Below, one piece after another: positions 1 through 64,000 of a stretch of 64,000 nucleotides of DNA. Under the pieces are notes generated by a model. That model saw only the letters and a program-made list of their open reading frames with translations, was not told where the DNA came from and did no database searches. Source of the DNA: a virus; IMG/VR virus record IMGVR_UViG_3300045116_000451, positions 31,654-95,653 of that record; one strand, 5' to 3'. The position numbers were made by a program, and so were the translations under genes. The first letter of the stretch is position 1, and each line of letters opens with the position of its first letter.

Positions 1-321
1 GGTGTGGGTCGCGCTCGGGGCAACGCCCGACTGGTGCGGCGGGAGGTTCCGGTGGGACGAGCGGGCATTCGCGGCCGCTGGCGCGGCGATCGAAATCGCC
101 CGCGCCGAGCTGAAGAACGGGGCGACCGACGCGGCTATCCTCACGCGCGCCATGCGCATCCGACGCCGGGAGGCCAGCATCGATCGCGCCGTGGACGCGG
201 TGCAGTCCCTCGGCGACGCGCTTCGTCGGGGCGTCCCCGTGCGCGTGAGCGGCGAGGTGACCCACGAGCTTGCGCATGCGATCGGACATGTGTTGACCAC
301 GACGTGCGAGGAGGTGGAATC

Positions 322-765
322 ATGAAAACCCTGGACGTGTACGTGCGCGGGTTCTACGAGGCGCGGATCGGTCGGCGTAGGACGCTGGTGCGGATTGACG
401 CCGTCGCACCCGACGGCGGATGGTACGCGACCAATACGAGCACTGTTCGGCCAGTGCGCGTAGTTGCGGCGCAGTTGAGCCCGCCCGATCTGCCTGCGAT
501 CGGCCCTGTCGATCCGGAGCGTGTGGACATGGCGGTGGCCGACATCGTTCAGTACACACCGGAGAATGTGCTCGACACGCACGGATCGTTTCGACTGGCG
601 ATTCTCGGCCCCGACGAGCGAGACGCGGTCGAGCACGCGATCTATTTCGCTCAGGTGTCCGACCTGGCGCGAGCCGTCGCCGAACGGGAGCCGGTGCGCC
701 AGTGGGTGAGCAAACTGCTCGACGAGCGCGACAGAAGGCGCGCGCGTTTGGTGTTCGTGGAGTAG
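322..765 (+). CDS. hypothetical protein
   Basis: ATG after GGAGG, overlapping the stop of the upstream partial ORF (ATGA coupling). Confidence 0.6.
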   Translation: MKTLDVYVRGFYEARIGRRRTLVRIDAVAPDGGWYATNTSTVRPVRVVAAQLSPPDLPAIGPVDPERVDMAVADIVQYTPENVLDTHGSFRLAILGPDERDAVEHAIYFAQVSDLARAVAEREPVRQWVSKLLDERDRRRARLVFVE

Positions 766-775
766 GAGGCTGACC

Positions 776-1012
776 ATGGCTGTCGAAATTCGTGCACGTC
801 AACTGTCCGGAACGAGACGCCGGTTCGTCCCCCCTCCCACGGAACGGTGGGGCACGTTCGAGGACGCCATGGATCATCTCCGTGGCGTTCACGTGCATCC
901 CATCGAATGGGCGTCGGTGCTGTCCGACGAAGAGCGCGCCTGCGGGACCCTGGCGCGGGGCTGGTGCCCCGCGACGTGCACCGCTTACGTTGTGGTGCAG
1001 GTCCGAGAGTAG
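776..1012 (+). CDS. hypothetical protein
   Basis: AGGAGG RBS, 78 aa. Confidence 0.55.
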   Translation: MAVEIRARQLSGTRRRFVPPPTERWGTFEDAMDHLRGVHVHPIEWASVLSDEERACGTLARGWCPATCTAYVVVQVRE

Positions 1013-1198
1013 GTTCGCCCTGCCCCCGCCGGGGGCATGGCCGCGAGGCCGTGGGCGCGCTGGCGACGCGCCGCAGGGACCGCGCGTGAATACGCGCTGT
1101 AGTCCTGCCCGGACGCCCGCGGCTGACATGATGTCGGCCGCGGGAGCCTGGGACGGACTCAGGAGCAAGCCGGGCGCGGCCCGGCACGGAGAACGAAA

Positions 1199-1786
1199 AT
1201 GGATACAGGCGTGAATACGATCGAGTTGGCGGAGAAGGCGCGGCGCGTGCAGGCGGACCATGCCGACTACCTGCTCGCGCGCGAGCGCGAGCGGGAGGCG
1301 GAAGTCGCGTTGCTGCAGGCAACGATCGAGACCGTCCGTCCGGCGCTGCCCGGCATGTCGCAGTGTATTCGGCGCCGGAGCGCCAGCACGAGCGGCCGCA
1401 ACGGCTGCAACCCGGTCGACGAGACGGCCGATTTCGACGACGAGATCGGCGTCCTGCTCGTCGATCGGTACGACCGCGATCGGGACGAGACGGGGAGCCG
1501 GGGCACGTACGGGGGCGATCGGCTCTACCTGCTCGACGATGGGAGACTCGCCGACGTCGAGCGCACTGGTTCGTGGTCGCACTGGCAGGGAGAATGGTCG
1601 AGCTGGGAGGCGGCTCTGTCGCCCATGACCACGGCCGAGGCGGTGAGCGCGTACGGGCTCGACAACATCCTGGCCGGCCTCACCAAGGCGCTCGACGTCC
1701 AGATCGCCGGCAACACCAAGGCGCAGGCGCAGGAATTCCGCGATCGAGCGGACAAGCTGCGTGATGCGCTCAGGCTCTTGAAGTAG
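1199..1786 (+). CDS. hypothetical protein
   Basis: 195 aa, protein-like composition, high GC3. Confidence 0.7.
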   Translation: MDTGVNTIELAEKARRVQADHADYLLAREREREAEVALLQATIETVRPALPGMSQCIRRRSASTSGRNGCNPVDETADFDDEIGVLLVDRYDRDRDETGSRGTYGGDRLYLLDDGRLADVERTGSWSHWQGEWSSWEAALSPMTTAEAVSAYGLDNILAGLTKALDVQIAGNTKAQAQEFRDRADKLRDALRLLK

Positions 1787-1863
1787 CGGCTTGACCGGAC
1801 AAGAGCCAATGCCTATGGTGTCCCGGAGCGCCCGAGGTGCGGCGCTCGGAAAGGCAGGAGCCG

Positions 1864-2217
1864 ATGAAATGGAATGTCTATCAGGCAACCTCCACCACGT
1901 GCTGCGTGGACCACCGCTACATAGCGTTGATGGAGCACGCCAGGGAGATGGCGTCTCTAGCCCGCAAAGCGCTCACCATGGCGCAAGCTCTCAATCGAGA
2001 CGTGTCCTGCGCGACGCTGTGGTGCGCTCCATTTCTCGTGCTCCAGCATGCGCCCGATGACTGGGTCACCAACGGCCAGAAGTGCGACGTAGAGGAAGAC
2101 CGCAACGAGAAAATCGAGGGTGCGAAACTCGTCGCAGCCACGGGCGGGTGGCGAATTTGTTTCACGCTCCGTCATCAGGGCGACGAGTACGAAACACCCA
2201 TGATCAAGTGGGACTAG
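1864..2217 (+). CDS. hypothetical protein
   Basis: AGGAG RBS before ATG 1864. Confidence 0.55.
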   Translation: MKWNVYQATSTTCCVDHRYIALMEHAREMASLARKALTMAQALNRDVSCATLWCAPFLVLQHAPDDWVTNGQKCDVEEDRNEKIEGAKLVAATGGWRICFTLRHQGDEYETPMIKWD

Positions 2218-2273
2218 AGACATGCGACTGCGCGGCGCACGGCGCGCTCGCGCACGACGAAAGGACGGCAGCT

Positions 2274-2702
2274 ATGTCGAAGTCGAAGCACGAAAAGAAA
2301 CTGATGAAAAAGATGGCCAGAATGGCCGAGGAAGGGCCGCTCGTGACCGGAGGGCTGGAGTCTGCCTGGTGGCGGAACGCCGGCCCGCCGGCCGCCGCGA
2401 ATCTGACACTCGTCCCGACGCCCGAGATGAGCGCGTTCGGCGTGCCGGGCGAGGTGCTCGGCCGCTGTAGCGTCCGAGGGTGCCAGGGCAAGGTCGTCGT
2501 CGGAGGGCTCGCCGAGGACAACCCCGGCCTCGCCTGGTGCGGTTGCGACACGTGCGGGATCGAGTCTCGCGCGCGCATCCTGCGCGAGCCCGATGGCAAG
2601 AAGGCGCGAAAGCGCGCCCGAGCGCTACTCGACGAGCGGCTGAGCCTGTCCGTCGAGGACGAAGCCCGCTACGAGGCCATGTTCGCGGAAGGCGCTGGTT
2701 GA
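2274..2702 (+). CDS. hypothetical Zn-ribbon protein
   Basis: CSVRGC...CDTC cysteine pairs. Confidence 0.55.
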   Translation: MSKSKHEKKLMKKMARMAEEGPLVTGGLESAWWRNAGPPAAANLTLVPTPEMSAFGVPGEVLGRCSVRGCQGKVVVGGLAEDNPGLAWCGCDTCGIESRARILREPDGKKARKRARALLDERLSLSVEDEARYEAMFAEGAG

Positions 2703-2705
2703 CGC

Positions 2706-2987
2706 ATGGACACCACACGCAAGGCGATCGTTGCCGAGGTGACCTCGGCCATCGTGCGCGCGCTGCGCTCCGGCATGACTGCGGAGCGGGCGGCAACGGT
2801 GCTGCTCGCCGCCGGCCAGGTGCTGCGCGAAGAACTGGACGAGCCCGCCCGCCAGCGCGTGACCGAGCAGGCCGACGCAATGGCGTCGCTGGTCGGCATG
2901 GCCCGCGCTGCAGCGCAACTCCTGCGCAAGGGCAAGTTACCTCCAGCCGGACCGTCGGGCAGCCCGCCACCTGCGGAATGCGGCTGA
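2706..2987 (+). CDS. hypothetical protein
   Basis: 93 aa helical ORF in operon. Confidence 0.55.
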   Translation: MDTTRKAIVAEVTSAIVRALRSGMTAERAATVLLAAGQVLREELDEPARQRVTEQADAMASLVGMARAAAQLLRKGKLPPAGPSGSPPPAECG

Positions 2988-3008
2988 TACGGTCTACGGA
3001 GACGACCA

Positions 3009-4802
3009 ATGCACGTGACCGTTCACGGCTCGCTGTTCATGATCCAACTCACGAACCAGCAGCGGTTCGTGGCCGACGCGCAATACCTGCGTTCGCTCGG
3101 CATGAGATTCCACGGCATCAAATGCAAGGGTCGCTGCGCTGCATGCGAGCAGGACGCCCCTCGCAAGCGCTGGTGGACCGAGCACGCGACGCTGGCGCGC
3201 ATGGCCGCGACGTCCTGGGACGAGGCTGCGGGGGCCGCGTTCGCTCGGCTCGAAGGGCAGGTGCGCGACAGCGCGGCCACCGACGCGGACGTGGACACGC
3301 CGTGCCCCGAGGGGCTCAGCTATCGCGGCTACCAGAAGGCCGCGATCCTGTTCGCCCGGGGCCGGCGGGGCGTTCTCATCGGCGACGAAATGGGCGTCGG
3401 CAAGACGATCGAGGCCCTCGGCATCGCGAACGACGACCGCTCGTTTGAGCGCGTGCTCGTCATCTGCCCGCTCGGGCTCAGGGCCAACTGGGCGCACGAG
3501 GCCAACCGATGGCTCGTGCGATGCCAGGGGCCGAACGCAATCCGGCCGGTGGTCGCGCAAAGCTCGGACGACGTGCCCGGCCCCGACGAGCCGTGCGTGC
3601 TCGTCGCGAACGTCGAACGCATGCTCAGCCATCGGCTCGGTACCGGTGAGGTGCGCGCTCGCGGCAAGCGCCTTCTCGCCGCACTCCTGGCGCAGCGATG
3701 GGACGTGCTCATCGTGGACGAGGTTCACCGGCTCCGCACGCAGCACTCGGAGAGTACGTTCTGCGTGTTCGGCTCGCCCGACAAAGACCTCGTCAAGGGC
3801 CATCCCATGCCTGCGAGGCCGGGCCTGGTGTCGCGCGCACGTCGCGTCGTGCTGCTCACGGGTACGCCGATCCCAAACCGCACCCGGGACATCTGGCAGG
3901 CTGTCCACGCGCTCGTGCCCGAGGAATTCCCGAACCACTGGTCGTTTTTGCACCGCTATTGCGGCGCTCGACGGGTCACGTATCCCGTGCGTGGCGGTCA
4001 CGGGGAAACGCGCGAAAGCTGGACGTTCGACGGCTGTACGAATTCCGCGGATCTGTACCTACGCCTGCGCGCGTCGTGCATGATCCGGCGATTGAAGGGC
4101 GACGTGTTGAGCGAGCTGCCGGCGAAAACACGTGAGATCATCGTGCTGCCGTCCGACGACATCAAGGCCGTGGTCGATCGCGAGCGGGATGCCTGGCGCC
4201 AACTCGGCCTGATTCGGTCCGAAGGAACGGCGATCGACTACGAGCAAGCGCTCGACCGGCTGCACGGCGCGCCTTGCGGCGTCGGGCCGGCCGCCGAGAT
4301 CGCCGAAGCGCGCCAGGACCTCGGGCTCGCCAAGGTGCCGTACCTGGTGCAACACCTCGAATCGATGCGCGACCAGGGCATCGCGAAAATCGTAGTGTTC
4401 GGGCACCATCACGTCGTGCTCGAAGAGCTGCACGATCGCTACCCCGAATCGGTGCTCCTGTACGGTCCCAGCAGCGAGCGCGAGCGAGAGGACGCCCTGC
4501 ATGCGTTCACGTGCACCAAGGTGCCCGTGTTCATCGGCTCGATCCAGGCCGCGGGCATCGGCCTGAATCTGCAAGTCGCCTCGCACGTTCTGTTCGTGGA
4601 GGCGAGCTGGAACCACTCGGACCTCGTACAGGCCGAGGACCGCGTGCACCGGCTCGGCCAGCGGGAGCCCGTGCTGGTGCAGCACTTCGTGTTCGACGGC
4701 ACGATCGAGGGGGACATCCTGCGCCGCGCAATCGAAAAGCAGGCGGACGCCGACAAGGTGCTCGACGCAAAGGCGCCCGGCGCGCCGGAAAGGCAGGGCT
4801 GA
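3009..4802 (+). CDS. SNF2-family (SMARCAL1/HARP-like) helicase
   Basis: GDEMGVGKT Walker A, DEVH, LTGTP, GIGLNL, QAEDRVHRLGQ. Confidence 0.93.
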   Translation: MHVTVHGSLFMIQLTNQQRFVADAQYLRSLGMRFHGIKCKGRCAACEQDAPRKRWWTEHATLARMAATSWDEAAGAAFARLEGQVRDSAATDADVDTPCPEGLSYRGYQKAAILFARGRRGVLIGDEMGVGKTIEALGIANDDRSFERVLVICPLGLRANWAHEANRWLVRCQGPNAIRPVVAQSSDDVPGPDEPCVLVANVERMLSHRLGTGEVRARGKRLLAALLAQRWDVLIVDEVHRLRTQHSESTFCVFGSPDKDLVKGHPMPARPGLVSRARRVVLLTGTPIPNRTRDIWQAVHALVPEEFPNHWSFLHRYCGARRVTYPVRGGHGETRESWTFDGCTNSADLYLRLRASCMIRRLKGDVLSELPAKTREIIVLPSDDIKAVVDRERDAWRQLGLIRSEGTAIDYEQALDRLHGAPCGVGPAAEIAEARQDLGLAKVPYLVQHLESMRDQGIAKIVVFGHHHVVLEELHDRYPESVLLYGPSSEREREDALHAFTCTKVPVFIGSIQAAGIGLNLQVASHVLFVEASWNHSDLVQAEDRVHRLGQREPVLVQHFVFDGTIEGDILRRAIEKQADADKVLDAKAPGAPERQG

Positions 4803-4803
4803 C

Positions 4804-5256
4804 ATGTACGACGAATTGTTGGCCGCGCGGGCCGTCGCGGATGCGGAGCGCTGGTGTCTCGACTCCGGCGTACCGTCTCTCGTGCGACCCGCGCGCGATG
4901 GCTACGACATGCGGACGGCGCTTCTGCGGCACGTCGCGACCGCGATCGAAGACACGCTCGGCATGCCGGCCCTGGACGTGCGCCACACGCGCAGCTACGA
5001 TGAGCGCGCATCCCCGCGCGAGCACGCGCTGCAGCTGCGAGACAACGTGGTCACGGCCGTTGCGGCGACCATGTCGCACCTCGGACTGCCCGACTCCGTG
5101 CAGGTCACGGTGCAACCTGTCTCGCGCATGTCGTTCGGTTCCTCGAAGCGAACCGTCGTGATCGTCGAGCTTTGCATGGCAGGGGTCGAGCCCCCTCTGT
5201 GCGCGATCTGGGACACCGAAATGCTAGGAGAACCATCATGCGAAAGTATCTTTTGA
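4804..5256 (+). CDS. hypothetical protein
   Basis: 150 aa, directly follows helicase stop. Confidence 0.6.
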   Translation: MYDELLAARAVADAERWCLDSGVPSLVRPARDGYDMRTALLRHVATAIEDTLGMPALDVRHTRSYDERASPREHALQLRDNVVTAVAATMSHLGLPDSVQVTVQPVSRMSFGSSKRTVVIVELCMAGVEPPLCAIWDTEMLGEPSCESIF

Positions 5257-5576
5257 ACAGCGCCGTGATCACATCGCCGGGCATGTATTGCTACGAGCAC
5301 GTCGATCTGGACGAAGCAACCAAGTGGCTCGAAGCCGGCGATTGGACGAGCACCATCGGTTACCCGGAGACGGCCGAGGCCCTGTCGGAGCTGACCGGGC
5401 TGCGCATCCCGGTGAACCGGAGCGTCGTCACGATGCAGCCGGGCGACCAGGCGCTCGTGTTCCGGCTCGTGCTGCCACCGGGCGCCCGTCGGGTCGCCCC
5501 CGGCGCCAAGGGCGGCCTGGGCGTGGGCTACATCCTGCAGCACTGCGAGATCGGCCTGCTCGAACGGGTTTCCTGA
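5238..5576 (+). CDS. DUF1874 / STIV B116 / YddF (AcrIII-1 ring nuclease) family protein, His replaced by Tyr
   Basis: YLLNS N-terminus, STIGYPETAEALSELTG, PVNR, MQPGDQALVFRL pattern; AGGAG RBS. Confidence 0.8.
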   Translation: MRKYLLNSAVITSPGMYCYEHVDLDEATKWLEAGDWTSTIGYPETAEALSELTGLRIPVNRSVVTMQPGDQALVFRLVLPPGARRVAPGAKGGLGVGYILQHCEIGLLERVS

Positions 5577-5630
5577 GAAACTCCCGCCGGGGGCTTGACT
5601 CCCCACGCACAGATAAAGCACACTCTACGT

Positions 5631-6377
5631 ATGCAGGGTGACGGTCCCGCCATTCGACGCCACCTCGACGCACGCCTGGTCAGCTACGCGCTGTCCGTGG
5701 TCGAGGGCAAGATGGACCAGGAGCTGGCCGGCACGCTCCAGACGTGCGCTGCGGCCTGTCTTCAAGCCGCGAGCGGCATCCTGGCGCTCGTGATGGCCTG
5801 CCGGGCAACGGCGCGCGCGCCGGCCCTGGTGCGCCTGCTCGACGCCAAGCAGCGCGAACGCTTGACCACGCTTCTCGAAAGCGTCGCCGAGGTGGTCGAG
5901 GACTCGTGGAAAGGTCAGCTGCAGGAAGTCATGGAGGTGGTGGTCGTCATGGCGTGCTCGACCACGGACGATCCCGAAGTCGAAGCGAACCTGCGCAGCT
6001 GGGCTCACGGGCTGCGCCTGGACACGCGCGCGCTCGCAGTACACGAGGACGAGGACACGATCGAGGACGTCGTCGAACCCGACACGCCCATGCACCGCAG
6101 GGAGCACAAGCGCCGATCGCGCTCGTCGCGCTCGGCCTACCAGAAGGAACGCTGCGACAACCTGGTCGCACGCGCCGTTTCGATGGGCGTTCACACGACG
6201 CGGCCGCTTCTCGCGAACGGACAGGTCGTGATCATCGGCCAGGCGCCTCGGGGACAGGCGAGGCTCGCGAAGCTGCGGGGCTCCATGGCCGAAGCCGAGG
6301 TGCTCTGCAAGCAGATCAACGAGCAGATCCGCCAGCTCGGCGTCGGCGAGCCGAAGCTATCTCAGGCCGTGGGATGA
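5631..6377 (+). CDS. hypothetical protein
   Basis: About 248 aa; stop overlaps recombinase start (ATGA). Confidence 0.65.
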   Translation: MQGDGPAIRRHLDARLVSYALSVVEGKMDQELAGTLQTCAAACLQAASGILALVMACRATARAPALVRLLDAKQRERLTTLLESVAEVVEDSWKGQLQEVMEVVVVMACSTTDDPEVEANLRSWAHGLRLDTRALAVHEDEDTIEDVVEPDTPMHRREHKRRSRSSRSAYQKERCDNLVARAVSMGVHTTRPLLANGQVVIIGQAPRGQARLAKLRGSMAEAEVLCKQINEQIRQLGVGEPKLSQAVG

Positions 6378-9300
6378 TCGAGCCCGAGGACACGCTCACG
6401 GCGGTGCCGAACCGAGCCGACGCGCTCGGCGCGTTCGGCGAGCTTGCGAACGGCCAGGCGGGCTACAAGGAATCGCGATACGCGCAGGCGATCCGCTCGC
6501 TCGTCGAGCGGCTCATGATGAGGGCGACTTCGATCCAGCAAGTGCGCGGCAAGCGCCGGCTGCGAGAGCGCCCGCAAGACCGCTCGAACAGCGTCAAGAC
6601 GTACGTCAAGGCGCTGGAGCTGTTTTCGTACTGGTCGGTCACGATCTACGGCCGTGAGCTGGACCCGGCCGAGGTCACGACGGCCGTCGTCGGCGATTAC
6701 GTGTCGTGGCTCCGGGCGGACGCGACGCGTGCCATCGCGAACGCATCGCCCGAGCAGCAACAACGGCGCGAGGAATACGTCAAGACGCGTCTCGCAGTGC
6801 GGCGGCTCATGATCCGCGCATCCGGCACGGATGCGATCCAGGTGCACGACGCTGCCCTCAGCGCGATCGAGACGTACGGACAGGCGAACATCCACCAAAT
6901 CTACGAGGCGCTGCCTCCCAGGGTTCGAGACCGTTACGTGCTGCCGAAGCAAGATGCACGCGTGCCCCTGGACTACTCGCAGCTGCACCGCGTGCTCAAC
7001 ACCTTGCTCCGAGCGCACAGAGTGATCGAACGCAGCCCAAGCTCGCGCCAGATCCGCTCCCGGAAGGGCTACATCTGGTCGACCGAAGAGCGCGATCCGC
7101 TCATTTACCGCTACCTTCTGGCAAGGGTGACGCCGCTCAAAGAAACGAGCGTTTCGACGCACCTTTCGGCTCTGAGCGCTGTTTGGCGCGAAATGCTCAA
7201 GCGCACGGACCAGGGCCCCGCACCCCTGGTGTTCAACCCGTGGGCAGACGCGCTCAGCCAGTCGTCGTGGAGGGTACGCGCGCAGAAGACGGCCGAACGA
7301 TCACAGCTCGTGCCGAGCAAAGCGCTCACCAAGCCCATTGTGCGAGCGCTTTTTGGCGCCGCTTCGGGACCGGCGCTGGAGCAGCGGCGCGACAAGCTGG
7401 CGCTGGCGCTTCTCACCTGGCTCGGGCTTCGGGCCGAGGAAGTCGTCGGGGCGCTGCGGGCGGACCTGGGCACGCGCGAGGGCGCGATGGCGCTCACGGT
7501 CTACGGCAAGGGCAACAAGGCGCGCCTGGTGCCCGTCTTCGCGGAAATCCGGCAGGCGTTTGAGCTGCTGAACGACACGCTTGGGTCGATGACCCGTGAG
7601 ACGTTCGTCGGCGAGGACGGCCAGCGAAGGCCCACCTACAGCGCGCGTTACGCGATGGCGCTGCTCGAACCGGACGCGCCGCTCGTGCCTTCGCTCGTGC
7701 GCTGGGGCACGAACGTACGCACGGGCGATCCAGAAGCCGACGCACGCAACCCGCTGGACACCTCGGGTCTGCGGGCGCTCGTGTGCAAGCTCGGCGACCG
7801 AGCGAGGGTGCGCGTGGTCGCGACCGGTGAGATCCGGGCGCTCGACACGTCCGAGCGGGCGCGTGTGCACCCGCACGCCTTCCGGCACTACGCCGCCACC
7901 GCGGCTTCCGAGGGGGGCGTGAGCATGGTCAAGATCAAGGGTCTGCTCGGCCACGAGTCGATCCGCACGACCGAAGGCTACGTAGAGGTGCCGGCCGAGA
8001 CGAGCGTCGAGGTGTCGGTGGCGATCTACAGGGCGACGGAGGGGGGCGAGGCGATGACGGCCGATGAGCTTTCGTCGGCGAGGGTGCGGTCCTCGGCGAT
8101 CGAGCAGCCGGAGATCGAAGGGGTCGTGGTGCAGCCGGCGAGGGTGGTTGGAACGGCGCCGGCGGTTTCTCCTTTGGCTGGCTCGGCGCGTGTGGATCCG
8201 GGCGAGAAGGTCGCAAGCCCTGGCTGGGCCTACGTGCCGGGATCGGAAAAGACGATCGCGTACATCCCGCGTGGGATGACCGCGGTCGCGTTCTCGCGGC
8301 ATGTGCAGTCGCAGGCCCAAGGGGCGAGGGCACGGGCGGAGAAGGCTCGCGAGACGGGCGACGCCAAGACGTACGAGAGCGCGCTCGCGGAGTACGTCGT
8401 GTGGCGCTCGAAGTACCTTTACGTGACCATGCGACAGGGCGAAAAGAGCAAGCTCGCGTGGTGGACTGGACGGGCTGGACGATGGCAGGGGCTGGAGCGC
8501 GCGCCGATCATGGGACCTTCGCAGCTCGGGCCTGAGACCGATCGGGATCGAATCGTCACGGACGGCTTGAAAGCGCTGTACGAAGCGTTCTGGGAGACGC
8601 GTGGGCCGACGAGCGCTTCGGCTCTTGCCGTGTGGGTCGGTGAGATGGTGGACACGGCTGCAGGCGTGTTTGCCAGGGCCATGGTCGAGAGGGGCGACAG
8701 CTGGGTGGCCTACGACGAGCCGGCGGCGCCGGTCGAGCCTGTGGTGCGCATGCACCGCTCCGAGGCGATTCTGGAATGGTTCGAGCGCTGGGGCTGGAGC
8801 TACCGCGTGACGGGCGAAAAGGGTTCCGAGCGAGGCGGCAACGTTGCCCTGGCCGAGTTGGAAAGCTTACCGGAGTGGTTCTGGCTGGAGGACCCTCTGC
8901 TCGCGCTGCCAGCTGCGGAGCGCCGGCAGCTTCGCTTGTGGATCGAGCAGCTGCAGGCGCTGCGCCCGTCGCCTGGGCGTCTTGCCGAGGCGGTCGAGCA
9001 GATGGTGGACATCATGCGGGCATACCGCAAGCTCGGCCGCGCCTACGAACAGCGTCTCGAGCGAGAAGGTCGAGAAGAGCTTTCGCCCGAGCTGAAGCTG
9101 ATGGGCGATCGGCTGCGCGGGATGGAGGGCGCGTTCGCGCAGCAGGCGTTTAGGCTGTGGCCTACGTTGCGCGAGCCCCTGAGCGCGGCCGCGATCGTGA
9201 TGGGTCCTGGCCTGCCCTTCAGGGATCGGCTCGCGAAGGCGCTGCGGGCCCAAGGGATCGACATGGGCAACGCTTCGCAGGCACGCCTGGATCCTGTGCT

Positions 9301-10555
9301 GCTGCCCGAGGATGCAAGAGCTGGCACGCACGTCTTCGATGCCGCGCGTCTTCGCTTCGACGCAAGGGACACGATCGTGCACACGGCTGCGGACAAGCGA
9401 GCATGGTTCGAGCAGTTCGGAACGGACTCCGAGTGCGTGGCGCGGCGGGCTGTGCGCGTTCTGTGGGAGCGTCGGCAGCGTCTTCTCCGATCGCAGGCGC
9501 ACACGCTCGTGTCGCGACACCTCGACATGTGGCTGGCCTCGCTCATACCGTGCCCGGCCGAGATCGAAGAGCGCATGAAGTCGAAGGGCTGGAAGCCGCC
9601 GGCTAGCGCCGAGGAAAGGCTCGAAACTTCGGCGGCGGCTTGGCGTGCGCTCATGGCGGCGATCCGCCGCAGCCTGGGACAGCCGGACCCGGAGGTGTCC
9701 CAGCAGGCCGAGCAGGGGGCCGTGGAGCTATTCGCGCCCGAGGTGCCCGAGGTGCAGGCGATCGTGGCCGAGGGCGCCGAGCAGCCCGTGGCCGTGAGCC
9801 CGGAGCGCTTCGAGGCAACGGGCGAGCTTCCCCAGGAAGCGACGGCGCCTGCCGCCGCAGCGGCGCCGGAGCCTGCTGTAGTACCGCAAGCGGCGGCGAG
9901 CGCGCTGCGCGCGTCCGCCCAGCGAGACGGCGACCTCATCGCGATCGACGCGCGAGCGCTGTTCGATACGGCCTCCGGCAAGGTCACCTGGCTCGTGCTC
10001 ACGGCAGGTGCGGCGGTGCTGGGCTGGCCCGCGGACCTGCTCCGCAAGTTCGGGGCGGGGGCCGGCAGAGTTGCGAAGGTGGCCCTGCTGGACGTCGGCG
10101 GCGCCCGCTTGATCTTTCGCTGGCCGGGCGACAAGGGAGGCTTCGTGCTGCCGGCGAAGGTGTCGGCTCCGCCCGAGGGCGAGACGGTCACCCTCGTGGA
10201 CGTGACGCCTGCCGAGGAGCGAGCGACCCCGAACCCCCCATGGGCCGACCCTAACCAGCAAGCGGCCCAGTGGCCCGGCTATCCAGGAGTGGACCCCGCT
10301 GACCAAGGCTCAGCGCTCATGGATTGCATCGCGTGGCCCGAGCAACGAGAAGCCGAGCCGACGCCCATCGACCGCTGGAGGCTCGCGTGCGCGATGCGCA
10401 CCTACTCGATCTTGAAGCGCGCCGAGGCCGGAGCGCTCGGGGGACGGGTGCCGTCCGGCTGGAGCCGTTCTCCCCAGGCAGCCCTGCCGAACGCGGTGCC
10501 ATCGGTGCTGCCGCACCCGATCGACGTCGCGATGGCCGCCGCTCGCTCGACCTAG
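6374..10555 (+). CDS. Giant tyrosine recombinase/integrase (1393 aa) with long unknown C-terminal extension
   Basis: GLRAEE (R), GKGNK (K), HAFRH (HxxR), LLGHES (H), TTEGY (Y) within the first ~540 aa; ATG 6374 coupled to the upstream stop. Confidence 0.9.
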   Translation: MIEPEDTLTAVPNRADALGAFGELANGQAGYKESRYAQAIRSLVERLMMRATSIQQVRGKRRLRERPQDRSNSVKTYVKALELFSYWSVTIYGRELDPAEVTTAVVGDYVSWLRADATRAIANASPEQQQRREEYVKTRLAVRRLMIRASGTDAIQVHDAALSAIETYGQANIHQIYEALPPRVRDRYVLPKQDARVPLDYSQLHRVLNTLLRAHRVIERSPSSRQIRSRKGYIWSTEERDPLIYRYLLARVTPLKETSVSTHLSALSAVWREMLKRTDQGPAPLVFNPWADALSQSSWRVRAQKTAERSQLVPSKALTKPIVRALFGAASGPALEQRRDKLALALLTWLGLRAEEVVGALRADLGTREGAMALTVYGKGNKARLVPVFAEIRQAFELLNDTLGSMTRETFVGEDGQRRPTYSARYAMALLEPDAPLVPSLVRWGTNVRTGDPEADARNPLDTSGLRALVCKLGDRARVRVVATGEIRALDTSERARVHPHAFRHYAATAASEGGVSMVKIKGLLGHESIRTTEGYVEVPAETSVEVSVAIYRATEGGEAMTADELSSARVRSSAIEQPEIEGVVVQPARVVGTAPAVSPLAGSARVDPGEKVASPGWAYVPGSEKTIAYIPRGMTAVAFSRHVQSQAQGARARAEKARETGDAKTYESALAEYVVWRSKYLYVTMRQGEKSKLAWWTGRAGRWQGLERAPIMGPSQLGPETDRDRIVTDGLKALYEAFWETRGPTSASALAVWVGEMVDTAAGVFARAMVERGDSWVAYDEPAAPVEPVVRMHRSEAILEWFERWGWSYRVTGEKGSERGGNVALAELESLPEWFWLEDPLLALPAAERRQLRLWIEQLQALRPSPGRLAEAVEQMVDIMRAYRKLGRAYEQRLEREGREELSPELKLMGDRLRGMEGAFAQQAFRLWPTLREPLSAAAIVMGPGLPFRDRLAKALRAQGIDMGNASQARLDPVLLPEDARAGTHVFDAARLRFDARDTIVHTAADKRAWFEQFGTDSECVARRAVRVLWERRQRLLRSQAHTLVSRHLDMWLASLIPCPAEIEERMKSKGWKPPASAEERLETSAAAWRALMAAIRRSLGQPDPEVSQQAEQGAVELFAPEVPEVQAIVAEGAEQPVAVSPERFEATGELPQEATAPAAAAAPEPAVVPQAAASALRASAQRDGDLIAIDARALFDTASGKVTWLVLTAGAAVLGWPADLLRKFGAGAGRVAKVALLDVGGARLIFRWPGDKGGFVLPAKVSAPPEGETVTLVDVTPAEERATPNPPWADPNQQAAQWPGYPGVDPADQGSALMDCIAWPEQREAEPTPIDRWRLACAMRTYSILKRAEAGALGGRVPSGWSRSPQAALPNAVPSVLPHPIDVAMAAARST

Positions 10556-10863
10556 CCGCCGTACCCCCCATCGGGACCGATCTGGAAGCAGTCGGGCTGA
10601 TAGAGGTACAGGTAGGTGACCTCGGGCCGGTTCTCGGCGGAAACGCGTTTTTCGATGAGTTCGGCGCCGACCGATTGCTGTACTCGCTTTTTCGCAAGCG
10701 GGTATGTGCGCTCGACGTTGGTTGCCCCACCGTAGTCTTGCGCGCGCTGCGCGAGAAACATGGTCGAAGAAACGCGCGTGATCGTGCCCACGAGCTTGCA
10801 GCCGAGGGGCGCTGCCATGAGGCCGTCACCGTAGGGGTTGTCGCCGTACTGTCCGATTGCCAT
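10552..10863 (-). CDS. hypothetical protein
   Basis: ATG 10863 preceded by TATCCT-N6. Confidence 0.6.
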   Translation of the reverse strand: MAIGQYGDNPYGDGLMAAPLGCKLVGTITRVSSTMFLAQRAQDYGGATNVERTYPLAKKRVQQSVGAELIEKRVSAENRPEVTYLYLYQPDCFQIGPDGGYGG

Positions 10864-10949
10864 GATCAAAGGATACGCCGCGCTGGCGCTCGTGGCAAGA
10901 CGGTGCGCCCGGCTTCTCGGATCTCGCGTTGCGCTGGTAGAGTGATCCG

Positions 10950-11456
10950 GTGCTTGAGGCCGAGCAGAGCAGCGCGACCGTCTCCGTCGAGTCGGGCAGA
11001 ATCGCCATCGTGCCCGTGCGGAAGCGCCCCTCTCGGGTGCTCTCGGAGTACTCGCTGTGCCTGCCGGCTGCGCAAGGTCGCTACGCCGTGCTGGTCGAGC
11101 CCGAGGTGAGGCCACGTCGGGGCGTGGTGACACGGCTGTCAATCCGGCGCGAGCAGGACGGGGCCGTCTCCGAGTCGAAACCGGGGCGGTTCGCGCTCAG
11201 CGTGCTGGCGCCGTTTCTGTACGTCGGCGATCCCGGCTTCCTGTACGGCAAGGAAGAAGTCGAAGAAGAAAAGCGCGCGATTTACGCGAGCACGGAGCCC
11301 CGATCCGCTGGCTCGTATCGAACGCGCGGTGGCGATGTCGCCGTGTGCGTGCGCATCGGCGGGAAGCTAGCTTCGCTCAGGGGGCAAACCCGCCTGGACG
11401 CGGCTGACGCGTTGGACGAGCTTGTGCTGGACCGGCTGCCCGACCCAGAAGCGTGA
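10950..11456 (+). CDS. hypothetical protein
   Basis: GTG start preceded by TAGAGT-N6. Confidence 0.6.
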   Translation: MLEAEQSSATVSVESGRIAIVPVRKRPSRVLSEYSLCLPAAQGRYAVLVEPEVRPRRGVVTRLSIRREQDGAVSESKPGRFALSVLAPFLYVGDPGFLYGKEEVEEEKRAIYASTEPRSAGSYRTRGGDVAVCVRIGGKLASLRGQTRLDAADALDELVLDRLPDPEA

Positions 11457-11457
11457 C

Positions 11458-11793
11458 TCACTGCGCGGGCGCGACGACGGCGGGCGCCGAGCCGGTCGCG
11501 CTCACAAGCTCGATCTTGCCGGCGATCCAGCAAGCCACGATGTTGTCCGGGTCGAGCGCGACGTCGATGCTCGTGCGGGGATCGGTCGGGTTGGCGTACG
11601 TGAGGATGGGTTGTCCGTTCTGGAGCCTGAGCTTGCCCTCGACGTGGTCGAGCGCGATCGGGGTGTTCGCGTATTGATCGGAGCCGCGCATTGCCATCGG
11701 CACGAAAGACCGCCCGGAGTAGCCGAGCAGAAACACGGCCTGCTTGAGTTGCACGAACACGATCTCGCCTTCCGCGAAGGACAAGTTGATCAT
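11458..11793 (-). CDS. hypothetical protein
   Basis: AGGAG RBS; ATG overlaps the glycosyltransferase stop. Confidence 0.6.
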   Translation of the reverse strand: MINLSFAEGEIVFVQLKQAVFLLGYSGRSFVPMAMRGSDQYANTPIALDHVEGKLRLQNGQPILTYANPTDPRTSIDVALDPDNIVACWIAGKIELVSATGSAPAVVAPAQ

Positions 11794-12884
11794 TGGTATT
11801 TTCTCCTGATGTCGTCCATCCAAGGTTGGATCTGGCGTGACCAGACCCACGCATGTGATAGCGTTTGTGCTTGGGCCACGGCGTCGCTGGCGTTCTGTTG
11901 CGCGTCACGCCGAGCTTGCTCGAGCGATTCCTTGATTGCGTGCGGGCTCGAATGGGGGGCGGTGCCGCCCGCGTCATAGATGGCCGGACCTTGACCGTCG
12001 AACGGAACGGGCACGACGCCGGGGATGGGCGCACCGTCCCGCAGCGCCCACTGCCGATGCCCCCCGCACAAGGTAACGATGACCGGAACGCCGCAGCAAA
12101 GGGCTTCCAGCGGGCAGAGGCCGAACCCTTCCCCGCGCGAAGGCTGCACCACGTAGTCGAAACACGAATAGACCCAGCGCATGCGCTCGGGAGCTGCGTT
12201 CAAGCGGCCCATGATCGAAACGTGGTCCACGTGTTCGTCGTACTCGTCTTCGAGGCGCGCGCGCGCCACGGCGAGTTGGGAGGCGGACACGACCACGGTC
12301 AAGTGAGCTTCGCGCCGATGGTCCCAGTCGGTGAACGCTCGGATGAGCGGCCAGGTGCCTTTTCTCTCCGTGCTCGACTCGGCCAGGTGAAGCAACGACA
12401 GCCCTGGCTTACGAAAGGCAGAAAACAGCTCGCTCGCTTCGAACTCGGCGCGCTCTTCTTTCGCGATAGGCGTCATGCACTCGGACACGCCGTGAGGCAC
12501 TACGGTGACCGGCAAGATGAACTCGGGCGGTGCGCCATCCACGATGACTTTCTTGGACCACTCGCTTGGCGTGAGCAGGCCCGTGCAAGAGCACATGACC
12601 GCATCGTAGATAGAAGGTGGTACCCAAGTTGAATTCGCCGCAAGCATGAACAGGCGCTCTTCGTGCCCGAACATGGCCATGTACCCGATCTCGAAAGGCA
12701 GCCCGCACACGAGCCCGACCGGCGCACCGGCTCCATGGCTTCCGACCTCGACGTCACCGATTCTGTTTGCGTAGCTCACGGAACCGGCGAGCAGGTTTTC
12801 TCGGTCGAGCGCGCTTGCGATACCGTGCGTGACGACCTGAAACGAGCCCCAGCCGACGGTCGAGCCGTAGACGCGCACGATCAT
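11790..12884 (-). CDS. Glycosyltransferase family 4 (GT-B)
   Basis: TPSEWS, VVPHGV, RKG, PSRGEGFGLCPLEA motif. Confidence 0.9.
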   Translation of the reverse strand: MIVRVYGSTVGWGSFQVVTHGIASALDRENLLAGSVSYANRIGDVEVGSHGAGAPVGLVCGLPFEIGYMAMFGHEERLFMLAANSTWVPPSIYDAVMCSCTGLLTPSEWSKKVIVDGAPPEFILPVTVVPHGVSECMTPIAKEERAEFEASELFSAFRKPGLSLLHLAESSTERKGTWPLIRAFTDWDHRREAHLTVVVSASQLAVARARLEDEYDEHVDHVSIMGRLNAAPERMRWVYSCFDYVVQPSRGEGFGLCPLEALCCGVPVIVTLCGGHRQWALRDGAPIPGVVPVPFDGQGPAIYDAGGTAPHSSPHAIKESLEQARRDAQQNASDAVAQAQTLSHAWVWSRQIQPWMDDIRRKYQ

Positions 12885-14281
12885 GGGCGCTCTCCGTCCA
12901 CGTTGATTCCCGCGGTTGGTGTCGAAGACCGACTAGTGAGTCGATCGACTTCACTGCGCATCTTGGCGCCGACGCGGTCGAGCGTGTAGGGGCTCGAATC
13001 GAACGCGTGCACGTAGTCGTCGCGTGACCTGAACGCGTAGACCAGGGCGACCTGAAGATGCGTCACACCGAAAGCCGACCAGACCGTGCCGACAGGCATC
13101 GCATACCAGCTCGGAATTTCGTAGCCCCATTCAGATTCGCCGATGCGAATGTCGCTCGGCGTGGCGTAATCGGAAGGGCCACCAAAGCCAGAGTAAATCA
13201 AGCGCAAGCCCATGACCTTCGCGTCGAACGCGGGCAAGTCGAATCCTTCGAAACGCCCGCTCGACACGTAGCAGTCGCACTCGGCGTACAAGCGTGCCAA
13301 GTCCGCGCGGTCGAAGCGCTGGTTCCAGAAGACGCGAATCTTCGCCAGGGCCTGCTCGCGCGTCCACAGGGAAGCCGAATAGCTAGTCAGGAAAGCTGCG
13401 TCGATGCTTTCGTAGGGGGTCGAGGGGTAGCCGGGGCTGCGCGCGAATGGCATGCATTTGAGGACAAGCTCGACCGGGTCGTCCGGAGAAAACGCCGAAA
13501 GGAAAGCTTCGACAAGCTCGTGCTGCGCTTTGCGCGGTTCCCATTTGCCGACGTGAAGAAAGCGATACGGTCGAGGTGCGCTCGAACGAGGCGTCGTGCG
13601 CATTGGATCCCGAAACGCCATGGGATGCGGGATGATCGCGATCTTGGAGCGGTCGAGGCCGCATGCGACGAGACCTTCTGCGTTGTGCCGGCACGGCACC
13701 CAGACACCGCCGAGCCGTCCGAGAAGCTCTACGGTTTCGGAGCCGAGCGTTTGTGTCTCGAAAGCCGCAAAGAGCACCGTCGAGGCGCGCGCGGCCGAGC
13801 GTTCTTCTCGTGTGCCCTGCGCGAGCCAGGCATTGCGAGCGACGCGTTCGACGTTGGCAATGCTCGGCACGACGTGACGGATGACGAGCGCGGTCTTCCC
13901 GTGCCTCAGATCCGCAACGTGGCCGATCTCGTCTCGGACGCTCTGGGGCAATTCCGAGTAGGTCACGCGCTCGACGAGCCCGTCGTTCGAGTGCGTGTGG
14001 CTCTCGCTTTGCAGAAACACGGGCAGGCCCGTGCGGCGCAGAGCGCAGGCGTTGCGACGAACGGCTACGCATACGCCGTCGGCCTCTGTTTCGTAGGGCC
14101 CTCGATAGATGACGCCGACGGAGTACTGGGCACCGTGCCCAGGCGCGAAGACAGGACCTTCAGCTTCGAGTTCCTGCTCGGCTCGTGTGCGTTCTTCGGC
14201 CGCGTCCCGATCGGCTCGTTCTGCGAGCGCTTGCTGGTAGCGCTCGAGGTCCTCGGCGCAGACGTGGGGGTCGCCAGGCAC
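12881..14281 (-). CDS. Glycosyltransferase family 4 (GT-B)
   Basis: FLHVGKWEPRK, DCYVSSGRFEGFDLPAFDA motif. Confidence 0.9.
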   Translation of the reverse strand: MPGDPHVCAEDLERYQQALAERADRDAAEERTRAEQELEAEGPVFAPGHGAQYSVGVIYRGPYETEADGVCVAVRRNACALRRTGLPVFLQSESHTHSNDGLVERVTYSELPQSVRDEIGHVADLRHGKTALVIRHVVPSIANVERVARNAWLAQGTREERSAARASTVLFAAFETQTLGSETVELLGRLGGVWVPCRHNAEGLVACGLDRSKIAIIPHPMAFRDPMRTTPRSSAPRPYRFLHVGKWEPRKAQHELVEAFLSAFSPDDPVELVLKCMPFARSPGYPSTPYESIDAAFLTSYSASLWTREQALAKIRVFWNQRFDRADLARLYAECDCYVSSGRFEGFDLPAFDAKVMGLRLIYSGFGGPSDYATPSDIRIGESEWGYEIPSWYAMPVGTVWSAFGVTHLQVALVYAFRSRDDYVHAFDSSPYTLDRVGAKMRSEVDRLTSRSSTPTAGINVDGERP

Positions 14282-14284
14282 GGG

Positions 14285-14944
14285 TCACCTCGTGCGGTAC
14301 AGGCGGTTCTTGTGCACCTTGAACGTGCAACCGCAGCCGACGCCCGCGCACCGGAGCGCGTCCGTGTCCATGATTGTGCCCGCGCTGCGGTAGAACTCCC
14401 GACCACCCGGCACCGTCGGGTTTTCGGCCCATCGGACCTCTCCCGCGCCTTTTTCGTCGATGTGCCAAGCCCGGTTTTTGTCGGAGACGCGACATTGCGC
14501 GAAGCCCTGGTTCACGCCGCGAGCGACGCATTCAGGGCAGACGAAAATGAGGATCTTTTCGCCCGTGATGTCGTCGGTCACAAGCTCACAAAGCTCGGTG
14601 ATGGCCCGGCCGTCGCGGTACTCATAATAGAGCGCCACTTTGGGGCTCGCGACCGGATCGGCGAACTGGTGAGCGTACAGAGCCGCTCCACCGTGCTCGA
14701 TCGGGATCGCTCCGAGCTTGTTTTCTGCGTCGTATTCTGCTCGGCGAGCTTTCGCGTCCGCAACTTGCTCGGCGAGCTGCGTGTCGAACCGGCTGCTCGT
14801 CGTGCCCCCTTGGACCCAGGTCGTCAGCTTGTAGGGCCCTTCAGCAGGCGGCTCGGCCGCACTGGGCGTCTCGGGCGACGCGGGCTCGCTCGGAGCGTCA
14901 GTCGGTTGCTCTGGGATGCAGGAGCTTTCTTCGGCCTGGCTCAT
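14285..14944 (-). CDS. hypothetical Zn-binding protein
   Basis: CPEC...CAGVGC pairs. Confidence 0.65.
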   Translation of the reverse strand: MSQAEESSCIPEQPTDAPSEPASPETPSAAEPPAEGPYKLTTWVQGGTTSSRFDTQLAEQVADAKARRAEYDAENKLGAIPIEHGGAALYAHQFADPVASPKVALYYEYRDGRAITELCELVTDDITGEKILIFVCPECVARGVNQGFAQCRVSDKNRAWHIDEKGAGEVRWAENPTVPGGREFYRSAGTIMDTDALRCAGVGCGCTFKVHKNRLYRTR

Positions 14945-14975
14945 GCGGTGAAAATCGCACGAAGCCTCGGAGCGA

Positions 14976-15386
14976 TCAAGCCCTCTTTTGCCACGCGAGG
15001 TACGAGAAGACGGCGGCCGCGATGGCGCCGACCGCGGTCACGCCGCCCATGATCTTGATGGGCAGCATGGACTTGTCGATGTTGGCCTGCACGGTCGGCC
15101 AACTCTGGTTGACCACGTACTGGATGAGCCCCTGCGCGCCCCCCTGAAGCAGTCCCTGCAGGTCAGAGACCGCGTCTCCCATCCCGCAGCCGCGAAGGCC
15201 GGGGGGCACATGCGAGCGCAGCTGGGACATGTAGGTGTGCGCTCCGAGGCCGTCCAGGAAGCGGGGGCCGGCGGCCGCGGGCGAGTACATGGCCTGCGGG
15301 ATCGCCGGGTTGTGCGTGCCTGCCTGGAAAGCTTCGAACGCAAGGCCCGGCGTGGGCTGGACCGGCTGCTGCGGGAAGTAGCTCAT
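14976..15386 (-). CDS. putative virion membrane protein
   Basis: C-terminal TM helix then QKRA; LDGLG motif. Confidence 0.7.
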   Translation of the reverse strand: MSYFPQQPVQPTPGLAFEAFQAGTHNPAIPQAMYSPAAAGPRFLDGLGAHTYMSQLRSHVPPGLRGCGMGDAVSDLQGLLQGGAQGLIQYVVNQSWPTVQANIDKSMLPIKIMGGVTAVGAIAAAVFSYLAWQKRA

Positions 15387-16012
15387 TTCTGCCTGCTCCT
15401 TCTCACCGCAGCATACGCCTCGTCGATCGCCTTGAACAGCTTCGCGTCCAGCTCCGCGCCTTCCTTGTCGCGCCCAGCTCGGTCTGGGTGGTAGCGCGCC
15501 ACGAGCTTCTTGTAGGCGCGTTTCACGTCCTGGTCGTCGGCGTCTGGATCGACCCCGAGCGTTCTGTAGGCCCACGCGAGGTCACCGTTCGACCCGGGCG
15601 AACGAACGGGAGGGCGCCATCGCTTCACGTGCTGCGCGGCCGTACGCATGCACGGAAAGCACACGACCGTGGCGTCCATGGCGACCAGGCAGTGCCCAAC
15701 GCACACGGGCATCCCGCAGAGCAGGCAACAAGCAGCGGCCTGGGCGCCGCACCACTCGTCGGGCTTTCGCTCGAACGCGCACACGTGCGGGCCATCGACC
15801 GGCAGCACCCACTTCGAAGGCGCGAAACGAGCGACGTTCGCGGCCCAGGGCAACAGGACCGTGAGAAGCAGACGCTGCGCGCTTTCGTCCAGGTACGATT
15901 CGATAGTCTGAGCGAGCGAGCCAAGCTGCGCGAGCGTGTGCAAAGATTCAGCGGTTTTGGCGCTCGGACGGCCACCCGCCATCGCTTGCCGGAACATGTC
16001 GAGAAGAGGCAC
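15383..16012 (-). CDS. J-domain (DnaJ-like) protein with Cys-rich Zn finger
   Basis: AYRTLGV...VKRAYKKLVARYHPDR...FKAIDEAY; CLLCGMPVCVGHC upstream. Confidence 0.9.
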   Translation of the reverse strand: MPLLDMFRQAMAGGRPSAKTAESLHTLAQLGSLAQTIESYLDESAQRLLLTVLLPWAANVARFAPSKWVLPVDGPHVCAFERKPDEWCGAQAAACCLLCGMPVCVGHCLVAMDATVVCFPCMRTAAQHVKRWRPPVRSPGSNGDLAWAYRTLGVDPDADDQDVKRAYKKLVARYHPDRAGRDKEGAELDAKLFKAIDEAYAAVRRSRQK

Positions 16013-16030
16013 GCGATCGAGCTTACCACA

Positions 16031-16258
16031 TCAGGGCCTCGGCTGGGCGCGCGAAACCCATTCGCGGGGAAGGTAGCGGGCTAGGTAGATGCCCGCACCG
16101 AGCCCAAGCGCGACCGACCCCGCTGCTACGATCCAGACCGGGATGCGCCGCTGCGAGAACTCGCGCACGTCCTCGGTTCCGAGCCCGGCGAGCAGCCCCG
16201 CGGCCGCGAGAAGCTTGTCGGTCACGTGAGGGTTGGCGAGCAGGATGGACGCGCCCAC
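16031..16258 (-). CDS. small membrane protein
   Basis: C-terminal TM helix. Confidence 0.55.
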   Translation of the reverse strand: MGASILLANPHVTDKLLAAAGLLAGLGTEDVREFSQRRIPVWIVAAGSVALGLGAGIYLARYLPREWVSRAQPRP

Positions 16259-16264
16259 GGCAGC

Positions 16265-17167
16265 TCAGTACCTGCGTGCGCCAGCGCGCAGCGTGAACAC
16301 GTCCCGCGACAGATCGACAGGAGGCTGCCCAAGACCCCGGATGCCCTTGTACGTTGCGCTGCTTGAAGCGCTCGCCGGCCGCGGCATGGGCGGCCGGAAG
16401 GCCGCGCTTGGCTGGGCGCTGTAGCGCGGCGGCGACGGAGCGCGTTGCATGGACGACATCGTGGCCGATGCGGGTGCCGGCCCGAAGGCCCCGGGGCTCG
16501 CGCTCGGCGCGGCGTAACTTGCCGAGGGCAACGTTCCGCCCCAGCGGCTGGCCGTGCTCGAGATCGCTCGCGACGCCGCGCGCCAGGCCGAACCGATGAT
16601 GCCCTGGCTGCCAGCGGGCTGCACGCCCGAGGGCATCGCGGTCTGCGAAACAGGCGCTACGTAGCCGGGGCCTGCCGGCGTGACGCTACCGGGCGCGAAC
16701 GGCCCCAAGCTCGCGCCGGGGGTCGTGCCCGCTGGCTTGCCAGGTCCGATCCCGCCGCCGCCTGGCAAGGGCATGGCGCCCGGCAGCGGGCCGCCGCTCG
16801 GCCATGCCCCGCCTCCGGGCTCGGGCAAGGCGCTCCAGGGCGACCCGGAGGGAAGGTACCCGCCGCCACCACCGCCATCCCCTCCGCCTCCACCTCCGCC
16901 GCCCCCTTGCTCGGCCGCGACTTCTTCGGGGGACTTTTTCGTGAGGAAGTGACAGATCAGGCCGGCGAGCAGCCCCGCGGCAGACCCCACGGCCGCTCCC
17001 TTGCCCCTCGATGGCTTGTAGGAGAGAGCGCCGATGCCTGCGCCACCAGCCAGGCCTGCGCCGAAGCACGCCAGGCTGCGCCAGTGCAAATCGAAGAAGC
17101 TCGGCTGGGCGCCGGTCGCGTCCGTGCCGAAGCCAGCCAAGGCCACGATGCAAGAGGGACAGGTCAT
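16265..17167 (-). CDS. Gly/Pro-rich putative virion membrane protein
   Basis: Two hydrophobic helices, poly-Gly, LAGFG and IRGLG motifs. Confidence 0.7.
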   Translation of the reverse strand: MTCPSCIVALAGFGTDATGAQPSFFDLHWRSLACFGAGLAGGAGIGALSYKPSRGKGAAVGSAAGLLAGLICHFLTKKSPEEVAAEQGGGGGGGGGDGGGGGGYLPSGSPWSALPEPGGGAWPSGGPLPGAMPLPGGGGIGPGKPAGTTPGASLGPFAPGSVTPAGPGYVAPVSQTAMPSGVQPAGSQGIIGSAWRAASRAISSTASRWGGTLPSASYAAPSASPGAFGPAPASATMSSMQRAPSPPRYSAQPSAAFRPPMPRPASASSSATYKGIRGLGQPPVDLSRDVFTLRAGARRY

Positions 17168-17210
17168 GCGCTGATCCTACGAGCGAGGGGCTTTTTGCCC
17201 AAGGCGCGCG

Positions 17211-18182
17211 TCACCATCTTTCGGCGGCGCGCGGCGCGAGCAGCTTGCGGGCCGCGAGATAGCCTAGCGACAACCCGACGACGAGCATGGCGGCCTTCTC
17301 CCAGCCCTTGGCCTTGGCGAGCACTTGTTGCAGGCCGCTGCCACCAGGCGGAACGACGCCGGTCGGAGGTCCGAGCCCGGGAGGCACTACCGGGGGGCCT
17401 ACTTGCGTGGTTGCCGCGACCACAAGCGGCTTGAGCGTCTTGGGGTCGAACGCCGAGCCCGTCGCGATTCCGTAGCCGCCCGTGCCGAGATACGGCGGGT
17501 TCGAAGCCCACGCGTTGTCGGGCAGTCGGTCGTGCACCTTGGCGTACACGTACGAGTAGCCCCATGGCAGCGCCGCGTCTGGGACGCGCCGGTATTCCCA
17601 GTACGCCTGGTTCGAGATCCAAAAAGAGAGCGCGGCCCTCTGCCAGACGTCGGTGTCGATGTCGCCCGATGAAAAGCTTGCTTCGAGCGGCATCAGGCCG
17701 ACGACGAACACCTTGGGCGTTCCGCGGCTGCCGGCGAGCGCGTTCGCGAGGTACTGCTTCCAACGCTGCACTTGCGTGGCGAAGCTTTTCTCGGTCGCGT
17801 TCGGCTGGAACACGAGATCCACGGTCCAGGTGCCTGCCCCTGCCTGCAAGCTTTCGTTCCACGAGTCGCCGAACGGAAGGGTGTAGGTGTGCGGTTCTAG
17901 GTACTTCACCACGTCGCCGTTTGGCACGTGACGAAGCGCAACGCCCTTGACTTGATAGGGTCCGGCAAGCTCGCCCGTGACGGCGAACGTAGCGCCGACC
18001 TTTTTCGCAAGGTCAACGAGCAGGTGCGCGGGAGGGACGTCGAGTTCCCAGTCGTGCAGGACGACGCGAAGAACGTGATCGATGCCCCCCTCGAACGTTG
18101 CGCTCGGGGCCGCCAGCGACCAGCCTGCGAGCAGGAAGTTGTCGTAGCTGCGAAGGGCCTGGTAAAGCTCGGTGTCTGACAT
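17211..18182 (-). CDS. putative virion protein with C-terminal TM anchor
   Basis: 323 aa, AAMLVVGLSLGYLAA then RK. Confidence 0.7.
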   Translation of the reverse strand: MSDTELYQALRSYDNFLLAGWSLAAPSATFEGGIDHVLRVVLHDWELDVPPAHLLVDLAKKVGATFAVTGELAGPYQVKGVALRHVPNGDVVKYLEPHTYTLPFGDSWNESLQAGAGTWTVDLVFQPNATEKSFATQVQRWKQYLANALAGSRGTPKVFVVGLMPLEASFSSGDIDTDVWQRAALSFWISNQAYWEYRRVPDAALPWGYSYVYAKVHDRLPDNAWASNPPYLGTGGYGIATGSAFDPKTLKPLVVAATTQVGPPVVPPGLGPPTGVVPPGGSGLQQVLAKAKGWEKAAMLVVGLSLGYLAARKLLAPRAAERW

Positions 18183-18280
18183 GCGGAACCCCGGGTTCGA
18201 GATCGGCCAGGGTGCGCTCGGGCTTGTTGTTTGCCGTCGCGACCGCGTGCGATCCTACGCCGGGGTTCCGAGATCGACCA

Positions 18281-19075
18281 CTACCGCAGGCTCTCGCTCA
18301 GGTCACGCTCGATCTGCTTGAGCAGCATGGCCGGGCACTTGTAGCCCATCACCTCGCCCTGGATGAAGGCGACCGGGCTTTCGATCTGCCGGTACACGAC
18401 GCCCGTCATGGTGAAGATGACGTCCTCGTAGACGTACTCGGTGAAGGGAGCATCGGGGGCGCCGTAGCGGCGCGGCGTCTGAGGCATGACGCTGGAGCCG
18501 TATCCCGCGGCGGAAGCGTACTGCGTGGCCGCCGCGATGATGAAGTCGGCCGCGGTCTGCTGGCGGATGGGCACGATGGGCCCGCGGCTCATCTGGCTGG
18601 ACTGCGTGCGCAGCGTGCTTGGGATCGGGTCGAGCCGGTAGCGCAGGTTGCCCGGGTTCTGGTTGTTCATGCGCACGACGTAGCCGAGCGAGCCCGACAA
18701 GCGGCCCTCATCGAGCGGCACGAAGTCGAACGCGTTCACGCCGCTGAAGCGATACGGCTGGATGCGGTAGTCCAGGAGAATGATGGCCTGCCCGACGTCG
18801 GCCTTTACGGCTCCGATCTCGAAGCTCGTCGGGCTGGTCGGCGATCGTGCCGGGTCGAACCACGCCTCGTTCGGCTCGACCCGGAAAAGCTCGTGGTAGG
18901 GCTTGGTCTCGGGGTTGCGGGCGATCTTCGCCATGATGGCGCCCGCTTCCGAGACCACGGACGAGGCGCCGGTGCCTGGTTGGCCGGACCAAGGCGGCGG
19001 AATGGGAGCGCTCGGATCGAGCGGGCACCCCTCTCGGTTCAGGGGCCCCGTGTGCAACGGAAAAGGCTTCGGCAC
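18281..19075 (-). CDS. putative minor capsid (jelly-roll-like) protein
   Basis: Beta-rich pattern, adjacent to the capsid candidates; fold is inference. Confidence 0.45.
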   Translation of the reverse strand: MPKPFPLHTGPLNREGCPLDPSAPIPPPWSGQPGTGASSVVSEAGAIMAKIARNPETKPYHELFRVEPNEAWFDPARSPTSPTSFEIGAVKADVGQAIILLDYRIQPYRFSGVNAFDFVPLDEGRLSGSLGYVVRMNNQNPGNLRYRLDPIPSTLRTQSSQMSRGPIVPIRQQTAADFIIAAATQYASAAGYGSSVMPQTPRRYGAPDAPFTEYVYEDVIFTMTGVVYRQIESPVAFIQGEVMGYKCPAMLLKQIERDLSESLR

Positions 19076-19094
19076 GGCGACCTCCTAGAGCCCG

Positions 19095-20078
19095 TCAAAT
19101 CATGCGCACGCCAGCCGGCTGCAGGATTCGGAACCCGAGCAGACCGACGATGACCACGCCGTCGGGCTTGCGAATGATGGTGTCCTGCACGCCCTCGTCG
19201 CATTCCCATTGCGAGTAGCCGATGCCTTCGTGGCCGTCGTACTGGCCCGCGAGGTAGGGCATCGAGCCCACGATCGCCTGGATGTTGCCGGCGATGGGAT
19301 TGTTGATGTGCATGGGCTCCAGTTCCAACTCGATCGTTTCGCCCTTCTCCCAGTAGTCGAGAACTGGCAGCGTGAGCATCTGCTCCATGCCGGGGGCCCA
19401 CAGGCTCGACGGGACTTTGTCGGACTGGCGAGGGTAAACCGCGCCCTTGAGCGAGATCCAGCCGTCCCACTCCATCGTACGGAACGGAGATTGGTTGGTC
19501 GCGCGGTGCGGCACGGCGCCAAGGGGCGTCGTTTGCGGCGGCACGCACCCCTCGTTGCCCAGGTTCCAGCTCCAATCCCATCCGTTCATGGCGTCCATGA
19601 AGTCGAGCACGCTCGAGATGGGACGCTGCCTGCCCCAGGAGCGCCCTTCGAAACGCTGTACGTTCTGGCCGTCGGTCACTTCGAACCCGTACAGGGACAC
19701 GAACGTCGCGTAGCGCGCAACGGCGACGAAAGGCCCGTCCTGCGAGATCGTGAAGCTGCCCGAGACGCCCGTTTGAAGGTTCGCGGGCACGGCGATCTGA
19801 ATGGGGATGTCGAACGGGATCCTGCGGCCCGGGATGTCCTCGATGGCGAGCATGTCGGGCGTTCCGAGAAGGGTCCCTCCGCCCTTGGAGCCTCGGACCT
19901 TCATGCCTTCGAGCATGCCGCCCATGCGCTGGATGGCGGCGGCGTGCGCGGCGTGCGAGCGGCGAAGCTCGTCGTGAGCGGCGCCGAGCCTGCGGCTCGC
20001 CTCGACCGCTTCTCGGGCGGCGCGATTCGCGCCGTCCGTCATCTGCTGGATACGTGCCCAGATTTGGTTGATGTCCAT
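19095..20078 (-). CDS. putative capsid/penton protein with N-terminal coiled coil
   Basis: N-terminal heptads then beta-rich domain ending VIVGLLGFRI; strong codon bias. Confidence 0.5.
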   Translation of the reverse strand: MDINQIWARIQQMTDGANRAAREAVEASRRLGAAHDELRRSHAAHAAAIQRMGGMLEGMKVRGSKGGGTLLGTPDMLAIEDIPGRRIPFDIPIQIAVPANLQTGVSGSFTISQDGPFVAVARYATFVSLYGFEVTDGQNVQRFEGRSWGRQRPISSVLDFMDAMNGWDWSWNLGNEGCVPPQTTPLGAVPHRATNQSPFRTMEWDGWISLKGAVYPRQSDKVPSSLWAPGMEQMLTLPVLDYWEKGETIELELEPMHINNPIAGNIQAIVGSMPYLAGQYDGHEGIGYSQWECDEGVQDTIIRKPDGVVIVGLLGFRILQPAGVRMI

Positions 20079-20180
20079 CTGTCGCTCCTTGCGCCTTCGA
20101 GCGCGGAGTCACCGGCCCCCGGGATCTCCGAGGGCCGGCGCGATCAGGGATGCGAAGCGGGCCCGGCGGCCCGCCCCGGG

Positions 20181-20948
20181 CTACTGCACGTCGCGGCTCA
20201 GCAGGCCGTCGATCGTCATCGACACGACCTTGGTGATCGCGTCGACGGCGTTCAGGTTGCTGATGGGGTCGCGCATGTTGCGGTTCTGGTTGGTCGCGGT
20301 GCCGAAGACGGTCGCGTTGCCGCCGTCCGGGTACGCGACGCCCTGGACGCTCACCTTGATGAACTGGCGAGGCGTGATCGTGATGGCGCGCGCGATGCGC
20401 AGGATCGCCGCGTGCGTCGAGTCACCGTTCTGCCAGTGGATGAGGTCGGTCGGGCCACCGTTGTCGCCGCTCAGGCCGCCGCCGTACGGGAAGTACATCG
20501 TCGGCATCGACTTGAGCGAGTCCTTCTCGCCGGCTCCGAGCGTCCAGAACAGGCCCTCGGCGCACTGCGAGTGCAGGCGGTAGACGTCGTAGAGGTCGCC
20601 CGGCGCGTTGCCGATGGCGACACCGCCCGGACCGTTCGGCCACACGATGGCGTCGCCCGGCGTGACGTGGCCCCAGTCGCCGTTGACGGCGACAGGGCCC
20701 GCGGGATCCAGCACGCGCTGGATCGGCGCGCGGAACCAGAGCATGACCCGCGCGGCCAGGATGATCATGCTCGAGTCGTTCGGCAGGATCGCGCTGGTCT
20801 TGAGGTTGGTGAAGCCCTCGTCGCGGCCCTGCAGGATGAACAGGTCCGTCTGGGGGTTGAGCCCGCCGGGGCTGATGCCGAACGTCCTGATGAGGGCGTC
20901 TCGGTACGGCTGGTGGACTCGCTCGCGCACATTCAGAATCTTTGCCAT
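20181..20948 (-). CDS. putative major capsid protein (single jelly-roll-like)
   Basis: 255 aa, very high GC3, GGAG RBS, follows core protein; QPYRD...TNL..SAILP...IDGLLSRDVQ pattern; no TM. Confidence 0.6.
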   Translation of the reverse strand: MAKILNVRERVHQPYRDALIRTFGISPGGLNPQTDLFILQGRDEGFTNLKTSAILPNDSSMIILAARVMLWFRAPIQRVLDPAGPVAVNGDWGHVTPGDAIVWPNGPGGVAIGNAPGDLYDVYRLHSQCAEGLFWTLGAGEKDSLKSMPTMYFPYGGGLSGDNGGPTDLIHWQNGDSTHAAILRIARAITITPRQFIKVSVQGVAYPDGGNATVFGTATNQNRNMRDPISNLNAVDAITKVVSMTIDGLLSRDVQ

Positions 20949-21067
20949 GGTGGTTTCTCCGTTGCCCGGGTATTCACCCGGTTGCTTGCCGGCCGGTGCT
21001 GTTGTTCACGCGGCCAAGTTCCGCGAGCCGGCCGGCGTTGTTCCTTTTTTCCTCGTGGTCCCCGGCA

Positions 21068-23731
21068 TCAGCCGAAGACGCCGTTCGAGCCTCCGACGTC
21101 GAAGATCCCCGTGTCCGGCGCGATCTCCTGCCCACCGACGACGCTCATCTGCGTGGTCGGCACGTAGTCGGAGCGCGTTCCGGGCCCGCCGCCCGTCAGC
21201 ATGCCGGGCCCGGCGCCCAGGCCCGCTGCGGCCTCCATCACACCGAATTCGGCGTCCAGGTTCCCGTCCGGGCGCACGCCGTCGTTGATGTAGCCGAACC
21301 CATCCGCTGAGCCCGAGAAGCTCGGCAGCACCTCGTAGTCGCCGTAGCCCTCGACCTGCAGGCCCGAGGCGACGTACTCGCCGAAGTCACTGACGGGCGC
21401 GAGCGAGCCGTCCGAAACGTACTCGCCGGTGCCGGTCACGTACTCGCCGAAGCCGGCGTTTGCCTGGTAGAACTGGCCCATGCCGGCGGCAGCCTGCACG
21501 AAGCGCGGGTCACCGAAGCCGGCGTTCGCCTGGTAGACGGGCTGCCCGAAGCCGCCCATCACGTAGCGCGAGCGCTGGCCCTGGCCCGGGATGCCCGAGA
21601 ACCCGGGGATGGTGTAGCCCACGGCGTTCAGAATGCCCTGGATGACGCCCGTCGCCATGGCGACGAAGCTGCCGACGCTCACGGCCTGTGCGTAGTGGCT
21701 CTTGCTCGGGTCGGTGAGGAACCACTTGCCCGAGGCGTACATGCCGATGCCACCGGCGACGACCTTGGAGGCGGGGCCGACGAACTTCGCGACGCCCGGC
21801 CCGAGGTAGCCGCCGAGGATGCTGAACAGGCCCGAGAGCAGGTTGATGCCGATGAACCCGCCGATGCCGGTGAGGCCGGCCTTGATGGCATCGCCCCAGC
21901 TCGGGTACGCGAGGTTCTCCATGTAGAAGCCCGGGTTCTTGCGGAACTTCTTGCCCATGCGCTTGTACATCTTCGACGCCTTCTTGACGCCGTAGCGCTT
22001 GACCAGGGCCTTCCACGTGCGCTTGCCGAAGCGCTTCTTCGCTTTCTTGCCGTACTTGCGCTTCTTGCTCGTGGACCGGCGCTTCTTGCTCTTGCCGCGC
22101 TTCTTTCCCTTGCTGCGCTTCTTGCCGCCGATCGCCCAGTAGTCGGGCTTGCGGAACGCGCTCTTGGTGCGCGCCTTCTTGAGGTACTTGCGGAAGCGCT
22201 TGGAGCCCATCATGGCCCGCACCCACGCGTCGAAGTCCTCGTACTCGGGGAACTGGCGCTGGGCGTGCCCCTCGGCCATGGCTTCCATCGCGAGGGCGAG
22301 CTGCTGGGGCGTCACGCCCATGTCGCGCGCGGCCTGCACGGCGGCGTACGTGAACTTCGGGGGCTTGGGCATCTTCGGGGGCTTGATGCGCCTGCCGACC
22401 CAGGGAGGAAGGAAGCCGGGCCCCCAGTCGAGGCGCTGAGCCCAGGCATACGGATCGAGGCGCTGGCCGCCGATGCCGGGCCGGAACGGGTAGCCGGTGC
22501 CTGCGCGCGTCTGCATGCGCGTGATGACGAGCAGGCGGCTTCGCGCAAGCGCCTTCTGCGACGCCGTCGCGCCCGGATGTGCGAGCACGGCCTGGAGCAG
22601 GCTTTCGGCGTAGCGGAAGTTGCGAGACCGAAGAGCCGTCAGGGCGCGCGCCAGCATGCCGGCCGGATCGCCGTGCCCGGCTGCAGCGCCGTACTGGTTG
22701 GGAGCGAACGGGCTGTTCTTGATGGTGACGTTGAGCGCGCCCCGTCCGCCCACGGCGTGCACACGACGAGCGCGCAGCGCGCCCTTGCGCGCGTAGCCCT
22801 TGCGCCCACGCTTGGCCTTGCGGCTGCGCTTGGCCTTGCGGCCGTAGCCCTTGCGGCCGCGCTTTCCCTTGCGCGCGTAGCCTTTGCGCCCGAAGCCGCG
22901 CTTGGCGTACGCGCCCTTGCGGCCCTTCTTGCGTCGGCGCTTGCCCTTGCCGCGACGCTTGCCCATGTTCTCCTCGAACTCGAAGCTCGAAGAGCTGGAC
23001 GAGCTGCTGTCGTCGTTCGCTTCGAACTCGTCCGCGTTGCGGCGGAAGGCTCGCACCTTGCCCCTGTACGGACGCAGGGTGAAGCTTTTTGAGATCAAGC
23101 CGGGAAGCCCATGGCGTCCCTTGCCCTTGCGGCCTCGCTTGCCCTTGCCGCGCTTGCGGCCCTTCTTGCGATTCTCTTCCATGACGATCATTGGATCCTC
23201 CGTCCAGGGTGGGCCGGCGCCCGGGCCGGCGGGGTTGTTGAGCGCGGTCTGGACGCCGTACTTCTTGGCGGCGGCGCGGATCCGGCGCTTGATCTTCGAG
23301 CGCACTGCCGGCGTGTAGCTCGGGCAGTGCTTGCCGCAGTAGCTGGCGGCGGCGCGCACGAACGATTGGCTCTGGGCCTTGGTTTTTCCGTGGATCGGGT
23401 ACGCGTAGCATTCCGGCAGGGCGTAGTGCTTTCTTTCTGTGGCACCGCGGCGGCGGTGTTTTGCTGGAGGTGACGAATGGCAGGTGACCCCGCCGACCTT
23501 CTTGGCGTTCGTGAGGAAGCGCCCCTTGTCGTCTCTGGGCTGCGCCCGCGGACGCCGCCGATTCCCCGGGTTCGAGATGCCCATGAGGGTGGTGACGCCG
23601 GCAGGGTTCGGGTTCAGGCGCAAGGGATGGCCCTTGGGTACGCCGTACCCCTTGGCGATCTTGCTGCTCACCTCGAAGACCTCGCCGGTCGCCACGCGCA
23701 TGCCTCTGCCGCATTCGCGGGAAGCCGCCAC
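21068..23731 (-). CDS. Basic (K/R-rich) membrane-anchored core polyprotein
   Basis: Long K/R tracts, QPRDDKGRF, DUF6582-like YALP..YPIH...RIRAAAKKYGV, hydrophobic helices, acidic C-terminal AGFG(D/E/Q) repeats. Confidence 0.75.
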   Translation of the reverse strand: MAASRECGRGMRVATGEVFEVSSKIAKGYGVPKGHPLRLNPNPAGVTTLMGISNPGNRRRPRAQPRDDKGRFLTNAKKVGGVTCHSSPPAKHRRRGATERKHYALPECYAYPIHGKTKAQSQSFVRAAASYCGKHCPSYTPAVRSKIKRRIRAAAKKYGVQTALNNPAGPGAGPPWTEDPMIVMEENRKKGRKRGKGKRGRKGKGRHGLPGLISKSFTLRPYRGKVRAFRRNADEFEANDDSSSSSSSSFEFEENMGKRRGKGKRRRKKGRKGAYAKRGFGRKGYARKGKRGRKGYGRKAKRSRKAKRGRKGYARKGALRARRVHAVGGRGALNVTIKNSPFAPNQYGAAAGHGDPAGMLARALTALRSRNFRYAESLLQAVLAHPGATASQKALARSRLLVITRMQTRAGTGYPFRPGIGGQRLDPYAWAQRLDWGPGFLPPWVGRRIKPPKMPKPPKFTYAAVQAARDMGVTPQQLALAMEAMAEGHAQRQFPEYEDFDAWVRAMMGSKRFRKYLKKARTKSAFRKPDYWAIGGKKRSKGKKRGKSKKRRSTSKKRKYGKKAKKRFGKRTWKALVKRYGVKKASKMYKRMGKKFRKNPGFYMENLAYPSWGDAIKAGLTGIGGFIGINLLSGLFSILGGYLGPGVAKFVGPASKVVAGGIGMYASGKWFLTDPSKSHYAQAVSVGSFVAMATGVIQGILNAVGYTIPGFSGIPGQGQRSRYVMGGFGQPVYQANAGFGDPRFVQAAAGMGQFYQANAGFGEYVTGTGEYVSDGSLAPVSDFGEYVASGLQVEGYGDYEVLPSFSGSADGFGYINDGVRPDGNLDAEFGVMEAAAGLGAGPGMLTGGGPGTRSDYVPTTQMSVVGGQEIAPDTGIFDVGGSNGVFG

Positions 23732-23764
23732 CCTGGCGAAACGGATCTCCGCTACCTGCGTGCC

Positions 23765-23793
23765 GTTCTACCGGCGCGGACACGATCTGTCAA
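23765..23793 (-). promoter_or_regulatory. sigma70-like promoter for the core/capsid operon
   Basis: TTGACA-N17-TAGAAC on the minus strand upstream of 23731. Confidence 0.65.
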
Positions 23794-23804
23794 GCGCGGC
23801 GCCG

Positions 23805-24551
23805 TCAGTCGAACCCGTGCAGCGACTGCAGCAGTACGCCGACGAAAGCGTCCGCCCATTCGACGGCGAACGGTCGGGAGCCAGCAGGGCGGCCGGCAGC
23901 GCCCGCGAGCGACCTCAGCTTGGAAGCCACTTCGACCGAGGGCCAGGCGGTCTCGGGGTCGCTCATGTGCACGGGCACTTCAGCGCGTCCGAGTAGAGCT
24001 TGCAGAGCGAGCGCGAGACGCTTGGTGTAGACCTCGGCTGTGATCGCGGATTGTTCGGGTTGCATCGCCCAGGCTTTGCCGAGCGTCACCGGATCGCCCG
24101 CGACCGTGTGACCGAACCCTGCCCACCAAAAGCCTCGGAGAACACCCGGTTCGGTTTTCGCGTTTGGTTTGGTGCGTTCGAATTCGTAGCCCCGCTTCGA
24201 ATGCGCCACGCGCATGAGATGTTCGCTCGCCGGATGGCGAAACTCGACGAGCGCTGCTCCTTCGACAAGCTTGTCGATTCGATCCCTGAGAACAGCGATT
24301 GTGTCGGCACTAGGCCACTCGCTTTTTGCCTGTTTGGACCAAACGTGCACGTGCTCGTCACCGAGGAGTGCGGTCAAGGCCAACTTCAAGTTGTCAGCCA
24401 TGATGCCGGCAGCTTTACGCGCATGCGTCCGATCAATCGACCAGGCGGTGCCTATTTTGATTTCGTCGCGCCACAGCAATCCAGGATCACTGTAAAAGGT
24501 GTGGCCGAAGTCGGACGACCACAGTATCGTCAACGGGTCGGATTGTTTCAT
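23805..24551 (-). CDS. hypothetical protein with internal duplication
   Basis: FGHT...G.AW...L.LAL.ALLG...VHV/M...WPS occurs twice. Confidence 0.7.
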   Translation of the reverse strand: MKQSDPLTILWSSDFGHTFYSDPGLLWRDEIKIGTAWSIDRTHARKAAGIMADNLKLALTALLGDEHVHVWSKQAKSEWPSADTIAVLRDRIDKLVEGAALVEFRHPASEHLMRVAHSKRGYEFERTKPNAKTEPGVLRGFWWAGFGHTVAGDPVTLGKAWAMQPEQSAITAEVYTKRLALALQALLGRAEVPVHMSDPETAWPSVEVASKLRSLAGAAGRPAGSRPFAVEWADAFVGVLLQSLHGFD

Positions 24552-25150
24552 CCCACGATCCCGTCCTTCTTGATGTCAATCTCCGATCCGGTGACGAGAA
24601 AGTGCACCCCCTCGTCCGAGTACACGAGCAGGAACGTTTCACCGGTGTCGGGCCGCTTGCCCGACGCCCAGGTTGCCTTGGGAAGGCGCATCTCGTAGTA
24701 GCGGCCGTCGGTCGCCAGGACCTGCACGCCCTTGAATTCAGCCAGGTCCGACACGAACTTAGGCATCGGGCCCGTCAGCTCGTAGCTTCGGCCCGAGAAC
24801 TCGACGGGCGCTCCGGCTGCGTGACGCACCGACCGAGCACGCCCGTTTCCTTCTCGGAACACGACGGCCTGAGCCCGATCGTTCACGAGCTGAGTGATGG
24901 CCGCGTTGACGAATAGATTCTGCGGCGCTTCGGCGACGTGCTTGTACAGCTCCCACTTGCCGCCGTTGAGCATCTTGTTCGAGAAGTAGATTTCAGCGTT
25001 GGTTTGTCCGAGGTGCATCCAGAACCTAGGCCACTCGAACGAAAGCTCGTGCGGGTTTCTCGCGGGTTTTCCGTAGAATACCTCGCGCTGGCGTTTCGCC
25101 GATTCGAAGACGTTCTTGGTGCTGACTACGGCGACGCGTTCGCGGCTCAC
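24548..25150 (-). CDS. hypothetical protein
   Basis: 200 aa, coupled start and stop. Confidence 0.7.
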   Translation of the reverse strand: MSRERVAVVSTKNVFESAKRQREVFYGKPARNPHELSFEWPRFWMHLGQTNAEIYFSNKMLNGGKWELYKHVAEAPQNLFVNAAITQLVNDRAQAVVFREGNGRARSVRHAAGAPVEFSGRSYELTGPMPKFVSDLAEFKGVQVLATDGRYYEMRLPKATWASGKRPDTGETFLLVYSDEGVHFLVTGSEIDIKKDGIVG

Positions 25151-25542
25151 GAGACGGACCTTTCTTTCTGGCGCGAGCGCATGATCGCAAAAGCGCCCAA
25201 AGCAGCCACGGCTGCGACCACAGCTCCGACAGCGAGAAAGCGAGCCCGATCGCCGACAGGCGCAGCAAAAGCCCCGATGCCAGACGGTACCCCGGTTTTC
25301 TTCGTCCCCTTCCAGACGCCGACTTCACCGCTCGAGATCGAGCCGACCGGAAGGACCCCGTGGCCGACTTTGCGGGCGTCGGGCGGGAGCGGCCGGCCGG
25401 CCATGCTCGCCGGGACTCCGACCGGAGTTGCGAGCGGCGCGAAGTAGCGAGGCGTCGGCAGGTCGTCGTTGAGCGGAACGCGGTCGCCGGCCTCCCAGTA
25501 GTCGAACCCGCCCTCGTACGGGTTGTGCACCGAGTAGATCAC
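25147..25542 (-). CDS. putative virion membrane protein
   Basis: GTG coupled start; C-terminal TM helix. Confidence 0.65.
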   Translation of the reverse strand: MIYSVHNPYEGGFDYWEAGDRVPLNDDLPTPRYFAPLATPVGVPASMAGRPLPPDARKVGHGVLPVGSISSGEVGVWKGTKKTGVPSGIGAFAAPVGDRARFLAVGAVVAAVAALGAFAIMRSRQKERSVS

Positions 25543-26579
25543 AGCGCGCCCTCGAACTCGGCCTCCTCGTACTTGGGCGTCTCGGCAAGCTCGCGGTGGC
25601 GTTCGCGCAAGCGCTTGAGGCTGCGCGCCTTGTGCTCGCCGTACGCCTCGCCCGCCTTGGACAGGGAGGTGACGATCTGGGGCGCGAACTGGATGACGAG
25701 GTAGATGCCGAGACCGGCGGCCCCGAGCCCGATGATCCAGCGCTGGGTGCTCTTCGAGATGAACTGGTCGATGATGCTGGGCGGATTCTCGGAAAGCTTC
25801 GTGACGGCATCCGCCATGTTGCGGCAAATGATCTCGGCGTCCTTGTGGTTCGTGCTGATGGCGAGCTTGCACGCCTCGAGCATCTGCTCTCGGTTCTTCA
25901 AGCTCGCCTGCACGTACGCGTACCAGCTCACAAGGCCAGCCGCCGCTAGGATGGCGATGATGCCCACGTAGAAAAGCACCGGCCCTCCCAGCCCAACCGC
26001 GCCCAAGCTCGGCCCGGTCGTCATGGCGCCCGGTGTCGCGATCGTGATGCGTGAGCCAGGCCCGGCGCCTACGCTTTTTGCGTGCCCCTCGGCGTTGACG
26101 ACCGGGCCCAGCATGGCCGTGCGCCCAAGATGGATGATCTCGGAAAACTGCCGGATGCGCACCTCAACGCCCGCGTCGAAGTCGGCCTGCGACAGCCGGC
26201 CGATGGCGACTTGTTCGCGGGCGTAGCCCGTCAGGTACGCGCCCAGGTTCGCCGACGCCTGGGCGAATTTTCCGAAGTAGATCGATCGTGCTTGTTCGGA
26301 ATCGTACGTGAACGCGGCTTGCTCGGGAACGTCCTGGCCGGACGAAAGCGACTGGATGAGCGTGCCGGCGTAGCGGTCGATGTGGTTGCCGGTCAGCTCG
26401 GAGGCGTTCTCGTACTGCGAGGTGTTCAGAACCGTGCCGGCCGGGAACACGGCGCGGAGCGACGCCGCCGCCTCGTCGTAGGCATGCCCGAGCCTCTGCT
26501 CGGCGCTCATGAGCGGGTCGGCGTAGTAGAGCGGCTGCTTGACCAGGGCAACCGCGCTCGCTTCTTCGCGCCCCGGCAT
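25539..26579 (-). CDS. putative virion membrane protein (2 TM)
   Basis: Two TM helices, AVGLG motif. Confidence 0.7.
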   Translation of the reverse strand: MPGREEASAVALVKQPLYYADPLMSAEQRLGHAYDEAAASLRAVFPAGTVLNTSQYENASELTGNHIDRYAGTLIQSLSSGQDVPEQAAFTYDSEQARSIYFGKFAQASANLGAYLTGYAREQVAIGRLSQADFDAGVEVRIRQFSEIIHLGRTAMLGPVVNAEGHAKSVGAGPGSRITIATPGAMTTGPSLGAVGLGGPVLFYVGIIAILAAAGLVSWYAYVQASLKNREQMLEACKLAISTNHKDAEIICRNMADAVTKLSENPPSIIDQFISKSTQRWIIGLGAAGLGIYLVIQFAPQIVTSLSKAGEAYGEHKARSLKRLRERHRELAETPKYEEAEFEGAL

Positions 26580-26594
26580 GCTCCAGCCTCCGGC

Positions 26595-28040
26595 TCAGTT
26601 CGAGCAGTTGCGGCGGGCCTTGCGACCGCGGCGGCGCCGAGCACGCTTTCGCTTTCGGTTGGCCGAGTAGAACGCGGGCTCGCCGTAGGCTCCGGCTCCG
26701 AGGTCCTCACCCATGCCAAGCTCGTCCATGCCGGGCTCCAGGCCCGCCAGACCGAACTCGTCGCCCATGGCGGGGCCGCCGAGCATGCCTTCCTCGGCCA
26801 CCTTCTTGCGCTTGTAGGCGATGTAGCCGACCGCGGCCGCGCCCACGCCGAGAACTCCCAGGATCACCCACCAGTACTTGCCGAGGAGCGAGGTGCCCGG
26901 GGGAGTCGGAGTGGGCGGATAGCCGGGCGGCACGGGGCCCGGAGGCGTGGTCTGGCCGAAGCAGAACGGCGGGAAGCCGTACTGGCCCGCGGGGCAGGCG
27001 CCGCCGATGGGCGGGATAGAGGTGTCGCCGGGCGCCGGCGTCCCGAAGCAGAAGGGAGGGACGCCGAACTGGCCCGACGGGCACTGGCCCCCTGGCTGAG
27101 GCGGACCGGAGGGAGGGGGCTGGCCCGGGATGGCGGGCGTGCCGACGCAGCCGATGATGGGCAAGTACGTCTGGCCCTGCTGGCAGCCGTGCGTGTCGGT
27201 CGGGGGCTGGCCGGGCATGCCGACGCAGCCGGCCGGGGTCTTGACCTGGCCGCCGGGGCATTCGCTCGGCTCAGATGGGCCCGAGCCGATGCACTTCGGC
27301 CCGAAGGGGAAGGGGTTCTTGGTCTGGCCCGCGGCGCACTCGCTGGGCGGGTTGACGACGCCGCCTCCACCTCCGCCGCCTGGCCCGGTGGCGCCGATGG
27401 GCATGCAGCCGAGCATGGGCACGTAGGTCTGCCCGGCAGGGCACTGGCCGGCTGGGGGCGGCTGCCCTGGTTGCGGGGGCGGCACCGTCGGCGAGATCGG
27501 CGGGATCGTCGAAATGGGGTCGGGCAGGCACTGGCTGATCATCGGTTCCCAGTGCTGGCCCTGCGGGCACTGCTGCGGCACGGGCCCGCCTCCGCCGGGG
27601 CAACGACCCTCGACTGGAACGCCGTCCGTGCAGTCGGTGCACACGTTGACGTTCGAGACGGTGAAATCGGGCACGATGTCACCCCAGACCACGTTCTCCG
27701 ACTTGCACCTCTGACCCGTGGCTTCGTAGATTTGGGCGGACTTCACGAAGGGATCGCCGCCGTGCTGGTACTTCCAGGCGCTTGCGGTGCAGCCCTTCCA
27801 GTCGCCGTCGACGTGCAGGCTCGGTGCGCCGCGCGCCTTCAGGTACGCCTGGATCTGGCGCACCAAGCTCGTGTTCGCGGTGTTGCACGAGACGAGCGGG
27901 CCTGAGCCACCGGCCCCGCCCCCCCCGCCTCCACCGCCGCCGCCGGGCAGACCACCCGGGATTCCCTCGGGGAACGGCCAAGTACCCACGCCGAGCACGT
28001 TTCGCTCACTGAAGATGCCGCCTCGTCCGCTTCGCTTCAT
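26595..28040 (-). CDS. putative spike/receptor-binding protein: PG-binding-like domain, CPxGQ repeats, TM, basic tail
   Basis: VRQIQAYLKARG...DGDWKGCTASA; about 7 C(P/A/Q)xGQ repeats; YWWVILGVLGVGAAAVGYIAY; ANRKRKR tail. Confidence 0.7.
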   Translation of the reverse strand: MKRSGRGGIFSERNVLGVGTWPFPEGIPGGLPGGGGGGGGGGAGGSGPLVSCNTANTSLVRQIQAYLKARGAPSLHVDGDWKGCTASAWKYQHGGDPFVKSAQIYEATGQRCKSENVVWGDIVPDFTVSNVNVCTDCTDGVPVEGRCPGGGGPVPQQCPQGQHWEPMISQCLPDPISTIPPISPTVPPPQPGQPPPAGQCPAGQTYVPMLGCMPIGATGPGGGGGGGVVNPPSECAAGQTKNPFPFGPKCIGSGPSEPSECPGGQVKTPAGCVGMPGQPPTDTHGCQQGQTYLPIIGCVGTPAIPGQPPPSGPPQPGGQCPSGQFGVPPFCFGTPAPGDTSIPPIGGACPAGQYGFPPFCFGQTTPPGPVPPGYPPTPTPPGTSLLGKYWWVILGVLGVGAAAVGYIAYKRKKVAEEGMLGGPAMGDEFGLAGLEPGMDELGMGEDLGAGAYGEPAFYSANRKRKRARRRRGRKARRNCSN

Positions 28041-28044
28041 GTTC

Positions 28045-28740
28045 TCACCTGGGTCCGTAGGATAGGTGGCGCTTGCGACCGCGTCCAGAGCGCCGCCCGC
28101 CCCGGCTTCGGGGCCGATTTGAAACAGCTTTGGGCGTGCGCGTCGCACGGTAGATGACGTAACCCACGGTCAGCACGAGCACCGTTGCGCCGAGCGCAAA
28201 CGCTCTGACCATGCCCTCAAACAGCTCGAGCTGAGGCCTCTTGTGAGGTTCTTTGGTCAGATCGATGGTCGACGACTCGGGCAGGTCGGAGATGCGCAGC
28301 TTGGGCAGCACCGCGAACCGAGCGGTGCTCGAGAGCGTCGGCGCGGCGGCCTGTTTGGCGGCGAGAGCCCGCGCCATCGCAGCGTACGGCGAGTAGTCGA
28401 TGGGCTTCGGAGGCGTGACGCAGTTTCCCTGCGCGTCCTTCACCTTGCCCGCGCCGCAGACGGCCGTGAACGCGAATCCTGTCGGCTGAGCCGGCGTGCT
28501 CGGGATCTTGGTAAAGAACCCGCCGATGGTAGGAGGCGGTGCCTGGCAACCAACGCCCGGCAAGTAGACCTGGCCCTCGGGGCAGGAGGTCAATTCTTCA
28601 GGGACGAGTGGCTGACAGCCAACCCCGACTACGTAGGCTTGCCCTTCGGGGCATTGAAGCATGTCGGCCGGAATCTCTGGCTGTTTCACCGAGCCTGGCA
28701 TGCCCCAGGCGCCAAATGCGCGCAGACCGAAACGCGTCAT
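28045..28740 (-). CDS. CPEGQ-repeat membrane protein (paralogue of 29048-29896)
   Basis: CPEGQ twice, TM, SNRPRSR tail. Confidence 0.7.
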   Translation of the reverse strand: MTRFGLRAFGAWGMPGSVKQPEIPADMLQCPEGQAYVVGVGCQPLVPEELTSCPEGQVYLPGVGCQAPPPTIGGFFTKIPSTPAQPTGFAFTAVCGAGKVKDAQGNCVTPPKPIDYSPYAAMARALAAKQAAAPTLSSTARFAVLPKLRISDLPESSTIDLTKEPHKRPQLELFEGMVRAFALGATVLVLTVGYVIYRATRTPKAVSNRPRSRGGRRSGRGRKRHLSYGPR

Positions 28741-29523
28741 CGGTCCCTCCCATATCGCCCTCGGGGGCGTTCAACACGCCGCCGGTTCGTCGCAAGTGAG
28801 CCACCGCGTGCTTCCCGCACGAGCTTGACGACGGGTTTCAAGAATTCGCGTTTGCTCGCTGTGACCACGATGTATCCAACGACCGCCATGCCGAGCACCA
28901 TCGTAGCCGATTGAATGAAACCAGAAGTGAGCGGCCCCGCCCACCATCGATCGACGCACCATCCGAACGGGTTGAGCCGCTGCCAGTAAGGACACGCCTG
29001 CCGGCGAATTCCTTCGCGGTAGTCGTCGGGCGAAAGCAGGTCGGCGCCTAGCGATTGCAATTTCGCAGAGCCTCCCCGCAGTTGGGCGTGGCCCCGGGCT
29101 TCCGCGTCATCTTGTAGACGACCACGCCACCGACCAGGAGCGCGACCGCGCCGAGCCCCCAGAGCCACGCGCGCGAGCCAGGAGCCATCCCGGGCAACGG
29201 CATCGCCTGTCGTTCCTTGGGCAGATCGGAAATGCGAAGCTTCGGAAGCACCGCGAACCGAGCCGTGCTCGAGAGCGTCGGCGCAGCGGCCTGCTTGGCG
29301 GCGAGGGCTCGTGCCGCCGCTGCGTACGGCGAGTAGTCGATGGGCTTCGAGGGCGTGACGCAGTTGCCCTGCGCGTCCTTGACCTTGCCCGCGCCGCAGA
29401 CGGATGTGATCGCCCAGCCGACGCTCGGCTCAGCCGGCGTGCTCGGGATCTTCGTGATGAACCCGCCCACCGTGGGCCCCTGGCATCCGACGCCCGGAAG
29501 GTAGACCTGCCCCTCGGGGCAGC
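28280..29523. repeat. About 300-bp direct duplication (28280-28585 and 29220-29523)
   Basis: Both copies encode CPEGQVYLPGVGCQ...VCGAGKVKDAQGNCVTP...LPKLRISDLP with mostly synonymous differences. Confidence 0.9.
28737..29060 (-). CDS. small membrane protein
   Basis: TTG start after GGAGG, LQSLG, TM, TNRRR tail. Confidence 0.55.
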   Translation of the reverse strand: MQSLGADLLSPDDYREGIRRQACPYWQRLNPFGWCVDRWWAGPLTSGFIQSATMVLGMAVVGYIVVTASKREFLKPVVKLVREARGGSLATNRRRVERPRGRYGRDR

Positions 29524-29896
29524 CCGCCGGAGCCGGAGGCGTCACGTAGTCCTCGCCCGCCGGGCAAGGTCGTTTTGGCGGGACCTTGTAGAACTTGCCG
29601 CATTCGATACCGACGGCGCGCAGGGATGCCTTGGTCGCGGGCTCCCCGAACATCTGCTGGAACACGCTGTCGGTGCAGACGCCCCACAAGCCGTCTTGCG
29701 TCAGCTTTTTGGCGCCGGCTTCTTTCATGGACTTTTGCATGAAACGCGCCACCGCCGTGTCGCTCCATTCGTCAAGAACGCAGCTCGGGAACTTGACGAG
29801 CGCATCGGCCTCGGTTCCGAGCCCGAGCAAAGGGCCCCCGAGAGATCCGAGCCCCTGAGCGAGCGCGCCTCGACCGAAGATGCCAGCGTTTCTCAT
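29048..29896 (-). CDS. membrane protein with PG-binding-like domain and CPxG repeats
   Basis: VARFMQKSMKEAG...DGLWGVCT; C-terminal TM. Confidence 0.7.
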   Translation of the reverse strand: MRNAGIFGRGALAQGLGSLGGPLLGLGTEADALVKFPSCVLDEWSDTAVARFMQKSMKEAGAKKLTQDGLWGVCTDSVFQQMFGEPATKASLRAVGIECGKFYKVPPKRPCPAGEDYVTPPAPAGCPEGQVYLPGVGCQGPTVGGFITKIPSTPAEPSVGWAITSVCGAGKVKDAQGNCVTPSKPIDYSPYAAAARALAAKQAAAPTLSSTARFAVLPKLRISDLPKERQAMPLPGMAPGSRAWLWGLGAVALLVGGVVVYKMTRKPGATPNCGEALRNCNR

Positions 29897-29897
29897 G

Positions 29898-30002
29898 TCA
29901 CTTCCCTCGCCGGCCAGGGCCGGTCTGCACCGTCATCATGGCCACGATGATCGCGCTCGCGACCGCGGCCACCGCAAGAACTCCTATCCAGCCATTCAAC
30001 AT
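29898..30002 (-). CDS. 34-aa single-TM peptide (absent from the ORF track)
   Basis: MLNGWIGVLAVAAVASAIIVAMMTVQTGPGRRGK fills the gap between neighbouring genes. Confidence 0.5.
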   Translation of the reverse strand: MLNGWIGVLAVAAVASAIIVAMMTVQTGPGRRGK

Positions 30003-30012
30003 CGCGTGCCGT

Positions 30013-30291
30013 TCATCTGTACTTGCGACGCCCGCGCCTACGCGGCTTCATCCATGACCAGCGCCGGGTGCCGGCGCGCTTTCGCTTTCTTCGCTTGCGA
30101 CGATTGGCGACCGCCTCGCCCGGCTTCTTTCGGGTGATGATGACCGCGCCGATACCGATGACCAGAACGCCAACGGCTCCAAGCATGAGCGTCTTCGTGG
30201 ACACCCGCGAGAGAAGGGGCACCGGAGCTGGCGGGATCGACAGGGGCTGGATGCCGCTGCCCCCACCAATCTTCGTGATCGCAAAAGCCAT
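30013..30291 (-). CDS. small membrane protein with basic tail
   Basis: TM then ANRRKRRKRKR. Confidence 0.7.
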   Translation of the reverse strand: MAFAITKIGGGSGIQPLSIPPAPVPLLSRVSTKTLMLGAVGVLVIGIGAVIITRKKPGEAVANRRKRRKRKRAGTRRWSWMKPRRRGRRKYR

Positions 30292-30294
30292 GAC

Positions 30295-31038
30295 TCAGTA
30301 CCCTCCGGCGTAGGCAGGCTTTCTTTTGGTCGCGACGGAGATTCCGACCACGACCATGATGGCACCGGCGCCGAACCACGCGATGACCGGCAGGCCGAGG
30401 AACGGCTTCGTGAGGAAGCCCATGACGCCACCGCCAGGTGGCTGCACGACCGGCGGCGTGGTCGGTGGCGTGTACGTCGGGGGCACGGTCTTCACCGGCG
30501 GCGTGGTCGGTGGCGTGTACCCGCCCCCGCCTCCGACCGTGACGCACTTGTTCGTCTTCGGGTCGAGCTTCTGGCCGGTCGGGCACATTGGCGCTACAGG
30601 CGGCGTGTAGCCGGGAACTTCGCACGACTCCCTGCTCGGGTTCCAGACCTGACCGGTCGGGCACTCGGGCACAAGCTCGACCGGCTCCGGCGGGACGCTT
30701 GAAACAAGGCCCTCGCACGTTCCGGGGCAGGCGGCTTCGCAGTTGGGATCGCGTTCGCACATGCCCTGGCAGTTGAAGATGCACGTCGCAACCGCGGGAT
30801 CGGCGCCGAGTCCATGCAACGACGATGGACGAGCCCGACGCAGGTGCAATCCCCACGGCAGGCCACGACGATCAACCACGTTGTAGATGTGCGCACCGAG
30901 TCCTTCGTCGCCGAGTCCATCAAGCGACGTGCCCAGGGTAGTCGGTCCGCGGAAGATGCCCGTTTCGCCAAGGCCGCTCAGCACACCCGCGCCTCGCCGT
31001 CGAAACGTATCCCTCGTGTAGAAGATGCCTTGTGCCAT
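30295..31038 (-). CDS. Cys/Pro-rich virion membrane protein
   Basis: LSGLG, LDGLG, LHGLG; CPTGQ twice; YTPPTTPPV twice; C-terminal TM. Confidence 0.7.
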   Translation of the reverse strand: MAQGIFYTRDTFRRRGAGVLSGLGETGIFRGPTTLGTSLDGLGDEGLGAHIYNVVDRRGLPWGLHLRRARPSSLHGLGADPAVATCIFNCQGMCERDPNCEAACPGTCEGLVSSVPPEPVELVPECPTGQVWNPSRESCEVPGYTPPVAPMCPTGQKLDPKTNKCVTVGGGGGYTPPTTPPVKTVPPTYTPPTTPPVVQPPGGGVMGFLTKPFLGLPVIAWFGAGAIMVVVGISVATKRKPAYAGGY

Positions 31039-31049
31039 GTCCGTGCCTT

Positions 31050-31592
31050 TCACCACGCGGTCGCGTGTTCGCGCTTTCGCTTGATGCCAACGATGAGAGC
31101 GCCGACGGCAGCCAGACCGACCGCGCCCGCGCCAAGGTAGAGCGGGTCCTTGTACCAGGGGACCTTGCCCGCGGGCCCGACGCCTGGCCCCGTTCGGCCA
31201 GCGAGCTTGCCGTAGTAGCAACCTGCCCAGGCCGTGTAGTCGGCTTGCATCCCGGCGCAAGCAGCCGACGCCTGAGCCATGAGCGCCGAGTACTCGGCCG
31301 TCTTCGAGGGGTTCGCGGCGATGTCCGCCGCCATCCTCGTGTTGAACGCGACGCAGTCGGCGTGAGCCTGCGGGTTCGAGCTGACGGGAGCACAAGCGGC
31401 CTCGACGCCCGAGCCGATGCCGGGAAGAACGCCGAGGCCCTCGAGCGCCGGCATCCTGACGATCGGCTGCACGACGAAGTTTCCCTGCCGGCTGTCTTCG
31501 CGGAAAACCGGGCGCGTGTAGATCGGGCCGCGAATGTACGGCCATCGAAGCCACTCGAAGTACGTCGGGTTGAGGATGCGCCGGTGGCTCAT
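31050..31592 (-). CDS. virion membrane protein
   Basis: LEGLG motif, C-terminal TM then KRKR. Confidence 0.7.
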   Translation of the reverse strand: MSHRRILNPTYFEWLRWPYIRGPIYTRPVFREDSRQGNFVVQPIVRMPALEGLGVLPGIGSGVEAACAPVSSNPQAHADCVAFNTRMAADIAANPSKTAEYSALMAQASAACAGMQADYTAWAGCYYGKLAGRTGPGVGPAGKVPWYKDPLYLGAGAVGLAAVGALIVGIKRKREHATAW

Positions 31593-31972
31593 CGTCGCTT
31601 CCCGTGGCGCCGGCGGCGGCGCTTTCGGTTGGGGCTCGCGCTGCCAGTTCCGCGGTACGCCGCGTAGCCGGCGGAGACGATGGGGCCGCCGAACAGGCCT
31701 CCCCAGAACCAGCCGTGCTTGCCGCCGTGCGCCTTCTTGCCGATGTACCAGCCCATGGCCGCGCGAAGAGCGCCACCGACGAGGAGCACGCCGGCCAGAA
31801 TACCGAGGGCCACCATCTGCCCTCGCTTCGAGACTTGCTGCGGCTCGACAGCACCAAGGCCCGAGAGCCGGGCTTTGAGAGCCTCGCCGAAACGCATCGG
31901 CCGCAGGAAGAGCGCGGGCCTGCCGAACGAGAACGGCCCAACCGGGGGCCATGCCTGCCCGAGAGCGTTCAT
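31589..31972 (-). CDS. virion membrane protein (paralogue of 31969-32580)
   Basis: LSGLG; ALRAAMGWYIGKK; PNRKRRRRR tail. Confidence 0.7.
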   Translation of the reverse strand: MNALGQAWPPVGPFSFGRPALFLRPMRFGEALKARLSGLGAVEPQQVSKRGQMVALGILAGVLLVGGALRAAMGWYIGKKAHGGKHGWFWGGLFGGPIVSAGYAAYRGTGSASPNRKRRRRRHGKRR

Positions 31973-32580
31973 CGCGCACCTCGCTTGCCCTTGCGGGTCT
32001 TTTTGCGTTGCTTGGTGCCCCTCTCGACGAACACGTCATGCCCCACCACGCGCTTGCCGTGACGTTCGGTGTGGATTCGGATTTTGATCGTTCGCTGATC
32101 ACAAGCGGGCGCGAGAACGCCGATGGCACGATGCACCTGCGCTCTGCTCGGCGCTTGTGCAGGCGGGGTGAGGCGCATGCTGAGATTCGGGCATTTCGCT
32201 CCGGTTCGCTTGATGTTCGCGAGCGCGCTCTGTCCGGCGCCTGGCTTGGCGAAGAGCGCTACCCCGAATAGGCCCGTCGTGCCGAAGACCGTGCCGGCCA
32301 AGCTTCCGGCAATGGGGTGGCCCAGGCGCTTGCCCACGTAGTAGCTGCTCGCGGCTCGAAGCGCCATGTACACGAGGAACGTGATGCCCATGCCCTTGAG
32401 CACGCGCGAGAACGCGGTCGTGAACGGCTCCCAGGTGCTCGGTGGAGGTTGGGATCCGTTCGCGCCTAGGCCCGCCATGGGACGCAGCGACGGCACCACC
32501 GAGATCACGTGCGGGTTGTAGTACGCCCCGAGCCCCTGAAGAGGGCTCGTCTGCGGGTACGAGTAGTAGTTCGCGAACAT
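31969..32580 (-). CDS. virion membrane protein
   Basis: LQGLG, MAGLG; ALRAASSYYVGKR; basic tail. Confidence 0.7.
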   Translation of the reverse strand: MFANYYSYPQTSPLQGLGAYYNPHVISVVPSLRPMAGLGANGSQPPPSTWEPFTTAFSRVLKGMGITFLVYMALRAASSYYVGKRLGHPIAGSLAGTVFGTTGLFGVALFAKPGAGQSALANIKRTGAKCPNLSMRLTPPAQAPSRAQVHRAIGVLAPACDQRTIKIRIHTERHGKRVVGHDVFVERGTKQRKKTRKGKRGAR

Positions 32581-32581
32581 C

Positions 32582-33286
32582 TCACTCCTCACGCGTGAAG
32601 TAGTTGATCGCGAAGGCGAGCGCGACGCCGAAGAGCACGCCCCCGCCAGCCCAAGCGGCGTACTCGCCCCACGGGATCGCCTGCGCATCGCCGAGACCTC
32701 GAAACGCGTACCTCGTGTCCGTCGGAGCGCCTCGAACCATCCCGAGCCCGGAAAGGGGCGGGCTCGAGGAAGCGACCTCGGGCATCCGCACGGGCCCGAA
32801 AGCGGGGTTCGTCGAGTACGGGCGCTCGGTCTCGAGGTCGTAGGACCGGTACGTCTCGACCACGTCGTCGTACCAGGACCCGCCCGCGTTGGGCTGGTAG
32901 ATGACGGGCTGGCCCGTCGTCGTGTCGATGATCTCGGAGGGCTGGGTCGGCTGCTCTCGGTACAGGTACCCGGGCAGCGCGAAGTGGTGCTCGAAGACGC
33001 CGGCGCCAGCGTTGCCGGTCGGCGGAGCCCCGGGCCCGTCGAAGATCCCGTTTCCGACGACGTCGTCTTCCTGCTGGGCCTTTCGCACGGACTCGTCGTC
33101 GCCCGACCAAGAGTCGCCCCACTGCTGCGTGTCGGGCAGCTCGCCCAGACCTCTCAACTGTCGTCCGTACGGCATGGCTCGCATCCTCACGTAGCTCGGG
33201 TTGATCGAGCTTGGGAACATGTCTGGCGGGGCCTGCACCTGCGATCGACCGCAGACCGGAGTGGACATGAAGCGCGGGACGTTCAC
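32582..33286 (-). CDS. virion membrane protein
   Basis: LRGLG, LSGLG, FRGLG; C-terminal TM. Confidence 0.7.
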   Translation of the reverse strand: MNVPRFMSTPVCGRSQVQAPPDMFPSSINPSYVRMRAMPYGRQLRGLGELPDTQQWGDSWSGDDESVRKAQQEDDVVGNGIFDGPGAPPTGNAGAGVFEHHFALPGYLYREQPTQPSEIIDTTTGQPVIYQPNAGGSWYDDVVETYRSYDLETERPYSTNPAFGPVRMPEVASSSPPLSGLGMVRGAPTDTRYAFRGLGDAQAIPWGEYAAWAGGGVLFGVALAFAINYFTREE

Positions 33287-34077
33287 GGCTTCTTTCTCCT
33301 AGCGACGACGACGATCACGGCGATGAGCCCGGCTGCAGCAGCCGCGCCAACGCCGATGACCACGTTGCGACACGCGGGGCGTTGCAGGCAACCCGACGGG
33401 GGCGCTTCGTCCACAACGGGAGATGGCGCGATGCAGGTCTGCGTGCCCTGATCCCAGGCGAACCCGCTTTCCAGGCACTTGCGAACATCCGGCGGGATCT
33501 CCGTGAGCCCGGGCCCGGGACCCGGACCTGGAGGGCGGGGCGTGGGAGGAGAGAGCGGCCGCAACGACGGGAGCGCGCCGTCAGGTGCAGGCGCCGTTGC
33601 GGACTGCGAGAGAATTTTCTGCTCGGGCCCGAATGGTCGCTGCTGCAGCATCTGCAGGTCGGCGCGTCGGGCGAGCGTGCTGAAGGCGGACGACTGCCCG
33701 AGGCCGCTCACCTGCTCGCCGTACGAGGGCGGCAGCCAATTCGGCACGGCCCTCGTCGCCGGGTATCGACCTGCCATCTGCGACGGGGCGATGGCCGGAC
33801 CGATGCGCGATGCTTCGACGGGCGGGGCTCCACGCCTCACGCCCCCGATCTCGAGCGCCTGCTGGCGGGCGAGCGTCGTGTACGCCCCGGGTGAGACCGC
33901 CGCAGCCGGGCTGAAGTGGCTCACGTCGCCGGCACCTTGCAGCGGGCGCTTCCTGCGGCAGCACGCGCGATGGTGCTCGGGGTACAGGGGATGGCCCTTC
34001 GGGCACGGACAGCCTGCGAAGTACATGCCGCGAGCGTAACCCCGTCGGGCTGGAGCGAGAAGGCGCGCGTCAGGCAA
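33283..34077 (-). CDS. virion membrane protein
   Basis: LQGAG, VSGLG; C-terminal TM then RRKK; start may be ATG 34026. Confidence 0.65.
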   Translation of the reverse strand: MPDARLLAPARRGYARGMYFAGCPCPKGHPLYPEHHRACCRRKRPLQGAGDVSHFSPAAAVSPGAYTTLARQQALEIGGVRRGAPPVEASRIGPAIAPSQMAGRYPATRAVPNWLPPSYGEQVSGLGQSSAFSTLARRADLQMLQQRPFGPEQKILSQSATAPAPDGALPSLRPLSPPTPRPPGPGPGPGLTEIPPDVRKCLESGFAWDQGTQTCIAPSPVVDEAPPSGCLQRPACRNVVIGVGAAAAAGLIAVIVVVARRKKP

Positions 34078-35020
34078 CTCGGGAGCGCACCGACAACTCG
34101 CCGAGCGTCTCTACGTGCGCCGGTACATTGAACTCACGCAGCAGCACGAGGTGGCCTGGGTCCGTGATCACCCAAGGGTCCGTTCGCTCATCCCGTGTGC
34201 GCCTCACCTTGCCGACGTTCTTGGAATGCACGTCCGCGAGCAACATGTCGTTGTCCATGTAGTAGGTGAGCGCCTCTCCGACGAGGCGCGAATCGGGCTC
34301 GCTTCGCAACGTGGCCGCACACAACTCGAGGCCCGCCCAAAGGAGCGCCAGTCCGTCGAGCGTCCAGGCGCTCTCAAGATCCAAACCGCGCAGAACGAGA
34401 GTTTTTCCGGACAACAGAGACACGTCCCCAGCCAAGCGCTTGGATCGTTCTTTGATCGTCGGCATGATCATGGGGATCGCGCTCATATTGTCCCATCCGG
34501 ACAGGCTGGCCTTTCGCATTATGACGGCCGCATTTTTGTACTCGCGCAGGACGTTCCTGAACACATGCACGGACTCGCAGTTCGCGACGAGCCTGGTCCA
34601 GCCAGGGCGCCTGCTCTGTCGCTCGCATTCCTCGCTCAACCTTTTCACGTCGCCGATGGCGTAAGCGCGTTCGCGCCACAGAAGGTGCACTTGTGCCGGC
34701 TCATCGTGTCCGGGCACCTCGTGCCGTCCAGGGACGCGCACGATGTCGTGGTAGCGCACGACGCCTTCGTGTTTCAGGTTCAATGCGCTCGTGAGCGCGA
34801 CGAATTCAGCTTCCGAGTTATCGGTCGTGATTTTGAACACGACGTCAGCGACGCTCGTGTTGTAAACGCAGCCGTAGCTCCCGCAGCCGAGAGGCTGCCA
34901 CAACGCGACCGGAGACCCTACTGGAAGCAGGTCGCGATCGACGCGCTTGCACAGCGACGTCCAGTTCGCTGCAAGGATTTCGTCGACCCATCCGGGAGGG
35001 TTCGCGCACGCGTTTTTCAC
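34070..35020 (-). CDS. protein kinase-like protein
   Basis: LGCGSYGCVY Gly loop, VVFK, EAE, DVHSKN catalytic loop, ITDPG. Confidence 0.8.
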   Translation of the reverse strand: MKNACANPPGWVDEILAANWTSLCKRVDRDLLPVGSPVALWQPLGCGSYGCVYNTSVADVVFKITTDNSEAEFVALTSALNLKHEGVVRYHDIVRVPGRHEVPGHDEPAQVHLLWRERAYAIGDVKRLSEECERQSRRPGWTRLVANCESVHVFRNVLREYKNAAVIMRKASLSGWDNMSAIPMIMPTIKERSKRLAGDVSLLSGKTLVLRGLDLESAWTLDGLALLWAGLELCAATLRSEPDSRLVGEALTYYMDNDMLLADVHSKNVGKVRRTRDERTDPWVITDPGHLVLLREFNVPAHVETLGELSVRSRVA

Positions 35021-35592
35021 GGCCGCACCGCCCGTCTCGCAGCGACCCGCGTCCGAGCGTCGAGATCCCCCAGCGTCTCGATCGCGAACTCGGGCCTCTC
35101 GGCGCCAAGAAAGATGACGTGCCCGGGGTCCGTGATCACCCACACCTTCTCACGGTCTCGCTTTCGCCTGGTGACGATTCCCACGTTGCCAGGGTGAACG
35201 TCGCTCACGAGCACGTCCTTGTCCAGGCACAATCGCAGCGCTTGGCCGATTCGGCGAGACATGGGATTTCGAATGAGGGTCTGGATGCTCGCCTGCGTGG
35301 AAGCCCATGCCATTGCGGCGCGCAGAACGATCGGGTCCACTAAAGACCCTCGGGCATCGTCGGTGTGAAGCACGAGCTTTGATGCCGGATGCTTCGCTTC
35401 CTTGAGCACGACATCCTTCGCGGAAGTTGCGTACACGCACCCGTAATAGCCGCAGCCGAGCGCTTTCGGGCTTTGCTTTGCACGACCAGCCGGCAGAAGC
35501 TCGGACGAGAGCCTTCGCGTCAGCTCGGTCCAGTTCTGCCTGAGCATCTTGTCGACCCAGTCGGGTTCGTTCGGGCTGGCAAGTTGGCTCAT
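35017..35592 (-). CDS. shortened kinase-like paralogue
   Basis: LGCGYYGCVY, VVLK, DVHPGN, ITDPG; about 125 aa shorter internally. Confidence 0.7.
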   Translation of the reverse strand: MSQLASPNEPDWVDKMLRQNWTELTRRLSSELLPAGRAKQSPKALGCGYYGCVYATSAKDVVLKEAKHPASKLVLHTDDARGSLVDPIVLRAAMAWASTQASIQTLIRNPMSRRIGQALRLCLDKDVLVSDVHPGNVGIVTRRKRDREKVWVITDPGHVIFLGAERPEFAIETLGDLDARTRVAARRAVRP

Positions 35593-36188
35593 TCGTCCAC
35601 GCTGATGGTCTTGTACGATTTAATCGCCGAGAGCATCTCCTGCTCGCGCGTGCCGGCCACGGGGTCGCACACGATCCAGGTCTGCGATCGGGGCTCGCGC
35701 AGGCACGCGAACACGTGCGTGTACTCCCCACCGGGCTGGAAGGCCGCGATCGTGTAGCGGGCCTCTCTGCCGAGCGTCATGCCGAGCGCGGCGATGAGCG
35801 TCGCGATGTCGTCGCAGTCGACGAGCGCGACGCGTTGCTTCTCGATCTCGAGCAGGGTCCGAAACGGCGTCTTCACCTGCTCGACGTGTCGGGCGTCGTT
35901 CGAGTAGCGCAGCCAGGGGCTCGTGCACCAGCCCCGGATGGCAAGGATCTCGCTCAGGTAGTCCTTGGGTCGAAGATGCCGGACGATCGCTTCGGCCCAC
36001 TGGCGCACGCGGTAGTTCTGCTCGCCCTCCTTGCCGCGGGCGTACCCCAGCATCATGTGGATGGTCTGGTCGGTCCCCTTGAAGCGCCCGAGCCACGGCA
36101 CGACGGGCTCGGAGCCAGGCGGCGCCCCGTAGCCCGGGAACGAACCCGTGGCGACGACGGGCACGAAGCTTGGGGAGCGCAGGAACAT
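35589..36188 (-). CDS. transglutaminase-like cysteine enzyme (candidate maturation protease)
   Basis: DCDD (Cys), YTHVF (His), WIVCDP (Asp) triad. Confidence 0.85.
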   Translation of the reverse strand: MFLRSPSFVPVVATGSFPGYGAPPGSEPVVPWLGRFKGTDQTIHMMLGYARGKEGEQNYRVRQWAEAIVRHLRPKDYLSEILAIRGWCTSPWLRYSNDARHVEQVKTPFRTLLEIEKQRVALVDCDDIATLIAALGMTLGREARYTIAAFQPGGEYTHVFACLREPRSQTWIVCDPVAGTREQEMLSAIKSYKTISVDE

Positions 36189-36241
36189 GCGGACATGATA
36201 GGCGCCTAGCGCCGGTCACGTCACGGGCGCGGGGCTCGTCG

Positions 36242-36766
36242 TCACATCAGCCCCGGCAGGTCGGCGCGGGCTCCGCACACCCCGTTGTGACGTTCGAGCA
36301 TCTGCAAAAACCACGGGTTCGACAGAGCGGCGGGACCCCGCGCCATGCGAAGGGCCGCAATCGCGTGCGTGCTCAGAAAACAACTCGGCGTCCGGGAGAT
36401 CCGCCCGCGTTTCGGCATCGGGGGCAGCATGAGCGCAAGGGCTGCGATGAGCGCGGATCGGTTGCGCCCTTGCCAACACGTGACGAGCACGCGCTTGCCC
36501 GCGTCGAGAAGCTCGCGGACACGCACGGCTGCCCAAATAGCCGTGCGCACCTCCTTGTCGGTCATGGGCTCGCCGCTGTCGTCCAGCGGCGCATAGATGA
36601 CTCGCATGCCCAGGAACAGCCGAGCCGGGGGCTGCGCTTCCTTGGCCGCGAGCACCAGGACGTCGAAGCGGTAGCGAAGCCAAGCTGAGCCCATCGGGTA
36701 GCTGCCGACCCAGAGCGCGCCCGCCACGAGCGACGCTTCCACGGTGGGTACTTTCTGGCTAGCCAT
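36242..36766 (-). CDS. dual-specificity protein phosphatase
   Basis: LWVGS, PLDD, VLVTCWQGRNRS (CX5R), LSNPWF. Confidence 0.9.
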   Translation of the reverse strand: MASQKVPTVEASLVAGALWVGSYPMGSAWLRYRFDVLVLAAKEAQPPARLFLGMRVIYAPLDDSGEPMTDKEVRTAIWAAVRVRELLDAGKRVLVTCWQGRNRSALIAALALMLPPMPKRGRISRTPSCFLSTHAIAALRMARGPAALSNPWFLQMLERHNGVCGARADLPGLM

Positions 36767-37073
36767 GCCCGCCACGCGCCATCGTGAGGGAAGCCATGCC
36801 CTGCTCTCGCTCACGCACGAAAGGCCCGTACTCGAGCGCCAGGCCGGCGAGCTTCATCTCGCTCTCGAGCCACGCCTGCGCGTCTTGCGCAACGATCGCC
36901 TTGTCTCTGCGCTTCACGGCATCCATGAGCCTGCGCGCAAGAACTTTCCTGCGCTCGAAGCAAGCCGCAAGCTCGCCTTCGGTCGGAAGCGCCACGACCG
37001 CACGAGCCACGAGGGCCTCCACGTCGCGCCAGAACGGATCGGGCTCGCCGAGGTCCGAGTTATCATTCGTCAT
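36759..37073 (-). CDS. hypothetical protein
   Basis: 104 aa in operon. Confidence 0.55.
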   Translation of the reverse strand: MTNDNSDLGEPDPFWRDVEALVARAVVALPTEGELAACFERRKVLARRLMDAVKRRDKAIVAQDAQAWLESEMKLAGLALEYGPFVREREQGMASLTMARGGHG

Positions 37074-37434
37074 CGTCGCTCTCCTTCTGGGCGCTCTCGA
37101 ACGCTCGATGGCGCTTGGACAAGGCGCTCGGGCGAAGCAACGTCAGGAAGAGCGGGGCGTTCTCGTTTTCTGGCTCGATTTCGCCGTTGAGAATGACCCA
37201 CTTGTCGGCTTCTTCGAAGCTCATCCCTTGACGTACGAGAACGTCCACGCACTTGTCCCTGTCGTAGCACGCCAAGGTTCTATCGAAGCGCGCGGCGTAC
37301 CCGATGAGAGCGTCTTCGAACCCGTCGGCGAAAAGCGCATCCGGATTTTCTTCCGCAACCATTTCGGCTGCTTCGTCAAATGACGGCTCCGGCTCGTCTG
37401 TGTCGATCTCGGAAAAATCTTCGTCCTCGGTCAT
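37063..37434 (-). CDS. conserved phage-type hypothetical protein
   Basis: ADGFEDALIG...YDRDKCVDVL...GMSFEEA pattern. Confidence 0.65.
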   Translation of the reverse strand: MTEDEDFSEIDTDEPEPSFDEAAEMVAEENPDALFADGFEDALIGYAARFDRTLACYDRDKCVDVLVRQGMSFEEADKWVILNGEIEPENENAPLFLTLLRPSALSKRHRAFESAQKESDDDE

Positions 37435-38042
37435 CTGAGCCCCTTCGGTCTCGGGATTCCGCGTCCGAGCGTCTGGATGATGCAGCCTTCCGTGCCCGTG
37501 TAGCCGATGCGCTCGCCGAGCACGTGTTCGGCGATGGCGTCGGCAAGCATCTCGACTTCGTCGCGAGGCCGCCCCTCCCAGTCGCGAAGGTGCTTGGCGA
37601 AGTTGTGGCTTGGAAGCGTCTCGAACACGAACACGGCAGGCCCCTGAAACTTCTGGGGCAGGTCTTCGAGAGACCGAGCCCAAGCGCCCTGTCGGATGTG
37701 CATTTCGACGGCCCGCCGGAACCAGTACTTGCCCGGGCTCGACAGATCGACCGCGTGCCCGGCTTCGTGGGCGAGGATCGCCTTGATGTTCGCGAGCGGA
37801 AGGTCGGCGAACTCGGGAGCGAGCACGAGCGTGCTCGCGTCCTCGCTCATGCCGGCGAAGTGCCGGCACGTGTCGCGCCACTCCGGGTCGATCACGATCT
37901 TCGCGACGTTCCCAGGGGCTTCGAAGCCGTGCTCACGGAAAAGCTGGAGCATCTCGCGCCAGTACGGCTCGATCACCCGCCACGCCTTGTCGGGTCGAAG
38001 CGGCGTTTCCGGCAGCTCGTACGGGTCCGGGCGCTTCATCAC
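37431..38042 (-). CDS. zincin-like metallopeptidase
   Basis: ILAHEAGH with downstream EMLAD. Confidence 0.75.
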   Translation of the reverse strand: MMKRPDPYELPETPLRPDKAWRVIEPYWREMLQLFREHGFEAPGNVAKIVIDPEWRDTCRHFAGMSEDASTLVLAPEFADLPLANIKAILAHEAGHAVDLSSPGKYWFRRAVEMHIRQGAWARSLEDLPQKFQGPAVFVFETLPSHNFAKHLRDWEGRPRDEVEMLADAIAEHVLGERIGYTGTEGCIIQTLGRGIPRPKGLR

Positions 38043-38572
38043 TTGGCTGGAGCTGGCTCCGCGGGCGGCTCAGCGGATGGCTTGCGGGCCCGCGCCTTCT
38101 CTTCCTGCGCAAGCTTCGCTTCCAGATCGCGGGTGCTGATGACATCAACTGTAAGCGGGCTAGCCATCTTGCGTTCGAGGCGCTCGAGTCTGGCATCGAC
38201 GTGATTGAACCGAGTCATGAGCACGTCGAAGTACGGCGGGACTGCGTCTGGGAATCCGGCCGTCGCGGGTTCGTATCCGACGGGTTCGCCCCCGACGCCT
38301 TTGCCAGGCTCGCTTGGCTTGGACAGGATGGCGATCACGGCCTTGATGAGTTCGGGCAGGCTCGAGTTGATCGTGCTGGTCCACGCATCTTCGATCCTGC
38401 GCTCGTTGCGCTCGCGCTTCTGCTTTCGCTTCGCCTTGCGCTTCCGACGCTTGTGCTCCTCGATGCGCGCGTCGCGCACGAACCGAGAATGGTATTCTAC
38501 GATGCCCGCCAGATGGTCGAGGCGACCGATTTCGGACAGGATCCTGAAAAGACGCGTGACATTCTCGAGCAT
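38039..38572 (-). CDS. hypothetical protein
   Basis: AAGGA RBS, basic tract. Confidence 0.55.
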   Translation of the reverse strand: MLENVTRLFRILSEIGRLDHLAGIVEYHSRFVRDARIEEHKRRKRKAKRKQKRERNERRIEDAWTSTINSSLPELIKAVIAILSKPSEPGKGVGGEPVGYEPATAGFPDAVPPYFDVLMTRFNHVDARLERLERKMASPLTVDVISTRDLEAKLAQEEKARARKPSAEPPAEPAPAK

Positions 38573-38598
38573 CGTAATGCTTTCCTTTCGGGTACTTC

Positions 38599-39132
38599 CT
38601 AGCGCTGCCAGCCGCCCTGCGGCGGGCCCGGAGGACCGTACGCTACCTGGCCGGACGGGACAGGCTGCGGAATACCGCGAACGAGCTGGTTCACGATCGG
38701 TGCCATGGCGCGGATGATCGCCTGCTGCTCGGCGCTGATGAGCCCGCCCCTGCCCGCGCTTCGCAGCTGGCGCTCGGCTTCCATCGGTGTGATGTCGAAG
38801 AACACGAGCGGGTTGTCCATGCACCCGCACCGAAAGTCGGGGTACAGGCAACGATGGCGCGGCGAGTACTTCCACTCGGTCTCGAACAGGTCCGGCCTCC
38901 CCATCGCCTGCCCGATGCGCTGCGGAAACTGCGCGTACTGGATCGCGTACAACTCGGACCAGGGGAAGAGCAAACCGTGAGGCCTGCCGCAGCCCTCGCA
39001 GCGCCTCTCCTTGATGAGCCCGTTTCGTCCGGGATCGATCTTGACTTTCATCTGCGTCAGGTCATCGATCGCCTCCGAGCCGGCGAACACGCCAAAGCTG
39101 AGCGGATCGAGTTCTTCATCGAGCTGAGCCAT
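38599..39132 (-). CDS. hypothetical Zn-binding protein
   Basis: CEGC...CGC. Confidence 0.65.
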   Translation of the reverse strand: MAQLDEELDPLSFGVFAGSEAIDDLTQMKVKIDPGRNGLIKERRCEGCGRPHGLLFPWSELYAIQYAQFPQRIGQAMGRPDLFETEWKYSPRHRCLYPDFRCGCMDNPLVFFDITPMEAERQLRSAGRGGLISAEQQAIIRAMAPIVNQLVRGIPQPVPSGQVAYGPPGPPQGGWQR

Positions 39133-39192
39133 CTCGGCACCGCCTTTCGATCGGACTGTTGGCGCGACGATACATCGCTCGCGCGAAGCGCG

Positions 39193-39837
39193 CTAGCCAG
39201 AATCGTCGTTGTCTTCTTCGTCATCGTCCGGCTCGTTCGAGCGCAGCCAAGGCGCCGGAACGCCCGCCGAAGGGGCGCTGCGCAGCGCCGGAGCGAACGG
39301 CTTGAGCAGGAAGTACGCCCCGACGAGCCCTCCGGCTCCGATGAGAAAGCGCGTCAGGCCACCTGCGCCGAGGGCGTGCGGGAGCTGCCCCGCGCCCGCG
39401 ACGCCCAGCCCGGCTCCGAGCGCGCCCTTCCAGCTGGACGTAAGCAGGTAGCCGAGCGCTGCAGCCGTACCGACCTGAGCGAGCCCACCGAGGACACCGA
39501 GAAGCGCGTTCGGCCTCGCGGCGAAGATGCCACCAGCCGGTCCGAAGATGCCGCCGTCCTCCTGGCCGAAGCTCGCGTGCTGCCAGGTCGGCGGCTGACG
39601 GTAGCCGTAGTAGGAGCGGCCGGGAGGCGGCGACGCTGGCGGAGCACGCGGCGCGAAGTCGTCCGCGGGGGGAATGAAGCTCGTCGGCGCGTACTGCTCG
39701 GCCTGGTGGGCCGGCGGACGCTCTCCCTGGTAGCCCTCCGGCGCTGGTCCCATCTCGCTCACGTCGAACATGCTCACCTCACCCGGCAAGGACCCCGCAG
39801 GCTCTTCGAGCGCCCATCCGGTCGGGTCGTTGCTCAT
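39193..39837 (-). CDS. membrane protein
   Basis: Hydrophobic helices, GGIF twice, acidic tail. Confidence 0.7.
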   Translation of the reverse strand: MSNDPTGWALEEPAGSLPGEVSMFDVSEMGPAPEGYQGERPPAHQAEQYAPTSFIPPADDFAPRAPPASPPPGRSYYGYRQPPTWQHASFGQEDGGIFGPAGGIFAARPNALLGVLGGLAQVGTAAALGYLLTSSWKGALGAGLGVAGAGQLPHALGAGGLTRFLIGAGGLVGAYFLLKPFAPALRSAPSAGVPAPWLRSNEPDDDEEDNDDSG

Positions 39838-39925
39838 GCGAAGATGCTACGCTGAGAGAGAAGCGACGTCACGTGTGCGGCTGGTCGCGCCCTCTTCCGC
39901 GTCTCGCCGGGGCCGCACCTTTGGT

Positions 39926-40501
39926 TTATCCAATTTGCATCATGAATGGTCGCAAGCCGGCAAGCACCTTGTTTTCGATCTCTTCGGTTAGTTCCGATGT
40001 AAGCTCGCGGGGGTCGCTCGGCGGTTGGGTGTGAAGTTGCGGAATCCGGTCGCCTTCGTGAAAATAGCCAGGTTGTAGGCGCGTGGTCACGTAGACTGGG
40101 GCCTTCGCAGGTAGAAAAAACGGCGAATCTTCTAGATACCGGGAAGGCGCTCTTTTCACCCATCCGACGAGGCCTTCGAGCAGTCGAGGCTTGTCGGTGC
40201 AGGGCTCGAAATTCGTAAGGCGCCTCAGTGCCCCCACGTCCTCGGTGTGCATCGTGAACGGACCCCTCAGAAATGCGAAACTGTCTCGCACTTCTTCGAC
40301 CGTAGCTGGAAGGCATTCGGGATCGAATGCGCCAACCATCATTTGCCACATCGACAGTTCTGGTTGCGTGGCTTGTCGATGTTGCCTGCTGTCGTCGTGT
40401 TCGATGATGTAGAAACCGTCGCAGTGAAAGGTCAGCCCGAACCTAGCCGCCATGCGTTCGTAGTTCTTGTCACGGTAGCCGATGTACTTGAGTTGCTTCA
40501 T
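39926..40501 (-). CDS. hypothetical protein
   Basis: 191 aa, lower GC. Confidence 0.55.
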   Translation of the reverse strand: MKQLKYIGYRDKNYERMAARFGLTFHCDGFYIIEHDDSRQHRQATQPELSMWQMMVGAFDPECLPATVEEVRDSFAFLRGPFTMHTEDVGALRRLTNFEPCTDKPRLLEGLVGWVKRAPSRYLEDSPFFLPAKAPVYVTTRLQPGYFHEGDRIPQLHTQPPSDPRELTSELTEEIENKVLAGLRPFMMQIG

Positions 40502-40522
40502 GCGTCACGGCCGTTGGTCGCC

Positions 40523-40942
40523 TTACGGAACACCTTGACAATCGCAATCTTTAACGATGCACGCTCCGTAGCAGCGGTGCCATTTTTGCAGATGCCCGCA
40601 TTTGAGACATGGAGACGCTTCGTCAATCGCCTTCTGTTGTGCTCTCTCGTGTTCCAACTTCCACTCCGTGGCGTCGTCGGGAGGGGCAAACGCTGGCGTC
40701 TGCACTATCTCCCAGTCGTCTGCCGTCAGGTCGTTCGTGCTCAGTTGGGCGTGTCTTGTGAATTCCAGATGATCGCCCGCCCCGGCATACGTTATCAAGA
40801 GTCCAGAAACTTCGGCAACGATCACGTACTCCAACTGGCCGGGATTCGTTGGGTGTCCATTCGGCCAATTCGGATCGACCCATGCGCGACGACGAACCGC
40901 GTGTCCGTTCCTGAGCGCGAGCGCGGCTTTACGTATTTTCAT
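40523..40942 (-). CDS. hypothetical protein (phage DUF2829-like)
   Basis: ALRNGHAVRRRAW...NDLTADDWEIV. Confidence 0.55.
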   Translation of the reverse strand: MKIRKAALALRNGHAVRRRAWVDPNWPNGHPTNPGQLEYVIVAEVSGLLITYAGAGDHLEFTRHAQLSTNDLTADDWEIVQTPAFAPPDDATEWKLEHERAQQKAIDEASPCLKCGHLQKWHRCYGACIVKDCDCQGVP

Positions 40943-40958
40943 GGTGCACGATCACGGG

Positions 40959-41870
40959 TCAGCTGCGCGAGCGACCGCCGATGGCCGCTTCGAACTTGCT
41001 CAAAGCATCTCCCAAGCACCAGCAGAACTCGGAGTCGGGAATTCCATCTTGCGATCCACCGAACGGGTTCTTGAAGCGCAAAAGCCCCGACCCAGAAAAG
41101 CCCAGGTCTTCCAAAACACCGAACATCGTAGCTTCATTGCGCAACCACGGCTCCCTGTGCTCGAGGATGAGCTTGGCCGCGAGCACTTCTTCTTCGGGAG
41201 GGACCGACCAGTCGTGAAAGTGCACAACGCTATCGTCCGTCATGTCCCGGCAGATGCGCGTGTTCTTGGCCGCCATGGCCGAGTTGCGGTGCGCCAGCAT
41301 GTACCGATGACCCGTCAGCCCGCCGTACGCGAAAAGCAGGCGATCCCGCGACCAGTCGGCATGCTGCTCCTCGTCCAGGAACGCGAGCAGAACGTCCGTT
41401 GCCGGGCCCACCGCCGCCTGGTAGCACGACGGGCAGCACGGGGTTGGGCGTTTTACCGTGGCCGCTGCCTCGGGCTTCTTCGTGTCGTCGTTGGTAGCGT
41501 CCTTGGCGACCTGCTCGGCGAGCGATTGCAACTCTGCCCTGGCGCCGTGGGAGGTGAGCACCTCACCGTTCGCAAGCCGCACGGCCGTGAGCACGTCCGT
41601 CCCGGGGCGCATGATCTTGGCCGCGATCGGGCCCACTTTTTCTAGCGGCGCAGTCACCAAGAACACGTGTGTTTCCGTTTCTGATTCAGGAAACGGAAAC
41701 GCCCTCCACTTCGGCAGCCACCCCTGCTTGATGCACTCGCCGGCGATCTCGTTCGCGACGCGCATCTCGTCCGCGGTCGGCTTCTCCAGCGTCAGGACCG
41801 TGTGCTCGGGCTTCCCCGGCGCAGGTTCGAGCCGAAGGTCACCGTTCCAGCTCGGGATGTACCACTTCAT
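40959..41870 (-). CDS. hypothetical protein
   Basis: 303 aa coupled ORF. Confidence 0.7.
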   Translation of the reverse strand: MKWYIPSWNGDLRLEPAPGKPEHTVLTLEKPTADEMRVANEIAGECIKQGWLPKWRAFPFPESETETHVFLVTAPLEKVGPIAAKIMRPGTDVLTAVRLANGEVLTSHGARAELQSLAEQVAKDATNDDTKKPEAAATVKRPTPCCPSCYQAAVGPATDVLLAFLDEEQHADWSRDRLLFAYGGLTGHRYMLAHRNSAMAAKNTRICRDMTDDSVVHFHDWSVPPEEEVLAAKLILEHREPWLRNEATMFGVLEDLGFSGSGLLRFKNPFGGSQDGIPDSEFCWCLGDALSKFEAAIGGRSRS

Positions 41871-42496
41871 CGTTTGTTTCCTTTCGTTCGACTGAATCGG
41901 CCGCCCTTTGCGGGTACTACTTTCATCGGAATGCCGTCGGGCTCTCGCACGCGAGAAGTCAGGGGCGCCTTCCCCGGAAGCAACTGGAACTTGGACAACG
42001 GAGCGACGGAGCCGAGCCCCTTCGTTCGGACGTCGATCTGGGCCTGCAAGATGGCCGCGACGGCGTCCAGGTTCTGCCCCCGAGCGATGGCCAGCGTGTT
42101 GACGAGTTCGACCAGGGACGGCATCGGTGGCACTGCGGGCTGCGGCTTGGACATCGCGGTCAGGGCGTTGACGATCTCACGGATCGCCGTGACCGCGAAC
42201 GTCTCCTTGTCGTTTCTCGGACCGGTAACGGGCGCCATTGGTTGACCGACGTCGGAGTCGGCTTCGACCGTGTAGATGTTCGAACCGAACGAGCGTCTGC
42301 GTGAAAGGATTTCCGCGCCCGACACGAGAAGCAGCACCTGCTGCGCGAGTTTGGACAGCGCTTCGAGTTCGTGGCAGGTGCGCGCGGTCAGGTCGCCTTC
42401 GAGGAGCCCGCGCATCTTCGCCTGGATGGCGACGAGAATTCTCCTGTCGACGGGTTTGAGTGACCTTGGCGAACCGGAGGAGACGGGTGCGTTCAT
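41867..42496 (-). CDS. hypothetical protein
   Basis: 209 aa, AGGA RBS. Confidence 0.6.
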   Translation of the reverse strand: MNAPVSSGSPRSLKPVDRRILVAIQAKMRGLLEGDLTARTCHELEALSKLAQQVLLLVSGAEILSRRRSFGSNIYTVEADSDVGQPMAPVTGPRNDKETFAVTAIREIVNALTAMSKPQPAVPPMPSLVELVNTLAIARGQNLDAVAAILQAQIDVRTKGLGSVAPLSKFQLLPGKAPLTSRVREPDGIPMKVVPAKGGRFSRTKGNKR

Positions 42497-42538
42497 CGAT
42501 CGTTTCCTTCCTGCATGTCGGTTGAATCGCTTCGGCTA

Positions 42539-42973
42539 TCACGGCTCCTGGCGTGACGCGGATCTTGCCCTGCCGCGACGGGCTTTCGGTTTGGGCTCGA
42601 ACCCGGTCGGATCGAGCACGGTCACTTGGACGTTCACTCCGGCCCGGCCCTTCGTTTTGTTGATGAGTGAGGACGTGACCTGCCGGTCGTCCTGCCACAG
42701 CACGCCGTTGCCGGCGTCCATCACGGTCGCGAGCAGCTTGTCGACGTCACCGGCCGTGGACTTGGGGCAAAAAGCCGACACGCTCAGCGCGTACGAGGCG
42801 TCCAGCGGCCAACCGCGCGGACGGGCGCAACGCATCGCGAGCCCTAGGCCGTCACGACACTTCACGTAGTCGCGGTCCATGTACGCGGCGCCGCGCTTGA
42901 GCACGCGCGGTCGTGGCTGCGGGACAAGTCGAATAATCTTCGATTGAAACCCGATCATGATCGGAAATCTCAT
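42539..42973 (-). CDS. rusA: RusA-family Holliday junction resolvase
   Basis: PQPRPR, GDVDKL, MDAGNGVLWQDDRQV. Confidence 0.8.
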   Translation of the reverse strand: MRFPIMIGFQSKIIRLVPQPRPRVLKRGAAYMDRDYVKCRDGLGLAMRCARPRGWPLDASYALSVSAFCPKSTAGDVDKLLATVMDAGNGVLWQDDRQVTSSLINKTKGRAGVNVQVTVLDPTGFEPKPKARRGRARSASRQEP

Positions 42974-43016
42974 CGTTAACGATTCCTTGTGCGGCTTGTT
43001 CAGGCCCGACGTCGCA

Positions 43017-43045
43017 AGTTTACGCATACGAAACGCGACCGTCAA
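43017..43045 (-). promoter_or_regulatory. sigma70-like promoter upstream of rusA, divergent from CRISPR array 1
   Basis: TTGACG-N17-TAAACT. Confidence 0.55.
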
Positions 43046-43269
43046 GCTTTTTTTCACCCGGGCCGTCTCGTCGGAGGACGTCGAGATCCCACATGACGCG
43101 CCGGCGCCCGGGACCTCTCGCAACTCAGAAAACTCTAAACAAAACGCCAGGATAAGTGCTTGCGGGCTCGAGCAATCGCCGTCCCGCAGCTGCGAAAGAG
43201 GCCAGGAAGTAGAAACCGCTCGCAAGAGCTTGCGGAACGCATCGAAACGACGTATGTTCTACGTGACCC

Positions 43270-43940
43270 ATCTAAACCCCATCGCGGCGGGCAACGAGCC
43301 GCGACGGGTGCTGCGGCGCCTTGCGCGGCCGGAAGTCGGCGCATCTAAACCCCATCGCGGCGGGCAACGAGCCGCGACCAGCCCACCGGCGCCGAAGGGG
43401 ATGTCGATCATGGCATCTAAACCCCATCGCGGCGGGCAACGAGCCGCGACGGCGTTGCCCAGATCGGTCAGCGGCCGGACGCCGTCGGATCTAAACCCCA
43501 TCGCGGCGGGCAACGAGCCGCGACTGCGCCGGCGGCGCCGACGGCCCGCCTGGCGTGTACGATCTAAACCCCATCGCGGCGGGCAAGGAACCGCGACGCC
43601 AGCGTCCCTCGGGCCCGAGGCCGGCCATGCCCGATCTCAATCCCATCGCGGCGGGCAAGGAGCCGCGACATCACGCATCGCACGACACCTCGGCCAAGGT
43701 CCGACCGAATCTAAACCCCATCACGGCGGGCAAGAAGCCGCGACAAGAGCAGCAGGGAGTAACTCGTAACTCTATCGCGGCGGGCAAGGAGCCGCGCCCG
43801 AGCACGCCACCGGCTGGGTGCGCGTCGCCATCGGGATCTCAACCCCATCGCGGCGGGCAAGGAGCCGCGACGCGTGGGGCGTCCATATCACCCCGACGCA
43901 TCGCATCTAAACTCCATCGCGGCGAGCAATGAGCCGCGAC
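43270..43940 (+). CRISPR. CRISPR array 1: 10 repeats, 9 spacers
   Basis: 36-bp repeat ATCTAAACCCCATCGCGGCGGGCAACGAGCCGCGAC at 43270, 43343, 43415, 43489, 43562, 43634, 43709, 43763 (degenerate), 43836, 43905; spacers 33-39 bp except one of 18 bp. Confidence 0.97.
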
Positions 43941-43965
43941 CCAGGTGATCGCGCAGCATCGCGAT

Positions 43966-44736
43966 TCATACGGAAACAGCGTCCCAGCCTTCGGGCGCCT
44001 TTGCGCTCGCCCGGTACGACAAGAGCGCGGACGGGATCCAGCCGAGCACCTTGCGACCACGACGACCCGGCTTCGGCGAAAGATCCGTGAGCCAAAGCTC
44101 TCCGGTGCGTTCCTCGAACAGGTGCATCTGAAGCTTCACGCATTGCAGCCCGCCGTGGTCCTCGTCAACCTGCCCGGCCTCGACGAACTCGTAGGTGTCC
44201 TCGCCAACCTGGCTCACGGGCATGAGCGCGTGCTCGATCCCGCCGAAGTCCTCGCCCGAGCTGCGGCAGCCGATGACCATGTAGTCGCCTAGGGAAGGGC
44301 GCAGGTTCACAAGCCCCGGCAGACCGGCCACGCGCTGCCAGGCAGCCATCTTCTTCGCGTACTCGATCGCGCGAGTGACCGCGTAGCGGAGCGGTCCCGG
44401 GATCGGGTAGTAGGGCTCGTAGAGGCACACGGCGTCCACGCCACATAGCGCGTGCACGTGCTCGAGAAACAAACCGCAGGTGGAAATGCCTTCTTTCTTC
44501 GCGATGCTGAACGGCCGCTTCAGAAGGTAGCTCGGGATGCCAGGGCCCAGAGCGTCGTGAAACGACTCAAACAACTCGGGCACGCCCGCGCTCAGGTAGC
44601 GGCACCGGATGGCGTGCGCGATCATGATCCGCGCGGCGGCAAACCCGTCCGCCGGCGGCGAGGGCACTTCGACGAGAGGCGTCGTGTGATCGATGCCGAG
44701 CCAGGTCCACGTGTCGGTCGGAGGCGAGAACGTCAT
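43966..44736 (-). CDS. NlpC/P60/CHAP-like amidase (candidate lysin)
   Basis: STCGLF (Cys), PSLGDYMVIG, IEHA (His). Confidence 0.55.
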   Translation of the reverse strand: MTFSPPTDTWTWLGIDHTTPLVEVPSPPADGFAAARIMIAHAIRCRYLSAGVPELFESFHDALGPGIPSYLLKRPFSIAKKEGISTCGLFLEHVHALCGVDAVCLYEPYYPIPGPLRYAVTRAIEYAKKMAAWQRVAGLPGLVNLRPSLGDYMVIGCRSSGEDFGGIEHALMPVSQVGEDTYEFVEAGQVDEDHGGLQCVKLQMHLFEERTGELWLTDLSPKPGRRGRKVLGWIPSALLSYRASAKAPEGWDAVSV

Positions 44737-44744
44737 CGAAGCGC

Positions 44745-45770
44745 CTACGCGGGCATGACGCCCGAGATGACGCGCACGCCCGTGTCGATCGGCGGATTCT
44801 TTGGCGACGGGGCGCCCATGGCCCCGATCCCGAACATGACCGAGAACGCCCAGTCCTCACCGCCCACGCAGTTGCCTTCGGAATCGATGATGAAGCTCCA
44901 GTCCCGCGGCTCGTGCAGCCCCATCGTCAGCTCGTCGTCCAGGTTGTACTTGTAGCACTCGACCGCGAACTCGTTGCCGAGGCACTTCAGGAACTTCGGC
45001 AAGAACGTCGCCGTCAGGCAGTTGAACGAGTCGGCCGGGTTGTCCGGGAACGTGATGCCAGGGAAGTTCGGATCGAAGACGCCCTGCTGGTAGTCCATCG
45101 TTTGCACGGCATCGGTCGACGTCGCTCCCGGGTACCGAGGCGATCGAGTCGTGACGCCGGAGTCCGTCGGGATGGCGACCGAGTCCGTGAACAGGCCCCC
45201 GTAGAAGGGGGCTCGGAGGCGCGTCGTGTGCGATGGCGAGAAGAACACGGGCGCTGGCCGAGCATACGTCACCGCCTCGGCGCTTGCCGGGATGACCGTG
45301 CGGCTTCCGCTGACGAGCAGCGACGGCCGGCCCGGGACCATGCCGACGCGAGAGTCCGCCGCTCCCAGGCTCGCCTTGCCGATCCCGAACGGAGCCCGCG
45401 CGTGCGTTCGGCGCGTGTAGTCGGCCGCGCTTCGCTCGCGCCAAATGACGCGCCAGACGTACACCCACTGCGCCGTTTCATCGAGCGTCACGCGCTTGGG
45501 AACGAGCGGGAAGAGCACGAGCATGGTCGAGCCGATCGGGACGGGCACGAACTTCGCGAGAAGGGGCGAGATACCCTCGGGCGGGCTCGCTCGGCGCGCT
45601 TCGGGGTCCAAGGCCGTCTCGTAGTCGGGCTGTCCCACGGGCGGGATGGTCTTCGCCTGCGGGTACGTGAACAGGATTGGCACGGATCCGGACTGCCCAT
45701 GGTAGTCGCCTTCGAACCGCCACGGGGGCCTCAGAACCTTCTCGAGCTGGGTGTCGGCGTCGTAGGACAT
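44745..45770 (-). CDS. putative virion protein
   Basis: ATG 45770 after the upstream stop; Pro- and aromatic-rich. Confidence 0.6.
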   Translation of the reverse strand: MSYDADTQLEKVLRPPWRFEGDYHGQSGSVPILFTYPQAKTIPPVGQPDYETALDPEARRASPPEGISPLLAKFVPVPIGSTMLVLFPLVPKRVTLDETAQWVYVWRVIWRERSAADYTRRTHARAPFGIGKASLGAADSRVGMVPGRPSLLVSGSRTVIPASAEAVTYARPAPVFFSPSHTTRLRAPFYGGLFTDSVAIPTDSGVTTRSPRYPGATSTDAVQTMDYQQGVFDPNFPGITFPDNPADSFNCLTATFLPKFLKCLGNEFAVECYKYNLDDELTMGLHEPRDWSFIIDSEGNCVGGEDWAFSVMFGIGAMGAPSPKNPPIDTGVRVISGVMPA

Positions 45771-45775
45771 GTCGT

Positions 45776-46843
45776 TCACCGGTCCGTGAGGAGCAGCTGC
45801 AGCTTGACCATCTGCGGGTCGTCCGTGGCGTTCGAGAGCGTGAGCACGGGCCGCTCTATTGGCAGCACGCCCGAAGGCAGCGAGACGGAAGCGGCCGGGA
45901 TTGAGAGCAGGTTCGAAACGGCCACCACGGGAACGATCAGGGGCTCGTTCGAGTAGTCGTCCCAATCCCAGGTGATGATGCCGCCGCCCACCGTCCCGCC
46001 CGTCACGCGAGGCAGCCACGTCCCACCGAAGAGGCGCGCCACGGCTGGCGGCGCGCCCGGCGGGTCCGTCGGCGGGAGCAAGAACGCCATGATCTCGGAG
46101 CGCCACAAGCGCCATGTCGGGCGCGCTGCGGTCTGCCGCACGGGAAACGGGTTCGCGGCGATCTGCGAGAAGAGCCACGAGCCGGTGTAGGCCCCCTCGT
46201 CGTCCCACATGACGAACGCGGGCACGGTGCACGCCGGGTGCACGTGCGTTATGCTCGCCTGCGGGTACGTCGAAACGGCGAGCTTGGCGACGAGCGAGAC
46301 GTTGATGACGGCGTCGTTCGGCGTCAGGTCCGGCACGAACCCAGGCCTGACGTAGACCTCCCAGAACGCCGGTGCCCCGGCCAGCTCGAGCACCGCCTCG
46401 TCCGTGTCCAGGTCCCCGCCCCATTGCTTCGCGGCCGCAAAGCCAGCTCCCCAGAGCCAGGCTGCGGCCTCGGTGTCCTGCGACATGAGGTTGGCCGGGC
46501 TCGGCGCGTTGAAAAGCGAACGCTTGCGCACGACGATCTCGACCGAGTCGTCGTACTGCGCCTTCACGCCCGTGCCGGGGCTGTAGAGCACCTCGGCGAA
46601 CAGCTTCAAACTGGTCGCCTGCGGCAGCGTCGTCGACGCGAACCCCTTGCTGCCAACAACGCCCGGCACGGGGGACGCGTACTCCCAGACGGCCGGCTTG
46701 TGCTGTCCGGCCACGATCATGGCGACGTCCGAGGGCTTGCCCATCCCGAAGGTCACGGTCGAACGAAACGTGCCCTGGCCGTAGTCGCGCCCCGTCGGCC
46801 TGGCCACGGCGCCGTTCGGGGGATAGCGCGTGTTGTAGTTCAT
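45776..46843 (-). CDS. putative virion protein
   Basis: 355 aa beta-rich; GAGGAG RBS. Confidence 0.65.
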   Translation of the reverse strand: MNYNTRYPPNGAVARPTGRDYGQGTFRSTVTFGMGKPSDVAMIVAGQHKPAVWEYASPVPGVVGSKGFASTTLPQATSLKLFAEVLYSPGTGVKAQYDDSVEIVVRKRSLFNAPSPANLMSQDTEAAAWLWGAGFAAAKQWGGDLDTDEAVLELAGAPAFWEVYVRPGFVPDLTPNDAVINVSLVAKLAVSTYPQASITHVHPACTVPAFVMWDDEGAYTGSWLFSQIAANPFPVRQTAARPTWRLWRSEIMAFLLPPTDPPGAPPAVARLFGGTWLPRVTGGTVGGGIITWDWDDYSNEPLIVPVVAVSNLLSIPAASVSLPSGVLPIERPVLTLSNATDDPQMVKLQLLLTDR

Positions 46844-46855
46844 GCTCCTCGCATC

Positions 46856-48037
46856 CTACGAGCCCGACCCTTCGGGCACAAGGGGCGCCTCGGGCTCACC
46901 GCCGTCGAGCTTCTTCTGATTTCGCTCTGCGATCATTTCGCGCAGCTGCACCAGCTCCGAACCAATCGCTAGCTGATGTTTTTTCGCGACATCCACGACG
47001 TCAAGCACGAGGCAGTCGCGCTTGCCGGACTGGGGATTAGGCCGCAAGCCTCGTCCGATCTCCTGCATGTAGAGCACCTTGGATTCGGTTGGGCGAGCCA
47101 TCACGATCGCGTCGAGCGAGGGGTCGTCGTAGCCGTGCGTGAGGATCTGGCAGTTGGTCAAAACGGGGAAGCGGCCCGTGCGGTGCGCCTTCAAGATGAG
47201 CCTGCGGTGGCGCTCTCGCATGGCCCCGTACACGGCGTACGCCTCGATGGACCTACGACGGTACGCGTTGGCAAGATCGACGGCATGCTCGACGCCGGCG
47301 CAAAATGCCAAGATGCGGCGACCCCGAAGGTTCATGATGCTCGCGTCCACGATAACGTTGTTGCGCTCCGGCGTGTTCACGGTCTTCTCGAGCAGCTTCG
47401 CGGAAAAATCGCGCTCGCCCGTGTGCTCGTTCTTGCTCGTTCGCACGGCGTCCACGTGCACGTTCGTGTCGACCCGGACGAACTTGACCGGGCACAGCCA
47501 CCCGTCGTCGATGGCGTGCTGCAGCGGGTAGTAGTACGCGACCGAGTCCCAGCCCGCGCCGGCCAGGCTCTTCTTGTCTCCGCGGAAGGGCGTCGCGGTG
47601 ACGCCTAGGTGCCATGAGTCCGCGAAGTACCAGAGCACCCGCTGGTAGCTCGGGGAGTTCGCGTAGTGGCACTCGTCCGTGATGACGACCATGAAGTGGT
47701 TCGGCATCAGGTTCGTGAGCCGGGACGGCTTCGAAATGGTCTGGATGGAGGCGACCACGACGTCACGGCTCCACTCGTCGCGGTGAGCTTTGATGACCCC
47801 GCACTGCACGCCCACGCGATTGAGCTTGTCGACCGTTTGCTCGACCAGTTCGTCGGTGTTCACGAGCACGAGGCACCGCATTCCGTTTGCTTTCGCCATG
47901 TAGATGATGAAGACGAACAGCCAGGTCTTGCCCGTGCCGGTCGGCATGGACACGATCGTGCGCTTGTGGTTCGCTTTCCACTCGTCGCGCACGGACTCGA
48001 TGGCGGCCGATTGGTAGGGGCGCAGGTCGATGCTCAT
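46856..48037 (-). CDS. SF2 DEAD/DEAH (ResIII-like) helicase
   Basis: LRPYQ, MPTGTGKT, DECH, TATP, QEIGRGLR. Confidence 0.93.
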   Translation of the reverse strand: MSIDLRPYQSAAIESVRDEWKANHKRTIVSMPTGTGKTWLFVFIIYMAKANGMRCLVLVNTDELVEQTVDKLNRVGVQCGVIKAHRDEWSRDVVVASIQTISKPSRLTNLMPNHFMVVITDECHYANSPSYQRVLWYFADSWHLGVTATPFRGDKKSLAGAGWDSVAYYYPLQHAIDDGWLCPVKFVRVDTNVHVDAVRTSKNEHTGERDFSAKLLEKTVNTPERNNVIVDASIMNLRGRRILAFCAGVEHAVDLANAYRRRSIEAYAVYGAMRERHRRLILKAHRTGRFPVLTNCQILTHGYDDPSLDAIVMARPTESKVLYMQEIGRGLRPNPQSGKRDCLVLDVVDVAKKHQLAIGSELVQLREMIAERNQKKLDGGEPEAPLVPEGSGS

Positions 48038-48492
48038 ACGCGCCCCTGTTTTTGGCCGCGTCGATCGGACGCATTCTGCTTTATCTCGCGGAGGGCACGA
48101 GATCGTTTCGGGGTTCCAACGCAAGCTGACCTACCGTTTAGTATGTGAAACCACGTAACGAGCCACATGCAAACGAAGTCAGATTTGTAACTGAGCTTGG
48201 CCACGGCGCGTGGCACCAGATGAGAGTCGCGTCGCCAGGAACAACGTTTGCCAGTTTTGAAGTTCACGTCCAGGATTTCAAGGGTAGCGCCTCCAACCCC
48301 GACTTTTCCGTCGTCCATCGAAAGAGCGTCGGCTTTGTCGAGCAACCGATTGAAGAGCTTCGCCGGGATGAGAAAGCCCCCTCCCTTGGACGCCAGGGGT
48401 GGCCTGACCTCGTGCTCGATGTGCACCATCCCGTCCATGTCGAGCCAGACGTACATGCCCTCCGGGTTGCTCCAACATCGAATGTAGCTCAA
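48034..48492 (-). CDS. hypothetical protein
   Basis: Probable TTG start overlapping the upstream stop; SYIRCWSN N-terminus. Confidence 0.45.
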   Translation of the reverse strand: MSYIRCWSNPEGMYVWLDMDGMVHIEHEVRPPLASKGGGFLIPAKLFNRLLDKADALSMDDGKVGVGGATLEILDVNFKTGKRCSWRRDSHLVPRAVAKLSYKSDFVCMWLVTWFHILNGRSACVGTPKRSRALREIKQNASDRRGQKQGRV

Positions 48493-49181
48493 GGGCTCGG
48501 CTCCGTTCCGGTCTGCATGAGGTTCACGAAGGTCGCAAGCGTGGGGGCGGCCGTGTACCGGACGCCGAACGTCTTGCCCGCTGTCGTGACGTGGCCGATC
48601 TTCACGAGGTGCCCCAGCATGCGCTTGAGCGCGCGATGCTTGCCCGGGTGCCCGTCGCATCCGAGCGCCGTGGACAGGTCGCGCACGCTCGCGCCTCCCT
48701 GGGTCTCGGTCAGGGCGCGCACGATCGCGATCTGTTCGGCCGCGGTGAGCCCCTGCAGCACGGAGACTGGCATGGCCGGCCTCGGGCCCGAGGGACGCCG
48801 ACGCAGAAGCTCGGCACGCCAGCGGGACTTGCGGATCCCAACCGCCTTGCCGCACGCCTCGTAATAGCTCGGATGCCGATCCGCGACGAGGCGCAGGACC
48901 TCGATCGCGATGCGGTAGGCGCGGTCGATCTCGTCGCACTGCTCGTCGATGGCCTGGTCACGGGAGATGACGAGGTCGCGACGGAGCCGCTCGATGTCGA
49001 CCGGCAGCTCCTCGGGCGCGTAGTCCCGGTAGCTGCCGCTGAGCAGTCGCTTCGCGGTCGCGAAGTCCGAGGTGAGCTTTGCCTTGCGTGCACGTATCGC
49101 GGCATCGCGCCCCTCGGTCAAACACGAAAGAAGGGTTTCGAACGGCGTTTGTTGCAGGGGCGTGTCGCTCGGGGGTGCCAT
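48489..49181 (-). CDS. putative DNA-binding protein with C-terminal winged HTH; contains the protospacer-like site
   Basis: ASVRDLSTALG...LKRMLGHLVKIGHV...GVRY. Confidence 0.65.
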   Translation of the reverse strand: MAPPSDTPLQQTPFETLLSCLTEGRDAAIRARKAKLTSDFATAKRLLSGSYRDYAPEELPVDIERLRRDLVISRDQAIDEQCDEIDRAYRIAIEVLRLVADRHPSYYEACGKAVGIRKSRWRAELLRRRPSGPRPAMPVSVLQGLTAAEQIAIVRALTETQGGASVRDLSTALGCDGHPGKHRALKRMLGHLVKIGHVTTAGKTFGVRYTAAPTLATFVNLMQTGTEPSP

Positions 49182-49191
49182 GATTTCGCGA

Positions 49192-49221
49192 ACCGTATCA
49201 GTCACAAGGGGGCGATGTCAA
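49192..49221 (-). promoter_or_regulatory. putative promoter of the wHTH gene
   Basis: TTGACA-N18-TACGGT with TGn extension. Confidence 0.4.
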
Positions 49222-49254
49222 GCCCCGGCGGTTGTTTTGCGTCGAGGACCGGAT

Positions 49255-49435
49255 GTCGCGGTTTCTTGCCCGCCGCGATGGGGTTGAGATCGGCACGGCA
49301 GCGGGTACCGGGTGTGGAGTGGACGCAGTCGCAGCTTCGTGCCCACTGCGATGGGGTTGAGAGGCTGGGCGCTCGGTGGCGCCCCCGTCCGCATCACACG
49401 TCGCAGCTTCTTGCCAGGCGCGATGGGAAACGAAC
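49255..49435 (-). CRISPR. CRISPR array segment 3: 3 degenerate repeats, 2 spacers
   Basis: Repeats at 49255-49290, 49328-49363, 49400-49435; spacers 37 and 36 bp. Confidence 0.8.
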
Positions 49436-49447
49436 CGACGTCCGTGT

Positions 49448-49690
49448 TCATTTGAGGACGTAGCGTTTCAGTTCGCATTTTGCCAGTGTTGAATACTTTG
49501 GAAACGTGCTCTCAACACCGAACTTCGGGTTCGAGGTGAGAGAATAAATGCGACCACAAGAGGGGCATCTTACTACCACGTCGTGGCTGCACCACCGTAC
49601 AGCGATTCGCTCTCCACAATCACACAGCCTGTCTTCTTCGTCCATGCACACTAGACGTTGAATCTCGGCAATTGATGCCAAAGGTTTCAT
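49448..49690 (-). CDS. 80-aa Cys-rich (Zn-ribbon) ORF between CRISPR repeats
   Basis: AGGAG RBS, ATG 49690, CDC...CPSC; lower GC than flanks. Confidence 0.6.
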   Translation of the reverse strand: MKPLASIAEIQRLVCMDEEDRLCDCGERIAVRWCSHDVVVRCPSCGRIYSLTSNPKFGVESTFPKYSTLAKCELKRYVLK

Positions 49691-49707
49691 GACTACTCCT
49701 ACTGTTG

Positions 49708-50110
49708 GTCGCGGCTCCTTGCCCGCCGCGATGGGGTTGTGAGCCCGTACGGGCCGGCTCGGAGCGTCCGAGGTCGGCCCCGGTCGCGGCTTCTTCCCCG
49801 CCGCGATGGGGTTGCGAGATCTCGGGCAGGCTGCCGTGCTCGTGCGAGCCATCGACGTCGCGGCTTCTTCCCCGCCGCGATGGGGTTGCAAGCCGGAGGC
49901 GGCGGATCGGGTGGCCTCCGGCCGACGCGGGTCGCGGCTTCTTCCCCGCCGCGATGGGGTTGCAAGGATCTGCCTCCTGTTCAGGGCACGGGGAGAGATC
50001 CAGGTCGCGGCTTCTTCCCCGCCGCGATGGGGTTGCAAGGCCCAGCGGAGGACCGCCACCGCCATCTCGACCACGTCGCGGCTTCTTCCCCGCCGCGATG
50101 GGGTTGCAAG
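49708..50110 (-). CRISPR. CRISPR array 2: 6 repeats, 5 spacers, 12 bp downstream of the cas12 stop
   Basis: Repeat CTTGCAACCCCATCGCGGCGGGGAAGAAGCCGCGAC (minus strand) at 50075, 50004, 49931, 49857, 49783, 49708; spacers 35-39 bp. Confidence 0.97.
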
Positions 50111-50122
50111 GGGTCTCGCAGA

Positions 50123-52036
50123 TCATGAGGCTTTCCGCCACTTCCGGCGCGGCGTTGCGAGCGCTTCCTGTTCCTGCTGCCTTTCGAGTCGCCTTCGCGC
50201 CGCGCGCTTGAACCGCGACTCTCCCTTCCGCACGTCTTCGCTCGCTTTCTTGCGCTTGCGAGTGGTCCCTGGCTCCGGCGCGCCGCTGAGGTGCTCGCGC
50301 ACCAAGTTGCGGGCGGCGTTCTCGTCTTGGTCCCACGTCTCCCCACACACCGTGCACGTGTGCACGAGCACGTTCGCAGCGTCGAACGCCTGCTCCGCGC
50401 CGCACGCATGGCAGTTCTGCGTGGTGCCCGCGACCGGCCGAAGCGAGACAGCACCGGTGCGTTTGAACGCGTTCATCACCTTGATCCTGAAGTCCCCCGT
50501 CGCGACGAGCTGCCGGTTCGATCGGGCGACCTCGTTCTCGGCCTCGGGGGCCTCGGGCGGCTGCCGTCGCGCGAACTCGCGCAGGTCCATCGCGGGCACA
50601 TCAGTGCCGTCGTCGTCCTCGAGCACGACCGTCTCGTAGGCGCGCGACAGCTCGGCCGCAACCTGCTCGAAGAGCTTGTCGCGCTGGTGCAGCGCGCGCC
50701 GTCGCTGAGAGGCTTCCCGGCGCCAGATCCACCGGTCCGCGTACCACCAGTTCTCGGCCGCTGCGAACGCCTGCTCGTCGCCGGGCCAACGCCGCTCGCG
50801 CCAGACGCGCCCGACAAATGCAGAGAGGCGCCCCGGCGAGCGCCACTTCGGCAGCGTCTCGATCGCCTCGGCGAACCATGGCGGCACCTCGAGCCCTTCG
50901 AGGCGCCCGAGCAGCGCTGCCCGCGCCTCGTTGAACGTCTGGTCTCGGTCAGCCTTGAATCGCTCCGCGCGTCGCAGGCAGGCCACGAGGAGCGCGGGCA
51001 CGCGCACTTCCCCATGGCGCCCGTCTTGCCCGTACCAGTAGCCAATCCGCACGTCGTGCGGGTAGCCGTCCACAGGCTCGGCGGCCTCGAGCTGCCGCCA
51101 GCCGATGTCCACGCCGACGCACAGGCCCGAGCCCTGCGCCCGAGGCGGGCGCTTCACGTCGGTCGTGTCCACGGTCAGAAGCAGCCGCCAGACGTCGCGG
51201 GGGCCGACCCTGTCGCACTTGACCGCAGCCCACTTGATCACGCCAGCCGGAGGCAGCTCGCGGTGCAGCAGCGCGGGCCAGGCTCCAAAGATCGGCTTGC
51301 GGTCCTGGGTCTGCACGCACATGCGAAGCGTGGACCGCGCCAGGGACCTGCGACCGCGCCCCGGCGCCTGCGCTGCATTGGTGCGCACGTAGGCTCGCTC
51401 GTCGGGACGCGCTAGCATCACGCGCGTGTTGGGCTGGAATACCTTGGAAACGGGTAGGCCGTTCTGGAGCTGTACGGCGATCTTCCCGCCACCCGTCCAC
51501 TCGTGGACGCGCGCTGGGTCGCGGGGAGCAGCCCCTTCGTAGAGCGGCGTCTTTCGTGCCGCATCGTCCGCCTGCTCGACCAGCAGGTAGGTGCCCCAGT
51601 ACACGCCGCACTCCGCGCGCAGTTCGAGCCGGATCCCGTGCGCGCGCTCGTTGACGGCTGCGAGTTCTGCGGCCATCGCCTCCTCAGCGCGCTTGGTCGC
51701 CGTTCGGAACTCGGTTAGCGCAACGCGTTCGGCTGCCCGAGCGCTCGTCACGGCGTCGGTGAGCGCCTGGTCGGGATTGCGCTCGCCCGTTTCGATGCGC
51801 GCCGCCTTGAGCGCCTCCAGGGCGCTGCAAACCACCTCGCCCGCAGCGGTGGCCGATGCGAGCGCAGCAGCGAACGGTTCGTGTTTGGCGAGCACGGCGC
51901 GGTACATCTCGCGGCGGCCACGCTCCAGGCGCGCCAACTCGCGTCTGTACTGGTGCGCGACCCGCATCTGGTCCAGAACGAGATCGGAATGCTCGAATGG
52001 CCTACCGAGGCCGTACTGGTACACGCATGTGCTCAT
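50123..52036 (-). CDS. cas12m: Compact type V CRISPR effector, Cas12m (V-M, formerly V-U1/C2c4)-like, 637 aa
   Basis: RuvC-I VGVDIGWR, RuvC-II VVLE, CHAC...CTVC Zn finger, RuvC-III DQDENAA; family motifs YWGTY, IAVQLQ, HRELP, WRSP; N-terminal coiled coil; GGAGG RBS; adjacent array. Confidence 0.85.
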   Translation of the reverse strand: MSTCVYQYGLGRPFEHSDLVLDQMRVAHQYRRELARLERGRREMYRAVLAKHEPFAAALASATAAGEVVCSALEALKAARIETGERNPDQALTDAVTSARAAERVALTEFRTATKRAEEAMAAELAAVNERAHGIRLELRAECGVYWGTYLLVEQADDAARKTPLYEGAAPRDPARVHEWTGGGKIAVQLQNGLPVSKVFQPNTRVMLARPDERAYVRTNAAQAPGRGRRSLARSTLRMCVQTQDRKPIFGAWPALLHRELPPAGVIKWAAVKCDRVGPRDVWRLLLTVDTTDVKRPPRAQGSGLCVGVDIGWRQLEAAEPVDGYPHDVRIGYWYGQDGRHGEVRVPALLVACLRRAERFKADRDQTFNEARAALLGRLEGLEVPPWFAEAIETLPKWRSPGRLSAFVGRVWRERRWPGDEQAFAAAENWWYADRWIWRREASQRRRALHQRDKLFEQVAAELSRAYETVVLEDDDGTDVPAMDLREFARRQPPEAPEAENEVARSNRQLVATGDFRIKVMNAFKRTGAVSLRPVAGTTQNCHACGAEQAFDAANVLVHTCTVCGETWDQDENAARNLVREHLSGAPEPGTTRKRKKASEDVRKGESRFKRAARRRLERQQEQEALATPRRKWRKAS

Positions 52037-52278
52037 AGCTACCTCCATTCGAATTTCGACTTGCCGTCTGGCTCACGTCTTCTCCCTGCGCGGGCACTCC
52101 ATCGTCGCCGCCTCGCCCCGCACCTCGCCGTCGATGCGGCGCCACTCGACCCGGGCCGAGCACCGGCGGCACACGCCCCAGACGCCGGCGGAGTCGCACC
52201 AGGTCAGCATGACGTGCCCGTGTCGGGCGCAGGCGTCGAGCGCGGCCTTGGCGGGGACGGGAAGGTCGTGGGCGGGTC

Positions 52279-52503
52279 TCATTGCCCGTCCGTCTTCCCG
52301 TTCTTCAGCCACTCGACGAACGCAGCCTCGCAGTCGTGGCAGAGGTCGTAGGTGGCAGTGCCGACCGGCTCCGCGCAATTGCCGCGTCTAGGCCACCAAC
52401 TGTGGGTGATCTTGCCCCCACGCGAGTCTAACGCGCTGGACGAGCCATGCGACGCGCCTTCTGCTCCACACCTGTCGCACACCAATACACTACGCAAGCT
52501 CAT
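52279..52503 (-). CDS. small Zn-finger protein
   Basis: CDRCG...YDLCHDCEAAF. Confidence 0.65.
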   Translation of the reverse strand: MSLRSVLVCDRCGAEGASHGSSSALDSRGGKITHSWWPRRGNCAEPVGTATYDLCHDCEAAFVEWLKNGKTDGQ

Positions 52504-52733
52504 CTGTCAGTCTCCTTCGCTCTCCGAATCCACTCGCCGAACGCAGCCTCACAGTCCTGGCAAAGGTCGTAATCCACCGTGCCACCGCCGACGGCACCGT
52601 CGTAAGCGCGCCCCCAGACCTCAGCGTTGCGAACATGCCGACCGCCACGTGCGAACGCGCCCGATCGGTACTTCACGCCCTCCGCGCCGCACCGGTCACA
52701 CACCATCACGTCCACGGTCTTTCGTGTGCTCAT
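52500..52733 (-). CDS. small Zn-finger protein (paralogue)
   Basis: CDRCG...YDLCQDCEAAF. Confidence 0.65.
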   Translation of the reverse strand: MSTRKTVDVMVCDRCGAEGVKYRSGAFARGGRHVRNAEVWGRAYDGAVGGGTVDYDLCQDCEAAFGEWIRRAKETDR

Positions 52734-52873
52734 CGTTCATCCTCCTTCGCTCTCCGAATCCACTCCCGAGCCCGCAGGATCGAGAGGCAGAGTTCCTCGG
52801 CGATGTATCTTGTGCCGCGACCCTCGGCGAGCATGCGCTTGACGGGGCCCGAAGTGACCGGCGCTGGGATCAT
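52730..52873 (-). CDS. 47-aa HTH-like peptide (absent from the ORF track)
   Basis: MLAEGRGTRYIAEELCLSILRAREWIRR; coupled to neighbours at both ends. Confidence 0.5.
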   Translation of the reverse strand: MIPAPVTSGPVKRMLAEGRGTRYIAEELCLSILRAREWIRRAKEDER

Positions 52874-53259
52874 AGGGTAGCCGTCCGCTCACATACGTCC
52901 ACCACAAACCGCAGCGCCATTGCGGCGACCTGAATCGCCTCCTGACGCATGCGGGCGATGTTGGCCTCATCGCGGTGACACCGCACTTCCGACCACAGCT
53001 CCTCGACTTCCTCCAGAAGTATCGCATAGCCCTCGTGGGCTGAGCGGAACGGGGGGAACTTGTCCTGCGCGCGTTTCAGTTCTGCCGCGGCGTCGGCTAC
53101 TGCTGCCCCCATGACCGTCAGATCGCGAGCACGGGCGAGCAGGTCCGAGAGGCGCTGGGCGCACACGGGTACCATGTCACAGCACGCGTGCTCGTGTTCG
53201 CAGTAGTGGTCTACCAAAGCCAGTCTGAAGTAAGGGAGCAGCGTGTCAATCGTCGTCAT
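52870..53259 (-). CDS. MazG-like all-alpha NTP pyrophosphohydrolase
   Basis: HEGYAILLEEVEEL...EAIQVAAMALRF. Confidence 0.65.
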   Translation of the reverse strand: MTTIDTLLPYFRLALVDHYCEHEHACCDMVPVCAQRLSDLLARARDLTVMGAAVADAAAELKRAQDKFPPFRSAHEGYAILLEEVEELWSEVRCHRDEANIARMRQEAIQVAAMALRFVVDVCERTATL

Positions 53260-53440
53260 TACGGAGCCCTCCTGTGTGGAAGAATGGGCATCTGCCCTTT
53301 CGTTGGCGCGGACAGCACAATTTCTGCTCTCGTTGATGGTAGTACCAGTAGTCTTGCGTCTCCCCCAGGTCGTCGTACGAATCGCACTTCCGTCAGCAAC
53401 TCGGCAATGCGGAGCACGCGGAAGGCGTCAAGAGGGTCGG

Positions 53441-53833
53441 TCATGGCTTCGCCCCCCATCGCTGGCACGCGTCGTCCCACCATCGGGCCTGCGTGGTGTG
53501 CGGGCAGCGCCCTCCGCCAAGCCCCTCGTGCACCCACTTCGCGCACGTCTCGCAGCGGTGCTGCTCACGTGCGATGCGGGCGGCGAAACGGGCGACGGCG
53601 ACGGAGATGACTGCCTCGCGCACACCGGCCGGTGCGCGATTGAGCTTGCCCTCGTACACCACCGCCAGGCGATTGTGCGCGACCAGGACGCACGTTCGCG
53701 GGTCGGCCGTTGCATTCGCGTCCCGCGCGAGCAGCGCGAGCCACGAGTGGGCTCCGCGCGAATGCCCGCAATCCGAGCAGTCGTCGGGGCCGTCCGGCGC
53801 GTCGAGCCAGGCGAGGAGCGTGTCGAGCGTCAT
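53441..53833 (-). CDS. hypothetical Cys-rich protein
   Basis: CSDC, CETC; AGGAG RBS. Confidence 0.5.
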   Translation of the reverse strand: MTLDTLLAWLDAPDGPDDCSDCGHSRGAHSWLALLARDANATADPRTCVLVAHNRLAVVYEGKLNRAPAGVREAVISVAVARFAARIAREQHRCETCAKWVHEGLGGGRCPHTTQARWWDDACQRWGAKP

Positions 53834-54393
53834 GTCGTGCTCCTGTACGCCCGGATGGCCTCGATGAGGCGTCCCCGCGCAGCCATGCTGGCGCCCCGCT
53901 TCGACCTAGGGAAGGCGTACACGTCGTCGAGCCACGCGCACGCCGCCTCGACTACGGGGAGCAGGTGCTCGATCTGAGTGCAGACCTCCGCGCTCTCCTT
54001 TCGCAGCCATTTCAGCGTGTTGCCAGCGTCTGGCCAGAGATCCAGAAGATCCTTCGTGGTATCCTCCGGGTCGAGATAGCGCACTCGCTTCCCTTGTCGG
54101 CCTGCGATTGCAATCTCTGCCTGCACGCCAGTCGATTCCTCCCACCCATCGAGCATCAGCACCCAGACCTCGGTGCACGCGGTAATGAGCGCCTCGTCGT
54201 ACGCGGACCAGAAGTCCCAACCTTTCGGCAGGTCGCCAGCGATGGCAATCGGGTGCGTGTGGGCGATAGGCGACAGGATTCCGTACCCAGCGCGCATGAG
54301 GGTTGCGGCAGTAGCGCACACGTCGCGGAAACGCTGCTCACGCACGGCGGGGTCTGGATGCGAGTAGGGGCTTGCGAGGTAGACTAGGAGCAT
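53830..54393 (-). CDS. DUF1937 / nucleoside deoxyribosyltransferase-like protein
   Basis: YLASPYSH...SPIAHTH...GWEESTGVQAEI. Confidence 0.75.
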   Translation of the reverse strand: MLLVYLASPYSHPDPAVREQRFRDVCATAATLMRAGYGILSPIAHTHPIAIAGDLPKGWDFWSAYDEALITACTEVWVLMLDGWEESTGVQAEIAIAGRQGKRVRYLDPEDTTKDLLDLWPDAGNTLKWLRKESAEVCTQIEHLLPVVEAACAWLDDVYAFPRSKRGASMAARGRLIEAIRAYRSTT

Positions 54394-55244
54394 CCCCCGC
54401 CCCCTCCTCGAAAGACCCTCTGCAACTCGGCCGGCATCTGTTGCACGAGCGGCGTGCGCTTGGTCTTGTGCCAGCAGGGCACGCCCGCGCGCCGGCACTG
54501 CTCCACGATGTCGGCGATCCACGCTGGATCGCACGGCCTCGCCCCCGGCCCGTTCTCGGCACCGACCACGACCCAATCGATGCCGCGCAGGTCGAGGTCC
54601 GGGATCGGCCCGAGCAGCGGCTCCAGCGAGAGCCAGCGGTGGTAGGCGGGGATGCGCTGGAGCGCTGGAATCCGCTCGGCGGCTCGCGTGACATCTTCGA
54701 CCGTCACGCCGAGCCAGATGTTTCTGGCAGGCCAGCTCCGCGAGGTCGCGGGTTGCGGCAGCGCGCACCCTTGCCGGAGTGCCGCCGCTCTCAGGACATG
54801 CCATCGTCGCCAGTCCGTCGGATCCAGCGGGAACATGGTGCGGCACCTATCGGCCTGAGCCTCAAGCCACTGAAACCACGCCTGCGCGAGTGCCGGGCGC
54901 TTGGTGCATACCAGGAACCGCTGCGCTGGCGCGACGGCCATCACGGCGAAGATTGTCGCGATCTCGACGTCCGACATCAGAGGCAGGAACAAGTCCGACA
55001 TGAGGCATGCGAACACGACCTTAGGCTTACGCCACCGCAGCGGTGCACTCAGCCGCTCTCTCAGGAAGCGAGCTGTACCCGTCCACCGGCCATCGCGCAC
55101 GATGCCGTCGTACTCCGGCAGGTGCGCGAGCCGGGTCGAGGCCAGGCGCTCGGCCCAGCAGTGATCGCATCCAGGCGACGCGTGCGAGCAGCCGACGATG
55201 GGATTCCACGAGACGTCCCAATAGCGGTCAGTCGTCGTCGTCAT
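54384..55244 (-). CDS. DUF5131 (phage Gp37/Gp68) family protein
   Basis: WNPIVGCSHASPGCDHCWAE, MSDLF, TKRP, WLSLEPLLG, DWVVVGAE. Confidence 0.9.
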   Translation of the reverse strand: MTTTTDRYWDVSWNPIVGCSHASPGCDHCWAERLASTRLAHLPEYDGIVRDGRWTGTARFLRERLSAPLRWRKPKVVFACLMSDLFLPLMSDVEIATIFAVMAVAPAQRFLVCTKRPALAQAWFQWLEAQADRCRTMFPLDPTDWRRWHVLRAAALRQGCALPQPATSRSWPARNIWLGVTVEDVTRAAERIPALQRIPAYHRWLSLEPLLGPIPDLDLRGIDWVVVGAENGPGARPCDPAWIADIVEQCRRAGVPCWHKTKRTPLVQQMPAELQRVFRGGGGGCS

Positions 55245-55536
55245 CCGGCACCTCCCGGTAGTCGAACCCAAGGCAATCGAACAGCGTGGAGACCAGCGTC
55301 CCGAACAAGAACCCGCGGGGGCAGTAGTGGTCTCGGATGGCAACGCACGGCGCGCACGTACGGTGGTAGTTCCAGGTGCCCTCCCAGCAGCCCGACACGT
55401 ACTCGTACCGGATGCCTGGAACGATCTCCGCGCCGCATTCCCCGCAGGAATGCACCTGGCGCGCCGTGCGCCAAGTCGCCTGGTAGACCGATGGCGGGTC
55501 GTAGTCCGTGACGGAGCAGTCGCAGATGGAGGTCAT
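55228..55536 (-). CDS. small Zn-finger protein
   Basis: RTARQVHSCGECG...CAPC. Confidence 0.65.
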   Translation of the reverse strand: MTSICDCSVTDYDPPSVYQATWRTARQVHSCGECGAEIVPGIRYEYVSGCWEGTWNYHRTCAPCVAIRDHYCPRGFLFGTLVSTLFDCLGFDYREVPDDDDD

Positions 55537-55795
55537 GGTGTCACCCTGTGCCGCTTGCTGCGGCGACGCGCCGCCTTGCGCATGAACGGTTCAATCTCCG
55601 TGGAAAACACGGAGAACGACTTGCCGACGTGTGGGCACAGGTATGAATTGCCATGGCGGTCGATGCGCGGGTGGACAAACGCGCCCGGGCGCGTGGCGGG
55701 TTCGAGGTCTACCATGGCCACGTGGCACGTGCGGCACATCGCCTTGCGGCGGTGGGTCGAGAAGTACGGCCAGAGCGGGAAGTCGCGAAGCGCGT

Positions 55796-56182
55796 TCACG
55801 CTGGCACCTCATCCGCTTTCGGGAAGTACGTTACCACGTATTGCAGCGACGCATCGACGATGACAATCGGCACCAAGGGCGGCGTGAGCACGTCGAACCA
55901 GTCTCCCAGCGCAGTCCTAGTCAGGTCCGAGCCCCGCGGTTCAACGAACACGTAATGCGTCGAGCAGAGAAAGGACACCCGCCCGTACTGCCGTCCCTGC
56001 GCTTCGAGTTGCGCGGCGTACGCCGTGCCCTTCTGGACGACGAATACGACGTCCGTTGTGCCCGCAGCGCGGACAGCCTCGTCCACGTAAGGCTGGCAGG
56101 CGTCGAGAATCGGCTGCGTGATCGCCGTCAGGGCGGCGCTGTCAGCCAAGTAGTCGTCGACATCAGGGCACGAAGCGCTCAT
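55796..56182 (-). CDS. hypothetical protein
   Basis: 128 aa, GGAGG RBS. Confidence 0.5.
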   Translation of the reverse strand: MSASCPDVDDYLADSAALTAITQPILDACQPYVDEAVRAAGTTDVVFVVQKGTAYAAQLEAQGRQYGRVSFLCSTHYVFVEPRGSDLTRTALGDWFDVLTPPLVPIVIVDASLQYVVTYFPKADEVPA

Positions 56183-56221
56183 CTCGTCGCCTCCCGGGCC
56201 ATGACGTTGATAGCGTCCCTT

Positions 56222-56788
56222 TCATTCGCACGACGACGCCTCCGGCTTGAGCGCGCGGATGGCACGGGCACACGCTTGAAGCGGGTGCTCTATCCGGTCG
56301 CTTGGCGCCACCTCACCACTCAACGCATCCGCCTTCTCGCCCAACACATCCGACGCCTCCAGTAGAACATCTCCTCCGTAGTCACAAAGATCGAGCATGC
56401 TCTCGACCATGGCAGCACAACGGGCCTTCGCTTCGGCGAACCCCTCGGCTCGGGCATCATCCTGGGTTGCAGCGACGACCTTTGGGCTGCACATGGCCGG
56501 ATTGTTCGCCGCGACGATGGCGGCCAGGTCCCTCGTCAGCTCGTCAAGTCGCCGCTGCACAATGGCGAGCGCCTCCGCCTTCGCTCCGTCCGCGTCGTGG
56601 CAGGTCAGAGGACGGGGGGCTCCGAAGAGCGCAGGGCAGGCAAACATCCAAGATGCATACTTGCCAAACCGACGAACCACCACGATGCGCAAGCGGCCTT
56701 GCTCTGCGACCCATTGGAACGGCTCGCGCTTCGCGTCCCACGACGCGTATTCAGTTGCGTCCACCCACCTTCCGTTCGCCTCGCTCAC
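56222..56788 (-). CDS. hypothetical protein
   Basis: Probable GTG start 56788. Confidence 0.45.
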   Translation of the reverse strand: MSEANGRWVDATEYASWDAKREPFQWVAEQGRLRIVVVRRFGKYASWMFACPALFGAPRPLTCHDADGAKAEALAIVQRRLDELTRDLAAIVAANNPAMCSPKVVAATQDDARAEGFAEAKARCAAMVESMLDLCDYGGDVLLEASDVLGEKADALSGEVAPSDRIEHPLQACARAIRALKPEASSCE

Positions 56789-56906
56789 CTCGCACCTCGC
56801 TTCCTCGGCTGCCTCAGCGACGCTCGCCACATCTCCGCGACACGAGCGGCGCACTCCGCGCACCCGAAGTACACGGTGACATCGCGGCTGGTGCTCGACT
56901 CGGGCT

Positions 56907-57209
56907 TCATCGGCCGCCTTCCTTCCCATACGCCGCGATGAGCGCATCGACCTCCTGCGAGTACTGTGCGATCGTGTCCCGGCACGCCTTGAGCGCCTCG
57001 GCCTTCGCCTCGCGGATGTCAGTGGCTAGGAGTTCACTATCCACGATGTTGAGCGCGTAGGCCGAGACGTACCACCGACCCGGGCAGTCTCGCTGTCGAT
57101 GCACGAGGATGCGAAGACATTTATCCGACGCAGCCCACGAGCGCGGCGTCCTGTCGCGGTCATCTCGGCAGTAGGTGGTTACGTCGGTCCAGACGGGGTT
57201 GGTTGTCAT
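56907..57209 (-). CDS. hypothetical protein
   Basis: GGAGG RBS; resembles the N-terminal half of 56222-56788. Confidence 0.55.
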   Translation of the reverse strand: MTTNPVWTDVTTYCRDDRDRTPRSWAASDKCLRILVHRQRDCPGRWYVSAYALNIVDSELLATDIREAKAEALKACRDTIAQYSQEVDALIAAYGKEGGR

Positions 57210-57224
57210 CGGTCACCTCCTCGC

Positions 57225-57419
57225 TCAACACTCTACGACGCACGCAGTTGCGCTACAAGCTCCCGCGCGGCTCTTGGCATGCGTGTGCTCGTCGTACGGC
57301 GGGTCCGTGATGACATGGTCCACGCACCGCTCGGGCAGCGTCGGCAACACCTCGCGGCAGTCGGCGCACACCACGCACCAGCGCGCTTCACCAGCTAGGA
57401 CGGCGGCGGGCGAGGTCAT
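57225..57419 (-). pseudogene. truncated N4/N6 DNA methyltransferase
   Basis: ADCREVLPTLPERCVDHVITDPPY, then a stop after about 22 aa; no SAM-binding motif follows. Confidence 0.7.
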
Positions 57420-57754
57420 CGCTCCCCCATGTACTCGCCGCCGGTCCGTTCGGCGAGAATGCGAGCCAGCACGGTCCTGTGGCACCGCTCGGGGTCGGCG
57501 CAGTAGCAAACCAGCGTGACCTCGGCTCTGGCGGCGAGGCTCGCCCACCAACCGGCGGGGATGTTGTCCAAGCGACGCGTGTACCTGCGCACGTACTCGT
57601 CCAACGGGATCTTCCCGGACGTCCAGGCTCGCACGAGCCTACACGACGGAGCGAACGGAGCCCCAAGCCCATACGGGTTCCTGTCGGCCCCGTCGGGCGT
57701 CACGTCGATCCGGTCGGGGCCGACGTAGGTGAGGCGGGCGGTCCAGATGCGCAT
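57416..57754 (-). CDS. DUF488-like protein
   Basis: APS..L...EYVRRY...VTLVCYC...CHRTVLA. Confidence 0.65.
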   Translation of the reverse strand: MRIWTARLTYVGPDRIDVTPDGADRNPYGLGAPFAPSCRLVRAWTSGKIPLDEYVRRYTRRLDNIPAGWWASLAARAEVTLVCYCADPERCHRTVLARILAERTGGEYMGER

Positions 57755-57959
57755 CACGGCCTCCATTCCGGATCGTAGCGTTCGAGGGCGAGCCTGGCAT
57801 TGCACGAGTCGCACAAGCACACGCTCCCGCAATTCTTCTTGTCGCACTTCCTGCGTGCTACCGAACCAAGCACGGACCGCATGGCCCTGGCACGCTTGAT
57901 TCTCCACTCAGCGGTGTATTCGTCGGACAGGCTTTCTTCGTGCTTCGGGTTCATTGTCG

Positions 57960-58310
57960 TCACAACCCTCCCTCGTCCGAATCGGGCACCGACCGCACCT
58001 CGAGCGGGTGCCTAGCACAGTAGTCGCCACACCGACAATTCGGGTACACGCAGTTACGCCGCCCAGTAGCTTGCAGTAGGTGATACGTATACAGGTGGCC
58101 ACACGTGCTGCATTCGCTCGCTCGAACGACTTCGTCGTGCGATCGTTTCATCTCCACCACGATTGCGGCCAAGATGGCGGCCGGCAGATCGTCTCCTTCA
58201 CAGCCGGACACGGACCACTTTCCGTCCACGCGCTTCAGCGAGATAGAGTGGCCTTTGTCTGTCAGATCCGCAAGGCAGTCGAGCAGCGCAAGCGTTCGAT
58301 CGACCATGAT
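57960..58310 (-). CDS. hypothetical protein
   Basis: Cys-rich C-terminus; start uncertain. Confidence 0.45.
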   Translation of the reverse strand: MMVDRTLALLDCLADLTDKGHSISLKRVDGKWSVSGCEGDDLPAAILAAIVVEMKRSHDEVVRASECSTCGHLYTYHLLQATGRRNCVYPNCRCGDYCARHPLEVRSVPDSDEGGL

Positions 58311-58376
58311 CACTCCTCCGTCGCCGGCAAGGGTCGTACCCAACCTGAGCAGTCGCACCCCGGCATCTTGCGGGGC

Positions 58377-59858
58377 TCACTTGTCCTTGAGCGCCATCAT
58401 CTCGGGCATGTCAGGCTTCCACTTCCCACAAGCCTCGAACACGGCCGCAAGCATGTCGGGTGCGTAACTATCGTAGGCTTGACCATGCTGGAAAGTTCGT
58501 TGAACTCCCCACTCAATCATGTCTTGTGGCTCGCACCACGAACACGGGCCAGCCTTTCGGTTGATGGCGTCCACGTACATCGAGAACTTGCCCTCGGAAG
58601 CGGTGTAGAGCTTGGGCGAGACGTCCCGCTGCTTCAGCTCGGTCTTGAACATGGCCGCGAGCGCGCTGTCCACGGACACGGTCGGCCAGTAGTTCGTACC
58701 CTTCAGGTGATCGATCTCGTCGAGCCACCCACCAACGTCCTCCCACTTGGCGTTCTTGCCACGACCCACGAGCTTGGGCGCGAGCACGAGCACCGGCAGG
58801 CCGCAGTACACGGCATGCCGAATAACCTCCCGGGTCCACGTACAGCCGGCGATGACCTGCACCGTGACGCGCTTGTCATGCAACATCTTGTCCGGCACGG
58901 CCCTGAACGCGGCGTGCACTTCCCCGCGTGACCTGCACGACACACCGAGCGCATCGACACGAGACATGTCCAGGGTCTTGCACAGCTTGACCGGATCGTG
59001 GGTTGTCAGCCCGATCCCAATGCCTCGGCCCGCGAAGTTCTCGACGATGGCGCCCAGCTCCGGGTGACACAATGGCTCGCCTCCGCCCAGAACCACTTCG
59101 AACACCTGGCATTCTTCGAGCGCGTCCGCGAGTGCGCGAATCGCTTGCATTGAAGCGTGCTCCCCGCCGTATTTCGCGTCCGCGTAGCAGAACTCACACC
59201 CGCCGTCGCAAGCCTTGGTGATCTTCACATCGACAAGCTCCGGCAGCGTCGAGCACTCTGGCTCCGGAGCCGGCTCCGACGAGACCGAGAGCGTCAGACG
59301 CACCTTGGCACCGGTGGTTCGGTTCATGATCGTCCAGAACCCGAGCGGGTCCTTGCGACATACATGTACATCTCTCGTGTCCTTTTCTAGCTTGCCGATC
59401 TCGCTCACGCTCGGGTTCGACCTGAGCGGATGCCAGCCGTCTTCACTGTTGTCGTTCCCGCCGAGGATTGCGACGCGCTCGCTCAGAAGCACGTCATGCA
59501 GCTCCTGCACGAATTCTCGCGATGGCACCTCGCTGCCGAAGCGAGACGGCAACGCAAGCAGGGACTCGTGATCGACGTACCCACCCTCCTGCGGCTCATG
59601 ACCGAGCCAGGCTTTGCAGACGGCTCTGGCGACCTCCTTGTCCGGGAAAGCCGAGCGCAAGGCCTCCGCGAGCGTCTGCGCGAGATAGGCTGTCTTTGCG
59701 CCCTGGGAAGCAGCCGTGAACGTTTCCCAGCCGAAGCCTTCCACGGTCAGCGACTTTTCCACGTCGTCATCCTTCCCGGGCGCACGAAGGATGACAATCG
59801 AATGCGAGGACGAGGAATTCGTTGCGCGTCCGAGCCTCACGTTGTGGATCGTGATCAT
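58377..59858 (-). CDS. radical SAM protein with N-terminal TNSSSSHS domain
   Basis: CDGGCEFC, GGGEPL; N-terminal RLGRATNSSSSHS. Confidence 0.88.
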   Translation of the reverse strand: MITIHNVRLGRATNSSSSHSIVILRAPGKDDDVEKSLTVEGFGWETFTAASQGAKTAYLAQTLAEALRSAFPDKEVARAVCKAWLGHEPQEGGYVDHESLLALPSRFGSEVPSREFVQELHDVLLSERVAILGGNDNSEDGWHPLRSNPSVSEIGKLEKDTRDVHVCRKDPLGFWTIMNRTTGAKVRLTLSVSSEPAPEPECSTLPELVDVKITKACDGGCEFCYADAKYGGEHASMQAIRALADALEECQVFEVVLGGGEPLCHPELGAIVENFAGRGIGIGLTTHDPVKLCKTLDMSRVDALGVSCRSRGEVHAAFRAVPDKMLHDKRVTVQVIAGCTWTREVIRHAVYCGLPVLVLAPKLVGRGKNAKWEDVGGWLDEIDHLKGTNYWPTVSVDSALAAMFKTELKQRDVSPKLYTASEGKFSMYVDAINRKAGPCSWCEPQDMIEWGVQRTFQHGQAYDSYAPDMLAAVFEACGKWKPDMPEMMALKDK

Positions 59859-59889
59859 TCGCTTCTCTCTCTTTCTGGTTCTGAATCAA

Positions 59890-60573
59890 TCAAAACGTGA
59901 TCTGAGACCGGACCACCAGCGTTGCATCTGCGGGCCAGGCGATCTTGAAGACGTCGTACCTTCGTGCAGATTCACGCCTCATTCCGTACCAGTAGTCCCG
60001 ACCATTCAGTTCGAGCCTCACGACCGCTTCGTTCCCTTCTCTGGGAACCGCTTGTTGAAACTCGGGCTTTTGCAGATGCCGGGCTATCACGAGTTGGAGA
60101 AACTCCATGGCTGCGGTCCGCGCGTACGCGGCCGGATAGGCGAATCGCTTCTCGTGACGGTACATCGCCTCCGCCAGCTCGACATTGCGCGGTCCTCCCT
60201 CCAGTGTCGTCCATCCGCTCGTGTACAAGCCATCCAAATCCGTCTCGTACGAGTACCAGAAAGCTTCGTTGCCCTTGGGACACTTCGCAGGCTTGCAATG
60301 AGCGAGACCTCCGGCTTTGCGGATCCGGTCGGCCAGATCGAACAGCGTGTCCCAGTGCCGATCGCACCGAAGCCGGCAACGGTGGTACAGGTCCTCGGCC
60401 CGCGCCAGAACGTTCGGATGAACAAAACGTCCCTCCCAAACGCGGCCGATACCTTGATAGTGGTCATACTGCTTTCGGATCCTTTGTCCGCCCTTGTACA
60501 CCCAGCCGTCACCGCGAAACTCGGTCACTGGGTCCGGCCTCGGATCAAATGCTCGTACTTCAGGCGTCGTCAT
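59890..60573 (-). CDS. hypothetical protein
   Basis: 227 aa coupled ORF. Confidence 0.6.
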   Translation of the reverse strand: MTTPEVRAFDPRPDPVTEFRGDGWVYKGGQRIRKQYDHYQGIGRVWEGRFVHPNVLARAEDLYHRCRLRCDRHWDTLFDLADRIRKAGGLAHCKPAKCPKGNEAFWYSYETDLDGLYTSGWTTLEGGPRNVELAEAMYRHEKRFAYPAAYARTAAMEFLQLVIARHLQKPEFQQAVPREGNEAVVRLELNGRDYWYGMRRESARRYDVFKIAWPADATLVVRSQITF

Positions 60574-61283
60574 GACCCGCTGCTCCTCTCCAGGTGCCTA
60601 CTCTTCGTGCGCTGCCAGCCAACGGGCAGGTAACTGGTCGGATAGTAGGCCCCCGCGAGGTTGGCCCCCGCGAAGTCGGCCCCCGCGAGGTCGGCCCCCG
60701 CAAGATTGGCACCTGCGAGGTTGACCCTCGTGAGGTGGGCATCCGCGAGGTTGGCCCCCGTGAGGTTGGCCCTCGTGAGATTGGCACCCGTGAGGTCGGC
60801 CCCCACGAGGTTGGCACTCACGAGGTTGGCACCCACGAGGTTGGCACCTGCGAGGTTGGCACCAGCGAGGTCCAGCCGGCCGAGTCGCGCACCGCACGAT
60901 TCGCCCCAGGCGTGCTCGGGGAGCACCTCGCCGATGATCTCGCGCCGCAGCGCACAGCATTTCTGCTCATCCGCCACGACTTGTCCTACGAGCGCGACGA
61001 CCCACACCCGCGAGCCGCACCAACGATGCGGCTCATCGGTCGCGTGCAGCGCGTGTTCGGTGCACGGATGCAGCGAGCCGTCCACCTCCTGGCTCATCCC
61101 GGGCCACACCGACTCGCCCGGCTGCCTCGACGCGTGATTCGCCGGCCTCCCGTGCGCGTCGCTGCACCAGTACGTGATCCTGTCGCCTCGCTCGACGCAC
61201 CGGGCGAGGTGCTCGCGCTGGGCGTCGGTCCACCCAGTCGCCCCCACGGGGCCGATATCAGTGCGGGTCCCGGTGATCCTCAT
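60570..61283 (-). CDS. pentapeptide repeat protein
   Basis: A(N/D)LxG repeats after a shared N-terminal domain. Confidence 0.9.
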   Translation of the reverse strand: MRITGTRTDIGPVGATGWTDAQREHLARCVERGDRITYWCSDAHGRPANHASRQPGESVWPGMSQEVDGSLHPCTEHALHATDEPHRWCGSRVWVVALVGQVVADEQKCCALRREIIGEVLPEHAWGESCGARLGRLDLAGANLAGANLVGANLVSANLVGADLTGANLTRANLTGANLADAHLTRVNLAGANLAGADLAGADFAGANLAGAYYPTSYLPVGWQRTKSRHLERSSGS

Positions 61284-62161
61284 GGCGCGCTTCTCGCGAG
61301 CTTCCCGGATTTGGTTCGGCGCCAGCCGTACGGCACATCGCCGGTCGGGTAGTATGCGCTGTCGAAATTCGCCCCATTCGTATGTGTATCTAGCAAATCC
61401 ACTCCTGCGAGGTTCGCTTCCTGCAACCTCGCATCACACAGCTCCGCATATTGCAGATTCGCGCTATGCAGATTCGCGCGCAACAGTTTGGCATCCCGCA
61501 GATTCGCTCCATACAGGTTCGCGAATCGGAGGTCCGCGTCTCGAAGATTCGCGCCGCCTAGATTGCAATTCCCGAGCGTCGCGCCCTCCAGATTCGCTCC
61601 CCACAGGTTCGCGCCCCCCAGATTCGCGCGCCACAGTTTGGCATTCCGAAGGTTCGCGCCGCACAGGTTTGCAACCCGAAGATCCGAGGTGCGCAAGTCA
61701 GCCCCCTCCAGATTCGCGTCTTCCAAGTACGCGTTGCACAAAAACGAACCTGCGAGATCCTGCCGCCCGACTCGGACACCGCACGATTCATCCCAAGCAT
61801 GGTCCGGGAGCACTTCTCCGATGATCTCGCGACGGAGAGCGCCCAATTTCGCGTCATCGTCGAATTTCACCTCCCCGGCTAGTGAGACGACCCAAACGCG
61901 TGCCCCATACCAGCGATGCGGCTGGTCAGTGCCGTACAGCATGCGCGCGCCAAATTCCAGCGCTTGATCGAGTTCCTGGATCATTCCAGGCCAGACGAAA
62001 TCGTCGGGCTGATACCACGCCGGTCGCCCTTGGGCGTCCGAGCACAAGTAGGTGATGCAGTCACCGCACTCGATGCAGCGGGCGAGGTGCTCGCGCTGAG
62101 CGTCGGTCCACCCAGTCGCCCCCACGGGACCGATGTCAGTGCGTTCGCCTGAGATCTTCAT
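61280..62161 (-). CDS. pentapeptide repeat protein
   Basis: A(N/D)Lxx repeats; same N- and C-caps. Confidence 0.9.
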   Translation of the reverse strand: MKISGERTDIGPVGATGWTDAQREHLARCIECGDCITYLCSDAQGRPAWYQPDDFVWPGMIQELDQALEFGARMLYGTDQPHRWYGARVWVVSLAGEVKFDDDAKLGALRREIIGEVLPDHAWDESCGVRVGRQDLAGSFLCNAYLEDANLEGADLRTSDLRVANLCGANLRNAKLWRANLGGANLWGANLEGATLGNCNLGGANLRDADLRFANLYGANLRDAKLLRANLHSANLQYAELCDARLQEANLAGVDLLDTHTNGANFDSAYYPTGDVPYGWRRTKSGKLARSAP

Positions 62162-62928
62162 GGCGTCGTGCTCCTCTCCAGGTACCCGTTCTCCGCGCGC
62201 CGCCAGCCAACGGGCAGGTCACCGGTCGGATAGTAGGCCCCCGCGAGGTTGGCCCCCGTGAGGTTGGCCAGCACGAGGTCGACCCCCGTGAGGTTGGCCC
62301 TCGCGAGATTGGCACCTGCGAAGTTGGCCCTCGTGAGATTGGCACCCGTGAGGTTGGCCCACGCGAGGTGGGCATCCGCGAGGTAGGCCCACGCGAGGTT
62401 GGACCACGTGAGGTTGGCACCTGCGAGGTTGGCCCCCGCGAGGTTGGCATCCGCGAGGTGGGCATCCGCGAGGTGGGCATCCGCGAGGTTGGCCCACGCG
62501 AGGTTAGCCCACGCGAGATCCCGCCTGCCCAGCCGCGCACCGCACGATTCGTCCCATGCGTGCTCTCGGAGCACCTCGCCGATGATCTCGCGCCGCAGCG
62601 CACAGCACTTCTGCTCGTCGGACACGATCTGTCCGACTAGCGCGACGACCCACACCCGCGAGCCGCACCAACGATGCGGCTCGTCGGTCGCGTGCAGCGC
62701 GTGTTCGGTGCACGGATGCAGCGGGCCGTCCACCTCTTGGCCCATGCCCGGCCACACGGATCCGTCTCCGGAGCCGCCGTTCGCCGGCCTCCCGTGCGCG
62801 TCGCTACACCAGTAGGTGATGCGATCCCCACGCTCGATGCACCGGACGAGGTGCTCGCGCTGGGCGTCGGTCCATCCCGTTGCGCCAACGGCGCCAAAGT
62901 CGGTGCGGGTGCCGGAAATTCTTATCAT
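62158..62928 (-). CDS. pentapeptide repeat protein
   Basis: A(N/H)LAx repeats; same N- and C-caps. Confidence 0.9.
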   Translation of the reverse strand: MIRISGTRTDFGAVGATGWTDAQREHLVRCIERGDRITYWCSDAHGRPANGGSGDGSVWPGMGQEVDGPLHPCTEHALHATDEPHRWCGSRVWVVALVGQIVSDEQKCCALRREIIGEVLREHAWDESCGARLGRRDLAWANLAWANLADAHLADAHLADANLAGANLAGANLTWSNLAWAYLADAHLAWANLTGANLTRANFAGANLARANLTGVDLVLANLTGANLAGAYYPTGDLPVGWRRAENGYLERSTTP

Positions 62929-63227
62929 GTCCGATCGCCTTTGCAGAGCATGCGCTGATGCCTTGCCCTGTGCGAACGGCCCGCCACGAGGTCGAACGCA
63001 TAGCTACCCTGGCTGACGCCCTTGACATCGAACGGGCGCTTCATGAGACCGCACAGGTACGCATGCTCGGCCAGTAAGCCCTGCAGGAATCGCTTCCGCA
63101 GACCGTGTGGCCAGCCCTTGAACGCTACCCGCGCACTTTGGGACCGCTGCAGGTCGCGGCGGGACGGCTTCGTCCTGTCGATCTCGGACGTCCCGTGCTG
63201 GGCCCTTGACGAAGACGAGCGCGTCAC
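62925..63227 (-). CDS. hypothetical protein
   Basis: Coupled ORF. Confidence 0.4.
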   Translation of the reverse strand: MTRSSSSRAQHGTSEIDRTKPSRRDLQRSQSARVAFKGWPHGLRKRFLQGLLAEHAYLCGLMKRPFDVKGVSQGSYAFDLVAGRSHRARHQRMLCKGDRT

Positions 63228-63523
63228 GGTTGGTCGCCTCCGCTGCGGCGCAATGCGTCGTTCGCGGCCTGCATGCGCCGCAGTTCATCCTCTAGAATAC
63301 GGACTTCGCGATGCGCCTCGTGCAGCCGCTCCGCTTCGCCCGCGACGCACACGGCTAGTTCGTGGTCTATCAGGCCCCTCAGCGCGGCTGAGAAATCGCT
63401 CTCGATCGATTCGTCACCCCGCGCGTGCTGGGCCAGCAGGCCCTGTAGCGCCCCGCTCCGATCACGCAGCGCGACCACCGCGAACCACCGCAGCGCGGCG
63501 GTCGCGCGCAGGTCTGGGCTCAC
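63224..63523 (-). CDS. hypothetical coiled-coil protein
   Basis: Coupled ORF. Confidence 0.5.
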   Translation of the reverse strand: MSPDLRATAALRWFAVVALRDRSGALQGLLAQHARGDESIESDFSAALRGLIDHELAVCVAGEAERLHEAHREVRILEDELRRMQAANDALRRSGGDQP

Positions 63524-64000
63524 GACGCCACCTGCGCGCTCGCCTTTTCACGCTTGACGATCATCGCCCACGCTCCTTTCTCTCGCAGCTCTCGCGCCGC
63601 AGCGCCTCGATCCATCCTTCGTGCTTACCATCCGCCGCGTCCGACTCCTCGCGCGTCCAAATCTCGGCTCGGCCCGTATCGATCGCGCCAAGTACGCGAT
63701 ACCAGATCGCCAGGTCGGGCTCGGACAGCCCGCCGGGGCCTTCCCGATCCCGCAGCAGGCCGGCCGCTTGCCGCATGACGCGCGTGCCCTCGACATCGCG
63801 GATCACTTCACACCTCGGATCGCCTCGAGCCAGGCCCGCAGTTGCGCCTCCCGCTTCGCCGACCACTTCGCGCCCGCCTCGGCCGCCTTGCACTCCTGCA
63901 CCAGCCGGCGCCTGACGCGAACGATGCCTGGCGACGGCTGCGAAACCGCCAAAAGCACACTGATCGTTTCGCGCAGGTCGGACGCTCGTCGAGCGCACGC

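Follow-up and report, generated by a model that had tools for sequence, protein, structure and literature searches.

A conserved hydrophobic-x-Gly-Leu-Gly motif in the membrane proteins of a bacterial virus, and a transglutaminase-fold enzyme that may read it

The DNA analyzed here raises a question of virion biology: Why do so many small membrane proteins of one bacterial virus carry the same short glycine-containing motif, and is this motif read by the cysteine enzyme whose gene lies at the head of their gene block? The window, that is, the whole stretch of 64,000 nucleotides that was studied, covers positions 31,654 to 95,653 of the IMG/VR record IMGVR_UViG_3300045116_000451 (95.6 kb), which comes from an uncultured bacterial virus of lake water with complete relatives of 125–180 kb. 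Its structural block (14,900–34,100) comprises 23 genes, the rest of the record containing 98, and codes for jelly-roll capsid candidates, a DnaJ-domain protein and over ten small proteins, each anchored C-terminally by a membrane helix with a basic tail. The group to which this virus belongs is widespread in metagenomes (244 homologue clusters for the enzyme and 412 for the capsid protein, on contigs of 95–180 kb); none of 50,697 deposited phage genomes matches it, and family assignment is lacking for almost all of its structural proteins. The genome also encodes an SLT transglycosylase, and its host has therefore peptidoglycan.

The motif and its confinement to the structural block

The pentapeptides listed in an initial annotation of this DNA, which had described adenovirus-protease-like sites across most virion proteins, were all found in the open reading frames to which it had assigned them. 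Some of those frames overlapped as longest ORFs (30295–31941, 31050–32129, 31589–31972) and were split by codon-model gene calls into the four tiled genes that run from 30295 to 32580 in table 1; every motif site stays within a called gene. The scope given in the annotation was too wide, because sites are carried by about 11 membrane-anchored proteins whereas the four capsid candidates at 17211–20948 have none. The NAGFG, AAGMG, and AAGLG sequences that it listed for the 877-aa protein do not begin with a hydrophobic residue, and apart from MGGFG the G-F-G repeats of this protein, which is partially conserved in one relative, do not match the motif. A different site, the LAGLG of the 75-aa protein, was absent from the earlier list. 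The 282-aa protein is a paralogue of that encoded at 28045–28740.

Table 1. Genes, motif sites and other features of the window discussed in the text
Feature	Coordinates	Strand	Motif sites and remarks
136-aa membrane protein	14976..15386	-	LDGLG 15243-15257
75-aa membrane protein	16031..16258	-	LAGLG 16178-16192
293-aa Gly-rich membrane protein	16265..17146	-	LAGFG 17126-17140; IRGLG 16328-16342
327-aa structural candidate, N-terminal helix and beta-rich body	19095..20078	-	Without motif
255-aa major capsid candidate, putative single jelly roll	20181..20948	-	Without motif; marks block as structural
877-aa basic, membrane-spanning, acidic "core" protein	21068..23701	-	MGGFG 21545-21559
Two conserved genes (200 aa, 131 aa), anchors of block synteny	24548..25542	-	tblastn matches in 21/25 loci
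282-aa membrane protein	29048..29896	-	LLGLG 29816-29830; LWGLG 29150-29164 within membrane helix
253-aa membrane protein	30295..31056	-	In leader: LSGLG 30967-30981; LDGLG 30910-30924; LHGLG 30805-30819
180-aa membrane protein	31050..31592	-	LEGLG 31431-31445
127-aa membrane protein	31589..31972	-	LSGLG 31853-31867
203-aa protein	31969..32580	-	LQGLG 32527-32541; MAGLG 32464-32478; LKGMG 32386-32400
234-aa membrane-anchored protein, best substrate candidate	32582..33286	-	LRGLG 33143-33157; LSGLG 32741-32755; FRGLG 32690-32704; membrane helix from residue 209
247-aa membrane protein	33283..34026	-	LQGAG at residue 29; VSGLG 33697-33711
199-aa transglutaminase-fold enzyme, candidate motif reader	35589..36188	-	Cys125, His158, Asp175
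Sigma-70-like promoter match, just upstream of enzyme gene	36195..36224	-	Weak, 9/12 positions; consensus match only
203-aa HEAGH zincin-like protein, rival candidate protease	37431..38042	-	HExxH motif

Expected motif counts were derived from shuffles of each protein that kept its composition. The strict form [LIM]xGLG occurs 15 times in the block against 0.76 expected, which is about 20 times chance, and twice in the other 98 genes, where 1.9 are expected; the relaxed form [LIMF]xG[LFM]G is found 19 times in the block, with 1.8 expected. An unbiased scan returned L.GLG as the top multi-protein pattern (12 occurrences in 8 proteins, 0.45 expected). The adenain-like code proposed initially needs to be qualified in this respect: The type 1 consensus [LIM]xGxG is met 29 times against 12.2 expected, with the GLG subset supplying about half and no enrichment of the generic consensus beyond that subset, while type 2 ([LIM]xGG.) is not enriched, with 15 occurrences against 12.3. 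The motif is thus narrower than the adenain consensus, being hydrophobic-x-G-L-G and neither xGxG nor xGG-x.

Could such a pattern simply result from an abundance of Gly and Leu at 66% G+C, from spurious ORFs or from a repeat at the DNA level? The block proteins do contain 12.5% Gly, and the ORFs of the initial annotation did overlap, but the probability of this explanation is negligible and we consider it refuted. The enrichment persists over shuffles that keep the composition, hence a Gly-rich background is not its source; the genes are tiled and show coding signal; and the result is replicated in relatives with G+C contents from 56% to 68%. Moreover, the 20 sites, which are all in frame, use 16 different 9-nt codings, and varied codons in a specific frame indicate selection at the protein level. 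The flanks of the copies are unrelated in sequence.

Most copies lie in the N-terminal leaders of proteins bearing a C-terminal membrane helix. The motif usually closes the leader, with A, D, Q, or E as the next residue, as had been noted from the sequence at the outset and as holds for most copies. The leaders share a second element, NPx[YHVI], and the motif contains no conserved Gln or Lys. Among the exceptions in location, the LWGLG and IIGLG matches fall within membrane helices, and some motifs fall within residues 1–7 of the protein as called (LAGFG, for instance, at residue 3), where start codons are uncertain. Together with its conservation in relatives, considered below, this evidence supports a protein-level, conserved short linear motif that is confined to the structural and membrane-protein block.

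The transglutaminase-fold enzyme

The gene at the head of the block encodes a 199-aa protein whose fold is that of the transglutaminase core, with a Cys-His-Asp triad, as the initial annotation had recognized. The protein has 244 homologues; in 24 of these, with identity down to 44%, C125, H158, and D175 are invariant, as are the surrounding DCDD, HVF, and DPVAG. The AF2 model (pLDDT 84) places Cys125 at the start of helix 125–138, His158 on strand 156–164 and Asp175 just after strand 171–174, which is the architecture of the transglutaminase core: an alpha+beta core with the Cys at a helix N-terminus and His and Asp on the following strands. In structural comparison the VIA Z score of the model is 14.5 to 3kd4, 10.6 to 3isr (Foldseek E 5e-5), 10–11 to TG3, FXIII, and TG2 and 8.9 to LapG; the two entries 3kd4 and 3isr, closer matches than LapG, are uncharacterized "putative proteases". 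The pseudomurein isopeptidases PeiW and PeiP follow at 8.3, and the NlpC/P60 cell-wall peptidases at about 4. The Pfam family PF01841 matches the window enzyme with 15.9 bits (E 0.001), below the Pfam cut-off of 23 bits, and is precomputed for many of its homologues. The fold family includes also cross-linkers, amidases, cell-wall isopeptidases, and inactive scaffolds, and consequently the fold does not fix the reaction.

The first 35 residues of the enzyme are disordered and variable, with no hydrophobic signal. Signal peptides are absent from the enzyme and from the leaders alike, so both would lie on the cytoplasmic side. No adenain-type protease accompanies the motif, in agreement with the initial reading: Searches with PF00770 and PF02902, for the C5/C48 families (adenain/Ulp1), were negative both in the genome (E up to 10) and in five relatives, of which three are complete (E up to 1). 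The enzyme gene is present in all 30 related records examined (25 + 5), always upstream of the block. Co-occurrence of motif and enzyme is therefore universal, as anticipated, but the presence of the enzyme in every relative also means that this co-occurrence comes without an enzyme-free negative control. We infer the link between enzyme and motif from synteny and from this universal co-occurrence.

Related viruses, the 234-aa family and the capsid candidates

Across 25 related IMG/VR loci, [LIM]xGLG is found 72 times downstream of the enzyme gene against 7.9 expected, and 5 times in the other genes, where 3.9 are expected; in a complete relative of 138 kb the block has 11 against 0.69 expected, and the remaining genes 3 against 2.6. 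The 234-aa protein provides the one alignable family of substrate candidates, with orthologues that adjoin the enzyme gene or lie close to it in 24 of the 25 loci. Two sites keep their position in this family while the linkers vary, and they flank a conserved domain: Site 1 has the form G-R-x-hydrophobic-x-G, and site 2 the form [VIL]xG[LMI]G, 10–20 aa before the membrane helix. The first Gly of the motif is invariant in 15 of 15 sequences, and one subclade has LAG[TSA][DEN] in place of xGLG at site 1.

What kind of virion would these proteins build? The 255-aa protein (GC3 0.95; 412 homologues; 49–57% identity in relatives) is a lead for a single jelly-roll major capsid protein. Its AF2 model, of moderate confidence (pLDDT 68), matches the SPV1 major capsid protein with Z 7.8 (rmsd 3.3 over 131 residues) and HHIV-2 with Z 6.3, followed by HCIV-1 and P23-77 VP16/VP17, the Foldseek E value being 0.13. 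The adjoining gene encodes the 327-aa structural candidate, which has 38–46% identity in five of five relatives and a low-confidence Atlas model. From synteny with this modeled jelly roll, we infer that the motif carriers are virion proteins. None of the 20 proteins scanned against PHROG had a structural match, and the 200-aa and 131-aa genes that anchor the synteny have no Pfam match. HK97 capsid (PF05065) and terminase (PF03237), the two families tried, are absent from the genome as well as from four relatives, of which three are complete. As regards a packaging ATPase of the FtsK/HerA type, expected beside the capsid genes in viruses with an internal membrane and single jelly-roll capsid, the matches of a Walker A scan were limited to one AAA+ protein encoded elsewhere than in the block and two loose hits. 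The virus seems to be tailless and membrane-containing. SPV1, HHIV-2, SH1, and P23-77, which give the best fold matches to the 255-aa candidate, resemble it also in having many small membrane proteins in their structural module. Their genomes measure 17–31 kb, compared with 95–180 kb here, and no maturation protease is known for these viruses.

Processing site, docking signal, or sorting signal

The motif is a genuine signal, conserved and probably part of a motif-coded virion maturation, as it is enriched in structural proteins, conserved in relatives, and located at boundaries between leader and domain. Our explanation, which we hold tentatively, is that the leaders end in processing sites cut by the 199-aa enzyme during assembly. 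Most of the small membrane proteins would be made with an N-terminal leader of about 10–100 residues, the end of which, [small]-[L/M/I/V/F]-x-G-[L>I,M,F]-G-[A/D/Q/E], would constitute the processing site. The cytoplasmic Cys-His-Asp enzyme from the head of the block would cut the motifs during assembly and so trim the leaders, while in the 234-aa family a second cut, 10–20 residues before the helix, would detach the conserved central domain from the anchoring helix. Judging by sequence, the cut would probably fall after the fourth residue of the motif, since invariance at site 1 is limited to the hydrophobic residue and the first Gly.

Another possibility, which we regard as doubtful, is that the motif is never cleaved and serves for docking or assembly: The membrane-anchored proteins would all bind through it to one partner, for instance the capsid shell, a scaffold, or a DnaJ-like chaperone, and would in this way reach the viral membrane as it forms; the transglutaminase-fold enzyme would have an unrelated task. 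A DnaJ-domain protein is indeed encoded in the block, the position of the motif is conserved within flexible and variable regions, and the NPx[YHVI] element common to the leaders suggests a structured recognition module. Docking also fits better the copies at the extreme N-terminus, where cleavage removes almost nothing. Yet leaders may carry tandem copies, three in the 253-aa protein and two or three in the 203-aa protein encoded next to the 234-aa gene, and several copies per leader are typical of propeptide fragmentation and less so of a single docking site (PMC10052503). Against docking stand also the sites of the 234-aa family, which bracket a folded domain on both sides, and the hydrophobic-x-Gly pattern, which is in register with P4 and P2 of the sites of Cys proteases such as adenain (PMC3386624).

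Cleavage might instead be due to the HEAGH protein or to a host protease, with the transglutaminase-fold enzyme acting as a cell-wall endo- or isopeptidase in entry or lysis, or as a cross-linker; this we find unlikely. The HExxH protein is conserved in four of five relatives, including all three complete genomes, and its gene lies 1.2 kb from that of the enzyme in the window genome, but in relatives it is 40–60 kb away from the structural block, whereas the transglutaminase-fold gene always leads that block. Cleavage in front of a hydrophobic residue is common among zincins and would fit a cut between the first Gly of the motif and its Leu. The HExxH protein has, however, no Pfam, PHROG, or recognized peptidase family match, and its Atlas structure matches (SprT-like and YgjP-like, TM 0.43–0.52) are weak and only leads. 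A cell-wall role for the enzyme would agree with the peptidoglycan host targeted by the SLT transglycosylase and with the fold shared with PeiW and PeiP, which are phage isopeptidases, but less with the low scores of the NlpC/P60 peptidases. Quite improbable, in our opinion, is a sortase-like enzyme that cleaves at the motif, keeps the protein bound as a thioester and passes it on to a capsid lysine or the amine of a lipid head group. Transglutaminase chemistry does proceed through an acyl-enzyme that amines can resolve, true cross-linking transglutaminases are among the closest fold relatives, and the order of motif, membrane helix, and charged tail at site 2 of the 234-aa family recalls C-terminal sorting signals; nevertheless, the lack of a conserved Gln or Lys, the N-terminal position of most sites and a spacing between motif and helix exceeding that of known sorting signals speak against it.

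Cleavage by the transglutaminase-fold enzyme can be compared with several known systems. Asfarvirus (ASFV) pS273R and poxvirus I7 are Cys proteases that process core and membrane precursors at Gly-Gly-X or Ala-Gly-X sites in large membrane-containing DNA viruses; they belong to clan CE (Ulp1-like) and to eukaryotic viruses, and no such family was found here. Adenain, too, is one Cys protease acting on many virion precursors through a short motif, and LxGL-G fits its type 1 consensus, (M/I/L)XGX-G (PMC3386624; PMC7998265), the hydrophobic residue standing at the fourth and the Gly at the second position ahead of the presumed cut. Our motif is narrower, with Leu fixed at the fourth position, and adenain differs in using both site types and in its clan CE fold, as opposed to a transglutaminase-core fold, membrane-anchored substrates, and a bacterial host. 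LapG, of the bacterial transglutaminase-like cysteine proteinases (BTLCP, peptidase C93), shares the Cys-His-Asp triad and the transglutaminase fold, and as a protease it cleaves its substrate at a short small-residue motif, (P/T/A)AAG, between an N-terminal module and the remainder (PMC6890996). However, LapG works in the periplasm, depends on calcium and is under the control of LapD and c-di-GMP, its substrates being one or two giant adhesins, whereas here a virus presents a dozen candidate substrates, a different motif and no signal peptide. Among bacterial viruses, motif-coded maturation is represented by the prohead proteases gp21 of T4, gp175 of phiKZ, and gp245 of SPN3US, with N-terminal propeptides of 20–254 residues being removed from many head proteins (PMC10052503; PMC5694885) and, in giant phages, sometimes several sites per N-terminal propeptide (PMC10052503). 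Those are serine enzymes of tailed phages with motifs ending in Glu, in contrast to the Cys enzyme and membrane-protein substrates considered here.

The motif offers a handle on this virus group, since it predicts the mature N-termini of a dozen uncharacterized proteins and supplies a peptide substrate for assays of the enzyme. Were the sortase-like alternative true, the membrane–capsid interface of a bacterial virus would be covalently stitched by an enzyme. If the transglutaminase-fold enzyme does cut the sites, maturation proteases would for the first time include a member with this fold, and the system would be the first case of motif-coded proteolytic maturation in a seemingly tailless, membrane-containing bacterial virus, a convergent counterpart of those of adenoviruses, asfarviruses, and poxviruses.

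The motif and its carriers

The window covers bases 31,654-95,653 of a single IMG/VR virus record of 95,653 bp (66% G+C; completeness 66%, CheckV estimate), for which gene calling with a codon model, trained on this same record, gave 121 genes. Along the minus strand, from about 36,188 to 14,285, these calls are tightly tiled with frequent 4-bp start/stop overlaps, and they replace the mutually overlapping long ORFs of the initial annotation (30295-31941, 31050-32129, 31589-31972). All the pentapeptides listed there are present and remain inside called genes after this re-calling. When the 23 genes of the structural and membrane-protein block (14,900-34,100) are compared with the other 98 genes by per-protein shuffles, the strict motif [LIM]xGLG is observed 15 times in the block, with 0.76 expected, versus 2 times elsewhere, with 1.9 expected. 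For the type 1 adenain pattern, [LIM]xGxG, the corresponding counts are 29 (12.2 expected) and 14 (20.4 expected); since the GLG subset supplies about half of this block count, the true motif is narrower than the adenain consensus. The type 2 pattern, [LIM]xGG., gives 15 (12.3 expected) in the block and 15 (20.5 expected) in the other genes. Of the adenain-like (L/M/I)xGxG code originally proposed, the xGLG subset is thus enriched, whereas the full consensus was drawn too wide.

An unbiased scan for gapped patterns common to at least five proteins ranks L.GLG first (12 observed, 0.45 expected, eight proteins); it also surfaced poly-Gly runs, basic tails and a Cys-rich repeat. Because 16 different 9-nt codings are used among 20 sites, and GGN-CTN-GGN shows frame specificity within the block, the signal lies at the level of protein and not of DNA; this variety of codons rules out a DNA-level repeat. 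The sequences flanking the sites are unrelated to one another. A membrane helix is predicted in 10 of the 11 site-bearing proteins, usually at the C-terminus with a basic tail after it, and the four capsid candidates contain no site. Hence, the carriers are small membrane-anchored proteins, and the earlier description of sites across most virion proteins was too broad.

Features of the window and of its source record (the latter marked 'genome')
Feature	Position (strand)	Observations
Two further carriers, adjacent genes	genome 17185-18336 and 18339-18674 (-)	Before the window, outside the main block; both start with leader and motif (LPGLG at residue 15, FAGLG at residue 9); one has two membrane helices
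Second short leader element, NPx[Y/H/V/I]	14976-33286	Frequent in leaders of motif proteins (HNPAI, ANPHV, LNPTY, YNPHV, INPSY); 5 in 460 leader residues vs 3 in 5,501 other block residues, pattern post hoc; in relatives, 14 residues before site 1 of the 234-aa family
DnaJ (J-domain) protein	15383-16012 (-)	Inside structural block; Pfam E 2.7e-13; conserved in 138-kb relative
Further motif site	16031-16258	LAGLG, unlisted initially
Four capsid candidates	17211-20948
Main capsid candidate, 255 aa	20181-20948 (-)	Strongest codon bias
Cys-rich 'CPxGQ' repeats	26595-29896 (-)	With long Pro-/Gly-rich stretches, common to three membrane proteins; extremely basic C-terminal tails after the membrane helix
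Tiled calls replacing overlapping ORFs	30295-31056, 31050-31592, 31589-31972, 31969-32580
234-aa protein	32582-33286 (-)	Two positionally conserved motif sites in its family
Two kinase-like paralogues	34070-35592 (-)	Between enzyme and 234-aa genes; Gly-rich loop and DVHxxNVG segment in each; one internally shortened; absent at the corresponding place in 25 related loci
Transglutaminase-fold enzyme, 199 aa	35589-36188 (-)	Cys-His-Asp triad
Phosphatase-like CX5R protein	36242-36775
HEAGH protein, 203 aa	37431-38042 (-)	No Pfam or PHROG family; conserved in 4/5 relatives, there well away from the structural block; possibly a minimal zincin
Gene-free gaps	43058-43965, 49122-50122	Adjoin Cas12f1-like gene; could hold CRISPR arrays
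Cas12f1-like protein, 633 aa	50123-52024 (-)	TNB domain (Pfam E 8.9e-8); 25% identity to a protein of 138-kb relative

Relatives were gathered by a profile scan of IMG/VR with the enzyme, whose homologues form 244 clusters (contigs of 60-130 kb carry many of them), together with alignments, giving 25 loci on contigs of 25-182 kb. In these loci, a few of which are near-duplicates, the strict motif occurs 72 times in same-strand genes downstream of the enzyme gene (7.9 expected) and 5 times in the remaining genes (3.9 expected). Likewise, a 138-kb relative that was judged complete, with 213 called genes, has 11 motifs in its block at 93-109 kb, with 0.69 expected, and 3 in its other 190 genes, with 2.6 expected. 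For 179 distinct instances, of which more than half fall among the first 60 residues, the logo is [P/G/A]-[L/V/M/I/F]-[A/S/x]-G-[L>I,M,F]-G-[A/D/Q/E]; in the most distant loci (L017-L019 and L024) the fourth motif position is mostly F or M (xG[FM]G).

Alignment between genomes is possible for few block proteins, namely the enzyme, the 234-aa protein, a pair of 131 and 200 aa, part of an 877-aa protein, the capsid candidates of 255, 327 and 225 aa, and the DnaJ protein. The 234-aa family is present in 24 of the 25 loci, and its two sites bracket a conserved central domain: site 1 is G-R-x-hydrophobic-x-G-[L/F/M]-G, and site 2, [V/I/L]-x-G-[L/M/I]-G, lies 10-20 residues before a C-terminal helix. 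Both sites keep their positions although the linkers around them vary. Since nothing but the hydrophobic residue and the first Gly is constant at site 1, which is LAG[T/S/A][D/E/N] in six loci, we infer a register in which the predicted cut would follow the fourth motif residue, with these two residues four and two positions before it.

The transglutaminase-fold enzyme

The initial reading of a Cys-His-Asp transglutaminase fold is borne out. Cys125 (in DCDD), His158 (HVF) and Asp175 (DPVAG) are kept in 24 homologues with identity down to 44%, and the AF2 model (pLDDT 84) arranges this triad as in papain-like enzymes. The model matches 3kd4, a 'putative protease', with Z 14.5; human TG3, factor XIII and TG2 with Z 10-11; 3isr, a 'putative cysteine protease', with Z 10.6 (Foldseek E 5e-5); TglA and PNGase with Z 9.0; LapG with Z 8.9; the CPR-C4 protease with Z 8.6; PeiW and PeiP with Z 8.3; and NlpC/P60 enzymes with Z about 4. 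Pfam PF01841 scores 15.9 bits on the window's enzyme, below threshold, and many homologues have a recorded hit to it; searching PDB sequences with the enzyme profile gave no match. Judged by the model, the fold can be considered settled; the reaction is not fixed by it, because the family includes proteases, cross-linkers, amidases, isopeptidases and inactive members.

In every relative the enzyme gene stands at the head of the block, with a weak promoter-like match just upstream of it in the window, and it is present in all of five more related records found via the capsid gene. By this distribution it is a core gene, and its expected co-occurrence with the motif holds throughout, but consequently with no enzyme-less relative as a natural control. 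The initial statement that no adenain is visible also holds: this genome and five relatives (three complete) have no match to adenain or Ulp1 families, and scanning the block proteins against Pfam and PHROG returned no protease and almost no family.

Virion, gene content and host

The main capsid candidate has 412 homologue clusters, 49-57% identity in relatives and, in some of these, two tandem paralogues. It is modelled as a single jelly roll (pLDDT 68), for which the best fold matches come from capsid proteins of viruses that contain a membrane: SPV1 (Z 7.8), then HHIV-2, HCIV-1 and P23-77 VP16/VP17, all below Z 8. HK97 capsid and Terminase_6N families were not found in three complete relatives, and PHROG scans gave nothing structural; taken with the jelly-roll matches, this makes a tailless, membrane-containing virion plausible. 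To our knowledge, the present genomes are several times larger than those of any virus of SPV1, HHIV-2 or P23-77 architecture.

Outside the block are encoded RecT, YqaJ and an exonuclease, an SLT transglycosylase and a GDSL lipase, a ComM-like ATPase, SNF2 and SF2 helicases, glycosyltransferases, a radical SAM protein and a Cas12f-like protein, a content that points to a bacterial host with peptidoglycan. DNA of the virus is present in lake-water metagenomes. The capsid profile recovered, among genome contigs, three short ones in MAGs of unrelated phyla, probably through mis-binning, and so no host is assigned from them. The enzyme and the capsid candidate had no match in 50,697 deposited phage records (tblastn), and single-protein searches of viral contigs found nothing. 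Direct terminal repeats in three related records of 125-179 kb (G006, G007 and G010) suggest complete linear or circularly permuted genomes, larger than the record studied here.

Possible functions of the motif

On sequence evidence, the motif signal is real, conserved and linked by synteny to an intact Cys-His-Asp enzyme, so that the initial interpretation is partly supported. What, then, would the motif do? We tentatively favor the possibility that the motifs serve as processing sites and that the transglutaminase-fold enzyme cuts them; this would trim N-terminal leaders and, in the 234-aa family, would also release the domain from its membrane anchor. Three precedents support this reading: a protease of the transglutaminase fold, LapG, cleaves at a motif made of small residues (PMC6890996); in giant phages, N-terminal propeptides are taken off by cuts at multiple copies of a motif (PMC10052503); and adenain has the type 1 consensus (M/I/L)XGX-G (PMC3386624). 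Neither this motif nor a virion protease of transglutaminase-like type was described in the literature that we searched. A predicted complex of the enzyme with residues 1-75 of the 234-aa family scored 0.00 in a run without controls and carries no weight either way.

It is somewhat unlikely that the motif is instead an uncleaved docking signal, a role favored by the position of some motifs at the extreme N-terminus and by the second leader element NPx[YHVI]. Cleavage by another protease, be it the HEAGH protein or a host enzyme, with the transglutaminase-fold enzyme acting on the cell wall or in cross-linking, appears improbable, and a sortase-like transfer by the enzyme at the motif highly so. 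Cross-linking of Gln to Lys at the motif itself is discarded, as neither residue is conserved there; so is a lipoprotein lipobox, given that the motif is neither followed by a Cys nor preceded by a hydrophobic signal and that its second position is not restricted to Ala or Ser. Chance or composition we reject with near certainty. If processing by the transglutaminase-fold enzyme is the true function, it would constitute a new form of motif-coded virion maturation, in an undescribed and widespread group of large bacterial viruses.

What the first reader, a model, noticed from the sequence alone, without database searches (positions are those of the whole stretch)
43598..43633. Array 1 spacer 5 matches this genome's own wHTH gene (48767-48802) at 33/36 nt
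Seen: spacer GCCAGCGTCCCTCGGGCCCGAGGCCGGCCATGCCCG versus minus strand GTCGGCGTCCCTCGGGCCCGAGGCCGGCCATGCCAG, with a 30-nt perfect core. Mismatches are at positions 2, 4 and 35. Two are synonymous (CGC/CGT, CCC/CCA) and one changes Gln to Arg. The 5' flank is TGC from a Leu codon CTG; the synonymous CTT would give TTC, a TTN PAM as reported for Cas12m. Inference: either the spacer came from a close relative and this virus is protected by seed and PAM differences (kin warfare), or a non-cutting Cas12m tunes the regulator gene lying just downstream of its own arrays.
Basis: partly seen in the sequence, partly recalled or inferred. Interest (0 to 1): 0.9.

Follow-up and report, generated by a model that had tools for sequence, protein, structure and literature searches.

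The report
Near-self spacer in viral Cas12m array
A lake-water virus that carries its own non-cutting CRISPR system (Cas12m) keeps one spacer that almost matches one of its own genes. It is most likely a weapon or relic aimed at a close relative's copy of that gene, and the two mismatches at the critical end should spare the virus itself.

Summary
Spacer 5 of array 1 (43598-43633, +) matches the minus strand at 48767-48802 at 33/36, with a 30-nt perfect core (blastn E 2e-12). The other 16 spacers reach only 23-26 of 35-39 on the 95.6-kb genome. The effector (50123-52048, -) is a Cas12m (PDB 23vw, E 4.5e-60) with a D-E-D RuvC triad. No cas1, cas2 or cas4 is in the record.

The target is a real 238-aa gene. 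Its predicted C-terminal domain is a winged helix, and the protospacer lies in its disordered, unconserved linker. The mismatches are at guide positions 2, 4 and 35, and the 5' flank is TGC. Published Cas12m orthologues need TTN or YTN and tolerate no mismatch in the first 11-12 nt, so self-binding is unlikely.

At both synonymous sites the spacer keeps the common codon and the genome has a rare one. This points to change on the gene side, not spacer decay.

No relative carrying the spacer allele was found in any collection, so the choice between "kin-derived" and "self-acquired, then escaped" stays open. Autoregulation is disfavoured. Virus-borne Cas12m and anti-kin viral spacers are both already described, so this is a new member of a known kind.

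The parts
43598..43633 (+). Spacer 5 of array 1 (36 nt), the near-self spacer
   Evidence: it lies between two repeats and matches 48767-48802(-) at 33/36.
43270..43940 (+). CRISPR array 1. It has 10 repeats of 36 nt. Repeats 1-4 are identical. Repeats 5-10 carry 2-7 differences, and one spacer is only 18 nt, so this is the older, decaying half.
   Evidence: The repeat ends in a 7-bp hairpin plus C. Its orientation matches array 2 and the Rctr197k array downstream of its cas12m-like gene.
43562..43597 (+). Repeat 5, which would supply the 5' handle of crRNA 5. It has 2 differences, one at the base of the hairpin.
   Evidence: the hairpin folds at -8.5 against -13.3 kcal/mol for the consensus; the repeat-5 plus spacer-5 transcript does not keep the repeat hairpin in its minimum-energy fold.
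48767..48802 (-). Near-cognate protospacer on the sense (non-template) strand of the target gene, covering codons 135-147. It holds a 14-nt perfect palindrome at 48780-48793.
48803..48805 (-). PAM position (-3 to -1) of the protospacer. It reads TGC on the minus strand.
   Evidence: It is one synonymous change (CTG to CTT) away from TTC.
48489..49205 (-). Target gene, 238 aa (230 aa from the ATG at 49181). It has an N-terminal long-helix domain, a disordered linker and a C-terminal winged-helix domain.
   Evidence: GC3 is 0.85. No Pfam or PHROG match. HMMER finds 31 clusters at 50% identity, the best at 41% identity. The AlphaFold2 model has pLDDT 82 with residues 133-141 below 50. Foldseek top hits are all ArsR/SmtB/MarR winged-helix repressors, with E 8e-3 and TM 0.56-0.62 normalised to the target.
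50123..52048 (-). cas12m, 641-aa ORF (the database form is 637 aa). RuvC D314/E477/D575. Zinc finger CxxC at 546 and 565.
   Evidence: PDB 23vw Cas12m E 4.5e-60, 8hhl/8hio Cas12m2 about 5e-26, 8pm4 1e-13. PF07282; motif positions.
49708..50110 (-). Array 2a: 6 repeats, starting 12 nt after the cas12m stop. The terminal repeat shares 32 identical nt with repeat 9 of array 1.
49255..49435 (-). Array 2b: 3 degenerate repeats, ending 49 nt upstream of the target gene's first start codon.
49448..49690 (-). 80-aa zinc-ribbon ORF lying between arrays 2a and 2b.
   Evidence: weak Zn_ribbon_9 match, E 9e-4.
46856..48124 (-). SF2 helicase gene downstream of the target gene on the same strand. It would be affected by a transcription roadblock.
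   Evidence: ResIII 1.4e-34, Helicase_C 3.7e-14.

Best explanation
Spacer 5 is a genuine, rather old spacer of a virus-borne type V-M (Cas12m) CRISPR array. It was taken from the homologous gene of a very close relative of this virus, and it serves or once served inter-virus competition.

Proposed mechanism:
- Array 1 is transcribed on the + strand.
- Cas12m cuts out a crRNA made of a 36-nt repeat handle followed by the spacer.
- On a relative that carries the matching allele and a T-rich PAM, the crRNA pairs with the template strand inside the regulator-like gene.
- The bound, non-cutting Cas12m then blocks transcription of that gene and of the helicase operon behind it.

The resident genome is spared for two reasons. 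Its copy gives C:A and A:C mismatches at guide positions 2 and 4. Its flank is TGC instead of TTN or YTN.

Shown here: the match, the reading frame, the Cas12m identity, the array orientation and the linker position.

Inferred: the PAM, loss of binding on the self site, silencing of a relative, and the existence of that relative.
For: 1. The match is far beyond chance and unique among 17 spacers.
2. The three differences look like allelic variation of a coding sequence. Two are synonymous third-position changes. The third is Arg/Gln in a linker that is disordered (pLDDT below 50) and unconserved across the family. The source was therefore at least about 90% identical in sequence, not a distant homologue.
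3. At both synonymous sites the spacer has the common codon (CGC 43%, CCC 31%) and the genome a rare one (CGT 9.6%, CCA 9.4%). This points to change on the gene side, or to another allele, rather than decay of the spacer.
4. Two of the three mismatches fall in the first 4 nt (P = 0.034 if placed at random, post hoc).
5. Published orthologues behave in a way that would spare the self site. Cas12m2 forms a 17-bp heteroduplex and needs TTN (PMC10442227). In PmCas12m, single mismatches within 12 nt of the PAM abolish activity and the PAM is YTN (bioRxiv 10.64898/2026.03.26.714355). MmCas12m is reported intolerant of mismatches in the first 11 nt (bioRxiv 10.64898/2026.10.26.761838).
6. The effector is a Cas12m with no adaptation genes in the record.
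7. Cas12m orthologues with D-E-D, H-D-D and N-D-D triads all bind but do not cut (PMC11013384).
8. Viral arrays whose spacers target related viruses are an established phenomenon (PMC6858448, PMC11656645).
Against: - No relative with the spacer allele was found anywhere. The closest family member in 1.84 billion representatives is 41% identical.
- The exact 30-nt core is absent from IMG/VR and from the JGI metagenome contigs.
- Contigs of two lake runs that cover the site carry the resident allele only.
- None of the other spacers matches this genome even at peptide level. If a relative was the source, it left only one spacer.
- The PAM of this orthologue is unknown. The residue that reads dT(-2) in Cas12m2 (Asn156) aligns to Leu here.
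- Spacer 5 lies in the degenerate half of the array, behind a weakened repeat. It may no longer be used.
Confidence: 0.45

Rival explanations
1. Autoimmunity relic. The spacer was captured from this virus's own replicating genome, the most abundant DNA in the infected cell. Cas12m then silenced the virus's own operon. The conflict was resolved by point mutations in the protospacer seed, and perhaps the PAM, of the resident gene. The spacer is now inert baggage in a decaying part of the array.
For: - It gives the same present-day picture as the best explanation.
- The rare codons on the genome side fit recent derived mutations in the target.
- The seed bias of the mismatches fits escape.
- Spacer 5 lies in the old half of array 1, where repeats carry 2-7 changes and one spacer is truncated to 18 nt.
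- No relative was found in any collection.
- From my own knowledge, not checked here: self-targeting spacers in bacteria are usually read as accidents associated with degraded arrays (Stern et al. 2010).
Against: - The mismatch at position 35 lies outside the 17-bp heteroduplex and gives no escape benefit, so neutral divergence is also needed.
- The record has no adaptation genes, and no host array with this repeat was found. How any spacer is acquired is therefore unknown.
Confidence: 0.35
2. Autoregulation. crRNA 5 guides Cas12m to bind weakly to the template strand inside the virus's own regulator-like gene. This tunes the gene and the downstream helicase operon. The mismatches set the strength of the effect.
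For: - Cas12m is a natural transcription blocker (PMC11013384, PMC10442227).
- The crRNA would pair with the template strand.
- The target gene lies directly downstream of cas12m and array 2.
- Regulatory cr-like RNAs with partial complementarity are widespread (bioRxiv 10.1101/2023.03.03.530964).
- The PAM of this orthologue is not known.
Against: - Known regulatory guides keep PAM-proximal pairing and lose the distal part. Here it is the reverse: mismatches at positions 2 and 4, and a perfect match at 5-34.
- Two characterised orthologues lose all activity with such mismatches.
- The flank TGC is neither TTN nor YTN.
- The site is in mid-ORF (codons 135-147), not at a promoter.
- A non-cutting effector does not need mismatches to avoid damage.
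- The one other deposited virus with a Cas12m-like locus shows no near-self spacer among the 13 spacers that were extracted and tested.
Confidence: 0.08
3. RNA-level effect without Cas12m. The minus-strand operon runs head-on into array 1. Read-through would give an antisense copy of spacer 5, which can pair over 30 perfect bp with the 5' part of the same or another transcript of the target gene. That would create a double-stranded RNA substrate.
For: The geometry allows it. The operon ends at 43966 and array 1 ends at 43940 on the opposite strand. No terminator-like site was predicted between them on the minus strand.
Against: This is pure inference. There is no expression data. The element is an ordinary spacer of ordinary length between ordinary repeats, which needs no such explanation.
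Confidence: 0.03
4. Chance similarity, or an assembly artefact.
For: None beyond the GC-rich, low-complexity character of the genome.
Against: - E is 2e-12, against a background maximum of 26/37.
- Independent Logan contigs from other runs cover the target site and part of array 1 without differences.
Confidence: 0.01

Closest known systems
Type V-M CRISPR-Cas (MmCas12m2, GoCas12m, PmCas12m; PDB 8hhl, 8pm4, 23vw)
   Same: - Full-length homology of the effector.
- Size of about 600-640 aa.
- TNB zinc finger.
- 36-nt repeats ending in a hairpin next to the spacer.
- No adaptation genes.
- Carried by a mobile element.
   Different: - It is encoded by a virus record rather than a plasmid or chromosome.
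- It has two inverted arrays with two repeat variants.
- Only 26-35% identity to any other database protein.
- The PAM and the lack of cleavage are untested.
- One PAM-reading residue of Cas12m2 (Asn156) is replaced.
MvCas12m of myxophage MV-1 (bioRxiv 10.64898/2026.09.14.751636)
   Same: A virus-encoded Cas12m with an intact D-E-D triad, an adjacent array and no cas1, cas2 or cas4.
   Different: The authors of that work found no protospacer for any of its eight spacers. Here one spacer has an identifiable near-cognate site.
Virus Rctr197k (GenBank KX853510.1), gene Rctr197k_108 plus two annotated CRISPR regions
   Same: - A Cas12m-like protein: 32% identity over 90% of the query.
- It is followed directly by an array of 36-nt repeats that end in a hairpin plus AC.
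   Different: - It is a tailed phage of 197 kb.
- The gene is annotated only as 'similar to transposase'.
- None of the 13 spacers extracted and tested from its main array shows a near-self match.
Virus-borne mini-CRISPR arrays of Saccharolobus portogloboviruses SPV1 and SPV2 (PMC6858448)
   Same: A viral array whose spacer matches the homologous region of a close relative while the carrier itself is spared. The proposed role is superinfection exclusion.
   Different: Those arrays have one or two spacers, use the host's effector and carry host-identical repeats. Here the virus brings its own effector and long arrays. No host array with this repeat was found, and the targeted relative is hypothetical.
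Regulatory cr-like RNAs (tracr-L, CreA/CreTA, CreR; bioRxiv 10.1101/2023.03.03.530964)
   Same: Partial complementarity between a spacer and a gene of the same genome.
   Different: Those elements keep seed pairing next to a valid PAM, target promoters and sit in stand-alone degenerate repeats. Spacer 5 has seed mismatches and a mid-ORF target, and it sits in a regular array.

Membership tests
Type V-M CRISPR-Cas (Cas12m) | The effector is homologous over its full length to characterised Cas12m proteins. | tested here: met
   23vw E 4.5e-60 (residues 10-584), 8hhl/8hio about 5e-26, 8pm4 1e-13. TnpB matches only at the C-terminal TNB domain.
Type V-M CRISPR-Cas (Cas12m) | RuvC motifs plus a TNB zinc finger. 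The triad may be D-E-D, H-D-D or N-D-D. | tested here: met
   D314, E477, D575 and CxxC at 546 and 565. PF07282. D-E-D is one of the three natural configurations listed in PMC11013384.
Type V-M CRISPR-Cas (Cas12m) | An adjacent CRISPR array whose repeat carries a 3' hairpin and gives a single crRNA (no tracrRNA). | tested here: inconclusive
   The array starts 12 nt after the stop codon, and the 7-bp hairpin is predicted. The orientation matches Rctr197k. Absence of a tracrRNA was not tested, and no RNA data were available.
Type V-M CRISPR-Cas (Cas12m) | No adaptation module. | tested here: met
   No Cas1, Cas2 or Cas4 in the 95.6-kb record. The record is estimated to be 66% complete, so this is not final.
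Type V-M CRISPR-Cas (Cas12m) | PAM-dependent DNA binding without cleavage. | not testable with these tools
   This needs a biochemical or PAM-SCANR assay.
Virus-borne arrays used in inter-virus conflict | The array is carried on a viral genome. | tested here: inconclusive
   G000 is an IMG/VR virus record with RecT/YqaJ, RusA-like and SLT genes. No capsid or terminase family was recognised. The tailless-virus reading comes from first-reader notes only.
Virus-borne arrays used in inter-virus conflict | The spacer matches a related virus. | tested here: inconclusive
   A near-match to the virus's own gene implies a close relative or an ancestor as source. No such relative was found.
Virus-borne arrays used in inter-virus conflict | The carrier's own copy escapes targeting. 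| tested here: inconclusive
   Seed mismatches at positions 2 and 4 and the flank TGC. Escape is inferred from other orthologues, not measured.
Regulatory cr-like RNA (CreA, CreR, tracr-L type) | Complementarity is retained next to a valid PAM and lost distally. | tested here: not met
   Mismatches at positions 2 and 4, a perfect match at 5-34, and the flank TGC.
Regulatory cr-like RNA (CreA, CreR, tracr-L type) | The target lies in the promoter or 5' region of the regulated gene. | tested here: not met
   The target is codons 135-147 of a 238-codon ORF.
Winged-helix DNA-binding proteins (target gene product) | A helix-turn-helix followed by a beta-hairpin wing. | tested here: met
   The model shows H155-167, H174-181, H187-203, E206-209 and E216-219 with pLDDT about 90. 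All top Foldseek hits are ArsR, SmtB, HlyU or MarR repressors, but E is only 8e-3. There is no Pfam match, so this is fold-level only.

The most novel reading that the evidence does not exclude
Cas12m of this virus is wired into the virus's own gene control. Three elements could together form an RNA-guided regulatory or addiction circuit rather than a pure anti-competitor weapon:
- crRNA 5, binding weakly or conditionally to the virus's own winged-helix gene.
- A solitary degenerate repeat sitting directly on the 5' UTR of an AbiEii-like nucleotidyltransferase gene (L001:15573-15608).
- A possibly invertible 5.8-kb segment between the two inverted arrays.
Probability: 0.07. Interest if true: 0.8.

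Novelty: new member of a known kind. Interest (0 to 1): 0.42.

Why it matters
Virus-encoded Cas12m was claimed as a first only in a September 2026 preprint, and none of that virus's spacers could be assigned a target. Here one spacer of a second, unrelated-looking virus-borne V-M system has an identifiable near-cognate site. This gives three things:
- A concrete, testable pair of substrates: the resident site, and the site corrected at four bases.
- A predicted PAM (TTC).
- A natural case for asking how a binding-only effector tells self from near-self.

If a relative with the spacer allele turns up, this would be direct evidence that Cas12m is used for virus-against-virus silencing. Otherwise it is an ordinary trace of CRISPR autoimmunity on a virus genome.

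Tried and rejected
**Searches for a relative carrying the spacer allele**
- The exact 30-nt core is absent from IMG/VR and from JGI metagenome contigs.
- The target protein was searched against:
  - IMG/VR by back-translated patterns;
  - one genome per GTDB species;
  - 5.8 billion protein clusters, at near lengths (self only) and at shorter lengths (nothing);
  - GenBank phages and PLSDB plasmids by tblastn (nothing).
- The full HMMER scan found 31 clusters, the nearest at 41% identity. That is too distant to carry the allele.

**Read-level check**
- Contigs of four lake runs were laid on 42500-52500.
- Runs X3 and X4 have depth over the protospacer and no differences are listed there; a listed X3 contig spans it.
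- X5 does not cover it, and X6 is unclear.
- Contigs hide rare variants, so this does not exclude the allele.

**Searches for the repeat, meant to find a host array or related viral arrays**
- No hit in IMG/VR, in genome contigs or in metagenome contigs.

**Searches for targets of other spacers, meant to derive the PAM**
- The first 22 nt of three leader-proximal spacers were searched in IMG/VR (nothing).
- Both arrays were run by blastn against GenBank phages. Only chance-level hits appeared, with E at least 0.02.
- The PAM therefore could not be inferred from natural targets.

**Other checks that gave nothing**
- Rfam search of the locus.
- The promoter and terminator scan was uninformative.

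The 120-kb contig that also encodes the identical target protein, and the contexts of family members and of Cas12m homologues, could not be examined.

**Idea considered and rejected: the mismatches are decay of the spacer itself**
- The old repeats around spacer 5 carry about 2 private changes per 36 nt, so the rate would fit.
- However, the spacer has the common codons and the gene the rare ones at both synonymous sites. This favours change on the gene side.

**Idea considered and rejected: RNA targeting**
- The crRNA has the same sense as the mRNA, so it cannot pair with it.

Full report
**Observation**

Array 1 lies on the + strand at 43270-43940 and has ten 36-nt repeats. Spacer 5 (43598-43633) aligns without gaps to the reverse complement of 48767-48802 at 33/36. 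Positions 5-34 are identical, and the mismatches are at positions 2, 4 and 35.

Against the whole 95,653-bp record, the 30-nt core scores E 2e-12. Every other spacer of both arrays reaches only 23-26 of 35-39 positions (13 of 18 for the short spacer 7), which is the background of this 66% G+C genome. A six-frame peptide comparison with shuffled controls also singles out spacer 5 alone.

**The system**

- The 641-aa ORF at 50123-52048 (-) is a Cas12m. It aligns over residues 10-584 with PDB 23vw ('CRISPR-associated DNA-binding protein Cas12m', E 4.5e-60). It also aligns with Cas12m2 (8hhl/8hio, about 5e-26) and with 8pm4 (1e-13), which from its length and the NAR paper I take to be the GoCas12m complex. 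TnpB matches only the C-terminal zinc-finger domain.
- The RuvC triad is D314/E477/D575. Bigelyte et al. (PMC11013384) report that Cas12m orthologues with D-E-D, H-D-D or N-D-D triads all bind DNA in a PAM-dependent way without cutting it.
- Array 2a starts 12 nt after the stop codon on the same strand (50110 down to 49708). An 80-aa zinc-ribbon ORF follows, then three degenerate repeats (array 2b, down to 49255), and then the target gene.
- In the sense of cas12m, the repeat ends in a 7-bp hairpin plus C.
- The array downstream of the Cas12m-like gene of GenBank virus Rctr197k has the same layout. This fixes the crRNA as a repeat handle followed by the spacer, so array 1 is read on the + strand.
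- No Cas1, Cas2 or Cas4 is encoded in the record. The record is an IMG/VR virus contig estimated to be 66% complete.
- The virus, or near-identical sequence, occurs in lake-water metagenomes of several studies from 2018 to 2025.

**The target**

The gene at 48489-49205 (-) is real.
- GC3 is 0.85.
- An exhaustive HMMER scan finds 31 clusters of relatives, the best at 41% identity.
- The AlphaFold2 model has a mean pLDDT of 82.
- It has no Pfam or PHROG family.

The model shows two long N-terminal helices, a disordered stretch, and a C-terminal three-helix and two-strand domain. The best structural matches of that domain are all winged-helix repressors (ArsR, SmtB, HlyU, MarR), with Foldseek E 8e-3 and TM 0.56-0.62 normalised to the target. 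'wHTH' is therefore supported at fold level only.

The protospacer covers codons 135-147. This is the disordered linker (residues 133-141 have pLDDT below 50) and the least conserved part of the family alignment. A 33/36 match there cannot come from a distant homologue. The source was this lineage or a very close relative.

**Geometry**

The crRNA has the sense of the mRNA. It therefore cannot act on the RNA, and it would pair with the template strand. The PAM position on the non-target strand reads TGC. The synonymous change CTG to CTT at Leu134 would give TTC.

About 30% of random flanks in this genome are one change away from TTN, so this alone is not evidence.

**Would Cas12m bind the resident site?**

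There is no direct test. Published data from other orthologues argue against binding:
- Cas12m2 needs 5'-TTN and uses a 17-bp heteroduplex (PMC10442227).
- PmCas12m needs YTN, and single mismatches within 12 nt of the PAM abolish activity (bioRxiv 10.64898/2026.03.26.714355).
- MmCas12m is described as highly intolerant of mismatches in the first 11 nt (bioRxiv 10.64898/2026.10.26.761838, citing Wu et al. 2022, which I could not read).

Here guide positions 2 and 4 give rC:dA and rA:dC mismatches, which are not wobble pairs.

There is a caveat. Cas12m PAMs vary and include both T-rich and C-rich motifs (PMC11013384). In the HMMER alignment, only Trp152, Gln195 and Gln197 of the five PAM-reading residues of Cas12m2 are identical here. 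Asn156, which reads dT(-2), aligns to Leu, and Tyr141 aligns to His. The PAM of this orthologue is therefore open.

**Which side changed?**

The old half of array 1 is decaying. Repeats 5-10 carry 2-7 differences and one spacer is only 18 nt. Three changes in the spacer itself would therefore not be surprising.

The codon evidence points the other way. At both synonymous sites the spacer has the common codon (CGC 43% of Arg codons, CCC 31% of Pro codons), and the gene has a rare one (CGT 9.6%, CCA 9.4%). This favours the spacer preserving an ancestral or foreign allele, with the resident gene being the divergent one.

Two of the three mismatches lie in the first four positions (P = 0.034, post hoc). 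This is expected if only spacers that are harmless to the carrier are kept, or if the carrier escaped.

**Search for the source**

None was found. In two lake runs that cover the site, the contigs carry the resident allele. No array with this repeat exists in the three large DNA collections.

This virus lineage is almost unsampled, however, so absence carries little weight.

**Verdict**

The match is real and biologically meaningful. It is a spacer derived from the linker of this gene in a near-identical genome. My estimates are:

| Reading | Probability |
|---|---|
| Spacer against a close relative; the carrier is spared by seed, and probably PAM, differences | 0.45 |
| Self-acquired spacer neutralised by escape mutations; now a relic | 0.35 |
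| Autoregulation | 0.08 |
| Antisense or double-stranded RNA effect | 0.03 |
| Chance or artefact | 0.01 |
| None of these | remainder |

The first two readings differ only in history and cannot be separated with present data.

Autoregulation is disfavoured for these reasons:
- The complementarity pattern is the reverse of known regulatory cr-like RNAs (bioRxiv 10.1101/2023.03.03.530964).
- The site is in mid-ORF.
- A binding-only effector has no need for mismatches.
- Rctr197k shows no near-self match among the 13 of its spacers that were extracted and tested.

**Novelty**

- V-M systems are known to be enriched on plasmids and present in some prophages (PMC11656645).
- A Cas12m in a myxophage was reported in September 2026, with no spacer targets found (bioRxiv 10.64898/2026.09.14.751636).
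- GenBank virus Rctr197k has carried an unrecognised Cas12m-like locus since 2016.
- Viral arrays that target close relatives are established (PMC6858448).

This is a new member of a known kind. Its added value is a concrete near-cognate protospacer for a virus-borne Cas12m.

Noticed in passing
L001:15573-15608 (genome 15573-15608, + strand; 16 kb before the window start): A solitary degenerate copy of the CRISPR repeat (24/29 identical to the repeat core) sits in the 78-nt gap directly upstream of the RBS and ATG of a 184-aa AbiEii-like nucleotidyltransferase gene (PF08843, E 1e-6). The 'pseudo-spacer' is that gene's 5' UTR. Its best partial match elsewhere is 13/17, one of four hits at that score and so chance level. 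That match lies in the leader of array 1 (43177-43193, minus strand) next to a TTC flank. This could be a CreTA/CreR-like link between Cas12m and a toxin-like gene, or a relic.
   Followed up: partly
window 43840-43871 and 49708-49739: Repeat 9 of array 1 and the terminal repeat of array 2a share 32 identical nt in inverted orientation. Contigs of two lake runs (X3, X4) join 43872 to 49708 on opposite strands. Either the 5.8-kb segment between the arrays, which includes the target gene, inverts by recombination, or this is a k=31 assembly artefact.
   Followed up: partly
window 43942: In three runs (X4, X5, X6), contigs leave the window sequence right after the last repeat of array 1. They continue with about 21 nt followed by what looks like another repeat start (CAACCCCAT). 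Other strains therefore seem to have a longer or different trailer end of array 1.
   Followed up: no
window 48780-48793 and 43607-43620: The protospacer core holds a perfect 14-nt palindrome, CCTCGGGCCCGAGG, which contains ApaI-like and AvaI-like sites. It occurs only at these two places in the window (0.09 expected). It could be an operator, a restriction-type site that favoured spacer capture, or chance.
   Followed up: partly
window 49448-49690 (-): An 80-aa zinc-ribbon ORF with its own start lies between arrays 2a and 2b, that is, inside the CRISPR transcription unit.
   Followed up: no
L003:8959-12375 (KX853510.1 110803-114219): GenBank Virus Rctr197k (2016, anaerobic methane-oxidising enrichment) encodes a Cas12m-like protein annotated 'similar to transposase'. 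A 1.5-kb CRISPR array follows it, and there is a second small array next to a 'transposase-like protein'. This predates the 2026 claim of the first phage Cas12m.
   Followed up: partly
window 48300-48620: A contig of a 2018 lake run (X6) differs at 3 of 321 positions (48466, 48479, 48549), at the 3' end of the target gene and just downstream of it. Strains about 1% divergent therefore exist, although none was seen with the spacer allele.
   Followed up: no
window 14976-36188: No terminase, portal or HK97-type capsid family was recognised among the large proteins tested. This fits the first readers' idea of a tailless virus, which I did not test.
   Followed up: no

Follow-up and report, generated by a model that had tools for sequence, protein, structure and literature searches.

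The window analysed here, a 64,000-nucleotide stretch of DNA from a lake-water metagenome record (IMG/VR IMGVR_UViG_3300045116_000451, positions 31,654 to 95,653 of that record), probably carries an intact type V-M Cas12m module that resides on a virus or virus-like element, binds DNA without cutting it, and targets relatives of its carrier. The locus is an ordinary Cas12m type V-M system and opens no new category. Virus- and prophage-borne type V-M systems are already described in the literature (a 2024 review and a 2026 preprint).

The cas12m gene, its arrays and their carrier

The features of the locus are collected in Table 1. The initial annotation had described a 637-aa protein with RuvC and zinc-finger motifs whose stop codon lies 12 bp from a six-repeat array, and the coordinates agree with this description, with the stop codon at 50123-50125 and the first repeat of array A at 50075-50110. 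The open reading frame would encode 641 aa (50123-52048, minus strand) if an upstream in-frame ATG at 52048 were used. We chose the ATG at 52036 as the start on account of a GGAGG ribosome-binding site 6 nt before it, and relatives also align from residue 5 on, in line with the 637-aa protein. In the 641-aa numbering, the RuvC triad consists of D314, E477 and D575, as read earlier from the motifs, and the zinc-finger cysteines are C546, C549, C565 and C568. Every invariant and nearly invariant position of the Cas12m family that was checked is kept in the protein. Scans for promoter and terminator consensus sequences scored no better than shuffled sequence.

Table 1. Features of the Cas12m locus, in positions of the window.
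Feature	Position	Strand	Description
cas12m	50123..52036	(-)	637 aa from ATG 52036
Array A, part adjoining cas12m	49708..50110	(-)	6 repeats of 36 nt, 5 spacers of 35-39 nt
Insert interrupting array A	49436..49707	(-)	272 bp, 50% GC
Zinc-ribbon ORF (CxC...CxxC) in insert	49448-49690		80 aa, AGGAG ribosome-binding site
Array A, old end	49255..49435	(-)	3 degenerate repeats: 49400-49435, 49328-49363, 49255-49290
Protospacer-like site of B5	48767..48802	(-)	inside 238-aa ORF 48489-49205(-)
Array B	43270..43940	(+)	10 repeats, 9 spacers, opposite strand to array A
Spacer B5	43598..43633	(+)	in array B; sole spacer related to own genome

The six-repeat array first noted beside the gene is real, and the description was incomplete, as it missed both the three degenerate repeats that continue array A past the insert and the whole of array B. 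The first five repeats of array A are identical, and the sixth has the spelling of array B. The insert has no homologue in other viral Cas12m loci, and at the old end beyond it the spacers measure 36-37 nt. In array B the first four repeats are identical and the later ones decay, and one spacer is only 18 nt long. One candidate solitary repeat was found 60 kb away.

The repeat had been proposed to end in a TCGCGGC/GCCGCGA hairpin followed by a C, and this 7-bp hairpin is indeed the minimum-energy fold (-13.3 kcal/mol). A covariance model of the family recovered 18 of the 19 repeats of the two arrays, including two of the three degenerate ones, and gave the array A repeats at 49708-50110 scores of 32-34 bits. 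Alignment of 41 viral Cas12m repeats, both lake-virus repeats included, showed covariation in both helices. Paired cells amounted to 79%, against 57% in shuffles, with 104 cells changing on both sides; the covariation score was reached by none of 500 shuffles, and slid controls gave 30-48%. The lake-virus repeats therefore carry the conserved guide-RNA handle of the family, a 3' hairpin plus a pseudoknot. On the question of a tracrRNA, the covariance search gave no full-length repeat-like match on the opposite strand near cas12m.

The record comprises 95,653 bp, is classed as viral by IMG/VR and was estimated by CheckV to be about 66% complete, so that gene absences refer to the sequenced 95.6 kb. 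Because contigs from four lake-water runs, which belong to different listed studies, carry a near-identical locus, with two single-base differences that both occur in one run, we regard the element as real and stable. None of the 17 lake-water sequencing runs listed was an RNA run. Its viral nature is suggested by the IMG/VR class together with RecT/RecE, lytic transglycosylase, DUF5131 and helicase genes. Searches for capsid and terminase genes gave no structural match with Pfam Terminase_6N and Phage_capsid, or with PHROGs on 30 ORFs. However, the same Pfam structural models also miss most complete Cas12m phages, which makes such missing matches uninformative on tail structure, and the 'tailless virus' of the initial annotation could not be upheld for a record at this level of completeness. 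A 327-aa capsid candidate matched, in an Atlas search, only viral clusters labelled Uroviricota.

Pfam searches of the whole record for Cas1, Cas2, Cas4 and Y1 transposase found no match, and positive controls were detected; the lack of cas1, cas2, cas4 and tnpA noted earlier for the window thus extends to all 95.6 kb, and the reading of the locus as a stand-alone module, an effector and its arrays on a record classed as viral, stands. The further proposal that spacers are acquired by host Cas1-2 found no support. Across 185,579 species genomes the repeat pattern gave three single matches outside arrays, consistent with chance, and no array with this repeat; other IMG/VR contigs gave no match. 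A viral mini-array that uses host Cas proteins was rejected on the same grounds, as no host CRISPR array with an identical repeat was found among these genomes. Viral mini-arrays used in virus-virus competition (PMC11656645) resemble the present arrays in lying on a viral genome without adaptation genes and in having a spacer that comes from a gene of their own viral lineage. Unlike the lake-virus arrays, for which the virus brings its own effector, they use host Cas proteins and have host-identical repeats.

Assignment to the Cas12m family

Both sequence and predicted fold place the protein in the Cas12m family, as the initial annotation had suggested from its motifs. A phmmer search against the PDB aligned residues 10-584 with the Cas12m structure 23vw (E 4.5e-60), followed by 8hhl (Cas12m2; 4.4e-26), 8pm4 (GoCas12m; 9.6e-14) and 23vu (3.6e-13). 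An AlphaFold2 model (pLDDT 86.3, pTM 0.75) was used for a Foldseek search, in which the best four matches were all Cas12m (TM 0.62-0.79), with TM values of 0.73/0.79 for 8hhl and 0.72/0.76 for 8pm4. Cas12f reached 0.35 (0.32-0.37 by query) and TnpB 0.38. A type V-F identity was discarded on this basis and on the NCBIfam Cas12f2 score (E 0.13). The family counts 3,122 members among 1.84 billion representative proteins, of which the nearest share 43-44% identity with the lake-virus protein.

A TnpB of IS200/IS605 or IS607 elements, acting with an omega-RNA rather than as a CRISPR effector, could account for the matches of NCBIfam TnpB models and of Pfam Cas12f1-like_TNB to the C-terminal zinc-finger region. 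The IS607_TnpB model, however, scored 35 bits against a cut-off of 350 and did so at the C-terminus only, and in the phmmer search TnpB aligned with just the last ~55 residues (2.6e-5), whereas the full-length sequence and fold matches went to Cas12m and not to TnpB. The record has no Y1 transposase match (Pfam), and the covarying handle of Cas12m is present in two genuine repeat-spacer arrays. We consider this reading ruled out, its probability being negligible.

Comparison with characterised systems placed the locus closest to Cas12m proteins with a D-E-D triad, represented by MsCas12m (PMC11013384) and 23vw. They share with it full-length homology in a class of ~600 aa, an N-terminal coiled-coil REC domain, WED and RuvC domains, a CxxC...CxxC zinc finger, a lone effector beside an array whose 36-nt repeats form a 3' stem and a pseudoknot, and the absence of cas1, cas2 and cas4. 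The lake-virus system differs in its putative virus carrier, as opposed to a plasmid or chromosome, in its two opposite-strand arrays with a protein-coding insert inside one of them, and in the distance of its protein from all known ones (at most 44% identity to any of the 1.84 billion representatives). It thereby adds one more divergent Cas12m to a family under engineering as a compact DNA-binding tool. MmCas12m2 and GoCas12m, of clade 2 with an H-D-D triad (8hhl and 8pm4), share the fold (TM 0.72-0.79) and presumably the mechanism, PAM-dependent DNA binding and transcriptional silencing, but only 19-22% identity over the structural alignment. As noted at the outset for MmCas12m, they have His at RuvC-I, together with Asp at RuvC-II, where the lake-virus protein has Asp and Glu.

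The MvCas12m of myxophage MV-1 (bioRxiv 10.64898/2026.09.14.751636) is likewise a phage-encoded Cas12m with an adjacent array, without adaptation genes, with D-E-D conserved and with no protospacers found. By its description it is set apart by its 610 aa and a single array of eight spacers, compared with 637 aa, two arrays, 14-15 intact spacers and a lake source here. A profile scan of IMG/VR, where a scan with the single protein had found no close relative, showed at least 75 loci that encode relatives; in about 59 of these an array adjoins the gene. Among the 50 viral Cas12m records examined, 21 were at least 90% complete. Virus-borne type V-M is therefore common in public viral metagenomes, and the present locus is no one-off.

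Probable DNA binding and the RuvC triad

The initial annotation took the intact triad and a basic C-terminal tail as distinguishing features and suggested a cutting-competent member of the clade. Neither feature sets the protein apart, as D-E-D occurs in 127 of its 158 nearest Cas12m relatives and the basic tail is family-wide (67 aa here, median 62 aa). Triad states in the family include H-E-K/H-Q-K, H-D-D, D-E-D/N-E-D and D-N-D. In PMC10442227, which uses clades 1-4 of Wu et al. 2022, clades 3 and 4 are defined by D-E-D; the lake-virus protein has this state, and its assignment to clade 3 or 4 is by bit scores only.

By analogy with characterised orthologues, the most likely action of the lake-virus Cas12m is to bind and silence DNA, with no cleavage. 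Orthologues with D-E-D, H-D-D and N-D-D triads all bound dsDNA and none cut, and for four D-E-D orthologues a sensitive adapter-ligation assay detected no cleavage of dsDNA (PMC11013384). Cas12m2 changed from H-D-D to D-E-D still did not cut (PMC10442227). Among solved structures the closest is 23vw, which aligns with D-E-D at the triad too and is deposited as a 'DNA-binding protein'. The hint of cutting competence that the triad provides is weak in light of these orthologues and of the swap, and an intact triad is no reason to expect a nuclease. The non-cutting behaviour is itself an extrapolation, because identity to the closest relative so far characterised is limited.

An alternative is a cutting-competent Cas12m that, with its D-E-D triad intact, would cleave or nick the DNA of competing elements. 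D314, E477 and D575 are all present, and a triad held by 127 of 158 relatives suggests selection on catalysis; strong conservation of D-E-D across the family is not explained by pure binding. Omura et al. speculated about DNA hydrolysis by clades 3 and 4 (PMC10442227), and the MV-1 preprint suggests the same for its Cas12m (bioRxiv 10.64898/2026.09.14.751636). Against this stand the adapter-ligation result, the failed restoration in Cas12m2 and the deposition of 23vw, and we consider a cutting-competent enzyme unlikely.

For an effector that binds without cutting, the course of events can be proposed from the characterised orthologues. The cas12m gene and array A would be transcribed together, and Cas12m would cut the long transcript into guides, each made of the repeat-derived handle followed by a spacer; in Cas12m orthologues pre-crRNA processing is independent of RuvC (PMC11013384). 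The guide complex would then bind PAM-flanked dsDNA tightly and block transcription or replication without cutting, the D-E-D triad notwithstanding.

Spacers, targets and use of the system

Spacer B5 matches the first gene after array A, which encodes 238 aa, at 33 of 36 nt, including an uninterrupted exact core of 30 nt (blastn-short E 2e-12), while the other 14 testable spacers scored no better against the own genome than shuffled controls. Of the three differences from the resident site, at spacer positions 2, 4 and 35, two are synonymous (CGT/CGC and CCA/CCC) and one, CGG/CAG, exchanges Arg and Gln. The site is flanked on its 5' side by TGC, which is no known TTN-type PAM. Cas12m is reported to be mismatch-intolerant in guide nt 1-11 (bioRxiv 10.64898/2026.10.26.761838). 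As judged from these sequences, B5 favours targeting of a related competing virus. If B5 represents a diverged allele of a gene of its own lineage, the system is most likely used against close relatives. At least one guide would thus have been taken from such an allele, closely related viruses in the same cell would be the most likely target, and the resident copy would probably be spared, as it mismatches the guide at positions 2 and 4. The inter-virus competition proposed earlier gains some support from B5, and the gene control proposed with it is retained as a rival reading only.

External targets were sought in several collections. Both whole arrays yielded no protospacers beyond chance in INPHARED phages, the 30-nt core of B5 had no external match in IMG/VR or JGI metagenome contigs, and neither IMG/VR nor the JGI metagenomes yielded the allele from which B5 would derive. 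No protospacer was obtained for spacer A4 in IMG/VR or for array B in 50 Cas12m-bearing viral records. Comparing the lake-virus spacers with the 75 viral Cas12m loci, and the 435 spacers of those loci with this genome, also gave nothing beyond chance. No relatives of the B5 target gene were found in IMG/VR, the JGI metagenomes or 5.8 billion proteins.

This lack of targets would also be expected of a decaying relic, a module captured from a plasmid or bacterium and now out of use, as would the record's lack of adaptation genes, the degenerate distal repeats of both arrays, the 18-nt spacer and the foreign insert within array A. Such decay is hard to reconcile with an intact gene that keeps every invariant and nearly invariant position checked, with identical repeats at the array starts (five in array A, four in array B) and with a locus near-identical in four lake-water runs, and a relic is very improbable. 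Self-regulation, in which guides such as B5 would serve as built-in CRISPRi on genes of the virus, here the 238-aa gene together with the helicase operon that follows array A, draws on the exact core shared by B5 and its own gene, on the template strand of that gene being the one with which the guide would pair, and on the tolerance of self-targeting that a non-cutting effector would allow. In addition, exact self-matches are present in two other viral Cas12m loci: in L004 two spacers match a gene that lies two ORFs upstream of cas12m, and in L070 one spacer matches within cas12m itself. However, guide positions 2 and 4, where the resident site mismatches, lie in the region reported as mismatch-intolerant, the mostly synonymous differences resemble divergence between alleles rather than a partial match by design, only one of 15 spacers is self-related, and the TGC flank is not of the known TTN type. 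We therefore judge self-regulation improbable. Exclusion of relatives remains our preferred reading, and B5, which differs from the resident gene by allele-like changes where the guide is sensitive to mismatch, could tell it from self-regulation.

In a wider form of the self-tuning reading, which we consider unlikely, the near-self guide B5 would adjust expression of the 238-aa gene and helicase operon, and the inverted arrays would form a recombination switch that flips the 5.8-kb cassette lying between them at 43872-49707 and so changes the array promoter reading in. An apparent self-match in L074 was discarded as a duplicated array unit. A strand-switching joint between arrays A and B was detected in two metagenome runs, and this joint, together with the L004 and L070 self-matches, is compatible with self-tuning or an array switch.

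Identity of the cas12m product

The cas12m gene lies beside a repeat array, array A, and its reading frame opens with an ATG that would give 641 aa. A GGAGG motif is found 6 nt ahead of the ATG at 52036, and relatives of the protein align from residue 5 on, so that the product is the 637-aa protein initially annotated. Pfam recognised only a C-terminal TNB zinc finger in it, and NCBIfam TnpB models scored at about one tenth of their cut-offs. A phmmer search of the PDB gave full-length matches to solved Cas12m proteins (23vw, E 4.5e-60; Cas12m2, 4.4e-26; GoCas12m, 9.6e-14; UnCas12m4a, 3.6e-13), while TnpB matched the last ∼55 residues only (E 2.6e-5). An AlphaFold2 model built from 34 relatives was confident (pLDDT 86.3, pTM 0.75), and its closest folds in Foldseek were Cas12m2 and GoCas12m (TM 0.72-0.79), with Cas12f and TnpB behind (TM 0.32-0.38 by query length). 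The Cas12m-like assignment is thus borne out by both sequence and fold. Exhaustive HMMER searching of 1.84 billion representative proteins returned 3,122 relatives (1,498 at E ≤1e-30), the nearest at 43-44% identity. The alternative named in the initial annotation, a TnpB with an omega-RNA, was excluded since the TnpB match is C-terminal, the NCBIfam scores are far below cut-off and Pfam found no Y1 transposase in the record; the Cas12m reading therefore stands. Overall, a putative lake virus carries here a well-formed type V-M system that encodes a divergent Cas12m.

The absence of cas1, cas2, cas4 and tnpA, noted earlier for the window, extends by Pfam to the whole 95,653-bp IMG/VR record, which is linear and 66% complete (CheckV) and whose bases 31654-95653 make up the window. 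Arrays with this repeat were found neither in 185,579 species genomes nor in other IMG/VR contigs, and the proposed supply of spacers by host Cas1-Cas2 is therefore unsupported.

Viral carriage of Cas12m is already known and is not new. [quoted passage not shown] A profile scan of IMG/VR found relatives encoded at 75 distinct viral loci, ∼59 of them having a repeat array immediately after the gene. Among 50 Cas12m-bearing records examined, 21 were at least 90% complete and 11 had direct terminal repeats; a terminase passed the Pfam cut-off in at least six of the 39 searched. One complete contig (3300032770_000005; 152.9 kb, 100% complete) carries two diverged cas12m genes, L036 and L078, and the L078 protein is, among viral relatives, the closest to the one studied here (41% identity).

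Repeat arrays and guide handles

Features of the CRISPR locus and its surroundings (window coordinates unless prefixed; L002, same record outside the window)
Feature	Position	Strand	Description
cas12m ORF	50123-52048	minus	641 aa from first ATG
Array A, cas12m-proximal part	49708-50110	minus	six 36-nt repeats, 35-39-nt spacers
Insert in array A	49436-49707	minus	272 bp, 50% GC (genome 66% GC)
Array A, degenerate end	49255-49435	minus	three degenerate repeats beyond insert
Array B	43270-43940	plus	ten repeats
Spacer B5 (fifth of array B)	43598-43633	plus	matches own genome at 48767-48802 (-)
Candidate solitary Cas12m repeat	L002:15573-15608		16 kb before window

Array A begins 12 bp from the cas12m stop, and a 7-bp hairpin followed by C closes the repeat, the hairpin being also its minimum-energy fold; both the six-repeat array and the hairpin are as initially described. 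The degenerate end of array A, array B and the candidate solitary repeat are additions to that annotation. The two arrays lie on opposite strands, facing each other.

We aligned 39 distinct repeats from viral Cas12m loci with the two repeat types of this record and tested a structure consisting of the 3' hairpin and a pseudoknot, in which CCCC upstream of the stem pairs with GGGG in the loop. Pairing was present in 79% of cells compared to 57% in shuffles, with changes on both sides in 104 cells. None of 500 shuffles reached the observed score, and sliding the partners lowered pairing to 30-48%. The repeats match the stem and pseudoknot scaffold described for Cas12m2 and PmCas12m, and the repeats of both arrays are, as judged from this alignment, Cas12m guide handles. 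A covariance model of the family recovered 18 of 19 repeats and fixed the strand, with array A read along with cas12m and array B read from the plus strand. Both arrays start with identical repeats and decay at the far end, and there is one 18-nt spacer. The candidate solitary repeat, which precedes a gene start by 27 nt, shares 27 of 36 nt with the array repeats and keeps six of seven stem pairs (19.3 bits, E 0.057); a covariance search of the record showed no large network of scattered handles.

The insert in array A carries an 80-aa CxC...CxxC zinc-ribbon ORF (49448-49690, minus), whose AGGAG ribosome-binding site lies 17 bp after a repeat. This ORF had no homologue in the 75 other viral Cas12m loci, and its Pfam matches were weak. 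The old-end repeats of array A bear the array-B spelling, which would fit a past exchange between the arrays. In lake-water metagenome runs X3 and X4, a contig links the arrays on opposite strands across 32 nt common to the ninth repeat of array B and the sixth of array A (43872, 49708). Either this joint marks an inversion isomer of the 5.8-kb inter-array segment, or the assembler chose between paths at low depth. Contigs from runs X4 and X5 pass the last array-B repeat (after 43942) into ∼21 nt absent from the window and then a repeat start, hinting at strains in which array B would continue in other spacers, with variable array content.

A near-self spacer

Searches of INPHARED phages, IMG/VR, JGI metagenome contigs and Cas12m-bearing viral records gave no external protospacer, the larger collections being queried with the B5 core, spacer A4 or array B only. 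Spacer B5 matches its own genome at 33 of 36 nt, including a 30-nt core without mismatches (E 2e-12), within a 238-aa ORF directly after array A. Best ungapped genome matches of the other 14 spacers (23-26) were no better than the maxima of a shuffled-spacer null (23-27). Two of the differences between B5 and its site are synonymous third-position changes (CGT/CGC and CCA/CCC) and one is an Arg/Gln difference (CGG/CAG), a pattern to be expected of a diverged allele of this gene. Mismatches fall at guide positions 2 and 4, inside the first 11 nt in which Cas12m is reported to be highly mismatch-intolerant (bioRxiv 10.64898/2026.10.26.761838). On the simplest reading, the guide derives from a close relative and would now be directed against such a relative while the resident gene escapes, amounting to superinfection exclusion, which has been shown for viral mini-arrays (PMC11656645). 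Searches of IMG/VR, JGI metagenomes and 5.8 billion proteins turned up neither the donor allele nor a homologue of the target gene. A less likely reading is self-regulation. B5 would base-pair with the template strand of the 238-aa gene, and exact self-matches occur in two other viral Cas12m loci; the mismatches near the start of the guide are those by which, under superinfection exclusion, the resident gene would escape. In one of these loci (L004:7094-7166) a gene for 190 aa, two ORFs upstream of cas12m, is matched by two spacers at sites that overlap and lie on both strands; in the other (L070:8917-8951) one spacer matches inside its own cas12m. The near-self guide and the possible inter-array inversion are what most deserves study at the bench.

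RuvC triad and genomic context

The initial annotation had singled out the RuvC triad and a basic C-terminal tail, and had hinted at a cutting-competent enzyme. Neither feature is special: D-E-D occurs in 127 of the 158 nearest family members (N-E-D in 9, N-D-D in 6, H-D-D in 2) and, with N-E-D, characterises clades 3 and 4 of the four into which Cas12m is already split (PMC10442227), and the tail after RuvC-III measures 67 aa compared to a family median of 62 aa. [quoted passage not shown] Conversion of H-D-D to D-E-D also fails to restore cutting (PMC10442227). The triad is therefore a poor argument for nuclease activity. However, its strong conservation is unexplained by a purely binding role, and for this reason we retain a cutting-competent Cas12m as an improbable reading. 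Most likely, the product silences related mobile elements by binding their DNA.

The element was found in 17 lake-water metagenome runs, and was near-identical in contigs from four runs listed under different studies. Among the recognised genes are those for RecT, RecE, a lytic transglycosylase domain, two helicases, DUF5131, a radical-SAM protein, a glycosyltransferase, two pentapeptide-repeat proteins and a 1,603-aa tyrosine-recombinase-domain protein; the record has no tRNA genes. Pfam, and PHROG searches of 30 ORFs, recognised no capsid, portal, terminase or tail protein, but a 'tailless' virus, as proposed earlier, is not established, since the record lacks a third of the genome and most complete Cas12m phages also go unrecognised by these Pfam structural models. 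An Atlas search with one capsid candidate, of 327 aa, returned only unnamed viral clusters labelled Uroviricota. A long block of ORFs (14976-32347, minus; including 887, 517, 346, 327, 264 and 255 aa) had no PHROG or Pfam match.

The coding sequences of the pentapeptide-repeat proteins (60570-61283 and 62158-62928, minus; PF00805, E 2e-22 and 8e-31) are made up of 15-bp tandem repeats, with ∼15 and ∼19 copies respectively. Since such proteins can mimic DNA, a role in counter-defence is conceivable. The 1,603-aa protein (5744-10555, plus) has its Phage_integrase domain at residues 533-749 and is unusually large for an integrase. Just upstream of cas12m (52279-52733, minus) are the genes of two small tandem paralogues (74 and 77 aa, both CxxC...CxxC), which have DNA segments of 81-89% identity in common, and another small Cys-rich ORF ends 37 nt ahead of the cas12m start.
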